From Antedon mediterranea (lineage: Eukaryota > Animalia > Echinodermata): 64,000 nucleotides of DNA. The notes beneath the pieces were generated by a model. It did not search any database. It saw only the letters and a program-made list of their open reading frames with translations, and was not told the DNA's origin. The stretch spans positions 32,166,388 to 32,230,387 of the forward strand of contig NC_092670.1 in the NCBI RefSeq assembly GCF_964355755.1, read 5' to 3'. Positions 1-64,000 of the stretch are shown here, one piece after another (position 1 is the first letter of the stretch; every line of letters starts with the position of its first letter). Made by a program: the position numbers and the translations under genes.

Positions 1-927
1 TTCACCTTCGATGAAATAAAGGCTGACTTAAGTGCATTAATATAAGGTTACATACAAAGGTAGGCCTACATTAAGTCGTACAAACTGTTTTTATGTTTTG
101 GGGGTTTAAACGTAAAACATATATTAAATTGCCTAATCCTAAGTTCACAGATGTAATGGGCTTTGTATCTATTTTGCCACATTATCTCACAATAACTGCA
201 TCAAAAATATGATTCATATTTCATAAACTGTACTTTAAATTGATTAAACCGACGCAAAGCGCTCCAAACATCGCTACGCGGTAAAATCAAAATAAGAAAG
301 CGGGAGTTTATATCTACGGTGGCAATTAACTTTCAACCAACCATAAGCAGGTTTTATATCACACAGGCGGGGGAAAACACAATTATTGGAAGGGGTTTTC
401 TAGATGGAACGCTTAAAGGGTAACTACTATACGAGGTGTTTTAAAAAAAGATAAATATAATGTTTGTAACATTGATAATATAACACTATTTATTTTGTCG
501 ACGATGGTGAAGCAGATCAAGTGTTCATAATAAGTGTTTGGCATGAGTGGTGGTGCATGACTGTTTCGTAATGTTATAAGATAGACAAAGATTGACCTTC
601 ATTTATGCTATACATGTTAAAGGTTAAAGGTTAACAAGAATATCAATCAACCATACATTTACAGTAACATTTTTTCAGTAAAAATAGTTACCCACTTTTT
701 AAAATGACTTATTCTGTTTTACTGCTGTAAAAAAAGTGGGGTTATATTAAATATTTGTGGCAAACGTTGACATTTTATAATAAATAATATACCTGGAGCT
801 ACCCCTTAATGAATGATAATAAACAAATCACAGAAACTTGATTTGTAATTTTCTACCAAGATTAGACACTTCACAAATATTTTATTACAAATTTTGCAGT
901 TTCAAAAACACGTTGAAATCCTAGAGT

Positions 928-1869
928 TTAAATATCTCTTATTGTAACAGTGGTGGTATGTTGATTATTATTATTATTTGGTAAAGTTCGAAACATAAGT
1001 TTAAAATCCCGCAACATGTCACAAGCGCCCTCTCTGAACTCTGTTTGGCGCCCCCAATATATGAAAGGGTTTACAGCTGTGTTTATGGCATAAGATGCCC
1101 AGAATGTGTAAACATAATACGATATAAAATCGTTCGAAACATATTTATGTTCACATGATATAACATTTCCAATTTGGAGAAACATGTTTAACCACAAAAC
1201 TGCTACTATTGGTCCAAACACTTTTAACATACGCATGGCAGTGTGAATGTTGTCTTTATTGCGAACAGTTCTGCTAATGACAACAGTCTTTTTAGCGATT
1301 AGAAATATAGGTATGTACATAAAGCAAATTAAAGCCACAATTACCAGTATCACCGACCGTTCAAGATAGCAAAACTTCGGTCGAGCATAATGATCAAAAG
1401 CATTTATTATTGAAAAAATCCATATCAAAATAATATAAAATATTAAAGTTCGTTGGCTTGTGTATCGGGCATGTTTTAATGGAGTCACCACAGCTGAAAA
1501 TCTTTCCAAAGAAACAGCAAATATACTTAAAATGGATGCCATGATAACATAATCAAACATACACCAGACAGCAATTCCAATGATCCCCAACTCTCTATCG
1601 TTCAAAATGTGTTGATAGCCAAAAAACGCGTTCCAGAGAAATCCCCAAAACCCCGCCATACAATCAGCAACCGCTAAGTTAATAACAAAAGTATTATGTT
1701 TTTTGCGTAATTTTCGTTGACTAATCAGCACAACTATAGTAAATAAATTCGCACAGAATCCAATGACATCAATAACAGCGCACATTATGTACACAATGCG
1801 GCAATAAACAAATATATCAAATTCCCAATCAGGTTCTTCTTCTATATAACTTTCGTTAAATTTGATCAT
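928..1869 (-). CDS. Intronless class A (rhodopsin-like) GPCR, orphan
   Basis: 313-aa ORF with seven hydrophobic segments and the family motifs AN (TM1, for GN), NLAVAD (TM2), SLERF (DRY-like, TM3), W in TM4 and NPFIY (NPxxY, TM7). Ligand class not recognisable. Confidence 0.9.
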   Translation of the reverse strand: MIKFNESYIEEEPDWEFDIFVYCRIVYIMCAVIDVIGFCANLFTIVVLISQRKLRKKHNTFVINLAVADCMAGFWGFLWNAFFGYQHILNDRELGIIGIAVWCMFDYVIMASILSIFAVSLERFSAVVTPLKHARYTSQRTLIFYIILIWIFSIINAFDHYARPKFCYLERSVILVIVALICFMYIPIFLIAKKTVVISRTVRNKDNIHTAMRMLKVFGPIVAVLWLNMFLQIGNVISCEHKYVSNDFISYYVYTFWASYAINTAVNPFIYWGRQTEFREGACDMLRDFKLMFRTLPNNNNNQHTTTVTIRDI

Positions 1870-3640
1870 TTTTTATAACTCCAATTATTATTCGACACAA
1901 TAGAAAAGACACCTATAATACTGCATATGAATTGGCTGACTTTACACTGTAAAAAACATGTATATCCAATGTAGAAGACGTCTGGGACCGTCCATGATTT
2001 CAACCCAATTACCGGTCTAGGAGCCCGTCGGCCTTAGAAATGAAATCGCGTACAAAGAAAGACAATTCATGTGACGTTTACGCTAACAATGATGCATCTC
2101 TGTATTTCTGGAATTTTGCGGTTGAGTTGGCGTTTCAAATACACGAATAGTCTACTACTGAACACGATTATAACGAGTTGTATGTAGAACAGATATAGAT
2201 AAACGTACGCATCCTATAATTATTATCACCAAGGTTCTATTCACGGTCTGTAGTTGATTTCCAACGTAATCTCTGTAAAGTATCTCTGGATTTGAATTTT
2301 AAAATAGAATATCCGGTTTATATCCAAACTACATTCAAATCGAATATATGGCTGTCATACATTTATAATCTATTTTTATAAGATTCGATGACAATAAATT
2401 GGATTTCCGTCTGCTGTCGAGTCAGCATTGTAACCTATCCAATTTCTGTGAACAACACGATTCGAAATGTAGGCTATGTTTTATAACATCAACTGCTTTA
2501 TGTTAACTGAGCCTAGGCCTACAATTGAACTTTTTAACTGCATTGTTGTTTATTCAAGCTTGTCACATTACAATAGTTTTACGATCAAAACTACTTCTTT
2601 TATTTTTTAGCTACCAAATAAACATTCAAAATGCTTAACATCAGAATCGTGATTTTTTCCATGTATCTGAACAATTATAATTATTACTAATAATGTCGGC
2701 GCTTCAAAGATTATTCTAAATGATATCGCCCTGAAATGGGATAAACAAAACATAATTCCGAGATTCCAATTTGGTAACAATCTCTACTATAATCAGATTG
2801 TTATTTTAACGTATTAATCTAAATTTTGAATACAGAGAATCATTCGATGAAAACGATGTAGTGACGTTAATCGGCCTACTCAATAAATGACCGATTGCTT
2901 TCTAATTTTTTCAGCAAAACTTGTTTAAAAAAACCGTGACTAATCATTTATAGTGAATCATTTATGAAAATCAAGAAATGACAAATGAATGTCAATTTGC
3001 CAACTCTGTTTTATCAATAATCAAGCAATTTATGCAATTATGCAACAATTATAAAAACACTCCGTAAACCTTAGATATCAACATCATGTTATCAACCTAG
3101 CGACCTCTAGACAGCTTCCAAGCAGTTATTTTGGAGAAAAAAATTACATTCTAAAATAATTATTGAGTGTGGGGCGAAACTCCAAGAGTCAGTGAAATTC
3201 GTGTTTAGTAACGATGTTGGTCAGTGATTCATATATCATTTAGTATTTACAATTTGGTTGTTACAATAGCATGACGTCATGTATCATCCGTTCTCCTGTA
3301 CACGTAACGGGACCCAGTAGACAATTGTGTCATTCTAACTAGCGCCATCACAGTAAGTAAATATTAAATAATAGAAATACAAAATTATCAATCATATAAT
3401 TATCTCATAAACTTTATTGATATCAATTAAAATACTAAAATACATTTACTTATATAAGAATTTCACATAAAAATATAACTATACAAATATTCAAAATAAA
3501 ATAACTATAATATGTGCAATTACAAAATGTGAAATGTTCAAGAAACGACTGTTTACAAACGATAAAACTAGTTACTAATACGTTACTATAATATTTCAAT
3601 CAAACTAGCAAACTTTGAATTTTAAATTCATATATTATAA

Positions 3641-6600
3641 TTATGCACAGAGATCTACAGTTACTACGGCTCCCCAAGTACTTCCACACGCAGGGGTTGA
3701 TTTATGGAGTCTCCAACAATTATCTGGCACTTGATATTCCAAAACGTACATTAGTCTATCTTGATAAGGTGTAAACTTTACAGTACCCCCTATCACGAAA
3801 ATGGAAGTTCCAACAACTGTACACTTGACTTTGGTAAGAGGAACAGGAAGTGACGTAGCAAATTTCCAATTACAGTTCTTGACATCTTCAGTTGTAGAGC
3901 ACTTTGAAATATCCAGATATTCTACACTGTTTAGTATGGCTCCTAAACAAAATTAAAATAAGAGCATCTATATTTTTGTTTATCTGCAGTGTATCAATCT
4001 CTATTTCGTCGTAGTTTTATTTTATTTTTATTTGCGATCTTAAAGATGTATTGTTCCCCTAAAAAATTGTAATATGCCATTTACACATAATAGTTATTCA
4101 TTTTGACCAAAAATTGGATGGAAACAAAATTATTTACCTGAAAAAGGGTAATTTAAAGAAAAAAAAGTCTAATTAACTGCCAGACACCGGGTTTTTGGTT
4201 GAATTTAACAATTTATTTTGTCATTTTAGAAATGAAAACATTTGTTTTCGTTTTTTTCAACGAAAGTGATTATGTTTATTAAAACTACAAAATAATATTT
4301 AAAGTCTGATTTAATTAATCTTCATTTTTCATGTTTTTGTGGGGCAATACATTATGCCAAAAAACATTTTAAGAAGTTTAATAAGAAAATGTATTCGTAC
4401 ACCTTTTCGTCCAGAACACTTTCCATTGAGGAAGCTGCTTTCAAAAATTGGACAAACTCAATGAATGTGGATTTAACAAATTAAAATCAATAACAAAAAC
4501 CATACAATGACATGACCGTGTGGCCTATAATTTACCCATGAGCCCAACAAGACAGTTGATTATACACACTAAAAAAAAAAGGTGCAAATCTCTACCTAAA
4601 AAGGTGCAAACCGATGCAACAATAGCAGCTCCCTTTAAGGTGCACAACTGCACCTTTGACGGAAGGTGCAATTTTGAACCCTGATAAAGGGTGCTATAAT
4701 GCTCCTTTGGAGTTCACATTTGCACCATATAAGGTGTAATTTTCTACCCTAAAAGGTGCAAACTAAATGCAACAATAGCAGCTCCCCAAAGGAGCAAAAT
4801 TCAACCTCTAAATAAAGGTGCAACTTTACACCCTAATAAAAGGTTCAATAATGCTCCTCTAAGATTCAAATTTCTGTTAAAAAGGTGCACAAATAAAAAT
4901 CACTAAAATACAAAAAATATTGATTAAGCTTTGTATAATTTTATTCAACTTTAAAACATTACATTATTCAATTCAACTGCTGAATTAATGGATGGCAATT
5001 ACCAGTCTCTGCACCTTAAATAGAGTGTGGCCATCTCTTCTCAAACCAACAATAGGCCTATTGTTAAAATTATCTAATGATGACATCTTTGGCAGTATTC
5101 TCTTCTTATCCCCATATATCTGAAACAGTGTTCTTGATGTCTGGTTCACCTTTTCCGAACATTTTCACCTGATTATGTACTTTCCTAAAAAGCATGAAAT
5201 AGGAAGGGAAACTATTATATTAATATTATCATTAATATGACAACATCATACAATACATTATTGACATTGTTCTGATTTTTAAAGTCAAATTACCTTGACC
5301 ACATGCTTCACATACTTTAAAGTATGTTCCTCTCCCTTTCCTCAGCTCGTAGTATAGTAGGCCCTGTATACTAGAGTATTACAGTACATGTGGTCACATT
5401 TCTTTCTCCTTTTCTGAACATCTTTATTGCTGCTGATTAGAGCAGAGGTGCTCTTTCATGTTTTAAACTTATTTTATCCCTCCATGACATCATGTAGGCT
5501 GTAACTATAATTAAAAATAATGATAATGTGTATAAGAATTTAATATAGGCCTAGGCCTAATAATACCCAGCTACTGTAATAACTAATATTAATAATTAGG
5601 CCCCTGGCCTGCCTAGCTAGGCCTATTATTAATTATAGGCCTAGCCGGCTAGCTAGGCCTAGGACTGCTTTTAATTAAGTTTAAGGTCTAGGCCTGGGCC
5701 TAGTAGGCCGCCGCCTACCTAGTAAATAACCTAGGCATAGCTAGCCTATTATGCCTAACCTACTAGCTAGACCCAGGTAAGTAGGCTAGGCCTGGTCTAG
5801 CCCCCGCCCGAAAGGCTACTGTAGGCTAAGTAGGCCTCTAGACTGCCTACTTTAGGCTTAACCTAGCCTAGCTAGGCCTAATAGAGGCCGCATAGATAGG
5901 CTAGGTAGGATCGGAGGCCTCTAGCTAGCCTTATTTATTTATTTATTTAGCTAGGCCTATCATTTTTAAGTTTTATTTAGGCCTAGGCCTAGCCTAGGCT
6001 TATAGGCCTGGCCCTACTAGCCTAGGCCCTATACAATAATTAATCTAATAAAAACAACCAAACTACATTCCTATAAAGCTTCGTTACTTACTTTTAACAG
6101 CTATCCTACACTGGAGAGGTGTGGGAGCTAGGCCTAGGCCTAGTTTAATTTTATAGCCTGATTTTTTTGGGCGCAAACTCCTCAATTCAAACTGCATGTT
6201 TAACAACCGCACGCGCTTAAAATTATTGTTCAATTCCTGTTTCAAATAAATTTAGAACAGATGCCTACATTATGATATTAGATATTCTAATAATATTGTT
6301 AAATATGAAAGAAAAGTTTACTTATTCTAGACTTAAGCAAACCAGAGTAAATAACCTCTGAAATTCAATATTTTAACAATTGTTTACAGACATCTTGCGT
6401 GCGCATACGGTACGAAACTTGTACAAAAATTGTACAAAAAGGTGCTATTATGCACCTTTTAACTGATGTTAAACCTTATAGGGTGCCCAGTTGAACCTTT
6501 GAATTTATCATGTTAAAGGTATTTAATTTTCAGTTACAAGCCAGCGACTTTCTAATGTTCCGTAAAAAAAAGATTTGTTCGAATTCCGATAGCTGTCCCC

Positions 6601-9600
6601 ACCACAAACCTATCTATATTATTATTAATCTTTCTTATTTTTGTTTTAACTTACCACAATAATGTCATTCTAAAAAAAATGTTCTTATCATCACCTTTTA
6701 AGCTTTTAGAAGCCCTAAGTTAAACATATCAAGAAGCGTTCATTAATCTAATAGGTCTTATTTGTCACACAGTCACCATGGCCTACTTGGGCCTTTGCGG
6801 TGCAGTTCTGCACCTTTTTATACTTGTCTGCATTTTTCGATATAAAAGGTGCAAAAATAAACCTTTTATGAACTCTGCACCATTTTATGAGAAAAAGGCG
6901 CAAATTAGCACCCTTTTATAGGTTTGCACCTTTTATTGCACCTTTAGTTTTAAGTGTGTAGATAGTTTGGTAGGTGGCAGCAGATGCGCCATCAGCTTTA
7001 TCATTTTACAATAGTAGATAGAGATTAAGTCTACATATATTGAACTTACCATCTCTATCTTGTCCACCAATAGCAAATACCTTTCCATCTACAGCTGCAA
7101 GTCCTAGATCTATTCTACCAAAATGTAATCCGGACAACAAATGCCATCTAAAATATTTGAGTAGAGAAAATGTACTTTCACAACCCGAATCATACTTAAG
7201 CGCATACTATGAAATCGATAATTAGCGTAAAATAGTTGAATAGTTGATTCTTGAATATAAACTAACACTATTTGTGAAATTACAAATCGCTGGAATTGCT
7301 ATTCTTACACGCGTTAGAAAACTTTGGCCAGCACTACAATAATAATACCTTATGCGTACATAAGTATTACTAGGCCTATACACGAATGTTCAATGTGAAA
7401 CTTTGTAAGACTATACAGTAAAGCCAAAACGTACGTCATTTTTTATTCAGGCCATTGTTAGTAAGGAAACTATGTAGCCTAATCGACTGTTTTAGAAAAT
7501 CGAACTGATATTATTATACTGTAAGACTAATAATTGTAATTTACTCCATTTTACTCTTTTAGAAACGGATCCATTTTGCTGCCTTAGCAACAGGGTGTAC
7601 ACAATACACCCAACCATAGCATAAGCATAAGCACTTTCATTAAAACTATAATATTTAATAATGGGTAGCCCTCTTCCAAATTACAGGAACTATTTGAAAT
7701 GAGAAATTCAGAGCTCTTTAATTTACTTGAAAAACATATGTTTTTACCTGCCAGTTGGTACTGGGTTTGCCACCATTACTTCACACTCATATAGTGGACC
7801 GTGTTCATGATTGGTTGAGATGTAGCCACCACATGCCATCACAAACCCATTGGTATACACTAGTCCGTGACGATGGCGTGATTTATTCATCTGTGCAATT
7901 TCCAATCTAGTATTTGTTCTTAGATCATAATACTCGCAATTACGAATTGTTTTTCTACCTGTAAAAAATTAAACCAGTTTATTACGGTTTGATGGATGTT
8001 AACATTTCATTAAACTACATAACATTTCTGTAAACAAATTGAATTCATTTGAATAACACTATGAAATGGTTACCTTCGTCTCTGGATCCTCCGGAGACAA
8101 CTAACTGTTCCTCCACTGTGCATGCTGCTACAGAATCTCTTGGTGGGCTTAGCTTTAAGAGACCAGTGGTCAATCGCATAGTAGAGAAATCAAACATATC
8201 TATATCTGTAGGCCTAGAACTTGATGAAACATCTCCAAAAATGTACACACGACTTGAGACACTTGTCGCCGTGAATCGAACTCGTTCCAACTTTTTAAGT
8301 TTTGCATCGGCCCAGATAAGTTTCACGGGATCGAACAACTTGTGTTTAAAGTTTTGATGTCCAGATAAAAAGGCCACTTGAATGTTCGACTTCTTGATGC
8401 GAGGCTTTACAGGGTCCTTAAGTGGAATGTTACTTGCGGTATCTCTGTTTGGACCAAGCGTTTGGTACCAAATTGCCTCTAAAGTTATAAAAAATACAAT
8501 ACAATTACTAATTACTAATGACTCGTTGACTTTTCTCTCCTTTTGAATGCGTTTAATATTTGGATATTTCATTTAGACTTACAAAAACAAAAAAGTTGAT
8601 AGTACGGTAACCTTTTTGGCATCAGTACCAATCCAAATCGCCGGGTATATCGATTTGTAGGCATTGATCGTTACGCTCTGCTGCTGCTTGTTATCGGTGC
8701 AGTGTCTGTGACTTATGAAAGACTAAATGTTTTGGGTTTATTAAAAAAAAAATACAAGTTGAGCCTACCGAATATCTTTTTGACGCAATTTTTTTCAACA
8801 ATTATGTCTTCGTCTTGACAAACATTGTGGAGAGTGGCGCTTGAAAGATACGGAGTTCTTAAAGCCAAGAATACGGATGGTTTATCAACATCGCGAACTG
8901 CTGAATCCTGAAGCCACCACCTTTCTGCTGCTCTATACACCTGAAAGATTCAATACACTTGGTATTTCACTTGAATTATGTAGAAACTACAAAGAAAAAA
9001 CGTAATAATTGGTGAAACATAAGCAATTATCAGCGTATTTAAACAAAATATTACTGAAGTAACAAGAGGCATAATTACAATAGATTTCCTTGAATTTAGT
9101 AAAGGCCGTTATTATTGTATTACTTTTAATCTATTTTTGCATTGGATAACTTTCTAAACAAACACTTTTGACATTAAACATTACCTCATCTTCGTTGCGG
9201 ACCATAATGCCATCTTTTCCCAACAACTCAAGCAACACTTCAAGTGACAGCTGCATAAACTCCTCAGTTTTGGACACATCGATGAAAGATTCACATATCA
9301 TTGTTTCAGATTCAGTTCTAAGACTTTCACAGTTTAGAAAACTGGAAAGTTTCCAGATTCCAAGGCAGTTCGATATAGAAAGTTCATTGGAAAGTATACA
9401 AACACAACTTTGTATGACATCATCTATTTGAAAGTAGTGGGCAGCGGTCAGTACTTCTTGAACGTTCGACGGGTGAATATCCAATTCACCAGTATATGCA
9501 AAATTGATTATGATACCTACGGCGGCCGGAGTTACATAGTTCGAAAGCTGAATAGTTTTGGATGACGATTCAGTCATTGTAGAATTAAACATGACACGAA

Positions 9601-9784
9601 AAAACTCGCTACATGCCGACATTACGAGTCTGTGTACGTGAAATGTCTCGTTTTGTACTAAGATTGTCACGTCACATAATTCTGTATTTTGACGCATTTT
9701 GTTGATTGTAGTAAGAGATCCTAACCGTCGTCTAGACACAGTATTAGGACTGTTAGTCTTGTTTGTTTCGATATTCCCATTCAT
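3641..9784 (-). CDS. Kelch-like protein (BTB-BACK-Kelch), 6 coding exons, about 595 aa
   Basis: Exons traced by hand with GT-AG boundaries and consistent phases: 9185-9784, 8769-8940, 8074-8478, 7748-7958, 7050-7147, 3641-3942 (1788 nt). BTB (LCDVTILV..FHVHRLVMSACSEFF), BACK (SNCLGI..EEFMQLS..EDEVYRAAERW) and kelch repeats (VVSGG, VMACGG, VFAIGG, IFVIGG). An acceptor at 9794-9795 suggests an upstream non-coding exon. Confidence 0.88.
4044..4352. mobile_element. Degraded non-autonomous DNA element related to the TTAA-flanked MITEs at 36614 and 45511
   Basis: Starts ttaa|AGATGTATTGTTCCC and ends GGGGCAATACAT (imperfect inverted match). Same terminus as the 36614-37151 element. Confidence 0.55.
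4565..6958. mobile_element. Non-autonomous DNA transposon, EnSpm/CACTA-like, in the last kelch intron
   Basis: ta|CACACTAAAAAAAAAAAGGTGCAA at the left end and TTGCACCTTTAGTTTTAAGTGTG|ta at the right. Many AAAGGTGCA subterminal repeats, direct at 4578-4890 and mostly inverted at 6440-6945. No transposase ORF. Confidence 0.75.
5545..6142. repeat. Low-complexity tract of TAGGCCTA/CTAG/TAGCTA palindromes
   Basis: Dense irregular array of these short palindromes inside the 4565-6958 element. Confidence 0.8.
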
Positions 9785-11024
9785 ACTGTATCTCTGAAAA
9801 ATAATTTGTAAAAACCAATGTTCTATTCTTTTTACGATTTTCCGCACGATGGTGGTTAGGTGCTTTAATTGAATATATATCATATAATAAAAAAAACCAT
9901 TAATTGCTAAAAACCGACACTATTTGTCTTTTTTTTTATAAACGGAACAATATTGTAAACCGCCATTTTACAACGGAAGTTTACCGGTTAAATAGTAGAA
10001 CTGCATGGAATGTTTCTACATTAGGATTTGCTCTATAATAATATATTGCATATTCGCCAGTCTTCCTCCGTGTTTGTATTTCAAATACTAGGTAGCAAAA
10101 TATAGGTCTGAATACAGTACACAAACTCCCACTACTACTAATACTAACCTACTTAATATCTTTTTCCTCATTTTACAAAGAAATGAAAGCGTAGACAAAA
10201 CCTAGATTAGTTACCCTACCTTTTGTACAACTGTGACTCGACAAGTACTTTTTCCAGACCTTCCTGCTGTAAGCCGTAGATCTAATGTAATCAGGTTTCT
10301 AACAGGCTGTCTATTCTCTAACAAACGTGCCGTATGCAAATTCTGATTACACGTGGTGAAGATATGCTAATTTAAATATCATGAATAACAATACTTCTCT
10401 GAGCTATTTAAGTAACGAATGAATACTGTACATTGTTTTAAATTTATCAATTTATTTAGTTTGAGTTTATTGTTTTTAATTTATCTTTGTCTTCGATTTT
10501 AAAATTAGCAATTACTTTACAAAATTAATGTTGGAATCAATTAATTGATTCCAATCACTTTCCACAGAACTTTTATTGGTTAATTTTTTATTTTGTACAT
10601 GTCGGTTAATTTATCGGATAATTATCGGTTATTTTTTGTTGCGGAAACATGGCCTATTAAATAAGTATTTCTTTTTCCCGAAAATACTTTCTTTTGTAAC
10701 AAAATATCAATTTTATATAAATTAGTGGTTTTGTTCATAAGATTGATAATGCTTTATGTTGTATAACAAACGGTTTTCTTGTGAAATATTATAGGCATTA
10801 TACTAATTACTGTATGACATAATAACTCATAATTCATTAAATCGATGTACACAAATATGTATATGTATTTTTTCAGATGTAACGATAATAATCTTTTAAT
10901 TGTTATCTTTATTACTGAGGTAATAGTGATGATAACTTAATACATTTAATTCTTAAATCATATTTCAAATTTTGAATCTATTATGCATCATACTTTAAAA
11001 AAAAAACTTTATCCATATAATTTA

Positions 11025-11175
11025 TTTACCTCCGCCAAGGAGGTATATGTAATCGGTAGCGTGTGTTTGTTACTTGGCCAAATTGAAAATTGGCCAAGTA
11101 TGTTGATCTGTTTGGTTTGTGTGTTTGTTTGTTTGTTTGTTTGTTTGTTTGTTAGCAGGATTACTCAAAAAGTAA
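11025..11175 (+). mobile_element. Truncated Helentron/HINE-like repeat end
   Basis: TACCTCCGCCAAGGAGGTA hairpin followed by a (GTTT)n microsatellite and AGCAGGATTACTCAAAAAGT. It abuts the surviving 5' end of receptor pseudogene A. Family assignment is from recalled architecture only. Confidence 0.5.
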
Positions 11176-11438
11176 TTACAAGATCTTTACCATTATATTT
11201 TGATATTGTAATTAAAGGTTACAAGCAGGGAAACGGTATGCTTTTTTATTGTATTTCAGAATAAAGAGTCTTTAATAGTTACTTATTTTTAAATACCTGT
11301 TACACAAAGATCATAAAAGATGACCCTACTATAATTATTACTAGTGGAAATCAATTCTATGCACAGATACGTCAATGGTGAACATTGTTTTATATGTCAA
11401 GGTAGCTGTAAATCTGATATTAAGGAAAATTAATACTG

Positions 11439-12899
11439 GGGCGGATTGCTATAAAACAGTCTTAACTAATGGTCTTAACTCCCCGATTAAAGCCGGCTTT
11501 ATCTGATAGACGGTCTTACTAAAGCCACCCCTGTTAGACCATTGCTATAAAACAGTCTGACGCCCGTATTCTTAAACCGGACTTTAGTCGTAGTTCGAAG
11601 TTCGACTTGGAAAAGTCGTAGTTCGAGCTATTACTTCAAATTCGATTCAAAAACGAAGTAGTCGAAGTTTGCAGTTCGACTTAATGAAGTCGAGCTTTTA
11701 GTCGAGTTTCACACGTCTGGGTACTAAAGGCTATACATTGGCCAATGACAAGAGAGTATTTGTGGAGCAGACGAAATTTTGCGCATTGATATCACTTTCC
11801 ATTTTCTTACAAAACTTTTTACGCATCAGGACTATACACAAGAAAAATAATTTTAATCGTTAATTATTAGAACAAGATCAGTATTAATTTAACAGTGAAG
11901 TACTTTTGGTTAACAACAAACAAAATCTACAAAATATATTTAGGAACCATGGCGGTACGGTAACTTTTATATTTTCTAGGCCCCCAACAAAGTATGATCG
12001 CGACGAACCACGCACTTCATAGCGTGACAAGAAAGCGCTAGGCCCCCTAAACCTTCCATCGCGTGGTGAATTGCCGCATCTCCCATTGTCGCTATGGCGT
12101 GACGTAGCTCAAGTCGGACTTGCGCGAAGAAAATAATGTAATTTGTATACAGTTGTAAATAAAGATGATTTTCATTATTATAATTTATACCAATGTATAT
12201 TTAATTAAGCTAATATAAATATAGATATTTCATTCTTCAATATCTGGCCAATATAACAACTCAATGACTGTTACGTTTTTTATAAACATCGTTTAAAAAC
12301 CATTTAGTCGACCATTTAGTCCGCCCCCTCCAGGACTAAAAAAATCGATCAAAATCCGTCTCGATTTAGTCAAGGTTGGCCTGATTTAGTCGGTGATTTA
12401 GTTGAAGTTCGGTTTATGAATTAAAATGACGTCATTTTTTTAGTTTTAGCTTGAACTACGACTAAAGTCCGGTTTAAGAATACGGGCGTTAGATAAGACC
12501 GCGTAAAGTAACAAATTGAGGGCGTACTTTGCGCGTAGAATACCAAATAAGGTAATGTTCGTCACGCTTGTTCAATTCACAATCATAACAGTACGTACAT
12601 TTCTACGCAAGAAAATCTATTCTAGGGCTATATAAGAATAAAATCACCGTTATTATTTGATTTAACACTTAAAACTCGTTCTATTGGTTGTCTTTGACGA
12701 TAAATAATACGTAAAAGCAACAAAAAGAGAGGTTTAAGACTGTTTTAAGACTCCTTCGAGTAGGCTTTAATTTTAAAGACCGTTTACAGGTTAGACCGCG
12801 GTATAGCAATTGTCTATAATGTAAGACTACTTGCTACGTCACGAATTATAGCCGGCTAAGCGCTAAGACCGGCTATAGACCGCTTATAGCAATCCGCTC
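11439..12899. mobile_element. PIF/Harbinger-like non-autonomous transposon inserted in paralogue A
   Basis: TIRs GGGCGGATTGCTATAA / TTATAGCAATCCGCTC with a CTG target duplication (11436-11438, 12900-12902). Removing it restores TAC TGG AGT TTA AAT (YWSLN), matching YWTLNG of the intact paralogues. Confidence 0.85.
11561..12488. mobile_element. Nested MITE with perfect 36-bp TIRs
   Basis: CGCCCGTATTCTTAAACCGGACTTTAGTCGTAGTTC at 11561-11596 and its exact reverse complement at 12453-12488. Flanks TGA/TTA (imperfect 3-bp TSD). Confidence 0.85.
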
Positions 12900-13851
12900 C
12901 TGGAGTTTAAATGAACAACTACACGATGGGTATAATGACCATGAGAAAGGCTTCAAGAATTTATCAGCTGGTGATTACGTGGTCAAGTGTCTGGCGGTGA
13001 GTACTCAAAACATGTCTAAATAGATAGAGTTTACTGTCCATAATGTATTGCCAACTGAAACAAGTAACAGTAAAGATGATTATTACAAATTACTAACTAT
13101 AATAATGACGTCAACAACGGTCAGCCTATTGGTAGTCGTTTTGATTATCATCTATCTATTCAAGCAGTCAAAAATTGCCATGACAATTCAACATTCAACC
13201 TCGGGAAATCAACAAACAGAACACGACGACATCAATATCAAAGATAGCGAAGAACCTTCCAATATTAAAAAGCAATCAGAAGAGGTAGATACATTTAGCA
13301 TAAAAGATGCTGACGAGAAAGCTTTAACAAGCAAACAATTGGAAGTGTGTGTAATGTGTAAATCTATGAACACAGATAGAAATGTAGAACAAGATGAAGA
13401 CGAATATTATACCATTATATATGATGACATTTCACCTCCCAAACCAACCCGAAAAGTGAAATGTTTTGGCAATTTCACCAATGAATCTAAAAACAAGTGA
13501 TTGACCAAAACCAGAGGATGCAGTTCGAGATGGAACATGAAACAAGTGAATTTAACCAAAAACTAGAAGACACAGTAGATGACTACATGCAGCAGGTTGA
13601 AACAACACAGATATACATGAATAGAATGTACGGTACTACTAGTGTTGACGACTACTTAGATCTTAAGTGAGAATACAGAACTACTGAACATTAATATGCA
13701 GTTTAGTAATTATTCGATGAATTACTGTTTACACTGAAATTAAACGCATGCTACTTTTTTTTTTTATGTTTTTAATCTATTAGTATAACTATCCAGCTTA
13801 TAACTTTATTTTGTTCCCAACCGTTCAAATGTAATGGACACTATTCTTGAG

Positions 13852-13965
13852 TTTTTTAGTCGCGTGGACGCGACTCTATAGTTCACTATGTCGGTCGGTC
13901 GGTCTGGCTGTCGGTCCGGTATCACTATGGGTTTTAGCACGCGACTTATGGCTGTTGGCCTTGTT
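13852..13965 (+). mobile_element. Short DINE-1/HINE-like element
   Basis: TTTTAGTCGCGTGGACGCGACT hairpin, (GTCG)n microsatellite, inverted copy CACGCGACT and terminal GGCCTTGTT. Confidence 0.55.
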
Positions 13966-15849
13966 AATAATATGTCTTACCTAATATGATTCCTATTCTT
14001 AGGTATATGTGCTCTTCGTTAAATTTCTAGTTAAATTGAAGATTTAGTTTAAATACCTCTCTTAGATTAATGTAACCAATCCAATAAATCAATGTGTTTC
14101 ATTATAAAGAAGATTAATTTTAAAAAATGTTAAAAGTGTTGATTTTTGTATTTAATCGTATTTTAATTATTATTATATTCATATCTCTTATTTTTTATAC
14201 AATATGTGTGGATATACGTACCTCTATGCTGCTTTTGCAAACAATGTGTGTACTGGTTACGTTGTTAATTGTCAATGAAAAAAATATAAAAAGGCATTTT
14301 AAATGACCAAAAATATAATTACTTTTTTTTTGAAAATCACTTAAATAAATCCAAGTAGTATAATGGTATTTAATTTTAAGAAGAAAAGAAGCAAGTAATA
14401 TATATTAAGATATCTTTAATTCTTTCTTTTATAATTATATTTCTCTTATACGTATTTCTACTTACTTGTAGGCTAATTCTACTAAATTAGAGAATATTAT
14501 TGTTACTCCTAAATATCCGTTTGCAGTATTATCTCGACATTTTAAATTTCTATTCCGTGTTATACATCTAGTTATCGTTGAAATGTAAATAATGCGTACT
14601 TTTTATAGATATTGACTCGTAATAATAACAGTTAGTTTAATGTACGTACAGTAATCTATACTACTTTCTATTTATATATAAAGAGTGTAAAGAATTTTGA
14701 CAGAAAGAGAAGCAAAGTATTTGTATATTTGGAATTCAGTTTTGATAAAAACAACTATGAATACAATATAATATCATAAAGTAATATCAGGAACTATTTT
14801 ACATTATCTCGTGATAACCACACGTACAAACAATATTTTAATTCCGAGATGTTACATATCATGATTTATCACGGCCGCAAATGGCCTATTTTTACATAAA
14901 TTTGCAATTTATACTATATTCGGTAATTAATAAGCCTACTATAAATGACTATTAGTTTTTAACATAATTTCTTTTTTTTTCAGCAAAAAAATTAATTTGT
15001 ATCGCAGGACTATAAAATCATTACCATTATTGTTGTCAAATATTTTAATTATAGTATTTCCCATTATAATAAAAACCTAAATATTTCTGTAACATTAGAA
15101 AAAACACTTTTTTCCTTTTGAAATTGTATTTTATGATATAGCTACACAATAAATGTCAAAACGCTTTATTTCTAATGTACTTTAGATTCATTTATTGTGG
15201 GTTAACAATGATAAAAACATAAAATAATATAACACGATGATGACGATACAGTTATTCACCTGTCATTTGCGGTCTCTTCATATAACGGATACAGTACTCA
15301 TCAATATAATCAGTGAATTTAGTACCCATTGAACACCTCCGGTCAGAGACATCGGATTATGATGATGATAAGGATTATGATTAGGTCATTATGACTATGG
15401 CGATGACGATGACCACGATGATATCAGGGAGTTGTTATCTAATAACAACTCCCTGATGATAAATATGCTTCTTCATAAGGATATGTTTTAATTAATCAGA
15501 TCATTTAATAAAAAAATTAATTGCGCATGACAACAATTTGTCCTTATTTAAATCCAATTTTCACAGAACTTTTATCGGTTAATCGGTTTATTGTTTTTCA
15601 TGAAATTTCAATTCTTACTTTGGCAACAACATATTAATTGTATTATTTCTTCGAATATTCAGTGGTTTTTGGTTGTTGTTTTTTCCGAATTGATTGATAA
15701 TGATTTATTATTTATAACAAATCGTATAATTCCTGGAACTATTTACTTAACATATTCTCTTCAATCAAATTTCATAATCAAACAATTTAGGCTAGGCAAT
15801 CTAGCTAAACAAACAGCCCAACCCATCTGTTTTGAATTTGAATATCATC

Positions 15850-18030
15850 AGGGTGTGTTACAAAGGTCTAAAATGTTGATCTCGTCATATCTGGGAAAGA
15901 TCTTGCTTGGCTGTTTTTATCGTCCACCCAGTGCTTCTATCTCTTACACTAATGATTTTACATCAGCTATGGAAGACGCACTGGACATCAGCCACTACTA
16001 TCAAGCTATTATACTTTGTGGAGACTTTAATATGAAGAATCAACGGCAATTGCTAACCAATAACTTTGAACGTTTAATTCCTGACTCTATGAACTCCTTG
16101 GACTGTACACAATTAGTTAATTTTCCAACTAGAAGGGTTAATATTTACTCAACACATTGTGATAGTCATCCTCTTGATCTTGTTTTTACAAACAGACAAG
16201 AGTTAATGTATGTAGAGTCAACCCCTGGTTTGGCAAATAGTGACCATGTTGGAATTTCCTTTGTTATCTATGCCTCAAATATCAGTATCAAATCTAAAAA
16301 TAATAGTAGAGATAAATACTTTTCTCTAGATTAAATCCCAGCATTTTACATGAAGAACTTGAAAGTGCTTATTGGGAATCTTGTTTTGTCGATAACGATA
16401 TTATTTACACCTGGACAAATTTTAAAAGAATTCTTACTGATATTTTTGATAAGGTTATTCCGAAAGGTAAAGGGCGATGTAAGAAAAGATCCCCTTGGAT
16501 TACTCAAGAGATAGTTAAATTAAGTAGAAGAAAGAAACGTGCCTTCAAACAGGCTAGAACACATCAATATACCTACTTTTGGGTTAAATATAAAAAAGTT
16601 CAAAATGCTGTGAAATATGCTTGTAGAACAAGTTGTCATGAGTATGTTAAAAATTTAGCCAAGTCTAAAGATCAGAAACCGTTCTGGCCTTTTGTTAATT
16701 CTAAATAATCAAGCAATATCCCATCTTTGTTTATTGTTGATAACGTCACTGTTGATGACTCATCCAATATTGGTAATAAATTCAAATCTGTTTTCCAGAG
16801 CAATTTCTCTCCTAATCTCAACCACCTTTTGTTCCTCCTGTTTCTGAGTTCTGCTGTCATCCTGGTGTTGATATCATGAAACAATTACAGGTTCGTGAGG
16901 ATGAGGTGAAAATCAGTAATTGCTTCTCTGGCTGCTTCTAAATCCCCTGGACCTGATGGAATTTCTGCTTCATTCCTTAAACTTTCTTCTTTTTCTGTTA
17001 TTCCTGTTTTAACCGAAAGAATGCTTGGATAGTCGCAATCCACACCGTATCGATGCAATTTTCCGTGACTGGTCAAAGGTATTTGACAGAGTTAGCCACC
17101 CTATCTTTATGGATAAATTGCACAAGTAGGCCTATGGCTTTTGTGGGAACTTACTGAATTGGTTCAGTTCTTTCCTGTCGAATTATGAACAAGCTGTTTC
17201 TTACAAAGGTTCTCTTTCCTCTTCGGTTCACGTTACATCTGGAGTGCCTCAGGGCTCGGTGCTTGGCCCTATTCTTTTTAATATGTATATTGCTGATCTT
17301 TCTACCTTGATCTCATCCCACATGCCACAATATGCTGACGACACTGTTCTCTATAGAGTAATCAAATCCCCAGTTGATTGTGACTTTTTACAGGCTGACC
17401 TCAACTCTATCATTAAATGGGTGAAACAAATCGTATGCCCCTCAATCCTGATAAATGTAAAGTCTTTCCAATATTTCATCTTTAATAATCAAATCCAAAC
17501 TGTGTCCCACTAAATTTACCTTGGAGTTACTTTAACTTCTGATTTAAAATGGAACCAGCTTATATCCCAATATGTTATTAAATGTAACAGACTTGTGGGT
17601 TTTATTAAACGTTGTGTTAAGACCAGTGACCACCTTGTTCTTTTAAAACTTTTCACAACAATAGTAAGGCCAATCATTGAATATGCAGCTCCCGCGTGGT
17701 TACCACATCAACAATGTACCATCGACCAAATCGAATCTATCCAACGACGTTTCACTAGGTCATGTTTTCCAGGCTATTTCTAAACTATATATTTCCTCCG
17801 TTCGTCTCACGAAGCCCGCTTACCTTCCTCAAACTACCCCGGTTATATCATAGACTTCAATTTCTTCAATTTAAATTTGTAATTAAATGTCTCTACTTAG
17901 ATTGTTTGGTTGATGGTGCATTGTTGCCCACACCAGTTTCTTGTAGAAATTATGAATTGGTTTTTAGGCATATGGGTTCTCGTACCAATGCATTTTACCA
18001 CTCTACTTTTATTTCTTTTCCGAGGTTGTG
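15850..18030 (+). mobile_element. Decayed LINE (CR1/L2 group) with APE endonuclease and RT remnants
   Basis: Fragments GCFYRPP, ILCGDFN, LDLVFTN, SDH (endonuclease); KSPGPDGI, PQGSVLGPILFNMYIADL, YADD, VRPIIEYAAPAW (RT and C-terminus). Many frameshifts and stops. Ends approximate. Confidence 0.88.
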
Positions 18031-18456
18031 GGATTCCCCTCTCCCCCCCCCCCCCCCCGATTGACTTATTTGTGCCTTTTTGGTTCCTCTAAGTTTTTCC
18101 CTGCCTTATTTAATGTCATAATATGATAATAACAAGATACTGTTAATACGGTCATCTCAACAAAGGTAAAGAATGGTAAAAATGAAGATAGATAATAAAA
18201 AGATGAAATAACAAAAATAAAGATAATGATGTTGATGAATATGAAACCATACTAATTCATTTGGTAAACTGAATCAGTTCTTTTGAGTTGCGAAAAAAGA
18301 TTTTTTTTAAATCTGACCAAATTAAATGTATAATCCTTAAATAGATTCGTCTAAAATATTGTTATGCTTCAATTGTTTTATTTTCTAAAAGTAGGCCTAC
18401 GTGGCTTTTGTTCAATAGAGCATACTATATATTATTAATTACAATATAATTTTAAA

Positions 18457-18476
18457 TACTTCCCTGTTTAGCGAAA
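18457..18476 (+). promoter_or_regulatory. Conserved 20-bp upstream element of receptor B
   Basis: TACTTCCCTGTTTAGCGAAA, 122 bp before the ATG. Same element precedes C-G. Confidence 0.6.
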
Positions 18477-18578
18477 TTGTGCAGTTAGATTTACAATTCA
18501 GTTGGTTTATATCAGGGAATCTCCACTGATATTATTGATAAACATTTTTCAACACAGAACTGATTGAATAAAATAAAA

Positions 18579-19688
18579 ATGCTATATCTTATGGTGGTCA
18601 GTTTGATCATTGCCAGTAGTGCTAAGGCATACAAGAAGGTTGATTTTGATTATCGCTATAGAATGTCGAATTGGGTTCAGTTTCAGATTGTGAAAGTTAT
18701 GGAAATAGATAACAACATATGTAATGTACAACACGAAGCTCATTTAACAGCTAAGTCGTCAGAAAATGCCAACTGTCACTACTTCCTATCTTACTACGGA
18801 ACGAAGGACGGAATATGCATATGCCAAAGTCACGACGATCAACAGCGTCTGATGCCGTCAGGGGAAATCGTACTGAATAAGACATTTGCTTATTATGAAG
18901 ACTGGAGAATTTCTTGTGCCAATTTAGTTGATTACATCTTTGCACACGAACAAATGTTAATTCCATGCAAGGTGACAACTACATCAAGACTGGAAAACAA
19001 AACAAGGAAACTAATAGTTGGGTGGATCCAAGGAAACCGTGTCAATTCACAGTCGTTGTATCTGAATGACACAGTACATTATTTTAATCAAACATTTATA
19101 GGATACAAGCAGGGAGACGGTATATTCTTTTATTGTACTTCAACAGAACATAATGTTAATTCTAAAAATTTTATAAATGTTTGCTACACAATGAATATAA
19201 CAGTTTACCCTCCTGTGGAAATCACGGATTTGAACATTGATGGGGAACATTGCTTTAAATGTAAGCTTAGAGGTGGATCTGGTCGCAAGAATTACTACTG
19301 GTCTTTGAATGGAAAATTGCAACCAGAGTCGGGTTACGACAGTGAGGATGGCAACAAAAAATGCTTTAAGGATTTAGTAACTGGACATTACGTTGCTAAA
19401 TGTCTGGTGAGCACTCGGGAGAATTCTGATGTGACAGAATTTTCTGTTAACAAAACATTGTCAGTCGACACTAGAGAAGACCTTTACAAATTACCAACCA
19501 TAATACTGGGCTCTACAACAGTCATCCTTTTGATAGTGGTTGCTATTCTCATCGGTCTACTCACAAAAAGCATGGTAATAATCCAAAATCTGTTGGAAGT
19601 AATTCAAGGTCCCACAGAAAATTACCGGAGAAGGAGATCAGACAATATGGAGAATGAGTATTTGATTGTCACTGACATTACTGATTAG
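18579..19688 (+). CDS. Receptor B: intronless Ig-like type I membrane protein, 369 aa, short tail
   Basis: Signal peptide MLYLMVVSLIIASSAKA; NCHYFLSY..DGICIC; WRISC..IPCKV..VGWIQG..GDGIFFYC..CY; HCFKC..GGSG..YYWSLNG..GHYVAKC; TM LPTIILGSTTVILLIVVAILIGLL; tail with EYLIV. Most divergent copy. Confidence 0.85.
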   Translation: MLYLMVVSLIIASSAKAYKKVDFDYRYRMSNWVQFQIVKVMEIDNNICNVQHEAHLTAKSSENANCHYFLSYYGTKDGICICQSHDDQQRLMPSGEIVLNKTFAYYEDWRISCANLVDYIFAHEQMLIPCKVTTTSRLENKTRKLIVGWIQGNRVNSQSLYLNDTVHYFNQTFIGYKQGDGIFFYCTSTEHNVNSKNFINVCYTMNITVYPPVEITDLNIDGEHCFKCKLRGGSGRKNYYWSLNGKLQPESGYDSEDGNKKCFKDLVTGHYVAKCLVSTRENSDVTEFSVNKTLSVDTREDLYKLPTIILGSTTVILLIVVAILIGLLTKSMVIIQNLLEVIQGPTENYRRRRSDNMENEYLIVTDITD

Positions 19689-22600
19689 AACGAATAATTA
19701 TAAACATTCATCATATTAACTAGACCTATATTGACTTTCTGACAATATATCCATTTGAATTTAAATTTAAATCATTTATATTCTTTGTATTAATCTATAT
19801 GGTGAATGAAGTGCTATATAAGAATTACATACTTATTTGCTATTTGTGTTTATGTAATTTTTAACTAATTGCTCACTTTAAATCACAAATAGTATTGTTT
19901 TGCTAATGTTCTAACGAGAGCAGGTTAATCTGTTCAGGCCTATGTATATTGCTTGCTCATGGAAAGAGTGTACTTATTATGCCAAATAATGTTATAATGT
20001 TATAAATGTTATTATTGTAATTTTATTTTTAAGTATTAAGAAAAACCATAATTATAATGCTCTTGCTTAAGTACTAATCAACTCAATTCTGAGACACCAC
20101 AAATCATGACTTGCATTGCTAAATACCGAATATCCACTATGCAGTTATATTATCTTAGGGAGAAATCAAACTACCTCATTCAATTTCACAATTAAATACG
20201 GGGCAGGTAGCTAGTCTTGTATGGTAAAAAAACGGTGAGTGGCTAAAATTAGTTTAAGAGTAAGTTTCACAATGTTCTGATCTTTATTTCCAGAAACAGG
20301 CGATAGCTACGATAGAAATTAATAATTATGTTTCTTGTTTTTTTTTTAGGTAGAATGTATAAAGTCGTTGTAGCGACTGATGTAAATAAAGTAAAAATAA
20401 GTTGTTCAGCTGTATGAAAATAAACCCTTACAGAAAGCATTAATTACAAATATATAATGAAATTATAATATGAATTAATAAATAATAAATTATTATATAA
20501 TTAGAGTAGATGTTAGTAACAAACAGACATTTTAATATTGTTTAATCATTTCCTTTTCATAATAATGCCATGTTGCGTATTAAAAACATAAAAACCAAAT
20601 TATACATATCCTGAAAAATACACACCCTTCCTTAATTCCTTCTTTCATAAACCAATTATTAATACAATTTGTATCGTGAAAGATGATAATATATATGAAA
20701 GAAATTATATAAGTCATATTCTTGGTCAAGTAAATATCAATGAACAAATGCCGAAATACTTGTGTAAATATTTTACATTCTTATTTTTTATAATCAAATA
20801 TTTTTTCATCTAGTAACTACCGATGATTGCATAGTAAATATCAAAATGTATGTAACCGTAGCAACAAATAATATAGCAGGCTTAATAGATATTGTATGTG
20901 TTTTTTTTTACACGTGAGACTGTAGGCCAATATTTATATTATATATATTATTGTTATTGTGATAATTATAATACTAAAGCATTATAATGTTCCATAATAA
21001 TGTACCGTATGTCCAATGGAATCGGCCAGGCCCAGTACATCAGTATACTAATAATAGTAATAATTAATAATAATTATTATAAAAGTTAAAACGATTAAAA
21101 ATAGTGATAAAGACATAACACATTTTGAAATATTTAATGTTTTCTTTCATTGAAAAAAAAAAAAAAAAATATTTATTTATAAAATATCAGAAATTATAAT
21201 GTTTTTTTACTCAAATATGAATGAAAGAAATAAATGTTTATTTGAATTTGAATTTGAATTTGAATTTGAATAATTAGATTAGACACAATTATTTTAGATA
21301 TGAATAAAAATAATCTTTTTAATAATAATAATATTTATAATAATATAATATTAATAATTTTTTTAATAATAATCTATCTTAATAATTCAACTAGCTTTAG
21401 ACTTAGTAGTGTTGTGAATTTATGTTTTTACGTGATTTTTTCAAGCCAAATAATATTGTTCAATTTTAATTGAAATTAAAATTTTCTTTTAATGAGAGTA
21501 TAAGTGTGTCAACTATAATGAAAGTTTTGTTTTTGGTGAATGGTGGCTATTTTCATCTGTTGATCAACTCGGCTAAGTCTTGACGAAACGTTTTTTGATA
21601 CTGTATCACTTCAATCGACGCATGCGCAGCAAACAAAGGCGGGGTCTGAAAAATAAATTAAATTCTCTTATGTAAAGAAAATCCTGGGAATTTATGAAAA
21701 CTCTCTGCATCTCTTGTCTGACACGTCACCCGGAGCTACAAATGGAGGGAAGGGAAATATCACTGGTCATTCAATATTACATTTACGCCAAAATGTTGTT
21801 TCTTTATCTGTTTTTGGCTCTGTTTAAAAAATATAATGTTTCGAGTGTGAAGTCAATTACAAGAATGGCATCCAAATAAGGGCACGTTATGAATTATTTC
21901 ATTGTTTACCGGTTACTCATCGCTGGCGTATCAATAATTGAAAAAAAAAACAGGTAAAATTATGAGAATACGCCGTGGAATTTTCAAACGTTTTTAATTC
22001 AGTACGAATACTTCCGTTACAAACTGATTTCCCTATCTCATATTTTTTTTTGTCTTGTGTGAGTTCATCTCACGTTTATTTAAATTCTCATTGGTGAATA
22101 TATTATATACGTATAAGTACATTTGCAATTAAAAGTAAGTGTTTAAAGTAGGTAAAATACAGGTATATTTACATAAAAAGATGCTTGAATTCAGTATTAA
22201 CCATATTTGTTTTCATTCAAATTTTAGATACGATGTTAATTAAAATGTAAAAATGAAAAATGGCGGTAAAATACATGATTAAAATTTTTTTGTAAACTAT
22301 CTTATTTGTGATCTTATTTGTGTTCGAGTAGAGAGGCTATAAACTCAGTGGAGGAAATGTATCTCATATTAATGCATATCTCGCATAACACTCAATATAC
22401 TTACCACACAACTAAACACATTTTACATTTTTTAGTACAAAAAAATAACAGGATAGCACTCTAGCACGCCTTAACATTTTTTTTCATGTGATCCTAAATA
22501 ATAATCACGTGCCATTTCTGATTTCTGTGTAGTTTGAAAGAGATACAAAAATGATATGCCATTATATGTATTATTGGATTCACCATTACTGATCATCGTT

Positions 22601-23942
22601 TATAGTCCTTACGAAGGACTTATGCCTATTTTTTTTTAGCCAAGCTCCACCTTTTTTATGAGTTTAGATTTAGATATGTGATACCAGTATGCTTTATAGG
22701 CCTCACATAATTATACAGAACCACTTACACAAACCCTCGATTCCATTTACACTACGGTACCAACTATTATATAAATCTACTGCTGACTATCCCACCCCAC
22801 CTTTATCAAGTTCCGTTTACACTGAATGGTACAGTAATTGTTTCATTACAGACACACAGAAAGTATTGTTTTGGAAAATTAATTAATGAGATCAAAGGTG
22901 GCGCTGTCTTTACCACTGAAACTCAATTTTAAATTTGTTCAACGCTCATGACTTTTAAAATCCGCAAAGGAACAATATAACGTGGAACTTCTTCCTTTTT
23001 TCTCATGTCACCGCTGCGTCGGTTTTGTTTTCATATTATTGTATACCCTATTTATACTAATTAAAAAATATAGTTATATAAAGTGGAATATCTTTACAAT
23101 CTGTATATAAATTTACGTAAGGGCAAAATTCGGTAAATCGGGTTAGGTCGGTTGAACAGCCAGAATGCAGCATCATAATGTTGAAGACAGGCCGATCTTC
23201 TTAAAATATACTATTTTGATAGATTTAATATACGTTTATACAAATGTATTGATTTGCGATGAAGAGAACATTCCAATCTCTCAGTATCTCTCAGTAAAAT
23301 TATTTGGTTTAACACAAGTAGGTAAATTTATGGGCCATTAGGGGATAAACTTAAAAACTTTACATATAGTATTGCAATACTTTGACAACAATACTGTAAA
23401 TACGTATTAACCATTTAATCGTACGTGGGTACAGTTAGATATATGAGTAAGACACATATTACACAAATAAACTTACTGACAGTTACTTCTCAACGTTTGT
23501 ATTAATTAATAATTACAACAAATACAAAGGTCGTAGTGGTGTATCGTTACATGTACTTTACTATTTCAATCGACTATGACAGTGACAGTTTTAACAAAGT
23601 ATTAAATTGCAAATGTTTTACTTTATTTAGTGGTATGTTATTAATAGGCATATAAAAAATGAACAAATATTTCGTTACTGAGTAGATAAAGAATATATTA
23701 AAAAAATTTTCTTCTTTGTACCCATCCTGTTCCTCATCTCTCAACCCTAATTTTACATACAAAACACAAATTAGGTTTGTTTAAATGAGTCCAAATCCGA
23801 AAGTTAAACTCATTTTGTGACAAGTTTCTCTTTCGGAATTAATTCCCAGGTGCTAATTTTAGTTGATAAATCATCGTGTCTATTTATTCTGTAATCGCCA
23901 ATGTATTATATTCTTGCAGTACGTACATTTTAAATGGCTTAA

Positions 23943-24188
23943 ATTACTGTGTATTCGAGAACCATCTGTGGGTACGACCTAGATGGTACGTGAGCGAAGC
24001 ATTGCCCGCTGATATCCTAACAAGATTACTGTGTATTCGAGAACCATCTGTGGGTACGACCTAGATGGTACGTGAGCGAAGCATTGCCCGCTGATATCCT
24101 AACAAGATTACTGTGTATTCGAGAACCATCTGTGGGTACGACCTAGATGGTACGAGAGCGAAGCATTGCCTGCTGATATCCTAACAAG
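23943..24188. repeat. 3 x 82-bp tandem repeat upstream of receptor C
   Basis: Units start at 23943, 24025 and 24107, near identical, each with an internal inverted repeat ACCATCT...AGATGGT. Confidence 0.95.
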
Positions 24189-24363
24189 GATTGTTTGAAG
24201 TAAATTACATTTTCCTCCATTTAATTTTTTGAAATGATAAAGCAAAGAGAATAATATAAAATATCCTCACTTTTCAGCAAGTCAGCTTGTTACAGAACTG
24301 ATTAAACCACTGTATGTACAGAGGTTAAAACTTTAAAATTGTTTAATTTTCTACCGCGTATAC

Positions 24364-24383
24364 TACTTCCTTGTGTTGCGAAA
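24364..24383 (+). promoter_or_regulatory. Conserved 20-bp upstream element of receptor C
   Basis: TACTTCCTTGTGTTGCGAAA followed by TCAGT, 91 bp before the ATG. Confidence 0.6.
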
Positions 24384-24454
24384 TCAGTAATATAAATAAC
24401 AAATGATAGATATTGATACACATTACTCAGCATTTACTGAATTACTCAACAAAA

Positions 24455-25810
24455 ATGCTGCTCCATGTGTGTCTTATAATCAGTGTGCTCAATGTAAGAA
24501 ATGCTATTGCAGAAGAACGGTTGGTTGAGTTTGATTCTTGTTATTATACAAATGTTTGGGTACAATCGCAGCCTGTGAACGTCATATCATTAAATAAATT
24601 CTACAGTGGTAATATAACTGAAGAAGTGTTACATATAACAAAAGATGATGAGCAGCCGGTAGACAACATAGCTCATCTGCCAGGAAAGTCTAAAACAGTC
24701 AACTGTCACTACTTTCTATCTTACAACGAACAATACGACGGAATATACACATGCCAAGACGATGACAATAAGCAATATGTGATTTCTTCAGGTGACGTCA
24801 AAAAATATCAGCCCCCTGAATATTATTATTGGAGAATTTCCTGTGAAGATTTCGTTCAATATATGACAGAAGGTGATGAAGTAGTAATTACTTGCAAAGT
24901 GACAAATACATCACTGAACAACGAAAACTATAAAATAACAATAGGATGGATCCAAGGAAAACATAGCATTACACAGTCGTATCATTTGAATACTGAAACA
25001 GTTTTTGATCAAATATTTAAAGGTCACAAACAAGGAGACGGTATATTCTTTTATTGTATTTCAAAAGAAAACACAATTAGCAGGTTTGTAAATTCGTGTT
25101 ACACAGTAACAGTAACAGTTTATCATAGTAGTCCTTTTGTAGTGGAAATCAAGCCTATGAACAAACACGCTGTTGGTGAACATTGTTTTAAATGTCAAGC
25201 TAAAGGGGGATCTGGTCAGAATAATTACTACTGGACATTAAATGGACAACTGCTGTCACGGACAGAATACGATGGAAATGATGACCATACACAATGCTTC
25301 AAGAATTTAAAATCTGGTGATTACGTTGTCAAGTGCTTGGTGAGTACTCATGACAAATCTGATGCGATAGAGTTCACTGTCGATAATGTGTTGCCCACTT
25401 ACACGACTGAAGCGACAAATAGCAACGGCCATCTCTATGTCAGTACTATGCCACCAGCAGGACAATGTCACAGTAAAGATTGCAACAAATTACCAACAAT
25501 AATACTGACATTAACAACACTGAGTCTATTAATAGTTGTATTTATTCTTACATATCTACTAAAAAGAAAGTCTGCAGGCGACATTTCACAGCAGTCCGCT
25601 GAAAATAGTCAGATAAACACTAAAATGAGTGTCTTCTATACTTCTCCAGAGACCTGCACCGAAGAAGATGTATATTATACAATTGATGATACAGTTATTA
25701 CTAATATTTTAAATCAGAACAAAAGATGTAAACTTACAACAACCAACAACAGAGAAGGTGGGGTCACGAATGTTGCTGGAGCACCACACTATTTTGTTTT
25801 GGAGTCATAA
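24455..25810 (+). CDS. Receptor C: ectodomain class 1 + HYFVLES tail, 451 aa
   Basis: Signal peptide MLLHVCLIISVLNVRNAIA; Ig-type motifs YDGIYTC, ITCKV/IGWIQG/GDGIFFYC, CFKC/YYWTLNG/GDYVVKC; TM LPTIILTLTTLSLLIVVFILTYLL-KRK; tail EDVYYTI and PHYFVLES*. Confidence 0.88.
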   Translation: MLLHVCLIISVLNVRNAIAEERLVEFDSCYYTNVWVQSQPVNVISLNKFYSGNITEEVLHITKDDEQPVDNIAHLPGKSKTVNCHYFLSYNEQYDGIYTCQDDDNKQYVISSGDVKKYQPPEYYYWRISCEDFVQYMTEGDEVVITCKVTNTSLNNENYKITIGWIQGKHSITQSYHLNTETVFDQIFKGHKQGDGIFFYCISKENTISRFVNSCYTVTVTVYHSSPFVVEIKPMNKHAVGEHCFKCQAKGGSGQNNYYWTLNGQLLSRTEYDGNDDHTQCFKNLKSGDYVVKCLVSTHDKSDAIEFTVDNVLPTYTTEATNSNGHLYVSTMPPAGQCHSKDCNKLPTIILTLTTLSLLIVVFILTYLLKRKSAGDISQQSAENSQINTKMSVFYTSPETCTEEDVYYTIDDTVITNILNQNKRCKLTTTNNREGGVTNVAGAPHYFVLES

Positions 25811-25989
25811 TAAAAAGTGTAAATAATAATGAACAATATACAGTATCAAGACACAGAACATGGCATTCTGATTTGATGGATGACTTGGCACTATAAAACA
25901 ATTTTTTGGAACACTACCGTGGCATCGTTTGATAAGATAAGAGATGCCCAAGATTTGCGTACGCCCGTAAACAAGATTTATTCAAAGGG

Positions 25990-26450
25990 GAAAACATTAT
26001 GAATTATATAATTATAGATCAATACAGGCTGCTTTGCGTATAATGGGTGATGTCAGTCATCCCCTAAATGATCAATTTATTCGAACCCGAAGTGGTAGTC
26101 TCTGTGTCCTTAAGACAAGAACAAACCGATCACATTACGCCTTTATAGCCAACGTCATATATACATTTGATAAACTCACGGCAAAAAAAGATAGGAAACT
26201 GTAGAGTTAACGTATCATTTTGCAATTCTTCCTTTTTAATATTGTATTTTTAATAGTTTTAATAATTTTATGATAAAAGCTTTTAATCTGTATGTATTAT
26301 ACATAACCTGGCTTTTAATGTATATTTGTGTATTTTTGTTGTAATCTTTTGAATTTGTATAGTATATCTTTTTTTAATATTTCATGCCAGTTTCAAATGT
26401 ATTTCGATTTTATATTCCTATGAACAATAAAATAATATCAGTATCAGTTA
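25990..26450 (+). mobile_element. 3' remnant of a LINE
   Basis: Reads DVSHPLNDQFIRTRSGSLCVLKTRTNRSHYAFIANVI, similar to the C-terminus of the neighbouring RT (DETHPLHKQF..SG..TKTKRF..SFVPNAI). Then a T-rich UTR, AATAAA and a short (ATCAGT)n tail. Confidence 0.6.
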
Positions 26451-26616
26451 CCACTGCTTTCTATTATCTCAGAATAGGACTATTAGTAATACTACGACAA
26501 ATATGGGCTGAACAAAAAGTTAATTTGTTGTTATAGACATATGTAAATATGTATGCATGTAAATATAGTGTACGGCATGATAACTATACATTTCAACACA
26601 ATAACAGAGATTTAGA

Positions 26617-28215
26617 TAGTCATAGTCATAGTCATATATACTTTATTGTCCATTTAAAAAACAGAAATGTGATTTGAAAACTGGCAAAATACAAAAATAT
26701 AAAATACAATTTACAAAAACACACACAAAAAGTTAAGAGGCTAAAAATTGTTAAAATTAGATAAAAATTATAGGTTACATTTTACCTTTGTACTCTGGAG
26801 TTATATAAGTGTATAGCATTAGGTACAAACGAGCACCTAAACCGTTTTGTTTTGGTATTAAGTGCACGTAGTCTTATGCCAGAATTCATGAGAGCAAATT
26901 GTTTGTGAAGAGGATGTGTTTCATCATCAATGATACTTTTTACTTTTTTTAACACATTTTCTTTATACAAGGATTCAACATCAGGTAAGTGCTGTCCTAC
27001 TAGTCTAATTGCTCTATTTCCTATTCGATTAAGTTTAATTTTATCTTTTTGCATTGTATTACCATAAAAACAAACATTACAAAAAAGTATTACACTGAGA
27101 ATTACAGAGTTATAAAACAATTTAAGTATAGTTTTGTCAATTTGTAGGTACTTCATTTTTCTTAAAATAAACATCCTTTGGTTGGCTTTGCATGTGGCTT
27201 TATTTACATTATTTATCCAATTTAGCTTATTGTCAATTATACAACCCAGATATTTGTACTCATTTACTACTTCAATCTCATTTTCATTTATAATCAGAGG
27301 TTCTAAGGGTTCTTTAATTTTCCTAAAATCAATTTGCATTTCTTTTGTTTTCTTTATGTTTAGTTTCAGGTTGTTATTGCAGCACCAGTGATAAAAATCA
27401 CATCCTAGTTGTCTATAGCTTGTTTCATCATTGCCAGTAATGTATCCAGTGATGACTGTGTCATCTGCATATTTTACTATACAACATTCATTTGAATTGG
27501 CTCTGAAACTGCTGGTGAACAGTGAAAACAACATTGGGGAGATAACAGACCCTTGTGGCGTGCCAATGCTAACAGTTCTTTTATCAGATAAAATACCGTT
27601 TAGTTTAACATACTGGAACCTTTTTGTTAAGAAATTATATATCCATGAAGTCAATGTGTCGTTTACGTTCATTTCTTTAAGTTTGCGTACTAATGAACCA
27701 GGTTCAACGGTATTAAAAGCACTAGAAAAATCTATATACAAACATCTTACATATGATTTAGGCACATCTAAATGTTGGTAAATATTATGTAAGTGGAAGA
27801 GCACAGCATCTTCAACACTTCTATTACTCTGATAGGCAAATTGGAGAGGATCGAGAAACAATTTGGTCTGATCAAGCAACTGCCTAAGTACAATCTTTTC
27901 TAGGCACTTACCAACATTGGATGTGATAGCTATTGGCCTATAGTCATTAAGTTCCTTGGGATTTTTTATCTTAGGAATAGGTGAGATACAGGCCGTTTTC
28001 CATTGATTGGGCACTGTACCACTTGCTAAACTCTCATTAAAAAGTTTGGTATATATCGGTGCCAACTCTTGGTTGCAGTATTTAATAACACGATTTCCAA
28101 TTCCATCAGGGTCAGTACTTTTACCAGGCTTTACTTTGGCGAATACATTACGCACATCAACTACATTTATGACTGCATTGTTTACTAATGAAGATTCTAT
28201 TACTCTTTCGTTCAT
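26617..28215 (-). mobile_element. 5'-truncated LINE, Rex1/Babar-like, with uninterrupted RT ORF (26782-28215)
   Basis: DYRPIAITS, DPLQFAY, YVRCLYIDFSSAFNT, GTPQGSVISP, KYADDT, YKYLG. The 3' UTR ends in AATAAAG and (TGACTA)3 at 26617-26634. No endonuclease domain. Confidence 0.9.
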
Positions 28216-30482
28216 CTTGAGTTGGAGTGATTTTGTGCCGTTTTGTTTTGCGCAAGCGCAAGATCATGCTTAGAATGAGTTTTATTGACAGTCGCTTTGT
28301 CGCGTGTCGAGAAAATGAAATTATCTATCATAGTACGAAACTAAATGTTACTATTCTGAAATGATTACAGTTATACAATGAAAATGAAAATGCCTAATTA
28401 AAAATGTCAACGATTACTGTTTGTTTTCTAAAAATAACATATAAACCAGTAACAGTATCTGAAAATATAAAACTGTTACAACGAAAGAAAATATCATATA
28501 TGCGTATGCATGTAGTCAGTGCTTTAGATAATTAAAATTTAATTATACAATATATACAATATTTTATTGAAAGAATTCTCGTATTAGATTCCAGCTCAGT
28601 TCGGCCTGCATTTCCGCCCTGTTCGATTTCAGAAGTTGTAGGCACAATGGTATTATTTCAGGTCATTTCAACTACAGTGGTGGCAGAGTTCCATATTTTC
28701 AACTAGATATTGTGTATCAACTTTTCAACCAACTGTACTCATATCAAGTGTGGAGCCATTGAAGGCAACCCGGATCAACGATTGGCCAAAATTTTTTGAT
28801 TTCCACTCCTTCTTGCACGTCCAATTACCAAAAGAATAACAACACTAAGCTCTACTATCAGAACATTAGAAGTATTAAAAACTGAATGCGAAATTACTAT
28901 GGACTGAAACACTTGTGGGAGTCGTCTATAGAGTACCGAACAGTACTGTAGTCGTAAGAGTATATTTAAAATCGTCCAATCAGTTAAAGACGCAATGCCT
29001 ACTCATCCCCGGTATCAACTCATTTGTGGAAGATCTAAACCTTTGCAAAATTGAGTGGACTAGTGATGGTACGGGATAAGCACCCACAAATTCAATTGGT
29101 GAACTCTCAATTGATAACATTTTAAAGTATAGTGTTTATTGTTTGGTAGGGCCCTTATAGGGCGGAGGTGAGGAGGCGGAGTTAATTTAAGGGAGGTGCT
29201 TATTCGAGGGATATGTTAATTTTTTTAGTTTTATTATTATGGTAACATTTATAATCAACTAAAATCCTCTAATAGATATTAAAAGTTGTAAAAAAGAATA
29301 ACAAATGCTTGGTAAATTGTAGATAACAGTGCGATGAATTCTACTACAAATAGTATAATTATGTTATTATCAATATAATACAACATTGTGTGTATAAATG
29401 TGGATGAGCGTTTATTAGATTAGATTAGATTAGGGTTGTGGGGGTGGGGGAATTATTATTCAAAGTGATTTTTTATTGTGGAGGTTTTGGGCGTTTATTC
29501 AAATAAATACCATCCTAATAATTAATACATTATTTAATTTAAACATGTTTTGAAACTTCCGCGACCGAGTGGGCCGTTTCTGCACAAGAAGGAAGACGTT
29601 TAAGATGGCTTGAAAAATGGGCAGACGTATCCCGGTACGAACGGGACACAGATAGCCCACACAGTTATTTCTGCCAGCTTACTCAATAAAACACGGCTAT
29701 CGGGATTTCACTCGATTTTAAACAAAATGTCATCATATCTCCCTATGTAATTTTATAATACTATTCCCCACAATATACTCCGATGCTTTATGGCGTATAT
29801 TCAATTTGATCTTTATTAATCTGCAGTATAATTTTTATATGTTTTAACTACTGTACCTTCACACGCGCGGTCCGATCCGAAAGTAAACAAAAAACTAAAA
29901 TGGCTATAGCCACTAACGACCAATTTAGTTGAAACCAGGAAGTTGCAAGCTGAACCCGTGATCGGTGAACTCATCGTGAACCCGGAAAATACTTGGACCG
30001 CGTACAATTGGAATTGAATGAAAATCTACCGATGAAATCAGAAATTTGGTGTTAAAACCCTTTGCGTAATAATGAAAACTAATGTTATCAATCTACGTTT
30101 CGCAGTACATCTGAGATAGATAAGGTAAGTAACCATGGCGGAGATTTGTCCGGAATTTTTTCCATTGTGGAATCAAATTCAATCAATCGTTCTTCTGCAA
30201 TAACCTTTCTTACACTGAGAAAACTGATTGTCATACGACACAGACTCAGCAGCATTATTTTAAATACTACTTGTTCAGAGTTACATAATAAAAGTATGCA
30301 TGTTCGGGCAAATAAAAACTATTCAATAGGCATACATACATTTGATAAATGAACAGTTTAAAGAAAAAGATTGTTATGCTTCACTATAATTATATTAAAT
30401 GACAATAAAATATTGTTCACTATACTAGTGACAGATTAAATCATTATGTACACATTATGTATTAATTTTCTCCCGCCTATAT

Positions 30483-30502
30483 TACTTCCTTGTGTATCGA
30501 AA
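30483..30502 (+). promoter_or_regulatory. Conserved 20-bp upstream element of receptor D
   Basis: TACTTCCTTGTGTATCGAAA, 114 bp before the ATG. Confidence 0.55.
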
Positions 30503-30596
30503 CTTGTAAATTAAGTTTTTAGATTTTATCATTCGTAAAAACAATACCTAACTATTGATACACATTACTCAGCATGTACTAATTTACTCAACAAAA

Positions 30597-32429
30597 ATGC
30601 TGCTCCATATATGTCTTATGATAATAAGTTTGCTCAATGTAAGAAATGCTATTGCAGAAGAACGGTTCGTTGAGTTTGATTCTTGTTATTATACGAATGT
30701 TTGGTTACAATCGCAGCCTGTGATGGTCATATCATTAAATAAATTCTACAGTGGTAATATAACTGAACAAGTGTTACATATAAAAACAGATGATGAGCAG
30801 CCGGTAGACAACATAGCTCATCTGCCAGGAAAGTCTAAAACAGTCAACTGTCACTACTTTCTATCTTACAATGGACAATACGACGGAATATACACATGCC
30901 ATGATGATGACAATAAACAATATGTGATTTCTTCAGGTGATGTCAAAAAATATCAGCCCCCTGAATATTATTATTGGAGAATTTCCTGTGAAGATTTCGT
31001 TCAATATATGACAGAAGGTGATGAAGTAGTAATTACTTGCAAAGTGACAAATACATCATTGAACAACAAAAACTATAAACTAACAATAGGATGGATCCAA
31101 GGAAAACATAGCATTACACAGTCGTATGATTTGAATACTGAAACAGTACATTTTGATCAAATATTTAAAGGTTACAAACGGGGAGACGGTATATTCTTTT
31201 ATTGTATTTCAATAGAAAACACAATTAACAGGTTTGTAATTTCATGTCACACGTTACTCATACGAGTTTATCATAGTAGTCCTTTACTAGTGGAAATCAA
31301 GCCTATGAACGAACACGCTGTTGGTGAACATTGTTTTGAATGTCAAGCTAAAGGGGGATCTGGTCAGAAGAATTACTACTGGACATTAAATGGAAAACTA
31401 CTGTCACTGACAGAATACGATGGAAATGTTGACCATGCACAATGCTTCAAGTATTTAAAATCTGGTGATTACGTTGTCAAGTGTCTGGTGAGTACTCAGG
31501 ACAAATCTGATGCGATAGAGTTCACTATCGATAATGTAGTGCCAACCGACAAACCTGAAGCAACAAGTAGCATACATACAGGGCCAAGTCAAAGTAAAGA
31601 AGATTATCATACATTTATAATTATAATACTGGCATCAACAACAGTCAGTCTATCGATAGTAGTTTTTATTCTCGTCTATCTACTCAAACAGTCGAGAACT
31701 GCTATGGAAATTCAAAAGAAATGTGACATTATCAAAATCACAAGAAGTCAACAAAAAGAAAACGAAGACATCAATAATACAGACCTTCAAGAACCTTCAG
31801 AGAAACCACAGGCAGTGCAACCAGAAGAAATGACTTTCTTTAGAATAACAGATGCTGATGAGAAACCGTCAACAAGCAAGCAAGTGATATCTACGATAGA
31901 AGAAAACGAACCCTGTAAATCTAGAAAAACAGACGGAAATGTAGAAGATGTATATTATAGCATTAGAGATGATGTTTATAATGATGATGACAATGAACAT
32001 TCAACTAGTAGACAGACGGAAATAAGCCTTGTAGACGAAAAGCAAAGAGATAATAATCCGTTAAAATCTACGATGAAGATTAAAAAAGACCAACCTGAAG
32101 ATATATATTATAGCATTGTAGATGATGACGATCAACATTTAACAAACAAAACAGACAAGAAACATCATAAATCAACACAAAAGTTAACAAATACAAATAA
32201 ACACGTTGAAGTCTTTACAAACGAATGTTATAAGTGTCACAATGAACCTAAACAATATACGAAAAAAGTGAGCCATAAGATACAGTTCAAGATGGCAACT
32301 GAAACAAGCAAAAACAAGGAACTAGAAGACACAGTAGATGACTACATGCAGCCGATCACACAGTTATACAGCAATAAAATATACAGTACCAATGACAGTG
32401 ATGACGGTTACTTAGAAATAATATCTTAA
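30597..32429 (+). CDS. Receptor D: ectodomain class 1 + long DGYLEI tail, 610 aa
   Basis: Ectodomain highly similar to C; TM FIIIILASTTVSLSIVVFILVYLL; acidic tail with EDVYYSI, EDIYYSIV, DDYMQP, LYSNKIYST, DDGYLEIIS*. Confidence 0.9.
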   Translation: MLLHICLMIISLLNVRNAIAEERFVEFDSCYYTNVWLQSQPVMVISLNKFYSGNITEQVLHIKTDDEQPVDNIAHLPGKSKTVNCHYFLSYNGQYDGIYTCHDDDNKQYVISSGDVKKYQPPEYYYWRISCEDFVQYMTEGDEVVITCKVTNTSLNNKNYKLTIGWIQGKHSITQSYDLNTETVHFDQIFKGYKRGDGIFFYCISIENTINRFVISCHTLLIRVYHSSPLLVEIKPMNEHAVGEHCFECQAKGGSGQKNYYWTLNGKLLSLTEYDGNVDHAQCFKYLKSGDYVVKCLVSTQDKSDAIEFTIDNVVPTDKPEATSSIHTGPSQSKEDYHTFIIIILASTTVSLSIVVFILVYLLKQSRTAMEIQKKCDIIKITRSQQKENEDINNTDLQEPSEKPQAVQPEEMTFFRITDADEKPSTSKQVISTIEENEPCKSRKTDGNVEDVYYSIRDDVYNDDDNEHSTSRQTEISLVDEKQRDNNPLKSTMKIKKDQPEDIYYSIVDDDDQHLTNKTDKKHHKSTQKLTNTNKHVEVFTNECYKCHNEPKQYTKKVSHKIQFKMATETSKNKELEDTVDDYMQPITQLYSNKIYSTNDSDDGYLEIIS

Positions 32430-34371
32430 GTGATCATTTAGAGCAATAATAGACAAGAAATATTTCTTACAAAAAACGCTGCTCGCTTATTGAAAAACAT
32501 TTTTTATTTCAAATGTTTTTGAATGTGTCATTTTATTGTCACATAATAGTTATTTTACCTGAAAAAAATGTAATTTAAAGCAACAAATACTTAAATTGTC
32601 TGTCAGAAAATGGTTTTTGGGTTTCTTTTCTTTTTTTATACGTGAATAAATATTATTTTTTTGTTACAGAAGTGAATACTCAATTTCTGTCACTTTAGTT
32701 AATTTTATTGCTAAGGTCAAATCTGGGGGTCACTTCATCACCCTAGATATTTCAATTGTGAAGTATCCTATTACAAACACAAACTTTAATGGACTGTTTC
32801 GATAATAATTCAATGAATATCTGACAGTGAATATACCAGAAATGCTTAGGGATTTGTAATTTTAGCATGACATGTCCTAATAGACTCTTTCCCAGACGTT
32901 TTTTGGGTCTACTGTAGCAGCTGGAATCAATAAATCATAGTGGAGTTTCCATTTTCACAAAACTGTCTGTCCTTAGAACTATAACTGCTGCTTGCTTTAG
33001 CTTCTGATTGAGTAGTCCTAATGGGACGTAGCGGGCTAGAGCAGCAGCGTGAAAAAAAGTTCAGTAATTGTGGAATGATTTATTATTACATTATACAGAC
33101 ATTAACGCATGCTACATTTTAAATGTATAATTAACCAGCTTAAGTGTTACAAGATTTTAAAAACTTTACTATAATACATTTTACTCGAATTAAACATTAA
33201 TCATTTACTATAAGAATAAAAAAAAAGATATTTATAAAAATGTCACAAGATTTTAAAAACTTTATTATATATAATATATTTGCTCGCATTATACATTAGT
33301 ATCATTTACCATATAATATAACCAAGGTTGTCTTATAAATGTATTATTCCTAACTGAATTTATCAAAGAAAAAAGTATGTATTGATTGATTTTTTTCATT
33401 ATCTATGTATGGTGTTGCAAGATGAAAGTTATTCCCTATTGTAGGCATTTACTTTTGCCATTAAACCGGGTACAGTATTAGAATTGTGATGAAACTCATA
33501 ATACTGCAACAAATCATAATGAACTCGCATGAGTACAGTATTATTTATCATAAACATTATCAAGGCGGCCTTATAAATGTCTATAAAATTATGTTTTAAT
33601 AGAAAGATTAATCAAGTTATTAATATTAGCTATTGTAGGCATACGAAATATAATTACCAATGTATTATTTTACTTAAACTATAAAAAAAACATTATTTAA
33701 TTAGTTGTGATTGGCTTACGATATATTACGAAACTGGGATTAATCTCAGCTTCAAACGTAAATTGCGCAGCCAATCAAATAATTACTTTTTTAGTGTATA
33801 TCACTTGTGTAAAAAAAATAATAATTAATATACTGTACAACTAAAATTACTTCTACTAAAAGTAATGAATGATACTGCTACTATTAAGTATTACAGTTTT
33901 ATCTCAACTGTTCAAAGTTTGTAAACATATTTATGAAGGCCACGTACTCTTACATAACATGTTATGTTTCCATTCTGTATTATTGTTATAGTTGTTTATC
34001 GGTTGAAATATGAATAATTCGTACTTTATATAAACAGAAAATTGTAATAATAAAAGTTCTCGTACTCTATATACTTTTTGTTTTAGTTATTTTAAAAGGT
34101 TAATATATATTGCGTGTGAAGAATTATGACTGAAAGGGAAATAAAACAATTTGTAAGTTTTAAATTGTGTTTTAGAAAAATAAATTTGAATACAATATTT
34201 CTATAAAAATAATATTAGAAAAAAACCTTTTATTGTTTGACATTAACATCGTTTGTTATACAGTATCAATAAATCACAAAACTGATGACGTAGATGATTA
34301 TATTTGTGTGTTATACAAAATGATGTGTTATGTGTATATAATGGTGATAAGTTGTTTACTTGTAAAAATTC

Positions 34372-34810
34372 TTATTAGGTGATCATTTAGAATAAAATGA
34401 TCACCTATTGTTATTGTATGAAATCTGTATTCTTTTTATTTATTTCTTTCTGTACAGATTTTGTGTGTCAATTATCTCAAAAATTTAATTGTCAATAATC
34501 ACCAAAATTTCAAAATATATTTAAAATAATTTAGTTTAGTTATAGTTAAGTTTTCAGAGTGATCACTCATCCGTGACGTCATTTATACGCCATTTTGTGA
34601 AATCACATTATCAATAATATCTCCATAATTCATTATCACATGTGAATAAAATTCACTACACATAAACGTCAGGTCAAAGGTAAAAATATTAGCAAATAAA
34701 AACTTGCGCGTTTCAAGGTCATGCGCGGGAAATTGCGCGTTAAAAATTTAAAAAGCTCAAAATTAAGTTTTGATCAATTTAGAGCATGAAATAGGCCATT
34801 TGCGTGTTTC
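34372..34810 (+). mobile_element. Probable Helentron/HINE-like fragment (copy at about 43262-43701)
   Basis: Hairpin AGGTGATCATTT-agaata-AAATGATCACCT followed by ATTGTTATTG and a T-rich tract. Boundaries approximate. Confidence 0.4.
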
Positions 34811-34812
34811 AG

Positions 34813-34880
34813 GAAAAGAAACAAGCGGATCGGTGGACGATTATATGCAACCAATAAGTTACTTAGAAATAATATCTTGA
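34813..34880 (+). pseudogene. Orphan receptor tail remnant
   Basis: Encodes KETSGSVDDYMQPISYLEIIS*, matching the end of the D tail with an internal deletion. Confidence 0.75.
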
Positions 34881-34909
34881 AACTTAATCAATTAAAATTA
34901 ATCGTTCAA

Positions 34910-36560
34910 TTCATTCATTCATTCATTCATAATGGTATATTTATTAAAATCACCTTCACAGAAAAACTGAATTGTGACCCTTTTTTACATTATTAAAAGG
35001 TACTTAAAATATTTAAAATGTTTTAAAAAGATAGCATAAAATAACATCAAACATTGAGAACCACACAATACATCATATAAAAACATTAAAATAAACGAGC
35101 ACAACATCAAAACAAGTAAAAATCTAAATGACTGGCCAAGTGAATTGAAAAAAAATTACCTAACATATTATATTTGATTCTTATTACTTCAACATTATAT
35201 TATAGAGAGGGATAAAATTATTTTCAATACAGAAGTAAAATCAGTTGCGGTTCCACTGTCGTGTATGGAATGGAGCTGTTACGATATTTGACAGTCCGGC
35301 AAACAGGGACAGTAAGTTTGTTTGCGCTTCGTATTCTCTGCCATATGAGACTCAAACCTACTGAGTGGAATACACTCATCTTGGCTTGAAATTACCGAGG
35401 CAAAAAAATTGCTACAAATTTCATTATGACATACATTTAACTGTATTAAGTTACACTGATCAAGAGCTAGATTATAGTGTGAAAACAGAGGCCCTAGAAT
35501 AATTTTACAAGCTCACTTCTGGATTCGCTCTAACATTATTTCATTCAAGTTGGGTAAGACCAGAATGCCACACAGGAGCAGCGTATTCAGTTAAGGGTCT
35601 GACATACCCAGTATAAATAGTTAATAAGTCAACAATTGGCATTTTGAATCGCTTAAGTACTTTCAACATATATAATCTACCATTAGCTTTGCTAAGCATT
35701 TTAGTGATATGAGAGCTCCATTTAAGATCAGAACTAATGTTAACGCCTAAGATTGTAGTATTATTCACAATGTTCAACGGCTGTCCATCAATGTTGACAA
35801 CATGATTAACATTTTTTCTAGAGAAATTTACACTCATAACTAAACATTTGCTAGGATTAAGTTTCATATTATTAACTGTCGCCCATTGCGATAGATCGTT
35901 TAAGTGATTTTGCATAAAGCTAGGTTGTTTGCTAAGACGAGGTTCGACAATGGTAATATCATCAACATACTTAAATACGTCAATCGTCTTATCGTAAAAA
36001 ACATCATTAACCATGGCAAGGAAGCAGAGGGGTCCTAAGCTGGTACCTTGAGGGACACCTCCATGAATGTATTTCCATTCACTAATGGTGTCTAGATATC
36101 TAACACATTGTGTTCTATCACTTAGAAAACTCATAATCCATGTAATTACAGATGGACGGACTTGAAATGTAATCAACTTACAGATTAATACATTGTGGTC
36201 AACATAGTAAAAAGCTTTTATAAAATCAGTAACCACTACAGTACTTTCACTTTGTTTCTTATCAGCATTTCTATAGAGAACATCCATAAGCTTAACAAGA
36301 TAATGATTAGTAGATATCCCTTTACGATACCATACTGGTTGTGGTCAAGGTTGGGATTCATGTCATTTAACAACAAACTTTAGACATGAAACTTTCTGCA
36401 ATTTTTGCAAAGTGGTCAGTGAGGGAAATTGGTCTAAGTTTATCCCAAGTCGCAGGATTAGTTTTAAGAATAGGGATAACCACGGGACAACACCGTTACC
36501 AAAGGATTAATTTATGATTGCAGCCAGAGGTTTGCTAATTTCATATGCAAATTCCTTAAT
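34910..36560 (-). mobile_element. Truncated, decayed LINE (RT ORF 35541-36287)
   Basis: DFIKAF, GVPQGTSLGP, KYVDD, VRPLTEYAAPVWH; (TGAA)n tail at 34910-34930. Confidence 0.88.
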
Positions 36561-36613
36561 TCGTAGTTAGAGAATCTTATCTTATATGAATCTATAACTC
36601 TTCCTCAATTTAA

Positions 36614-37151
36614 AGATGTATTGTCCCTTGAAACACAAAAAATAAAAAAAAAATATTCTAAATTTAAATTGGCCATTTCAAGGTAATATTAAAGTTATTC
36701 ACTTCAAGTCGAACATTTGAGGCAAAAACAACAAGTTTACGTAATTAACAGGTAAATTAATTTGATTACATTTCGTCTAGAAAATCGTCACGATTGAAAG
36801 TAAACAAAGATTTCAAACCACAAGTATGCATTAATGCATGATGCTAATTAAAATTGTTTACAACTCGTCGCGGTTGAGAAGGTGTTTTCACGCAGATCTT
36901 GAGGAAGTCTTATGATTATCATAGAGATATTATTCTATGTGATTATGTATACAGAGTAGCCAACTTTGACTGCACTGGAAGTCAAAGTTATTTTTTGAAC
37001 AAAAAAAACGTCCGTATTTCGGTTAAATTATTTTTTTTTTTCAACTAATTTTTGGTGAAAGTTAATAACTATTATGATAATTCAAAATGACCCACTTTTT
37101 TCGAAATATAAAAAAAAAATTGTTTTTATTAGTCAAAGAGATAATACATCT
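36614..37151. mobile_element. TTAA-target MITE (Kolobok-like termini) just upstream of receptor E
   Basis: ttaa|AGATGTATTGTCCCTTGA ... TCAAAGAGATAATACATCT|ttaa. The paralogous site before F (39985-39988) has a single TTAA, i.e. the empty site. Confidence 0.85.
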
Positions 37152-37196
37152 TTAAACATAGTTATTATATTATTCGAAAGTTCATCCGAAAAGCAT

Positions 37197-37216
37197 TACT
37201 TCCTTGTTTTGCGAAA
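37197..37216 (+). promoter_or_regulatory. Conserved 20-bp upstream element of receptor E
   Basis: TACTTCCTTGTTTTGCGAAA, then an Inr-like TCAGTT, 102 bp before the ATG. Confidence 0.6.
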
Positions 37217-37298
37217 CTGTACATTCAGTTATATTCAACTATTTGTAGCAACACCATCTAGATTGTGTATTCGTTACTCAAAAGATAAAGAAACAAAA

Positions 37299-38924
37299 AT
37301 GCTGTTTCAGCTTATCGGAATCACTTTGCTTATTATTGCTCAAAATGCTACTGCAGAAGAACAATTTGTAGAGTTTGATTCTTATTATTGGTTGAAAGAT
37401 CAATCTAACCCCCGGCAGGCTGTAAACGTCATATCATCGAGTGAAACTTACAAAATAACTCAACAAGTATTAACGTTTACTCAGGATGATGAACAGACGG
37501 TAGACTACAAGGCTAATCTGACAGACACGTTAAAAACAGTCAACTGTAATTATTTTCTATCTTTCAATGAACAAGATGACGGAATATACACATGCCAAGA
37601 TGATGACAATCAACAATTTGCGATTCCTGCAGGTAACGTCATACAGGATTTGCCACCTGTATATTATGCTTGGAGAATTGCGTGTGAAGAATTAGTAAAT
37701 AACATCACAGAAGGTGAGGAAGTAGCAATCGCATGCAAGGTAAAGCGTATATCACCACTGAAAAATGACAATTATAAAATAACAATCGGATGGATCCAAG
37801 GAAGTAATAACATTACACAGTCGTATCATTTTAATACTGCAGTAAGATTCAAACAAACGTTAAAGGGATACCAATTGGGAAACGGCATATTCTTTTATTG
37901 TTATTCAAAAGTAATCCAACTTCAAAAATATAACGAATTTATAAATCGGTGTTACACAGTGATTATAACGGTTTACCCTCGTCCATTATTTACCGACACC
38001 ACCAATAAAAAGCATGAACATACTGTTGGTGAATATTGCTTTAAATGCCAAGCTACAGGTGGATCTGGCCAGAAGAATTACTACTGGACTTTAAATGGTC
38101 GACTTCTCTCAGAGACAGAGTACGATGGGGAAAAAGACAACGAAAAATGTTTTATAAATTTAACAGCTGATGATTACGTAATCGAGTGTCTGGTGAGTAC
38201 GCAAGACAATTCTGATGAAATAGAGCCCATTGCAGACGATATAACGGAAACCTACAAAACTGAAGCTGGTTACAATATTGATGCATCAACAGGTAGGCCT
38301 ACTACCATGACAGCAGATCAATATAAAAGTACATATAATTACAAATCAATAGTTAAATCAACAGACAGGCAATTGATAGATCATTACAAACAGTCAACTT
38401 TAATTCTAGCAGCATCAACGTCTATTATGTTGATAGTGGTTTTTATTCTCATCTATTTACTTAAACAGGCAAAAGCTGCCATTGAAATTCAAAAGAGGAG
38501 ATATGATGATATTATCAAAATCACAAGAAACCAATGTACAGACTACGAACGCGTCTTTAACATCAAAGAATGTGAAGAACCTTTAGAAAAGACACAACTA
38601 GAACAACCAGAAGAGTTGGATATTTTTAGCATAAAAGATGCTGATGAGAAACCATCAACAAGCAAACAAGTGATATCTACAAAAGCAGAAAACGAACCCT
38701 GTAAATCTAGGAAAACAGATAGAAATGTAGAACAAGATGAAGATGTATATTATAGCATTAGAGATGATGACGATCAACATTTAACAAACAAACCAGACAA
38801 TGAATCTCATAAATCATCACAAAAGGTAAAAATTAAAAGTAAACACGTTGAAGTCTTTACAAACGAATGTTATGGAAGTTTCACTAATGAACCTAAACAA
38901 AATACGAAAAAAAGTGAGCCATAA
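37299..38924 (+). CDS. Receptor E: ectodomain class 2 + DGYLEI-class tail truncated by a +1 frameshift (541 aa; 591 aa to 39075 if corrected)
   Basis: Signal peptide MLFQLIGITLLIIAQNATA, same Ig-like motifs, TM TLILAASTSIMLIVVFILIYLL. A7 at 38907-38913 versus A6 in D moves DDYMQP...DGYLEIKS (ends 39075) out of frame. Confidence 0.85.
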   Translation: MLFQLIGITLLIIAQNATAEEQFVEFDSYYWLKDQSNPRQAVNVISSSETYKITQQVLTFTQDDEQTVDYKANLTDTLKTVNCNYFLSFNEQDDGIYTCQDDDNQQFAIPAGNVIQDLPPVYYAWRIACEELVNNITEGEEVAIACKVKRISPLKNDNYKITIGWIQGSNNITQSYHFNTAVRFKQTLKGYQLGNGIFFYCYSKVIQLQKYNEFINRCYTVIITVYPRPLFTDTTNKKHEHTVGEYCFKCQATGGSGQKNYYWTLNGRLLSETEYDGEKDNEKCFINLTADDYVIECLVSTQDNSDEIEPIADDITETYKTEAGYNIDASTGRPTTMTADQYKSTYNYKSIVKSTDRQLIDHYKQSTLILAASTSIMLIVVFILIYLLKQAKAAIEIQKRRYDDIIKITRNQCTDYERVFNIKECEEPLEKTQLEQPEELDIFSIKDADEKPSTSKQVISTKAENEPCKSRKTDRNVEQDEDVYYSIRDDDDQHLTNKPDNESHKSSQKVKIKSKHVEVFTNECYGSFTNEPKQNTKKSEP

Positions 38925-39679
38925 GATACAGTTCAAGATGGTATCTGAAACAATCAAAAACAAGAAACTAGAAGACACAGCGGATGACTACATGCAGCCG
39001 ATCACACAGTTATACAGCAATAAAATATACAGTACCAATGACAGTGATGACGGTTACTTAGAAATAAAATCTTAAATGATCATTTTAGAGCAATAATACG
39101 AAGTTCTGTAATTGTGAGATGATTTATTATTATGTTATAGGCCTACAGACATTAACGCATGCTACTTTTTAAATGTATATTTAACCAGCTTAAGTGTTAC
39201 AAGATTTTATTAACTTTTGACTATATACATTTTACTCGAATTATACATTAATCATTTACTATAAGAATAAAAAAAAGATATTTATTAAAATGTTACAACT
39301 TTATTATATATATTTGCTCGCATTATACATTAGTATCATTTACCATATATTATAACCAAGGTGTTCTTATAAATGAATTATTCCTAACTGAATTTATCAA
39401 AGAAAAAAGTATGTATTGATTGATTTATTTCTTTATCTATGTATGGTGTTACAAGATGAAACTTTTTATAATACTGTAACAAATAATAACGAACTCGCAT
39501 TAGTACAGTATTATTTATCATAAACATTACAAAGGTGGCCTTATTTAAGGATATGTAAGTTACGTTTTGATTTTTTAGATTAAGTTATTCCTTATTGTAG
39601 GCATATAATAAGTATTACTAATGTATTATTTTACTTCACTATAACAAACATTCGTTAATTAGTTGTGATTGGCTTACGA

Positions 39680-39844
39680 CGTGCTGAGCCTTTCATAAAT
39701 GAATGTTATGTCTGTAGCTTCAATTCAAAGAAACCAGCGGATGCAGTGGAAGATTATATGCAACCCATTATAACAACACATCTATATAGCGACACTAAAA
39801 ACATGGACAAAAATGAAGATGGTTACTTAGAAATAATATCTTAA
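39680..39844 (+). pseudogene. Orphan receptor tail remnant
   Basis: Open frame RAEPFINECYVCSFNSKKPADAVEDYMQPIITTHLYSDTKNMDKNEDGYLEIIS*, homologous to the D/E/F tail end, with no upstream ectodomain. Confidence 0.8.
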
Positions 39845-40030
39845 AACATGTATAACCCAATAATAACACATCATGTGATGTTAAAAGTTTTAAAATGCGT
39901 TCGAAACTTAACGAATCTTATCTCGCAGATTAGCGTTTGAATGGATGTTTGAGGCTGTAGCCTAATCTATAACTCTTCCTCGATTTAAACATGATTGTTT
40001 TTGTTATTCGAAAGTTTATCCAAAAAGCAT

Positions 40031-40050
40031 TACTTCCTTGTTTTGTGAAA
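40031..40050 (+). promoter_or_regulatory. Conserved 20-bp upstream element of receptor F
   Basis: TACTTCCTTGTTTTGTGAAA, then TCAGTT, 102 bp before the ATG. Confidence 0.6.
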
Positions 40051-40132
40051 CTGTACATTCAGTTAGATGTAGCTATTCGTAGCAACAACACCTAGATTGT
40101 GTACACATTACCCAAAAGATAAAGAACCAAAA

Positions 40133-41350
40133 ATGCTGTTTCATCTGTATCTTATTGGAATCAGTTTGCTCATTATTGCCCAAAATGTTAAAGCAGAAGA
40201 ACAGTTTGTAGAGTTTGATTCTTACTATTATTTGAAAGCTAGTCAATCGAACCCCCGGCAGGCTGTGAACGTCGTACCATCGAGTGAAACTTACAAAATA
40301 ACTAAACAAGTAGGCCTATTAACGTTTACTCAGGATGGTGAACAGACGGTAGACTACAAGGCTATTCTGAAAGACAAGTTAAACACAGTCAACTGTAACT
40401 ATTTTCTATCTTACAATATGCAAGATGACGGAATATACACGTGCCAAGATGATGATAATCATCACTTTGCGATTCATGCAGGTGACGTCATACAGGCTTT
40501 GTCACCTGTATATTATGCTTGGAGAATTACTTGTGAAGATTTAATACATAACATCACAGAAGGTGAGGAAGTAGTAATCGTATGCAAGGTAAAGCGTATA
40601 TTATCACCATTGAAAAACGACAATTATAAAATAACAATAGGATGGATCCAAGGAAGTAATAACATTACACAGTCGTATTATTTTACTGAACCAGTAAGAT
40701 TCAAAAAAACGTTTAAAGGTTACCAATTGGGAAACGGCATATTCTTTTATTGCATTTCAAAAGTAATCCAACTTCAAAACTATAACGAATTTATAAATCG
40801 GTGCTACACATTGATTTTAACAGTTTATCCCCCTCAATTATTTACCGACACCAATAGCAAGCAGAATACTGTTAGTGAACATTGCTTTAAATGTCAAGCT
40901 GCAAGTGGATCTGACCAGAATATTTACTGGACATTAAATGGACAACTGCTGTCGGGGACAGAGTACAATGGGGAAGATGGCAACGAAAAATGTTTCAGAA
41001 ATGTAATAGCTGGTGATTACGTAGTCGAGTGTCTGGTGAGTACGCAAGACAATTCTGATGAAATAGAGCCTATTGCTGACGATATAATGGAAACCTACAA
41101 AACTGAAGCTGGTTACAATAATGATACATTAACAAGTAGGCCTACTACCATGACAGCAGATCAATATCAAAGTACATATCATTACAAATCAATAGTGAAA
41201 TCAACAGACAGGCAATTGATAGATCATTACCAACAGTCAACTTTAATTCTAGCAGCATCAACATCTATTATGTTGATAGTGGTTTTTATTCTCATCTATT
41301 TACTTAAACAGGCAAAAGCTGCCATTGAAATTCAAAAAGAGGAGATATGA
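40133..41350 (+). CDS. Receptor F: ectodomain class 2 variant, TM intact, tail lost by frameshift (405 aa); possible decoy or pseudogene
   Basis: A5 at 41334-41338 versus A4 in E gives a stop 14 residues after the TM. The former tail continues out of frame (41325-41876) and has a second, 2-bp deletion near 41870 before DGYLEIIS* (41916). Confidence 0.75.
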   Translation: MLFHLYLIGISLLIIAQNVKAEEQFVEFDSYYYLKASQSNPRQAVNVVPSSETYKITKQVGLLTFTQDGEQTVDYKAILKDKLNTVNCNYFLSYNMQDDGIYTCQDDDNHHFAIHAGDVIQALSPVYYAWRITCEDLIHNITEGEEVVIVCKVKRILSPLKNDNYKITIGWIQGSNNITQSYYFTEPVRFKKTFKGYQLGNGIFFYCISKVIQLQNYNEFINRCYTLILTVYPPQLFTDTNSKQNTVSEHCFKCQAASGSDQNIYWTLNGQLLSGTEYNGEDGNEKCFRNVIAGDYVVECLVSTQDNSDEIEPIADDIMETYKTEAGYNNDTLTSRPTTMTADQYQSTYHYKSIVKSTDRQLIDHYQQSTLILAASTSIMLIVVFILIYLLKQAKAAIEIQKEEI

Positions 41351-43703
41351 TGATATTATCAAAATCACAAGAAATCAATATACAGACTACGAACGCGTCT
41401 TTAACATCAAAGACTGTGAAGAACCTTTAGAAAAGACACAACTAGAACAACCAGAAGAGTTGGATATTTTTAGCATAAAAGATGCTGATGAGAAACCATC
41501 AACAAGCAAACAAGTGATATCTAGAAAACCAGAAAATGAACCCTGTAAATCTAGGAAAACAGATAGAAATGTAGAACAAGATGAAGATGTATATTATAGC
41601 ATTAGAGATGATGACGATCAACATTTAACAAACAAACCAGACAATGAATCTCATAAATCAACACAAAAGGTAACAATTAAAAGTAAACACGTTGAAGTCT
41701 TTACAAACGAATGTTATGAAAGTGTCACTAATGAACCTAAACAATATACGAATAAAGGGAACAAGAAGACACAGTTCAAGATGGCATTTAAAACAAACGA
41801 AAACAAGAAACTAGAAGACACAGCGGATGACTACATGCAGGCGATCACACAGTTATACAGCAATACAATACAGTAACAATGCCAGTGATGACGGTTACTT
41901 AGAAATAATATCTTAAGTGATCATTTAGAGCAATAATACAAAGTTCTGTAATTGTGAGATGATTTATTATTATGTTATAGGCCTACAGACATTAACGCAT
42001 GCTACTTTTTAAATGTATATTTAACCAGCTTTAGTGTTACAAGATTTTAAAAACTTTACTATATACATTTTACTCCAATTATACAATAATCATTTACTAT
42101 AAGAATAAAAAAAAAAGATATTTATAAAAATTTTACAAGATTTTTAAAACTTTATTATATATAATATATTTGCTCGCATTATACATTAGTATCATTTACC
42201 ATATAATATAACCAAGGTTGTCTTATAAATGTATTATTCCTAACTGAATTTATCAACAAAAAAAAGTATGTATTGATTGATTTTTTTTTTTCATTATCTG
42301 TGTATGGTGTTGCAAGATGAAAGTTATTCCCTATTGTAGGCATTTACTTTTGCCATTAAACCGTGTACAGTATTAGAATTGTGATGAAACTCATAATACT
42401 GTAACAAATAATAATGAACTCGCATGAGTACAGTATTATTTATCATAAACATTATCAAGGCGGCCTTATAAATGTCTATAAAATTATGTTTTAATAGAAA
42501 GATTAATCAAGTTATTAATATTAGCTATTGTAGGCATACGAAATATAATTACCAATGTATTATTTTACTTAAACTATAAAAAACATTCGTTAATTAGTTG
42601 TGATTGGCTTACGATATATTACGGAACTGGGATTAATCTCATCTTCAAACGTAAATTGCGCAGCCAATCAAATAATTACTTTTTCAGTGTATATCACTTG
42701 TGTAAACAAAATAATAATTAATATACAACTAAAATTACTTCTACTAAAAGTAATGAATGATACTGCTACTATTAAGTATTACAGTTTTATCTCAACTGTT
42801 CAAAGTTCATTGTAAACATATTTATGAAGGCCACGTACTCTTACATAACATGTTATGTTTCCATTCTGTATTATTGTTATAGTTGTTTATCGGTTGAAAT
42901 ATGAATAATTCGTACTTTATATAAACAGAAAATTGTAATAATAAAAGTTCTCGTACTCTATATACTTTTTGTTTTAGTTATTTTAAAAGGTTAATATATA
43001 TTGCGTGTGAAGAATTATGACTGAAAGGGAAATAAAATAATTTGTAAGTTTTAAATTGTGTTTTAGAAAAATAAATTTGAATACAATATTTCTATAAAAA
43101 TAATATTAGAAAAAAACCTTTTATTGTTTGACATTAACATCGTTTGTTATACAGTATCAATAAATCACAAAACTGATGACGTAGATGATTATATTTGTGT
43201 GTTATACAAAATGATGTGTTATGTGTATATAATGGTGATAAGTTGTTTACTTGTAAAAATTCTTATTAGGTGATCATTTAGAATAAAATGATCACCTATT
43301 GTTATTGTATGAAATCTGTATTCTTTTTATTTATTTCTTTCTGTACAGATTTTGTGTGTCAATTATCTCAAAAATTTAATTGTCAATAATCACCAAAATT
43401 TCAAAATATATTTAAAATAATTTAGTTTAGTTATAGTTAAGTTTTCAGAGTGATCACTCATCCGTGACGTCATTTATACGCCATTTTGTGAAATCACATT
43501 ATCAATAATATCTCCATAATTCATTATCACATGTGAATAAAATTCACTACACATAAACGTCAGGTCAAAGGTAAAAATATTAGCAAATAAAAACTTGCGC
43601 GTTTCAAGGTCATGCGCGGGAAATTGCGCGTTAAAAATTTAAAAAGCTCAAAATTAAGTTTTGATCAATTTAGAGCATGAAATAGGCCATTTGCGTGTTT
43701 CAG

Positions 43704-43771
43704 GAAAAGAAACAAGCGGATCGGTGGACGATTATATGCAACCAATAAGTTACTTAGAAATAATATCTTGA
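43704..43771 (+). pseudogene. Orphan receptor tail remnant (duplicate of 34813-34880)
   Basis: Same KETSGSVDDYMQPISYLEIIS* frame. Confidence 0.75.
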
Positions 43772-43800
43772 AACTTAATCAATTAAAATTAATCGTTCAA

Positions 43801-45457
43801 TTCATTCATTCATTCATTCATAATGGTATATTTATTAAAATCACCTTCACAGAAAAACTGAATTGTGACCCTTTTTTACATTATTAAAAGGTACTTAAAA
43901 TATTTAAAATGTTTTAAAAAGATAGCATAAAATAACATCAAACATTGAGAACCACACAATACATCATATAAAAACATTAAAATAAACGAGCACAACATCA
44001 AAACAAGTAAAAATCTAAATGACTGGCCAAGTGAATTGAAAAAAAATTACCTAACATATTATATTTGATTCTTATTACTTCAACATTATATTATACAGAG
44101 GGATAAAATTATTTTCAATACAGAAGTAAAATCAGTTGCGGTTCCACTGCCTAATCGTGTATGGAATGGAGCTGTTACGATATCTGACAGTCCGGCAAAC
44201 AGGGACAGTAAGTTTGTTTGCGCTTCATAGGTCTCTGCCATATGAGACTCAAACCTACTGAGTGGAATACACTCATCTTGGCTTGAAATTACCGAGGCAA
44301 AAAAATTGCTACAAATTTCATTACGACATACATTTAACTGTATTAAGTTACACTGATCAAGAGCTAGATTATAGTGTGAAAACAGAGGCCCTAGAATAAT
44401 TTTACAAGCTCGCTTCTGGATTCGCTCTAACATTATATCATTCAAGTTGGGTAAGACCAGAATGCCACACAGGAGCAGCGTATTCAGTTAAGGGTCTGAC
44501 ATACCCAGTATAAATAGTTAATAAGTCAACAATTGGCATTTTGAATCGCTTAAGTACTTTCAACATATATAATCTACCATTAGCTTTGCTAAGCAATTTA
44601 GTGATATGAGAGCTCCATTTAAGATCAGAACTAATGTTAACGCCTAAGATTGTAGTATTATTCACAATGTTCAACGGCTGTCCATCAATGTTGACAACAT
44701 GATTAACATTTTTTCTAGAAAAATTTACACTCATAACTAAACATTTGCTAGGATTAAGTTTCATATTATTAACTGTCGCCCATTGCGATAGATCGTTTAA
44801 GTGATTTTGCATAAAGCTAGGTTGTTTGCTAAGACGAGGTTCGACAATGGTAATATCATCAACATACTTAAATACGTCAATCGTCTTATCGTAAAAAACA
44901 TCATTAACCATGGCAAGGAAGCAGAGGGGTCCTAAGCTGGTACCTTGAGGGACACCTCCATGAATGTATTTCCATTCACTAATGGTGTCTAGATATCTAA
45001 CACATTGTGTTCTATCACTTAGAAAACTCATAATCCATGTAATTACAGATGGACGGACTTGAAATGTAATCAACTTACAGATTAATACATTGTGGTCAAC
45101 ATAGTAAAAAGCTTTTATAAAATCAGTAACCACTACAGTACTTTCACTTTGTTTCTTATCAGCATTTCTATAGAGAACATCCATAAGCTTAACAAGATAA
45201 TGATTAGTAGATATCCCTTTACGATACCATACTGGTTGTGGTCAAGGTTGGGATTCATGTCATTTAACAACAAACTTTAGACATGAAACTTTCTGCAATT
45301 TTTGCAAAGTGGTCAGTGAGGGAAATTGGTCTAAGTTTATCCCAAGTCGCAGGATTAGTTTTAAGAATAGGGATAACCACGGGACAACACCGTTACCAAA
45401 GGATTAATTTATGATTGCAGCCAGAGGTTTGCTAATTTTATATGCAAATTCCTTAAT
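43801..45457 (-). mobile_element. Truncated LINE, duplicate of 34910-36560 (RT ORF 44438-45184)
   Basis: The RT translation differs from the first copy at one residue (KML/KLL). Same flanks, so duplicated with the segment rather than inserted twice. Confidence 0.88.
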
Positions 45458-45510
45458 TCGTAGTTAGAGAATCTTATCTTATATGAATCTATAACTCTTC
45501 CTCAATTTAA

Positions 45511-46049
45511 AGATGTATTGTCCCTTGAAACACAAAAAATAAAAAAAAAATATTCTAAATTTAAATTGGCCATTTCAAGGTAATATTAAAGTTATTCACT
45601 TCAAGTCGAACATTTGAGGCAAAAACAACAAGTTTACGTAATTAACAGGTAAATTAATTTGATTACATTTCGTCTAGAAAATCGTCACGATTGAAAGTAA
45701 ACAAAGATTTCAAACCACAAGTATGCATTAATGCATGATGCTAATTAAAATTGTTTACAACTCGTCGCGGTTGAGAAGGTGTTTTCACGCAGATCTTGAG
45801 GAAGTCTTATGATTATCATAGCGATATTATTCTATGTGATTATGTATACAGAGTAGCCAACTTTGACTGCACTGGAAGTCAAAGTTATTTTTTGAACAAA
45901 AAAAAACGTCCGTATTTCGGTTAAATTATTTTTTTTGTTCAACTAATTTTTGGTGAAAGTTAATAACTATTATGATAATTCAAAATGACCCACTTTTTTC
46001 GAAATATAAAAAAAAAATTGTTTTTATTAGTCAAAGAGATAATACATCT
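45511..46049. mobile_element. TTAA-target MITE upstream of receptor G (duplicate of 36614-37151)
   Basis: Same TIRs, TTAA at 45507-45510 and 46050-46053. Confidence 0.85.
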
Positions 46050-46094
46050 TTAAACATAGTTATTATATTATTCGAAAGTTCATCCGAAAAGCAT

Positions 46095-46114
46095 TACTTC
46101 CTTGTTTTGCGAAA
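46095..46114 (+). promoter_or_regulatory. Conserved 20-bp upstream element of receptor G
   Basis: TACTTCCTTGTTTTGCGAAA, 102 bp before the ATG. Confidence 0.6.
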
Positions 46115-46196
46115 CTGTACATTCAGTTATATTCAACTATTTGTAGCAACACCATCTAGATTGTGTATTCGTTACTCAAAAGATAAAGAAACAAAA

Positions 46197-47588
46197 ATGC
46201 TGTTTCAGCTTATCGGAATCACTTTGCTTATTATTGCTCAAAATGCTACTGCAGAAGAACAATTTGTAGAGTTTGATTCTTATTATTGGTTGAAATATCA
46301 ATCTAACCCCCGGCAGGCTGTAAACGTCATATCATCGAGTGAAACTTACAAAATAACTCAACAAGTATTAACGTTTACTAAGGATGATGAACAGACGGTA
46401 GACTACAAGGCTAATCTGACAGACACGTTAAAAACAGTAAACTGTAATTATTTTCTATCTTTCAATGAACAAGATGACGGAATATACACATGCCAAGATG
46501 ATGACAATCAACAATTTGCGATTCCTGCAGGTAACGTCATACAGGATTTGCCACCTGTATATTATGCTTGGAGAATTGCGTGTGAAGAATTAGTAAATAA
46601 CATCACAGAAGGTGAGGAAGTAGTAATCGCATGCAAGGTAAAGCGTATATCACCACTGAAAAATGACAATTATAAAATAACAATCGGATGGATCCAAGGA
46701 AGTAATAACATTACACAGTCGTATCATTTTAATACTGCAGTAAGATTCAAACAAACGTTAAAGGGATACCAATTGGGAAACGGCATATTCTTTTATTGTA
46801 TTTCAAAAGTAATCCAACTTCAAAAATATAACGAATTTATAAATCGGTGTTACACAGTGATTATAACGGTTTACCCTCGTCCATTATTTACCGACACCAC
46901 CAATAAAAAGCATGAACATACTGTTGGTGAATATTGCTTTAAATGCCAAGCTACAGGTGGATCTGGCCAGAAGAATTACTACTGGACTTTAAATGGTCGA
47001 CTTCTCTCAGAGACAGAGTACAATGGGGAAAAAGACAACGAAAAATGTTTTATAAATTTAATAGCTGATGATTACGTAATCGAGTGTCTGGTGAGTACGC
47101 AAGACAATTCTGATGAAATAGAGCCCATTGCAGACGATATAACGGAAACCTACAAAAATGAAGCTGATTGCAATATTGATGCAACAACTCTTCCCACAAG
47201 TAGGCCTACTACCACGACAACGGATCAACACCACAGTACAGATCATTACAAATCATCAGCTACAACAGTAGACCAATTCAAACAACCAGTAACACTCGTA
47301 CTAGCAGCATCAACAGTCTTTCTGTTGATAGTGGTTTTTGTTCTCATCTGTCTACTCAAGAAGAAGTCTGGTAAGACTCCTCAACCTTCAGGAAGTAATC
47401 AGAGAATTACCAATATGAACGTCTTCTACACTTCTAATGTTCCACAGACCAGAAATAGAGAAGATGCACACTATACGATTGATGATACAGTAGAGAATGC
47501 TGGGAATTATTATAAAACAAGCAAGAAAGAAGATGGCAACATTAATGGCGATGAAGTAGCACCACATTACTTTGTTTTGGAATCATAA
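46197..47588 (+). CDS. Receptor G: ectodomain class 2 + HYFVLES tail, 463 aa
   Basis: Ectodomain almost identical to E; Thr-rich stalk; TM VTLVLAASTVFLLIVVFVLICLL-KKK; tail homologous to C (MNVFYTS, EDAHYTIDDTV, APHYFVLES*). Confidence 0.88.
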   Translation: MLFQLIGITLLIIAQNATAEEQFVEFDSYYWLKYQSNPRQAVNVISSSETYKITQQVLTFTKDDEQTVDYKANLTDTLKTVNCNYFLSFNEQDDGIYTCQDDDNQQFAIPAGNVIQDLPPVYYAWRIACEELVNNITEGEEVVIACKVKRISPLKNDNYKITIGWIQGSNNITQSYHFNTAVRFKQTLKGYQLGNGIFFYCISKVIQLQKYNEFINRCYTVIITVYPRPLFTDTTNKKHEHTVGEYCFKCQATGGSGQKNYYWTLNGRLLSETEYNGEKDNEKCFINLIADDYVIECLVSTQDNSDEIEPIADDITETYKNEADCNIDATTLPTSRPTTTTTDQHHSTDHYKSSATTVDQFKQPVTLVLAASTVFLLIVVFVLICLLKKKSGKTPQPSGSNQRITNMNVFYTSNVPQTRNREDAHYTIDDTVENAGNYYKTSKKEDGNINGDEVAPHYFVLES

Positions 47589-49261
47589 TCAAAATTTAAT
47601 CAAACTATTCACTCCTCCATGTCTTTTAAAGGAAGTCCAATTGCCACCATTTCTTTGCCGTCCAATTTAGCAGACGATGACAAAAGGATATAAAATTATA
47701 AGGTACCGTAGGGACTACAGTTGTGGAAACACTATCGTGTTTTTCATGGGGATAACACAGTGCAAGGTGCCCGTTCCTACATGAAAAAAGGGACGAACTT
47801 AAATCGATGACGTTAGTTTCACAGCCTGAATGGAATCAACTAGAGCAAACAAACAAAAACGGCACTAGACCTAGCTACATTTAAATTAAACGCCTTTTGA
47901 CATTGAAAAATCTTTTTTAAAACTTGACCTATGACCAACGTACACGTTAACCAGCAATGGTTGTACGTCACGGATTAGATACAGCTTTCATACCCTAAAC
48001 TAGGCTACTAAGTTTCAGAGCTTTTAAATATATAATACGAACACTAGCATTAGAAACGAAAGCGAGGTGTCATGAGACCACTACAAGAATATACAAAAAA
48101 TACTCGATTGTCAGTGCAGTATCTCCTCCATAACGACAATTTGCACAGTTTACGAAAATTTGGTAAATCTCCTGTCATGTATAACACATGTGGTGCCTGT
48201 ATCATGTAAGGTTTGGTTACAGGTTACAGGTTACAGGGTTACAGGGTTAGGTTACGATGATATATTACCGAATATTCCTATGACACTAGAAATCTAGATA
48301 CAGCACGAAGAATCGGGTGAAAACAAAAATGTTGTCTAATCATTTTCAGTGAAACATAATACAATTTCCTTGTTATTAAAGGACTATTTTATTACCATTG
48401 TTTCCTTTCCATGATAATATAAATATTTTAATTGCAATAAAAAAAAATCTGTAAAAAAATTGAATTAGTTCCTGGAATACAAACTGTTTTCTTACTTCAT
48501 TATCATTAATAAATCGTAATTTAATAACTAAATAATTTCAATTAATAACTACTGTATATCAGATATTTGTGTGTAAAAGAATAATAACATTCTATATCTT
48601 CTTCCTCAAGTAATACTGATATTTACATAATAAATGCTGATTTTTTTATATTCTATATCTGCTTTATCAAGTAAATATGTAATAGTGAAAATAATACATG
48701 CTGATAATAATATCAAATCTGACTTTAAATTTAAATATTTAGGCCTATGCATTATACTGTGTGAACCTTTACCTACAATTCTTTCGGGTAGTGTACATAC
48801 TAATCCAACTATAACATATTTCACAGTATATATATTCAGTATATATATATTTATTTTATATAATACACCATGAGAAATGTAACATTCGTACATTGTACTT
48901 TTACAACAATCAATAAACAAAGTTTATAATAGAAATGTATTTAGTTTCATTTTCTGGTACATAGTCTAAGGCAATCTATTAACAGGACACTGAACTCGCC
49001 TTGCCAAGATAGGAACTTGTAAGAGTGCTTTGATCTTATGTCTGGCTGCAACAAATACCAGCAGTACTGTACTATGTGCACATTATCCGTGGCACCGTAT
49101 CTGTTAGGGAGCGTGGAACTCATTGTGTTGTAGCCACAGTTAAACCCTCCAGAGCTCAGCATCCTGTTGTATAGTGTAAAAGCAAAGTCAAGTATTATGT
49201 TTACATTCATCTGCAACCTAATATTATGTTTCAAATATCAATGGTGTTCATTATAAGTCTC

Positions 49262-52200
49262 TCAAGCCACTGTAAATGTAGTTTTTATGTTCATTGCTCC
49301 CAGTTCAGCAACAAGATACTGGAATACATAAGGAACTGCGATAATGTCGATATCTTTGTTTGATTGACAGCTACTACACACCCATTTTCGATTGGATATT
49401 GAATCTTCTCCTTTCGATCTTTCTAAGCTAACTCCCAACATTGATCCACATTTACCACAAACTCTCGCCTGTAAATTTAAAATATATAGCAATTATAAAA
49501 TATATATTTTTTTAATGGATATAGATATATACATATATCTTTAGTTTAAATAACATAATATAAAACTGACTCCAAATAAACGAGAGGCAAGCCATGATTC
49601 AACGAAGATGATAAAGCCGATTTTTCACTAGGCGAATTTGTTCGCGCGAATCCCACGTTTTTCGAAGGAAAAAAAATTGCCTACTCTTTTTCCACTAAAT
49701 GAGCGAATAGCTGCGACGTTATGTTCCTCGCGTGGTTGCTGAGCTTTTCGATTCTCATGAGTGCTCATGAAAGCATCATAGCTCATTTCCTGAGCTCTGA
49801 TTGGTTGCGCAATATTTCGCTTTGCAAAAAGTAGAAATAATTTGAATTAGAAATTTTCGCTGAAACAAAAAATCAAAGGAACTAGAATTCGTCGCAGAAG
49901 GGAGTATGACAGAAAAAAACTTGAATACGCATGCGCATAGCATGACGCTTTCAATTCGCGCGAACAAATTCGCCTAGTGGAAAATCGGCTTAATAGATTG
50001 AAATGTTGAATCATGGCTTGCCTCTCGTTATTTGGAGTCAATTTTATACTATCAGTCAGGGGAAAAATGACTGATAGGTCATCAGATAAAATATCAGATA
50101 ATCTATATAGTTTTAACAACTCTTGTAACATGACCACAGTGCTGATTATGCCATTTTTCCTCCAACTGCTTTGTTATTTAAACATAATCAGTGCATCTAT
50201 CTTGAGTTATCTGTATCTCTAACAATATGGGTCAAAATATTAAATAGCAGGCCTCTGGCATAGTTGTCAAGTACTTCACTTCACAATTTGTTGCCATATG
50301 TTTTAGTCAAAACAGATAAACTAATAAGCCGCCAATGTCGTAAACTAGGCTTCACACGCTTAACAAGTTCATTGAACGTGTGTAGTTAGAATTTTACCAG
50401 GAACTGTTGGAAAATATCAATGGTAAGAATATGAAAATGCTAAAATTAATAGCTGGTTTAAAATATTATGGATGTAATAAAATATATATTGAAAAAGGCA
50501 TGCTAAAATGAAATGTTTGAATTGAAGTTTGTTATTATAACACGTGAAAGTGAAATATGTCATACCGCCAACAATGTTGAAATATTCAATGGAAACTAAA
50601 TGATTGCTTGTTTTTACTTTTGACCTCAGATTACTTTCAGGAAAAAAAAAAAAATTTATGGGCAAACTGAAGACTTACAATGCTTTTATCTGAACAACTA
50701 AGAAGACGATCTTGAAGTAGGAAAGATGTCCCATGAGCTAATAATGAATCACGTTCCATTTCACCAAATCGAATACCGCCGCCACGTTTACGCCCTTTGA
50801 CTGGTTGATGTGTGACAGTATCAATAGGTCCAGTTGAACGAACCTTGAAAAGTAGAAACAATGGCATAGTCACGCAATCATAACTAAATGACTAACTAAC
50901 AAAAACTAGTGACTTTCTGTTTGTTTTGTACTTTATGACACCTTTTTCCCAAATTTATTTATAATCGTTTCATGTAGTGTACAGTATACGCCAATCCAAC
51001 TACTGTATAACATCACGTGGCGTGGTCATTGCTTGCAATTATAACTAAATGAGTTAAACAAAAACATACTTTCTGTTTTGTACTTTTTGTTTGCAAGTTC
51101 AGTTCAACAACCTGGAATGCCTGTTTTGTTTGAAGGTTTTTAGTTAATGTCTTCTACAAAAATGTTATTTTTTGTGTTACAATGTCGCCCTCGTAAGCAT
51201 ATGGGGGACACACCAAATCATAAACAAACAAACAATTAAAATGAAATCTTAACACAATTGAGATAGATATAATGTAAGTAAAATAATGTTAAAGTAAAAT
51301 TGTACATATCGTACCTGGAATTTATCTGATACCATATGCCTAAGTCGTTGATAATATACAATGCCTATAAAGATATCAGCTTCAAGTTCTACCCCACTTG
51401 CTCCACTGTACATGCGTTCAGTCCCATAGTAATTGTAGCCAGCTGAGGAATACAAAGAAAATGTTATAATATATCCTTACTTTTGATTACCAAAATTCTA
51501 GCCAGAATCGGCCTAAGCCTAACTTGCCTAGGCCTAACTTGCCAAGACCTAACTTGCCTAGGCCTAACTTGCCTAGACCTAACTTGCCTAGACCTAACTT
51601 GCCTAGACCTAACTTGCCTAGGCCTAATTTGCCTAGACCTAACTTGCCTAGACCTAACTTGCCAAGGCCCTAGCACAATAGGCATAGCAAGTATGTAGTA
51701 GTAATGTGTTGTAGGTACAGATTACATGTAAACCATACTACCTGCGGTTAGCATCCTGCCAAAATAATCAATAGCAGGGGTGTCCTCTGAGAAGGTGAAG
51801 GGGGTGGCATCGTGGCACATGCCATGGAGACATCCAGACTTGCCTGCCATACTCTCAATCATCATCCCTAAAATAGAAGTTATAAGTAATCTACTATTTT
51901 ATTTATTTTTTTCATTTCAGAAATGAACTTGAAAATTAAGGGATAAAACTGATAACATAAAAATACATATTTCCTTCATTTTGGAGGAACTTGAATTGCT
52001 TTATGGCTAACTGTGAGAAATGTCATAAATATCTATATGGCAACCTCTACTCTTTGAGGGTAGTAGTAGTACCATTATATATGCCATAGAAATGAAAATG
52101 TTGCAGCACCTTCTATTTCCTTACATCTTCAAATCCTATCAACCAGTACTTATTACCTATTGTCATACGGGAGGGAAATCCATGCGGATTGAAGATAATA

Positions 52201-55200
52201 TCAGGCGTCATCCCACTTTCTGTGAAAGGCATATTTTCTTGAGGCCATTTCTGGCTACAAACTCCTTTCTGTCCATGTCGACTTGAAAACTTATCACCTA
52301 TAATTGGATTTCTCTGAAAAAAAAAAATTTCCACATAGCAAATTTTTCAAAAAAATATTTGAAAAGGGATAATCTTTACGTTGGTTTCATATTAATCAAA
52401 ATATGATTATTAGTTGATATGACCTTTTCCCCATCTTTATGACCCCTGACACAACTTACCTCTATTCTTAATGTAAGGAATGCCCTTTGACATTCTAAGT
52501 TTCCTAAATCATTTCCTGACTTTTTGACCTTCTCCACCATGACTGTTTCCATCCCTTTGTATCGTTCAACACGATACATTCCAGTTTCAAGATCTCGATA
52601 ACTGTAAGTAGAAATGTATTGATGAAAAAACAATATTATACAAATAATGAATGATGAGTAGAATTTTTTCATGAGTTGAAAGATGAATTGGATGAGTACA
52701 GACTAGTCCTAGGCTCATAGAAAAAAGGCAGTCACAATTAGGCCATGGAGTAGAGCCATTTCACACTACAAGTTGGTTTTCGAATGCACATCAGTCACAA
52801 GCTTTGGTTTGGAGTTGTTGCTTGGTGTTATGATGCCTGGCTACCACTGGGTTCAAGTCCTGTCACATGTCAAGATTTTTTCTAAGGACAAAATTACAAC
52901 TCCACTCCCAAAGAATTGTAATAAGACTTTGTTTATGTAGAGCATCTATGTTTGCCTGTGAGGGTCCCTAATGATCAGCAATTGCTGGGTGGATCACTCT
53001 CATTAAACATGGTAAAAAAAAAAAGCTTCTTAACCCCTTATATAACCCCTGACCATGCAATTTATGGATTGATGGTGGATACAAATAATACATGACATGT
53101 GATACAAAATCAACCAACCAAACGGCAAGGATAAATAAAGTACCCAAACTGTATTTTCCTTACCTATACAATGGCTCTCCAGATTCTATTACTGCCCCCA
53201 CTGCTGGTAAGCCGTCTGGGTCAAGCTTACCAGATACACGATTATCCGTTTCATCAGTGCCTAGAAAGGCAGAAAAAAAAGTTAATTTCTTTGCTAGAAA
53301 AAGAAACTAAACCATAAAAAATGATAACAAAATAAAACTAAACGTACAAATCCATGCTTGTTTTCTTACCAAATATAAGTGAAATTCTATTGCTATTGTC
53401 TTGGCTCTTCTTTTTCAGATTTATTTCTTCTGTTTTATAAACCGTTGCATGTGCGAACCCACGTTCAAATGATCCTTTATTTAAAATCATAGCATCTTCC
53501 ATGTCATAACCCTAGAATGTAAAATCATAGGGTAAATAAGATGTTATTGTATGTAAAAAAATTGTTATGTCCATATTTATACTTAGATTGTAAAATATTA
53601 TATTTTATTCTTTTCATAATATTTGTATAATAATTTACAATGAAGAAATTAAGGTAAGTCAAAAATAGCCAACTACAATAACTTTTAGTTTTACTGTAAT
53701 ATTGAGTTTAGTTTGTTTCAATGTCAATTCAATTCAATTCACATTTATTCAGAATACAACTATTTACATTACAGGGATTTTACAAAGACAAGTAATTGTC
53801 TGTAGTCGTAAGACCCTTTAGAAAAAAAACCCAAATATTATCACAAAGAAAAAAAAACATGAAAAAAAAGGTTTTAAAGGTACAAGGTGAAAAAATGAAT
53901 AAATTAGCAAAAGTATAAATACACATAATATAAAACGAACTAATGTATTGAAGTACTGTACTGTTTTAGAATAATGTTTATATATTGCTGATAGCTGTAA
54001 CTGGAGATGATGCAATGTTTAAATTTTTTATCACACAAATGCAGAGGTCTCATCTTGGATAATTGATACATTGGCAGATACCCACAGCATTGTCATTTTG
54101 TCAGTAATTTGCCTTTGGATTTATATATATTTTCTACTGTTTGTATCAATTTTGATCTGATTTTGCTGTAATCCTGGAGGGTACTTTGGATAACTTTACC
54201 AAATTATACTATGACGTTATCCAAATTCCTTCACTTGCACTGATGAAGGGCTAGTGTTGCCCAAAAGCTCTGCTAACTTTTCTGGCTGTTTTACTTTATC
54301 GTTTTGATTTAGCTTTTCGCTTTCTTTGTATCTCCATTGAGATCCGGCCACTGATATATATATACTATAGTTGTTTGCAACCCCAGTATTTGTTTTAATT
54401 GGTTAACCAAATATGACCTAGAATTAAAAGGTAAATTTATTATTGGGACTTTTTTTTTGTATAACAACATTCTTGGGAGAAATTGAATTCTTCCAATGTT
54501 TGATTGTGAATTAATGTGTTTTCTTCTACAATTTACATTCAGGAAATAAACTGTTATGATAAATAAACTCAATTTAATAATATACATTTGTTTTTATTGA
54601 AGATGCAGAGCTGATGTGCTGGTTACTTCTTTAAAGTGTGGTTACCAAAGCATTATCAATTGCAATAACAAGGAAATTGATAATGAATTTGAAAACCATA
54701 TAACAATGAACTTTTTAAAATACTTGGAATTAATACCTAGTAATAATTACTATATTATACTAGTTACAATCTAACAATCTAATAATATCTACATAGTTTT
54801 ATGCAAAAACAATCAAGAATATGAGAAAAATGTATAAAAAATGTTCTTCGGTTTTGCTATATCGTTTTCACATTATCATACTTAAATATTCTGTGGGAAC
54901 GTTTGGTTTTACCAAAATTATTTCACCACCAACATGTATACCCATTTATGAATTACACTATAATAATGTATTTTCATTTTTTTTTTATTTCTTCCTTAAT
55001 GCAATACTTTTTATATTTTATTTATTTACTGTTAATTTGTTGAAAAAAGATTATTTGTGTTGTTATTAATCAAATATAATATGAAGCAGTTACGTTTCAT
55101 TCAACACTGGCGACATTAATATTGAGTATAGTTTTTCCACTGAGTAAAAGCTTGTGTTAGAGGGCGCAATCATGAAATAAAGCAAATTACAAACCAATAA

Positions 55201-58200
55201 TATTGGATAGAGGGCACTATATATCAAAAATGTTCAATAACTATATAACATAATAATAAAGTGATTAACAAAGGTGACTTACAGTGTATGATATAACTGC
55301 AACGATGGCATTGGTTCCAAGAGGGTATTTATCAAACTCATAGTCTAAATAGACAGCTGGGCGAACAAGGGGGCTTTGAGGTGTCTGTAACTTGTACATC
55401 TTGTGGTCACTCCGATAAGGGATTAAGTAAGATGGAAATCCCATCGTTTGTTTACCCATCTGAAAGTAGAGCAAAGCATTAAAAAATCATATATATATAA
55501 CAATGGCCAACTGATCATAACAATAAATGTTTTTAACACTACCTGTATGTGTTTTTTTTTCTTTTCAACACTTTTATTTTTTTCCTTTCCATAAACAAAA
55601 AACAACCTCCTGCACAACCCAGTTTTTATTGTTATTTCCATTTCTGTGATTCATATATATAAATTGTTTGCTTTTGTCTGTTTGTTTTGCCATCCCTGAC
55701 ACAAGCATTTGCTTTCTTGGTGATGCCACCCTTATTTGGAAATAATTATTTTTATTGATTGATAACAAAAACAAAGATTAACCAATACTGTATGTGATGA
55801 TAATGTAAACAATCTATTACATGGCAACAGAATGCCTACCAGCTCTTGTATCCCTCAAGTGGCCTCACAGGTTTTAATTTCCAAATAGCACCCAGATATG
55901 TAAACCAAAATATATTGGGATAACAGCAGAAAACAAGCTATCTACATCTGTGGGACCCAACAAATATTATACTATACTATACCTGACACTGGTACATGTT
56001 CCTTGGACTCTGGTTGAAATCAGAAAATGGAGTTAAACTTGCTACTGCACTTAAAATACTAGTTGCACTTTCTTCCATGTGAGTGGTTATCTACAAAATA
56101 TTATATATATAAAACGATTAAAATTTAAAAACGTCAATATAAAACACATAAAGCGGCCTTTTTAGTTGCACCCTTTCATGTAAATGACTACAAAAATATA
56201 ATATAAGGAATTTATGGCTTGGATTGGAACGGAATAGTACATGGGTTGTGACCCATTGTAAATTAGAATTAGTGTAGTGTAAATTTAGGCCCCTCGCACT
56301 CACTTAGAGGTACCTTACCACACATTAGATCATACATTTTGAAGTATCTTTCATAAAATCGATACTTACACCTGGATGTGCTTCGCTGGGCGTGACAGCA
56401 ATATCCATGTACACTTGTTCAAAAGTTCCAATCAGTTCTTGTTTGCCCCCAGCTAAATTAACAACAGGCCTCATCATCCGAGCAGGGGTAGTGAAGAGAA
56501 ACAGACCAGGGTACTGGGACGCTTTGGATGTTTTCAACACAAGTGCAATTTCCATTGAAGAAGGGACCTAAAAAGAAGTATGAATTCACCAAAAAAATTT
56601 TAAATATTTCTGTTTATCACTGGGTGGTTTAGAGTTTTTCTTAGCTTCTTTCCAGATTCCAATCACTTCCTGTGAAAATCTGCACAACTGAAAAACATAT
56701 TCAAACAGTGTACAAAAACTTTTGCAAAACAAAACCTCTTTCATAGCGAGACAGATGTTGGAAGCAATCATCGATGTCCTCGATGCTAAGCCAATGATGA
56801 TGAATTTGTATAACCCCTCCTTTGGGACAACCTTATTTAGGGAACACTCCTATTAAGGGGACACCTTTCTGTGAAATAACCAAGGGAAAATATATGTATT
56901 AAAACTACAGCCAAACCCTATTCAGGAGACACCCTAATATGCGATACAATTGTGGGTACCGAAGGTATCCCTTTAATAGGGTTCTATTATAAATTAGACT
57001 TACATTTTTCAAACCATTGACTTTCATCATTCTTAATTTGTTAGCAATATTTTTAGCATCCTCTTCATAGATGATTCCAAGAACTCGTCCATCAAGCACC
57101 ACAATAAGACAATTGCTAGTCTCCACCCCTGACAGGCTATCGTAAGGAATCATTCCCAAACTGCACAGTAAGCGAGGTAGAGAAGCTGTTATTGGCTGTT
57201 CATTCACAACCTAACGGATAATGTGATAATGTCATTGGTTAATGTTTATTCATTCATTCTTTAATCCGTAATCAAATGTGCATAAACAAATACAAAGCTC
57301 TTAACTAATACACTATACATAAAACAATACAATAAAAATACAAAAGCCCATGGACCACAAACTGGACATTAAATTAAATCTCTCGGAGTAAAAATACCCA
57401 GTTTGCATCCATTGATGAGCCGTAAAAGGCCTTTCTCATAATGCACATAACCAGGATATTGTTAGAGTGGTTGACTCTTAGTGAGAAACCATAAATAGAT
57501 TTTCTGATGTTTTCTATGAAAGATAACAAACTTGGCTGATGCACCCCCAACAAAAACAGATTAGTGACTCATAGAATTACTCTACTTTTCTTTCTAAAAA
57601 AATATGAAACCTATTTCAAAGAACCTATGAACAATAAGTCATTTTTATTCATTGTACGCATGCAGGGACAGTGGAATGTGCTTCTTAGTAGTGGCGTATT
57701 CAAGGTTCAGGCTTTGACAAAATGATAATATGTGTAGGTAAAGTACTAAGTTATCCAAAATCAACAGCTGCCCAATTACAAATTAAAAACTATACTCTTT
57801 AATGGGTTTAGTCAAGTTCTTGCATCCGGCTGTACCAAAGGACGTGGAATGTGGCTTTTAAATAGTAAATGTGAACGTATTTCTCTGTTGGTAAGTTTTA
57901 AAAATTTGGATGTCCAGAATACTTACAACACAGTTGGCTGCCAAATGGTTCATCAGGCCACATGGCGCTCCATCAGGAGTGTGAACAGGACACAGGAACC
58001 CTTTAAAGCAATTGTTAAGAATGTTATCATGTTTAGCAGTAGTAAGGCCACAGACGAGTGACAACATTAAGCGTAAAACCACGTCGCTTGTTCCACGTAG
58101 AATCTGTACCTATCCTGAGTGGAAACCGTACGTTCGCTCTGCATTGTGTGTAAATGATCATATTTTTATTGTTACCACTCGTCTGTGTAAATTGGCCTTA

Positions 58201-61200
58201 AAAAATAAGGCTGCTGTCATACAGTATTTTCAATGTTTGAATAAATGTCTTTGGCTGCTGTCTATTCTATGTGTGCACTGTATAGAGTATCACGGTGTGA
58301 CGTCACAATGATAGAGGGCACTGCATGGTTGCTAGCTAACCAAAAAATGCGCTTAACGCTACTATGTTGATAAACTGTAAAGATCTGTATTTCTATCAAA
58401 TTATGTATCTTAGCTTGATTTTTTTTAACTTAAACTGTAGTTGAAGAATAAATAGATTATTAAAAACAAATATTTAGTGATCTTTGGAAATTTTAGTTTG
58501 TTTTTATTGAAAATTATTAAGTTTTAAAATGACTACTTCAAAAAGCCTATTCCAAACCATTGGTGACCTTGGAGTCACTCATGCAAGTTGAATGCATTTT
58601 TGGAAAAAAATACTTTTCAATGTAATCTTACCCCAGGCCTCAGGTAGTAATTTCCTCACACTTGTCGTCCTCATTTCTGAGAAAAATGCTCCACGATGAA
58701 TGCACCGAAAATGTGAGATATACCTCATAAAGTTAAGCTTGTCTGCCACAACTGTTAAACCAGCAGCCTACAGACAAACATTAAGCAATCAGTTAGATTT
58801 AATTGAGCTCTGTCTACACTATCAAACGAGTTTGACAAAAAAAATGTGATGTTCCCATGCAAATATGGTAGTGATATGACATCATTTCCATAATTATAAA
58901 CTCATACCTGCATTAGTCCAAGTCCTGTTTTAGAGTTAAGATTGCCAGTGGCGAGTAGATACTCCATAGGTCGCGAGAGGTCACTTACATGACACATAGC
59001 ATCGGACATTGTCTCTGAAAAAAGCAAAATAGAAAGAATAATACAACAAGTAATTGATGATCAAGTAGAATGGACATATTAATGTTAGGGTAGATTTCAT
59101 TAAACCAAAACTTACTCAGTTCAACCTTAAATGTCTGGCCTTTACTTTTTGCCGCTTTCTCCAAATTCATCCTAACACCTACCAACCAATTCTCCATTTT
59201 TTCCTAATAAAATAGAAAAATTATTAACACAAAATTCTAAATTATGTTTTTTTTTTATTATCTTACAATTATGTCACACAAAAAAAACATTCCCACTGAC
59301 TGAATGAATATTACTATTTACAGTATAAACTGAATATAATATAATGAATATATTTTTGTCTTTCTTTCTGTCCATTTTACTTTCTGTAAATGTTATCTTC
59401 ATTAAATAAACAGTACGCTATAGTATTTGTAAATTTTTTTAATTTTAAGCCAACTTAAAGCCTGCACAAATATTCCTGAGTTCGGATTGGTTGCGCATTT
59501 ATTCACTTCAAAAGAAGTAGATTAAAATATTACTATGCATCAACTCTTTTTCGATTCGGCAAAAAAAAAATTGCCTAGTAGAAAAAGGGCTGTGATAAGG
59601 TGGCATCCATGATAGTACAGACTACATTTGGTAGATAAAATAATTACTGACAGATTTATGGTTGAACCTGGAATTTACAATTACCTTGAGTACCATGAGG
59701 TAGAGATGACCTGCAAGAAGTACTTCGTGGTTCATGGTGCTATCTGTACTTTCCTGACAACATTCACCTTTTGCAAAAGCGTAGAGCTTCCTTGCCATGA
59801 ATCTGCAATAGAAAAGAAAAAAGGAAAATGTCTAATTTGGCAACCGGAGAGAAGAGAAGACAGGAGTAGGCCAATTGTTGAATGTCGGTATGGTATATTC
59901 TATAATTTAGTAAATTCAGTGATCAAGTAAAACATGACTTTAACATGTGATGCCTGCCATGTATTATAGATCCTAAGGCCTAACCATAACCTTATCATAA
60001 CACAGGTGTCACATGTGATACATATGTGACAATGTATCGCAAACTTCGACTATGATACTGGATATAATTTGTTATTTGTGGTGATACAGTATTGGAAAGT
60101 TGGTTTCTGATGACGATTGTTCAAGAAAACTAAATTCACGTTCTTCAAGGCTGAGATAACAAAAACACCTAGTCTATTACAGTAACACTTACATGAGTGC
60201 GTTGAACTTATCTTGGTCAGTTGGCGCATGTACGCATATACAGTGATGTAGTAGAAACGTTGTCACCTCCGTGTCTGTATACCACTCAGGTATGTTTAAC
60301 TTGAAGCGAAACCTCTCGCCAATGTACTTCAATATGGCTGATCTTGTTGTTAGTGACTGGTCCTGTGCTTGTCGTAGCATACTGTTCACACATCTGCAAA
60401 TTTTAATTAAAAAATGTAATAAATATAAATTGCATATACAAAAAGTGGACAAATTGTGAAAATGCCTGGGTTTGTGAGTAAGGCTACTTTAGTAATGTTT
60501 TCTATGTCAACAGACCATTTATCTTTTCATCTGTCCATATTTGTAATGATCTGCCATAAGTTATTAAAGAGGCAACATCAATCAATATTTTTTTTTTGTC
60601 TTAAGCGACATCTTTTTTCTTCTTATTTTGGTAAGATAGGATAGACAGATGCCTTTTTCACTTTAACTCCAGTGAATTCTGTTCCGGCGAGCTCGCATAT
60701 GGGAACATCAAAGTGCTGGAGAACGAAGCGGTGTAAATGGTTCCTCTGCTTCCCCTTCATTTGTTGGTTATCTTAGGATATTTTATGGATAATTTTTGTG
60801 TGTAAAGAGCTTAGAAACGTTTTATTAGGCACTGCTTAAGACTACCAGTATTATTATTAATGAACAAATATTTAACCAGTTTCTGGAGCTCCCAAAAACC
60901 TTACAATAGACCTCTAGAGAAACTTTTTCTTTGAAACAGACTAATCTATATGCCTATTTATTATAGTGAATTTGCTGATGCACAACTTGATACATACCCA
61001 ATAAGAAATGTGTTCTCTTTTTGCCCCATCAGTATTTGGTTAAAAATGTTTTGATCAGTTGTATTCACCAATGCCTACAAAAACAAAAAATAAACAATAA
61101 AACCAATCAAGAAGCTGCCAGTGGCACATCCAGGATTTTGAAATAGGGGTGGGGGTTGTGAAATGTGAAAATTGTATTACAATTTGTGAATTTAGAGGGG

Positions 61201-63108
61201 GCCCCGGCCCGGGTTGGCTGGGCCCTCTTGAATCCACCCCTAAGCTCAGAGTAAATTAATTTGCAAACAAATATCAGTTTTCTGAAGAAGTGCTAATAGT
61301 GACAATAAAATGTGTACAATTTTCACATCTGCATAAATTTGTACAAACTTGTAACCATGTTTGATCTTTCGATTTATTAAAAGTTTTCATACATGCATAG
61401 GCAAACCGTGAAAACTCTCGGGAGAAAGCATAATTGCGCACTGATTGATTACTATGATTGGTTTTTTGATTACCTGAGCGCACAGCAACTTGGAACCAAA
61501 AAACATGATGAAAGGTTATATATCAACTCGGCTGTCGCCTCGTTGATATATAACCTTTTCATAATTCACCTCATGCCATTGTTTGTACAATTACCCTCGT
61601 CATTCATTATTTGTATACTATTCTAAGGCATCTTTTTATATGCCTACTTGAATTCTAAAAAGCCTTCAATCTTCAATAGTTTTACCTTGAGAATGAGTAG
61701 TAGCGGCACAAAAAACTGCTCTTTACGATATATGAAACTCAACACAGCATTTCCATTACTCAAATAATGAAGGATCAAATTCTAAGATGAAGAAGTAATT
61801 AAATCAATAAATATAATAACTAATATACAACAATGAAAGTAATTAAGTAAAGTAACAAAGCATAACACTTCCCATACATCTTTAAATTTTACATCTTTTC
61901 CCATGTACTAAAGCTCCGTCTACCTGTACATTATCAAACTTTATGTGACAAACAAATGTGATGTGCCCAAATGGTAGTGATATGCCTAAATATGGCAGGT
62001 TGATATGACAGCATTATGTCCATATATGGGCACATCACATAACGTTTGATAGTGTAGATAGAGCTCAAGGCTTTTTTGCAATATGGAATATTTGATATAA
62101 TTATATTAAAGTAGTTTATTTTTACAACCACATGAGCAGAATAGTTCAATTCTAAAGGGCTTTTATTACTTTAATGAAACTTTAAAGCAAATTTACAGAC
62201 AATCGGTAAAGGTAAAAAAAAAATGTGTGCTTGTCCCACATAGAATTCATATCCTGATCATGGTTTCTGCTCAACTGCCCGTCCGCTCCACATTTTGTGT
62301 AATGGTCATAAGAAATGACATAGGTTCTATATTTTTTTTTTCTGCTTACCATTTACTGCTACCACTCGTCTAAATCGGCCATTAGATTAGAAAAAACTTA
62401 CTGTGGTTGTTTGGTCACTTCTTACACTGCGCATGACAACACCAAACTCTGTAAAGCCTTTCCCTCTCATTTTCCACTGTGGTCGTTTAATTGTCATTGG
62501 CTACAAATTACAAACAAGTGGGTAAATAAATGACAATACTGTAATTAGAAGACCAGTCAAAAAAATATGAAAATCCACTATATTTAACCAAAACAAATCA
62601 TTTTAGGTAATTTGGATGCTAATAGACCCACAGCAGCAGTATAATTAGCAAACCAAGAGATTTCTACTGTCTTAAATCATGTACCAAGTTCCTGATCGTG
62701 CATGTGTATTGTATGTGCAAGGGACCAACATATTCATATCACATCTGAAGGTTGAGGCAATGACAGCATAAATGAATTATGCGTTTTTTAATGCATAGGC
62801 ACAATTTATTCCGAGAAAGACTTGAAAACTCATGCCTCTTATATGCTAGTTCGATTCCCTTAGCAATACGTCATATTGCTTTCGGAAAACGTAACCCCAA
62901 TTTGTATTAGTCGACTTTGGTGAATTTCCTATCAAAACAAGGTCTTGTGGCCCGACAAAATATTTACCATATTTCTTCTGGTCATAATCAGCATTCTCAT
63001 GACCTTCTCAATGCCGTTTACAATGTAGTATCCACCCATCTCGTCCTCCTCTTCTTTCCTCTTAATCAGTTGGGCTGGGCTTAGACCATGTAAATTACAT
63101 GCCTTGCT
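49262..63108 (-). CDS. POLR1B: DNA-directed RNA polymerase I subunit RPA2, 22 exons visible, 5' exons beyond the window
   Basis: Phase-consistent GT-AG exons: 62968-63108, 62402-62500, 61686-61781, 60998-61074, 60193-60393, 59685-59802, 59116-59203, 58908-59014, 58632-58767, 57927-58000, 57004-57210, 56370-56567, 55983-56090, 55283-55459, 53370-53511, 53164-53260, 52460-52601, 52157-52313, 51742-51867, 51315-51442, 50679-50843, 49262-49468. Motifs [99 protein letters not shown] and a C4 zinc finger. HTPDG, GYDMED and QRLRHMV are the Pol I forms. Confidence 0.95.
49559..50048. mobile_element. Nested MITEs in the last POLR1B intron
   Basis: Outer about 45-bp inverted repeats TATAAAACTGACTCCAAATAAACGAGAGGCAAGCCATGATTCAAC. 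Inner element 49615-49990 has TIRs AGCCGATTTTTCACTAGGCGAATTTGTTCGCGCGAA and a TAA target duplication (Harbinger-like). Confidence 0.85.
51518..51672. repeat. 15-bp minisatellite (CCTAACTTGCCTAGR), about 10 units, intronic
   Basis: Directly visible tandem array between POLR1B exons. Confidence 0.95.
52790..53025 (+). mobile_element. Possible tRNA-derived SINE
   Basis: B-box-like GGGTTCAAGTCC near 52850 and an A-rich tail near 53013-53024. A box not clear. Confidence 0.35.
54237..54273 (+). ncRNA. Degenerate minimal type I hammerhead ribozyme motif (Penelope-like element relic)
   Basis: GCA-CTGATGA-A-GGGC tagtgtt GCCC-AAAA-GC-TC-TGC: stem I GCA/TGC, core CUGAUGA, stem II GGGC/GCCC, UH site, but AAAA in place of GAAA. 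Confidence 0.45.
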
Positions 63109-63242
63109 CTGGTAAAATTGAGACATAAGAAATGCATAAATAATTAAGTGTTAAAATATACTGTTTTACAAATCTGACACCTTTCAAAAAATATCAGCCA
63201 ATGTAATAATCATGGAATCATATTTTGGTTAAAACAAAGTTA

Positions 63243-64000
63243 GCCTTATTCTCATTGTAATACCTTATTCTCATTGTAATACCTTATTCTCACTGTAATA
63301 CAGTAGCTTATTCTCATTGTTATAGCTTATTCTCATTGTCATACCTTATTCTCATTTTCATACCTTATTCTTATTGTAATACCTTATATTCTCATTGTAA
63401 TACGTTATTCTCATTGTAATACCGTATTCTCACTGTAATACCTTATATTCTCATTGTAATACCTTATTCTCATTGTAATACCGTATTCTCACTGTAATAC
63501 CTTATTCTCATTGTAATACCTTATTCTCATTGTAATACATTATTCTCATTGTAATACCTTATACTCATTGTAATACCTTATTCTCACTGTAATACCTTAT
63601 TCTCATTGTAATACCTTATTCTCATTGTAATACCTTATTCTCATTGTAATACATTATTCTCATTGTAATACATTATTCTCATTGCCATACCTTTTATTCT
63701 CACTGTAATACCTTATTCTCATTGTAATACCTTATTCTCATTGTAATACCTTATTCTCACTGTAATACAGTAGCTTATTCTCATTGTCATAGCTTATTCT
63801 CATTGCCATACCTTATTCTCATTGCCATACCTTATTCTCATTGTCATCCCTTATACTCATTGTAATACCTTATTCTCATTGTAATACCGTATTCTCATTG
63901 TCATAGCTTATACTCATTGTAATACCTTATTCTCATTGTAATACCGTATTCTCATTGTCATAGCTTATTCTCATTGCCATACCTTATTCTCATTGCCATA
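63243..64000. repeat. 20-bp minisatellite (CCTTATTCTCATTGTAATAC-type), intronic, runs off the window
   Basis: More than 35 tandem units with variants (CACT/CATT, GTCAT, GCCAT). Confidence 0.97.

Follow-up and report, generated by a model that had tools for sequence, protein, structure and literature searches.

Can one ligand specificity be connected to two different signalling tails in an invertebrate receptor family, and has recombination made these connections? The question is raised by a gene cluster of the crinoid Antedon mediterranea. The window, the whole stretch of DNA analysed here (64,000 nucleotides), contains seven genes (A–G) that form one array of intronless type I receptors with three Ig-like domains each. 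All lie on one strand, belong to one family and carry tail tyrosines; the gene anatomy is demonstrated in Table 1, with B, C, D and G intact as single uninterrupted ORFs. The original prediction placed C and D in one ectodomain class and E, F and G in another, and grouped C with G and D with E and F by tail. Sequence identity, BLASTP and separate trees bear out this sorting, and the coordinates and motifs it gave are all present. The leading reading, held at an even balance of confidence, is that recombination joined both ectodomain classes to short and long tyrosine tails, one ligand likely feeding two phosphotyrosine outputs. The cluster is real, apparently undescribed and paired-receptor-like, its function being proposed from sequence.

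Table 1. Positions of the receptor genes and associated elements in the window
Feature	Position	Strand	Description
Gene A, broken	11160..13670	+	Ig2/Ig3 remnant, TM, long tail
Insertion of ~1.46 kb in third Ig domain of A	11438..12900	.	17-nt terminal inverted repeats
Gene B, intact, 369 aa	18579..19688	+	Divergent ectodomain, 40-aa tail with NEYLIV
Gene C, intact, 451 aa	24455..25810	+	Class-1 ectodomain, TM 346-368, short 83-aa tail (EEDVYYTI, APHYFVLES)
LINE-type reverse transcriptase (RT) ORF, C–D interval	26785..28263	-	RVT_1 E=3e-32
Inverted remnant, class-1 5' end	30169..30259	-	Signal peptide + EERxxEFDS
Gene D, intact, 610 aa	30597..32429	+	Class-1 ectodomain, TM 341-363, long 247-aa acidic tail
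Duplicated segment X + E ectodomain (copy 1)	33056..38245	+	RT fragment 35544-36344 (-)
Gene E	37299..39075	+	G-type class-2 ectodomain + F-type stalk, TM, long tail
E crossover interval, G-like to F-like	38246..38259	+	Triplet sites; X6 contig ends
Gene F	40133..41916	+	Class-2 ectodomain + long tail; frameshifts 41334 and ~41867
Duplicated segment X' + G ectodomain (copy 2)	41940..47143	+	RT fragment 44441-45241 (-)
Gene G, intact, 463 aa	46197..47588	+	Class-2 ectodomain, TM 365-387, short 76-aa tail, C-terminal APHYFVLES

Ectodomain amino acid identity is 89% for C–D, 98% for E–G, 81% for E–F and 82% for F–G, and 56–61% between classes; closely similar ectodomains are found on the clustered paralogs C–D, E–G and F–G. 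The predicted near-identity holds for C–D and E–G and less so for F (81–82% to E/G). The B ectodomain is 43–49% identical to those of C, D, F and G, and the Ig remnant of A clusters with C and D (support 94/94; AU p=0.04 against A with E, F and G). dN/dS is below 1 in the ectodomains (0.4–0.6) and in the C–G tail (0.37), and pairwise comparisons give no sign of positive selection on the ectodomains.

Several searches bear on the Ig assignment. An NCAM2 profile matches over profile positions 60–255 (E=6e-5), Pfam Ig_3 matches weakly, below its cut-off (best E=5.5e-5), and the Atlas neighbours fall in Ig families (0.90–0.93). The predicted model is all-beta (pLDDT 73), and its residues 204–287 match Ig domains of MDGA1, Dscam and MuSK (Z 6.2–6.9). 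The NCAM2 profile, the model strands and the Ig matches give the C-W-C/beta-sandwich pattern for domains 2 and 3; for domain 1, a putative Ig domain, NCAM2 aligns with the final strands only. A single-sequence fold (pLDDT 35) was set aside. Among the matches listed, the best from Foldseek are complement C3 and other beta-sandwiches with low TM-scores (TMq 0.16–0.34), which name no family, and neither does RbmA, the best VIA match (Z 8.3), which lies at background level. P0011 and P0012 (weak, bacterial-looking repeat proteins) and P0010 align with the third-domain stretch only (E 8e-9 to 6e-4) and were taken to be generic beta-sandwich matches.

The tails follow another grouping. BLASTP pairs C with G (E=1e-12), D with E (1e-53), E with F (3e-86) and A with E (2e-21); the best match between a short and a long tail has E=0.077, and homology between the two types is limited to the ectodomain-to-TM part. 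The 40-aa tail of B is a third type. The D tail contains 11 tyrosines, including EDVYYSI, EDIYYSIV, YMQP, YSN and DDGYLEI, and is itself distinct, being 76–77% identical to E/F proximally. APHYFVLES is identical at 9/9 positions in C and G despite a tail dS of ~1, and tail tyrosine conservation is not significant in any of five pairs (Fisher p 0.06–0.31).

None of eight tails contains an ITAM (Yxx[LI]x6-12Yxx[LI]) or a strict hemITAM ([ED]3xYxxL), and none of eight TMs has a charged residue for DAP12/FcRgamma-type adaptor coupling. ITIMs occur in D (IYYSIV) and A only and an ITSM (TDYERV) in E and F only, with neither in C or G; these matches are not above shuffles (p 0.08–0.31). The motif [ED][ED]xYxx[LI] does exceed shuffles (A, D, E and F p<=0.0008; C p=0.005), the acidic-tyrosine motif of the long tails thus being present in the short tail of C as well. 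The stricter [ED]3xYxxI is not confined to one tail type: it is present in the short tail of C and the long tails of A, E and F, and absent from G and D. The label "paired receptor" is only partly earned: ITAMs and charged TM residues are missing, ITIM/ITSM are no more frequent than chance would give, and the acidic-tyrosine motif is common to C and the long tails.

The conflict between the two groupings is demonstrated by separate trees. The ectodomain tree recovers (C,D) at 95/98 and (E,F,G) at 100/99, whereas the TM+tail tree recovers (C,G) at 99/99, apart from D, E, F and A; within it, A, D and the Antedon protein have no firm position (support 49/66). For the ectodomain, the AU test rejects (C,G) (p=1e-42); for the tail, it rejects (C,D), (E,F,G) and (E,G) (p=0.0012–0.0020). 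The trees are incongruent both ways (p <= 0.002), as the original prediction had anticipated, and AU tests, triplet breakpoints and dS by region all show homogenised ectodomains with distinct tails. Breakpoint mapping, likewise proposed there, demonstrated a breakpoint in each of five triplets, with the statistic reached in 0/2000 permutations each. The last site shared by E and G is 38245 and the first shared by E and F is 38260; informative sites are G-like in 98/101 cases before the switch and 5/145 after it. C/D near-identity ends at ~25390 (C) and ~31540 (D). Only in E does the switch directly follow the last Ig-like domain; the C/D end points agree with the original prediction, but against a third gene affinity flips at or just past the TM helix (C 25564, D 31652, F 41349, G 47363).

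The relative ages demonstrate at least three exchanges: F/G (dS 0.22), C/D (dS 0.09) and E (dS 0.006). Each leaves one short-tail and one long-tail gene with a common ectodomain. The original prediction pointed to gene conversion in vertebrate families; here ectodomain/tail recombination is confirmed, the events fall into three ages, and besides conversion there was an unequal crossover. E is a very recent G-ectodomain/F-tail chimera inside a 5.2-kb duplication, whose copies (X + ectodomain) have 46 mismatches in 5182 aligned bases (0.9%). The oldest split would be that between short and long tails, the long tail being already present in an Antedon mediterranea relative, and the ectodomain classes would have diverged at dS ~0.6. 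F likely came from a G-type ectodomain and a D-type tail (ectodomain dS 0.22, tail dS 0.26), and homogenisation of C/D would have been restricted to the ectodomain. E probably arose last, by an unequal crossover between a G-type ectodomain and an F-type stalk and tail that duplicated spacer X. The grouping of A with class 1 hints that the C/D exchange ran from long to short, unlike those of E and F.

Part of the array is damaged. A carries stops, a frameshift in its tail near 13498 and the insertion, which is likely a non-autonomous DNA transposon, and its 5' part was not found within the 64-kb window. An extra A in a run at 38907 stops the E ORF at 541 aa, with loss of the distal YMQP/YSN/GYLEI block, and the frameshift at 41334 stops the F ORF as assembled at 405 aa. 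Three of the four long-tail genes (A, E, F) are thus broken as assembled, versus neither of the two short-tail genes. The four predicted combinations exist even without E (C, D, F, G), although the assembly contains no intact gene that combines class 2 with a long tail.

Such decay counts both for the leading reading and for neutral turnover, a possible explanation that falls appreciably short of even probability. Genes of different tail type are homologous from ectodomain to TM and no further, so that ectopic crossover or conversion would be confined to ectodomain, stalk and TM, and recombination would give the 2x2 pattern without selection, with E, F and A as decaying by-products. Switches are located where homology ends, at the TM; the genes that exchanged lie next to each other; insertions of LINEs and transposons are spread through the array; and the tails show no opposing motifs. 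Neutral turnover accounts less well for classes that remain distinct (dS ~0.6) though C/D and E/F/G share one array, for a homogenised C–D tract that begins just ~45 bp upstream of the ATG, and for motifs retained over long times in both tail types. Whether selection favours ectodomain-only homogenisation, or recombination produces it mechanically, can be tested directly on the three dated exchanges.

If recombination did couple both ectodomain classes to functional tails, each ligand specificity would be wired to two outputs. On ligand clustering, Src-family kinases would phosphorylate the tail tyrosines. The long acidic tail might serve as a built-in adaptor, with two to three acidic YxxI motifs, a Grb2-type YxN and a terminal YLEI/YLDL, and the short tail might signal via its invariant C-terminal PHYFVL. 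Tentatively, the long tail would be activating or adaptor-like and short-lived, and the short tail stable and damping. This polarity is unclear because ITIM/ITSM sit in the presumed activating long tail and the short tail of C has the hemITAM-like EEDVYYTI, which G lacks; opposite signalling by the two tails is doubtful. A stronger version is unlikely: that selection repeatedly re-couples each specificity to an activating long tail and a damping short tail with non-canonical PHYFVL, in an independent crinoid-specific intronless paired-receptor system whose activating chimeras, F and then E, arise and disappear about as fast as allelic variants do.

It is improbable that the pattern is an assembly artefact, with two haplotypes joined in tandem, the ectodomains of E and G, like X and X', being alleles and the frameshifts homopolymer errors. 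Contigs from four of the nine listed runs were compared over 36900-42600, which no listed contig spans. The 0.9% difference between the X + ectodomain copies lies within the roughly 2% between the window and sample X6 (4/180 and 8/375 letters). The breaks at 38907 and 41334 are both in A-runs, and contigs of 4/4 runs lack the additional A at 41334; the F break at ~41867 is not among the 12 indels listed. However, the X6 contig at 38080-38259 has 4 differences from E, where E and F differ at ~20 sites, and terminates at the last base common to E and G; the X6 long-tail stalk contig begins with the 31-mer that follows (F 41073 = E 38230), so that the two ends meet at the E fork. The two runs of sample S1 differ at 38164, where one has the E letter and the other the G letter, the X1/X2 contigs show no deletion at the extra A of E (38907), and the D tail is unique, so C, D, F and G supply four combinations regardless. 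The E junction is thus matched by contig ends from a separate sample, which makes it unlikely that assembly created E as a chimera, a concern that the original prediction had raised. S1 also holds several further class-2 5' variants, with contig depths too uneven for copy counts. X6 contigs cover 20/30 bins, with spacers lacking depth; that X6 is RNA is a guess, and no listed run with array sequence is recorded as RNA.

The sole named relatives, XP_071950092.1 and XP_071957072.1, are uncharacterized Antedon mediterranea proteins encoded on two different long contigs. They share the same ectodomain and are true family members, 33–42% identical to the array; XP_071950092.1 also has the TM and the long-tail motifs HVEVFTNECY and DTVDDY. 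Outside Antedon, one further fragment was the only relative found. A profile search for short-tail relatives returned 0/510 candidates at E<=10, which is weak evidence, a metagenome scan confirmed 0/157 pattern matches, and no Hydractinia Alr proteins were among the homologs. No description of the family was found in literature mostly outside subscription journals, nor was YFVLE among the literature matches listed. A non-immune IgSF function in adhesion, cell fusion, or neural or gamete recognition, with tyrosines for endocytosis or actin coupling and tails differing in trafficking, is quite improbable: NCAM2 and Robo1 are the best sequence matches among solved structures, and accessible parts of the sources describe echinoderm kirrelL as an intronless IgSF fusion gene (PMC8903837) and YxxPhi as also endocytic (PMC2832619), but the rapid divergence, the near absence of relatives outside Antedon, and birth-and-death with pseudogenes, which would suit recognition receptors better than conserved adhesion molecules, argue against it. 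Poxvirus A36R clusters, the top Atlas matches for the D tail (0.85–0.86), lean towards such a function as a lead only.

Paired receptors are a hallmark of vertebrates, and Botryllus and Hydractinia offer parallels among invertebrates. A compact single-exon crinoid version would show that the design arose again in a deuterostome outside the chordates, apparently with neither ITAMs nor adaptor-coupled TM charges. The long tail resembles those of the transmembrane adaptors SCIMP and LIME1, being long, disordered, acidic and multi-tyrosine; LAT-like proteins belong to the same group. These adaptors lack the large ectodomain of the array genes, and the matches of the D tail (Pfam SCIMP E=7.7e-5, 23.6 bits versus a cut-off of 27; low Atlas scores of 0.82 for SCIMP and 0.77 for LIME1) are sub-threshold and likely compositional.

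Vertebrate paired receptors (PIR-A/B, KLRC/NKG2, Ly49, KIR, LILR, Siglec-5/14 and 11/16, CEACAM1/CEACAM3) are clustered, as here. In the accessible portions of two sources, only the ligand domain of opposing pairs is homogenised; ectodomain-restricted homogenisation, old distinct tails and the movement of tails between ectodomains are common to these pairs and the array (PMC3210942, PMC2832619). No sequence relationship was found between them beyond the Ig fold. Unlike in vertebrate pairs, both partners here have multi-tyrosine tails with neither ITAM nor charged TM residue, and exchange in single-exon genes is not guided by exon boundaries.

The Botryllus Fester family (FF) and FcoR also form invertebrate IgSF clusters, and the FcoR hemITAM EDDVYAIL resembles EEDVYYTI/DEDVYYSI of the array. 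In FF, ectodomain and intracellular trees disagree via intergenic recombination (PMC12582321 section 9). FF genes are multi-exon and alternatively spliced, mostly with one tail on many ectodomains; their tails lack tyrosine motifs and a separate head-to-head co-receptor is present, neither of which applies to the array. FF is linked to allorecognition experimentally. In Hydractinia Alr, as far as the accessible text goes, the IgSF type I proteins are unusual and clustered, domains are shuffled, some genes are pseudogenes, and the tails vary in their tyrosines (bioRxiv 10.1101/2022.03.04.482883), all shared with the array; its one-domain-per-exon structure, Fn3-like spacer and many canonical ITAMs/ITIMs are not seen here. 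The mixing of ectodomains and tails is already described in invertebrates, in Botryllus FF (PMC12582321) and Hydractinia Alr.

The pairing of two ectodomain classes (class 1 in C and D; class 2 in E, F and G) with two tail classes (short in C and G; long and acidic in A, D, E and F) among the seven candidate receptor genes is real, in agreement with the original prediction. Ectodomain identity is 89% for C–D, 98% for E–G and 81–82% for F against E or G; between classes it is 56–61%. Tails sort differently: C and G have 83 and 76 aa, against 247 in D, 203 in E, 202 in F and 170 in A (breaks read through), and cross-matches between short and long tails are not significant (best E=0.077). The ectodomain tree unites C with D (support 95/98) and E with F and G (100/99), whereas the TM+tail tree unites C with G (99/99; long-branch warning for B). 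AU tests reject congruence, with forced alternative topologies excluded in 5/5 cases (p 1e-42 to 0.002). The switch had been placed right after the last Ig-like domain. This holds for E, where G-like sequence gives way to F-like sequence within 38246–38259; in C, D, F and G the change of affinity comes later than the end of Ig3, at the TM or shortly past it.

Exchanges between ectodomains and tails comprise at least three events. Their dS values (Nei–Gojobori; 60–175 synonymous sites per comparison) are rough. E is closest to G in the ectodomain (0.006) and to F in the tail (0.024); its origin is an unequal crossover, since it lies in a 5.2-kb duplication (33056–38245 versus 41940–47143, 46 mismatches in 5182) and shows the G-like to F-like switch. 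In F, ectodomain (0.22 to G) and tail (0.26 to D) match in age, which would fit an earlier unequal crossover. C and D ectodomains differ by 0.09; their similarity starts about 45 bp before the ATG, near-identity ends about 25390/31540, and the stretch fits a conversion tract in either direction. Class 1 and class 2 ectodomains stand at 0.53–0.65, A versus the long tails at 0.56–0.58, and the C–G tails at about 1. The Ig remnant of A groups with class 1 (94/94; AU p=0.04), a hint that class 1 originated in the long-tail lineage. The homolog XP_071950092.1 carries the long-tail motifs HVEVFTNECY and DTVDDY, so this tail type is old. D-like and F-like sites alternate in the distal tail of E (38680–39070), which suggests that conversion has also acted in patches among the long tails.

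The favoured explanation, which has an even chance of being right, is a recognition-receptor cluster in which recombination would hold one ligand specificity on both a short-tail and a long-tail output. The long tail would be a short-lived, adaptor-like activating form (3/4 long-tail genes are broken), and the short tail would be the stable form (2/2 short-tail genes are intact). The polarity (long as activating) is a guess, and opposite signalling by the two tails is doubtful. The main rival is mechanical and somewhat unlikely: the pattern would be a by-product of recombination between short- and long-tail genes. It draws on the fact that such recombination is possible solely through the homologous ectodomain–TM stretch, and that exchange partners are neighbours.

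Haplotype mis-joining in the assembly is improbable and would affect the E/G tandem alone. Nine sequencing runs contain part of the region, none recorded as RNA; contigs of four (three samples at most) were compared over 36900–42600. Runs X1 and X2, from one sample, are identical to the E–F spacer over 180 and 403 letters; they are possibly the assembly source and hence not independent. Run X6 comes from a separate sample and study. One X6 contig (38080–38259) has 4 differences from E and ends on the last base common to E and G; a long-tail stalk–TM contig starts at F 41073, equivalent to E 38230, giving the 30-base overlap expected for adjacent 31-mers. Among the 32 of 5812 pieces listed, it is this graph geometry, rather than a bridging contig, that gives support from beyond the assembly for an E-type junction. 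The extra A at 41334 of F is missing from contigs in 4/4 runs, which favours an error, although contigs drop minor variants. Only X5 lacks the extra A at 38907 of E, and its contig is of D/F type at this position. Since X1 and X2 carry no deletion, the tail of E may be genuinely truncated ahead of YMQP/YSN/GYLEI. At 39964–40179, sample S1 carries several additional 5' variants of class 2, with as many as 4 contigs at 40127, which means either a larger family or a differing second haplotype.

Judged by sequence, the two tail types very probably recruit different partners, but they do not fall into the classical activating and inhibitory classes. An ITAM or strict hemITAM occurs in 0/8 tails, and a charged residue in 0/8 TMs. 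ITIM matches (one each in D and A) and ITSM matches (one each in E and F) are not above shuffles (p 0.08–0.31, 5000 shuffles). The acidic [ED][ED]xYxx[LI] motif occurs three times in D, twice each in A, E and F, once in C and never in G, and is enriched over shuffles (p<=0.0008 in D, A, E and F; p=0.005 in C); tyrosine conservation alone is not significant. Long tails also carry YxN and terminal YLEI/YLDL, which we take to be putative Grb2 and SHP2 sites; short tails have in common VFYTS, YTIDDTV and an invariant APHYFVLES. An internal duplication of the acidic DVYYSI block adds 48 aa to the D tail (approximately 31981–32086) and leaves it with two of these motifs, where E and F have one.

The encoded proteins share one layout: a signal peptide recognised by eye, an ectodomain of about 295 aa (ten conserved cysteines in C–G), a stalk rich in Ser/Thr, a TM helix without charged residues, and a tail. 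The only homologs with a name are two Antedon mediterranea proteins, both uncharacterized; a 133-aa fragment without a name is the one other homolog, and on this single family a crinoid source is likely. The literature listings searched show no description of the family. NCAM2 aligns with the nine-sequence family profile over profile positions 60–255 (E=6e-5), Pfam Ig_3 matches 4/6 proteins below cut-off, and Atlas neighbours are Ig clusters. An MSA-based structure model is all-beta (pLDDT 73), with residues 105–210 matching generic Ig-like sandwiches and 204–287 matching, with modest Z, Ig domains of MDGA1, Dscam and MuSK. Of the Ig-like domains, the first is the least certain. A single reading frame runs uninterrupted through the TM helix in 6/7 genes. 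The available part of PMC8903837 describes echinoderm kirrelL as likewise intronless, which is consistent with a non-immune role for the family, a possible but improbable reading.

With about 32% GC, the animal DNA of the window is AT-rich. All seven members lie on one strand between the BTB-Kelch gene and the intron-split RNA polymerase I subunit 2 gene; a rhodopsin-type GPCR and LINE fragments are also present. The three flanking genes are possible framework markers for synteny. The insertion in A is likely to be stacked non-autonomous DNA transposons, and the inverted remnant upstream of D is the trace of a lost eighth receptor copy.

Positions of genes, repeats and insertions in the window
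Feature	Position	Strand	Remark
Intronless rhodopsin-family GPCR	931-1872	-	flanking gene
BTB-BACK-Kelch gene	3644-9919	-	flanking gene
Insertion in A	11438-12900		17-nt terminal inverted repeats
Nested 41-nt inverted pair	11556-11596 / 12453-12493		within insertion in A
LINE remnant	15552-18061	+	reverse transcriptase and/or endonuclease, between receptor genes
Gene B	18579-19688	+	intact divergent member; third tail type (40 aa, ENEYLIV); very short stalk
Tandem array	23943-24188		82-bp unit; 270 bp upstream of C
LINE remnant	26785-28263	-	as above; open frame of 493 aa
Inverted remnant	30169-30259	-	90 bp of class-1 gene start, just upstream of D
605-bp insertion	32452-33056		directly 3' of D; absent behind E and F
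LINE remnant	35544-36344	-	as above
Very high-copy repeat	36900-37100		just upstream of E, also upstream of G; X1 contig depth sums >600,000 vs about 150 for unique pieces
LINE remnant	44441-45241	-	as above
Tandem array	51518-51663		15-bp unit
RNA polymerase I subunit 2 exons	56328-58109	-	flanking gene
Tandem array	63244-63995		19-bp unit

Among known systems, the available parts of PMC3210942 and PMC2832619 describe homogenisation of the ligand domain only in vertebrate opposing receptor pairs; unlike paired opposing receptors, the A–G cluster lacks the activating motif that marks membership. The hemITAM EDDVYAIL of Botryllus FcoR, in the portion of PMC12582321 available, resembles the acidic motif of the A and C–F tails. 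The same source describes mixing of ectodomains and tails through intergenic recombination in Botryllus FF genes, and the accessible part of bioRxiv 10.1101/2022.03.04.482883 reports domain shuffling and ITAM/ITIM tails in Hydractinia Alr. In its mode of evolution, the A–G cluster is like the vertebrate opposing pairs, Botryllus FF and Hydractinia Alr.
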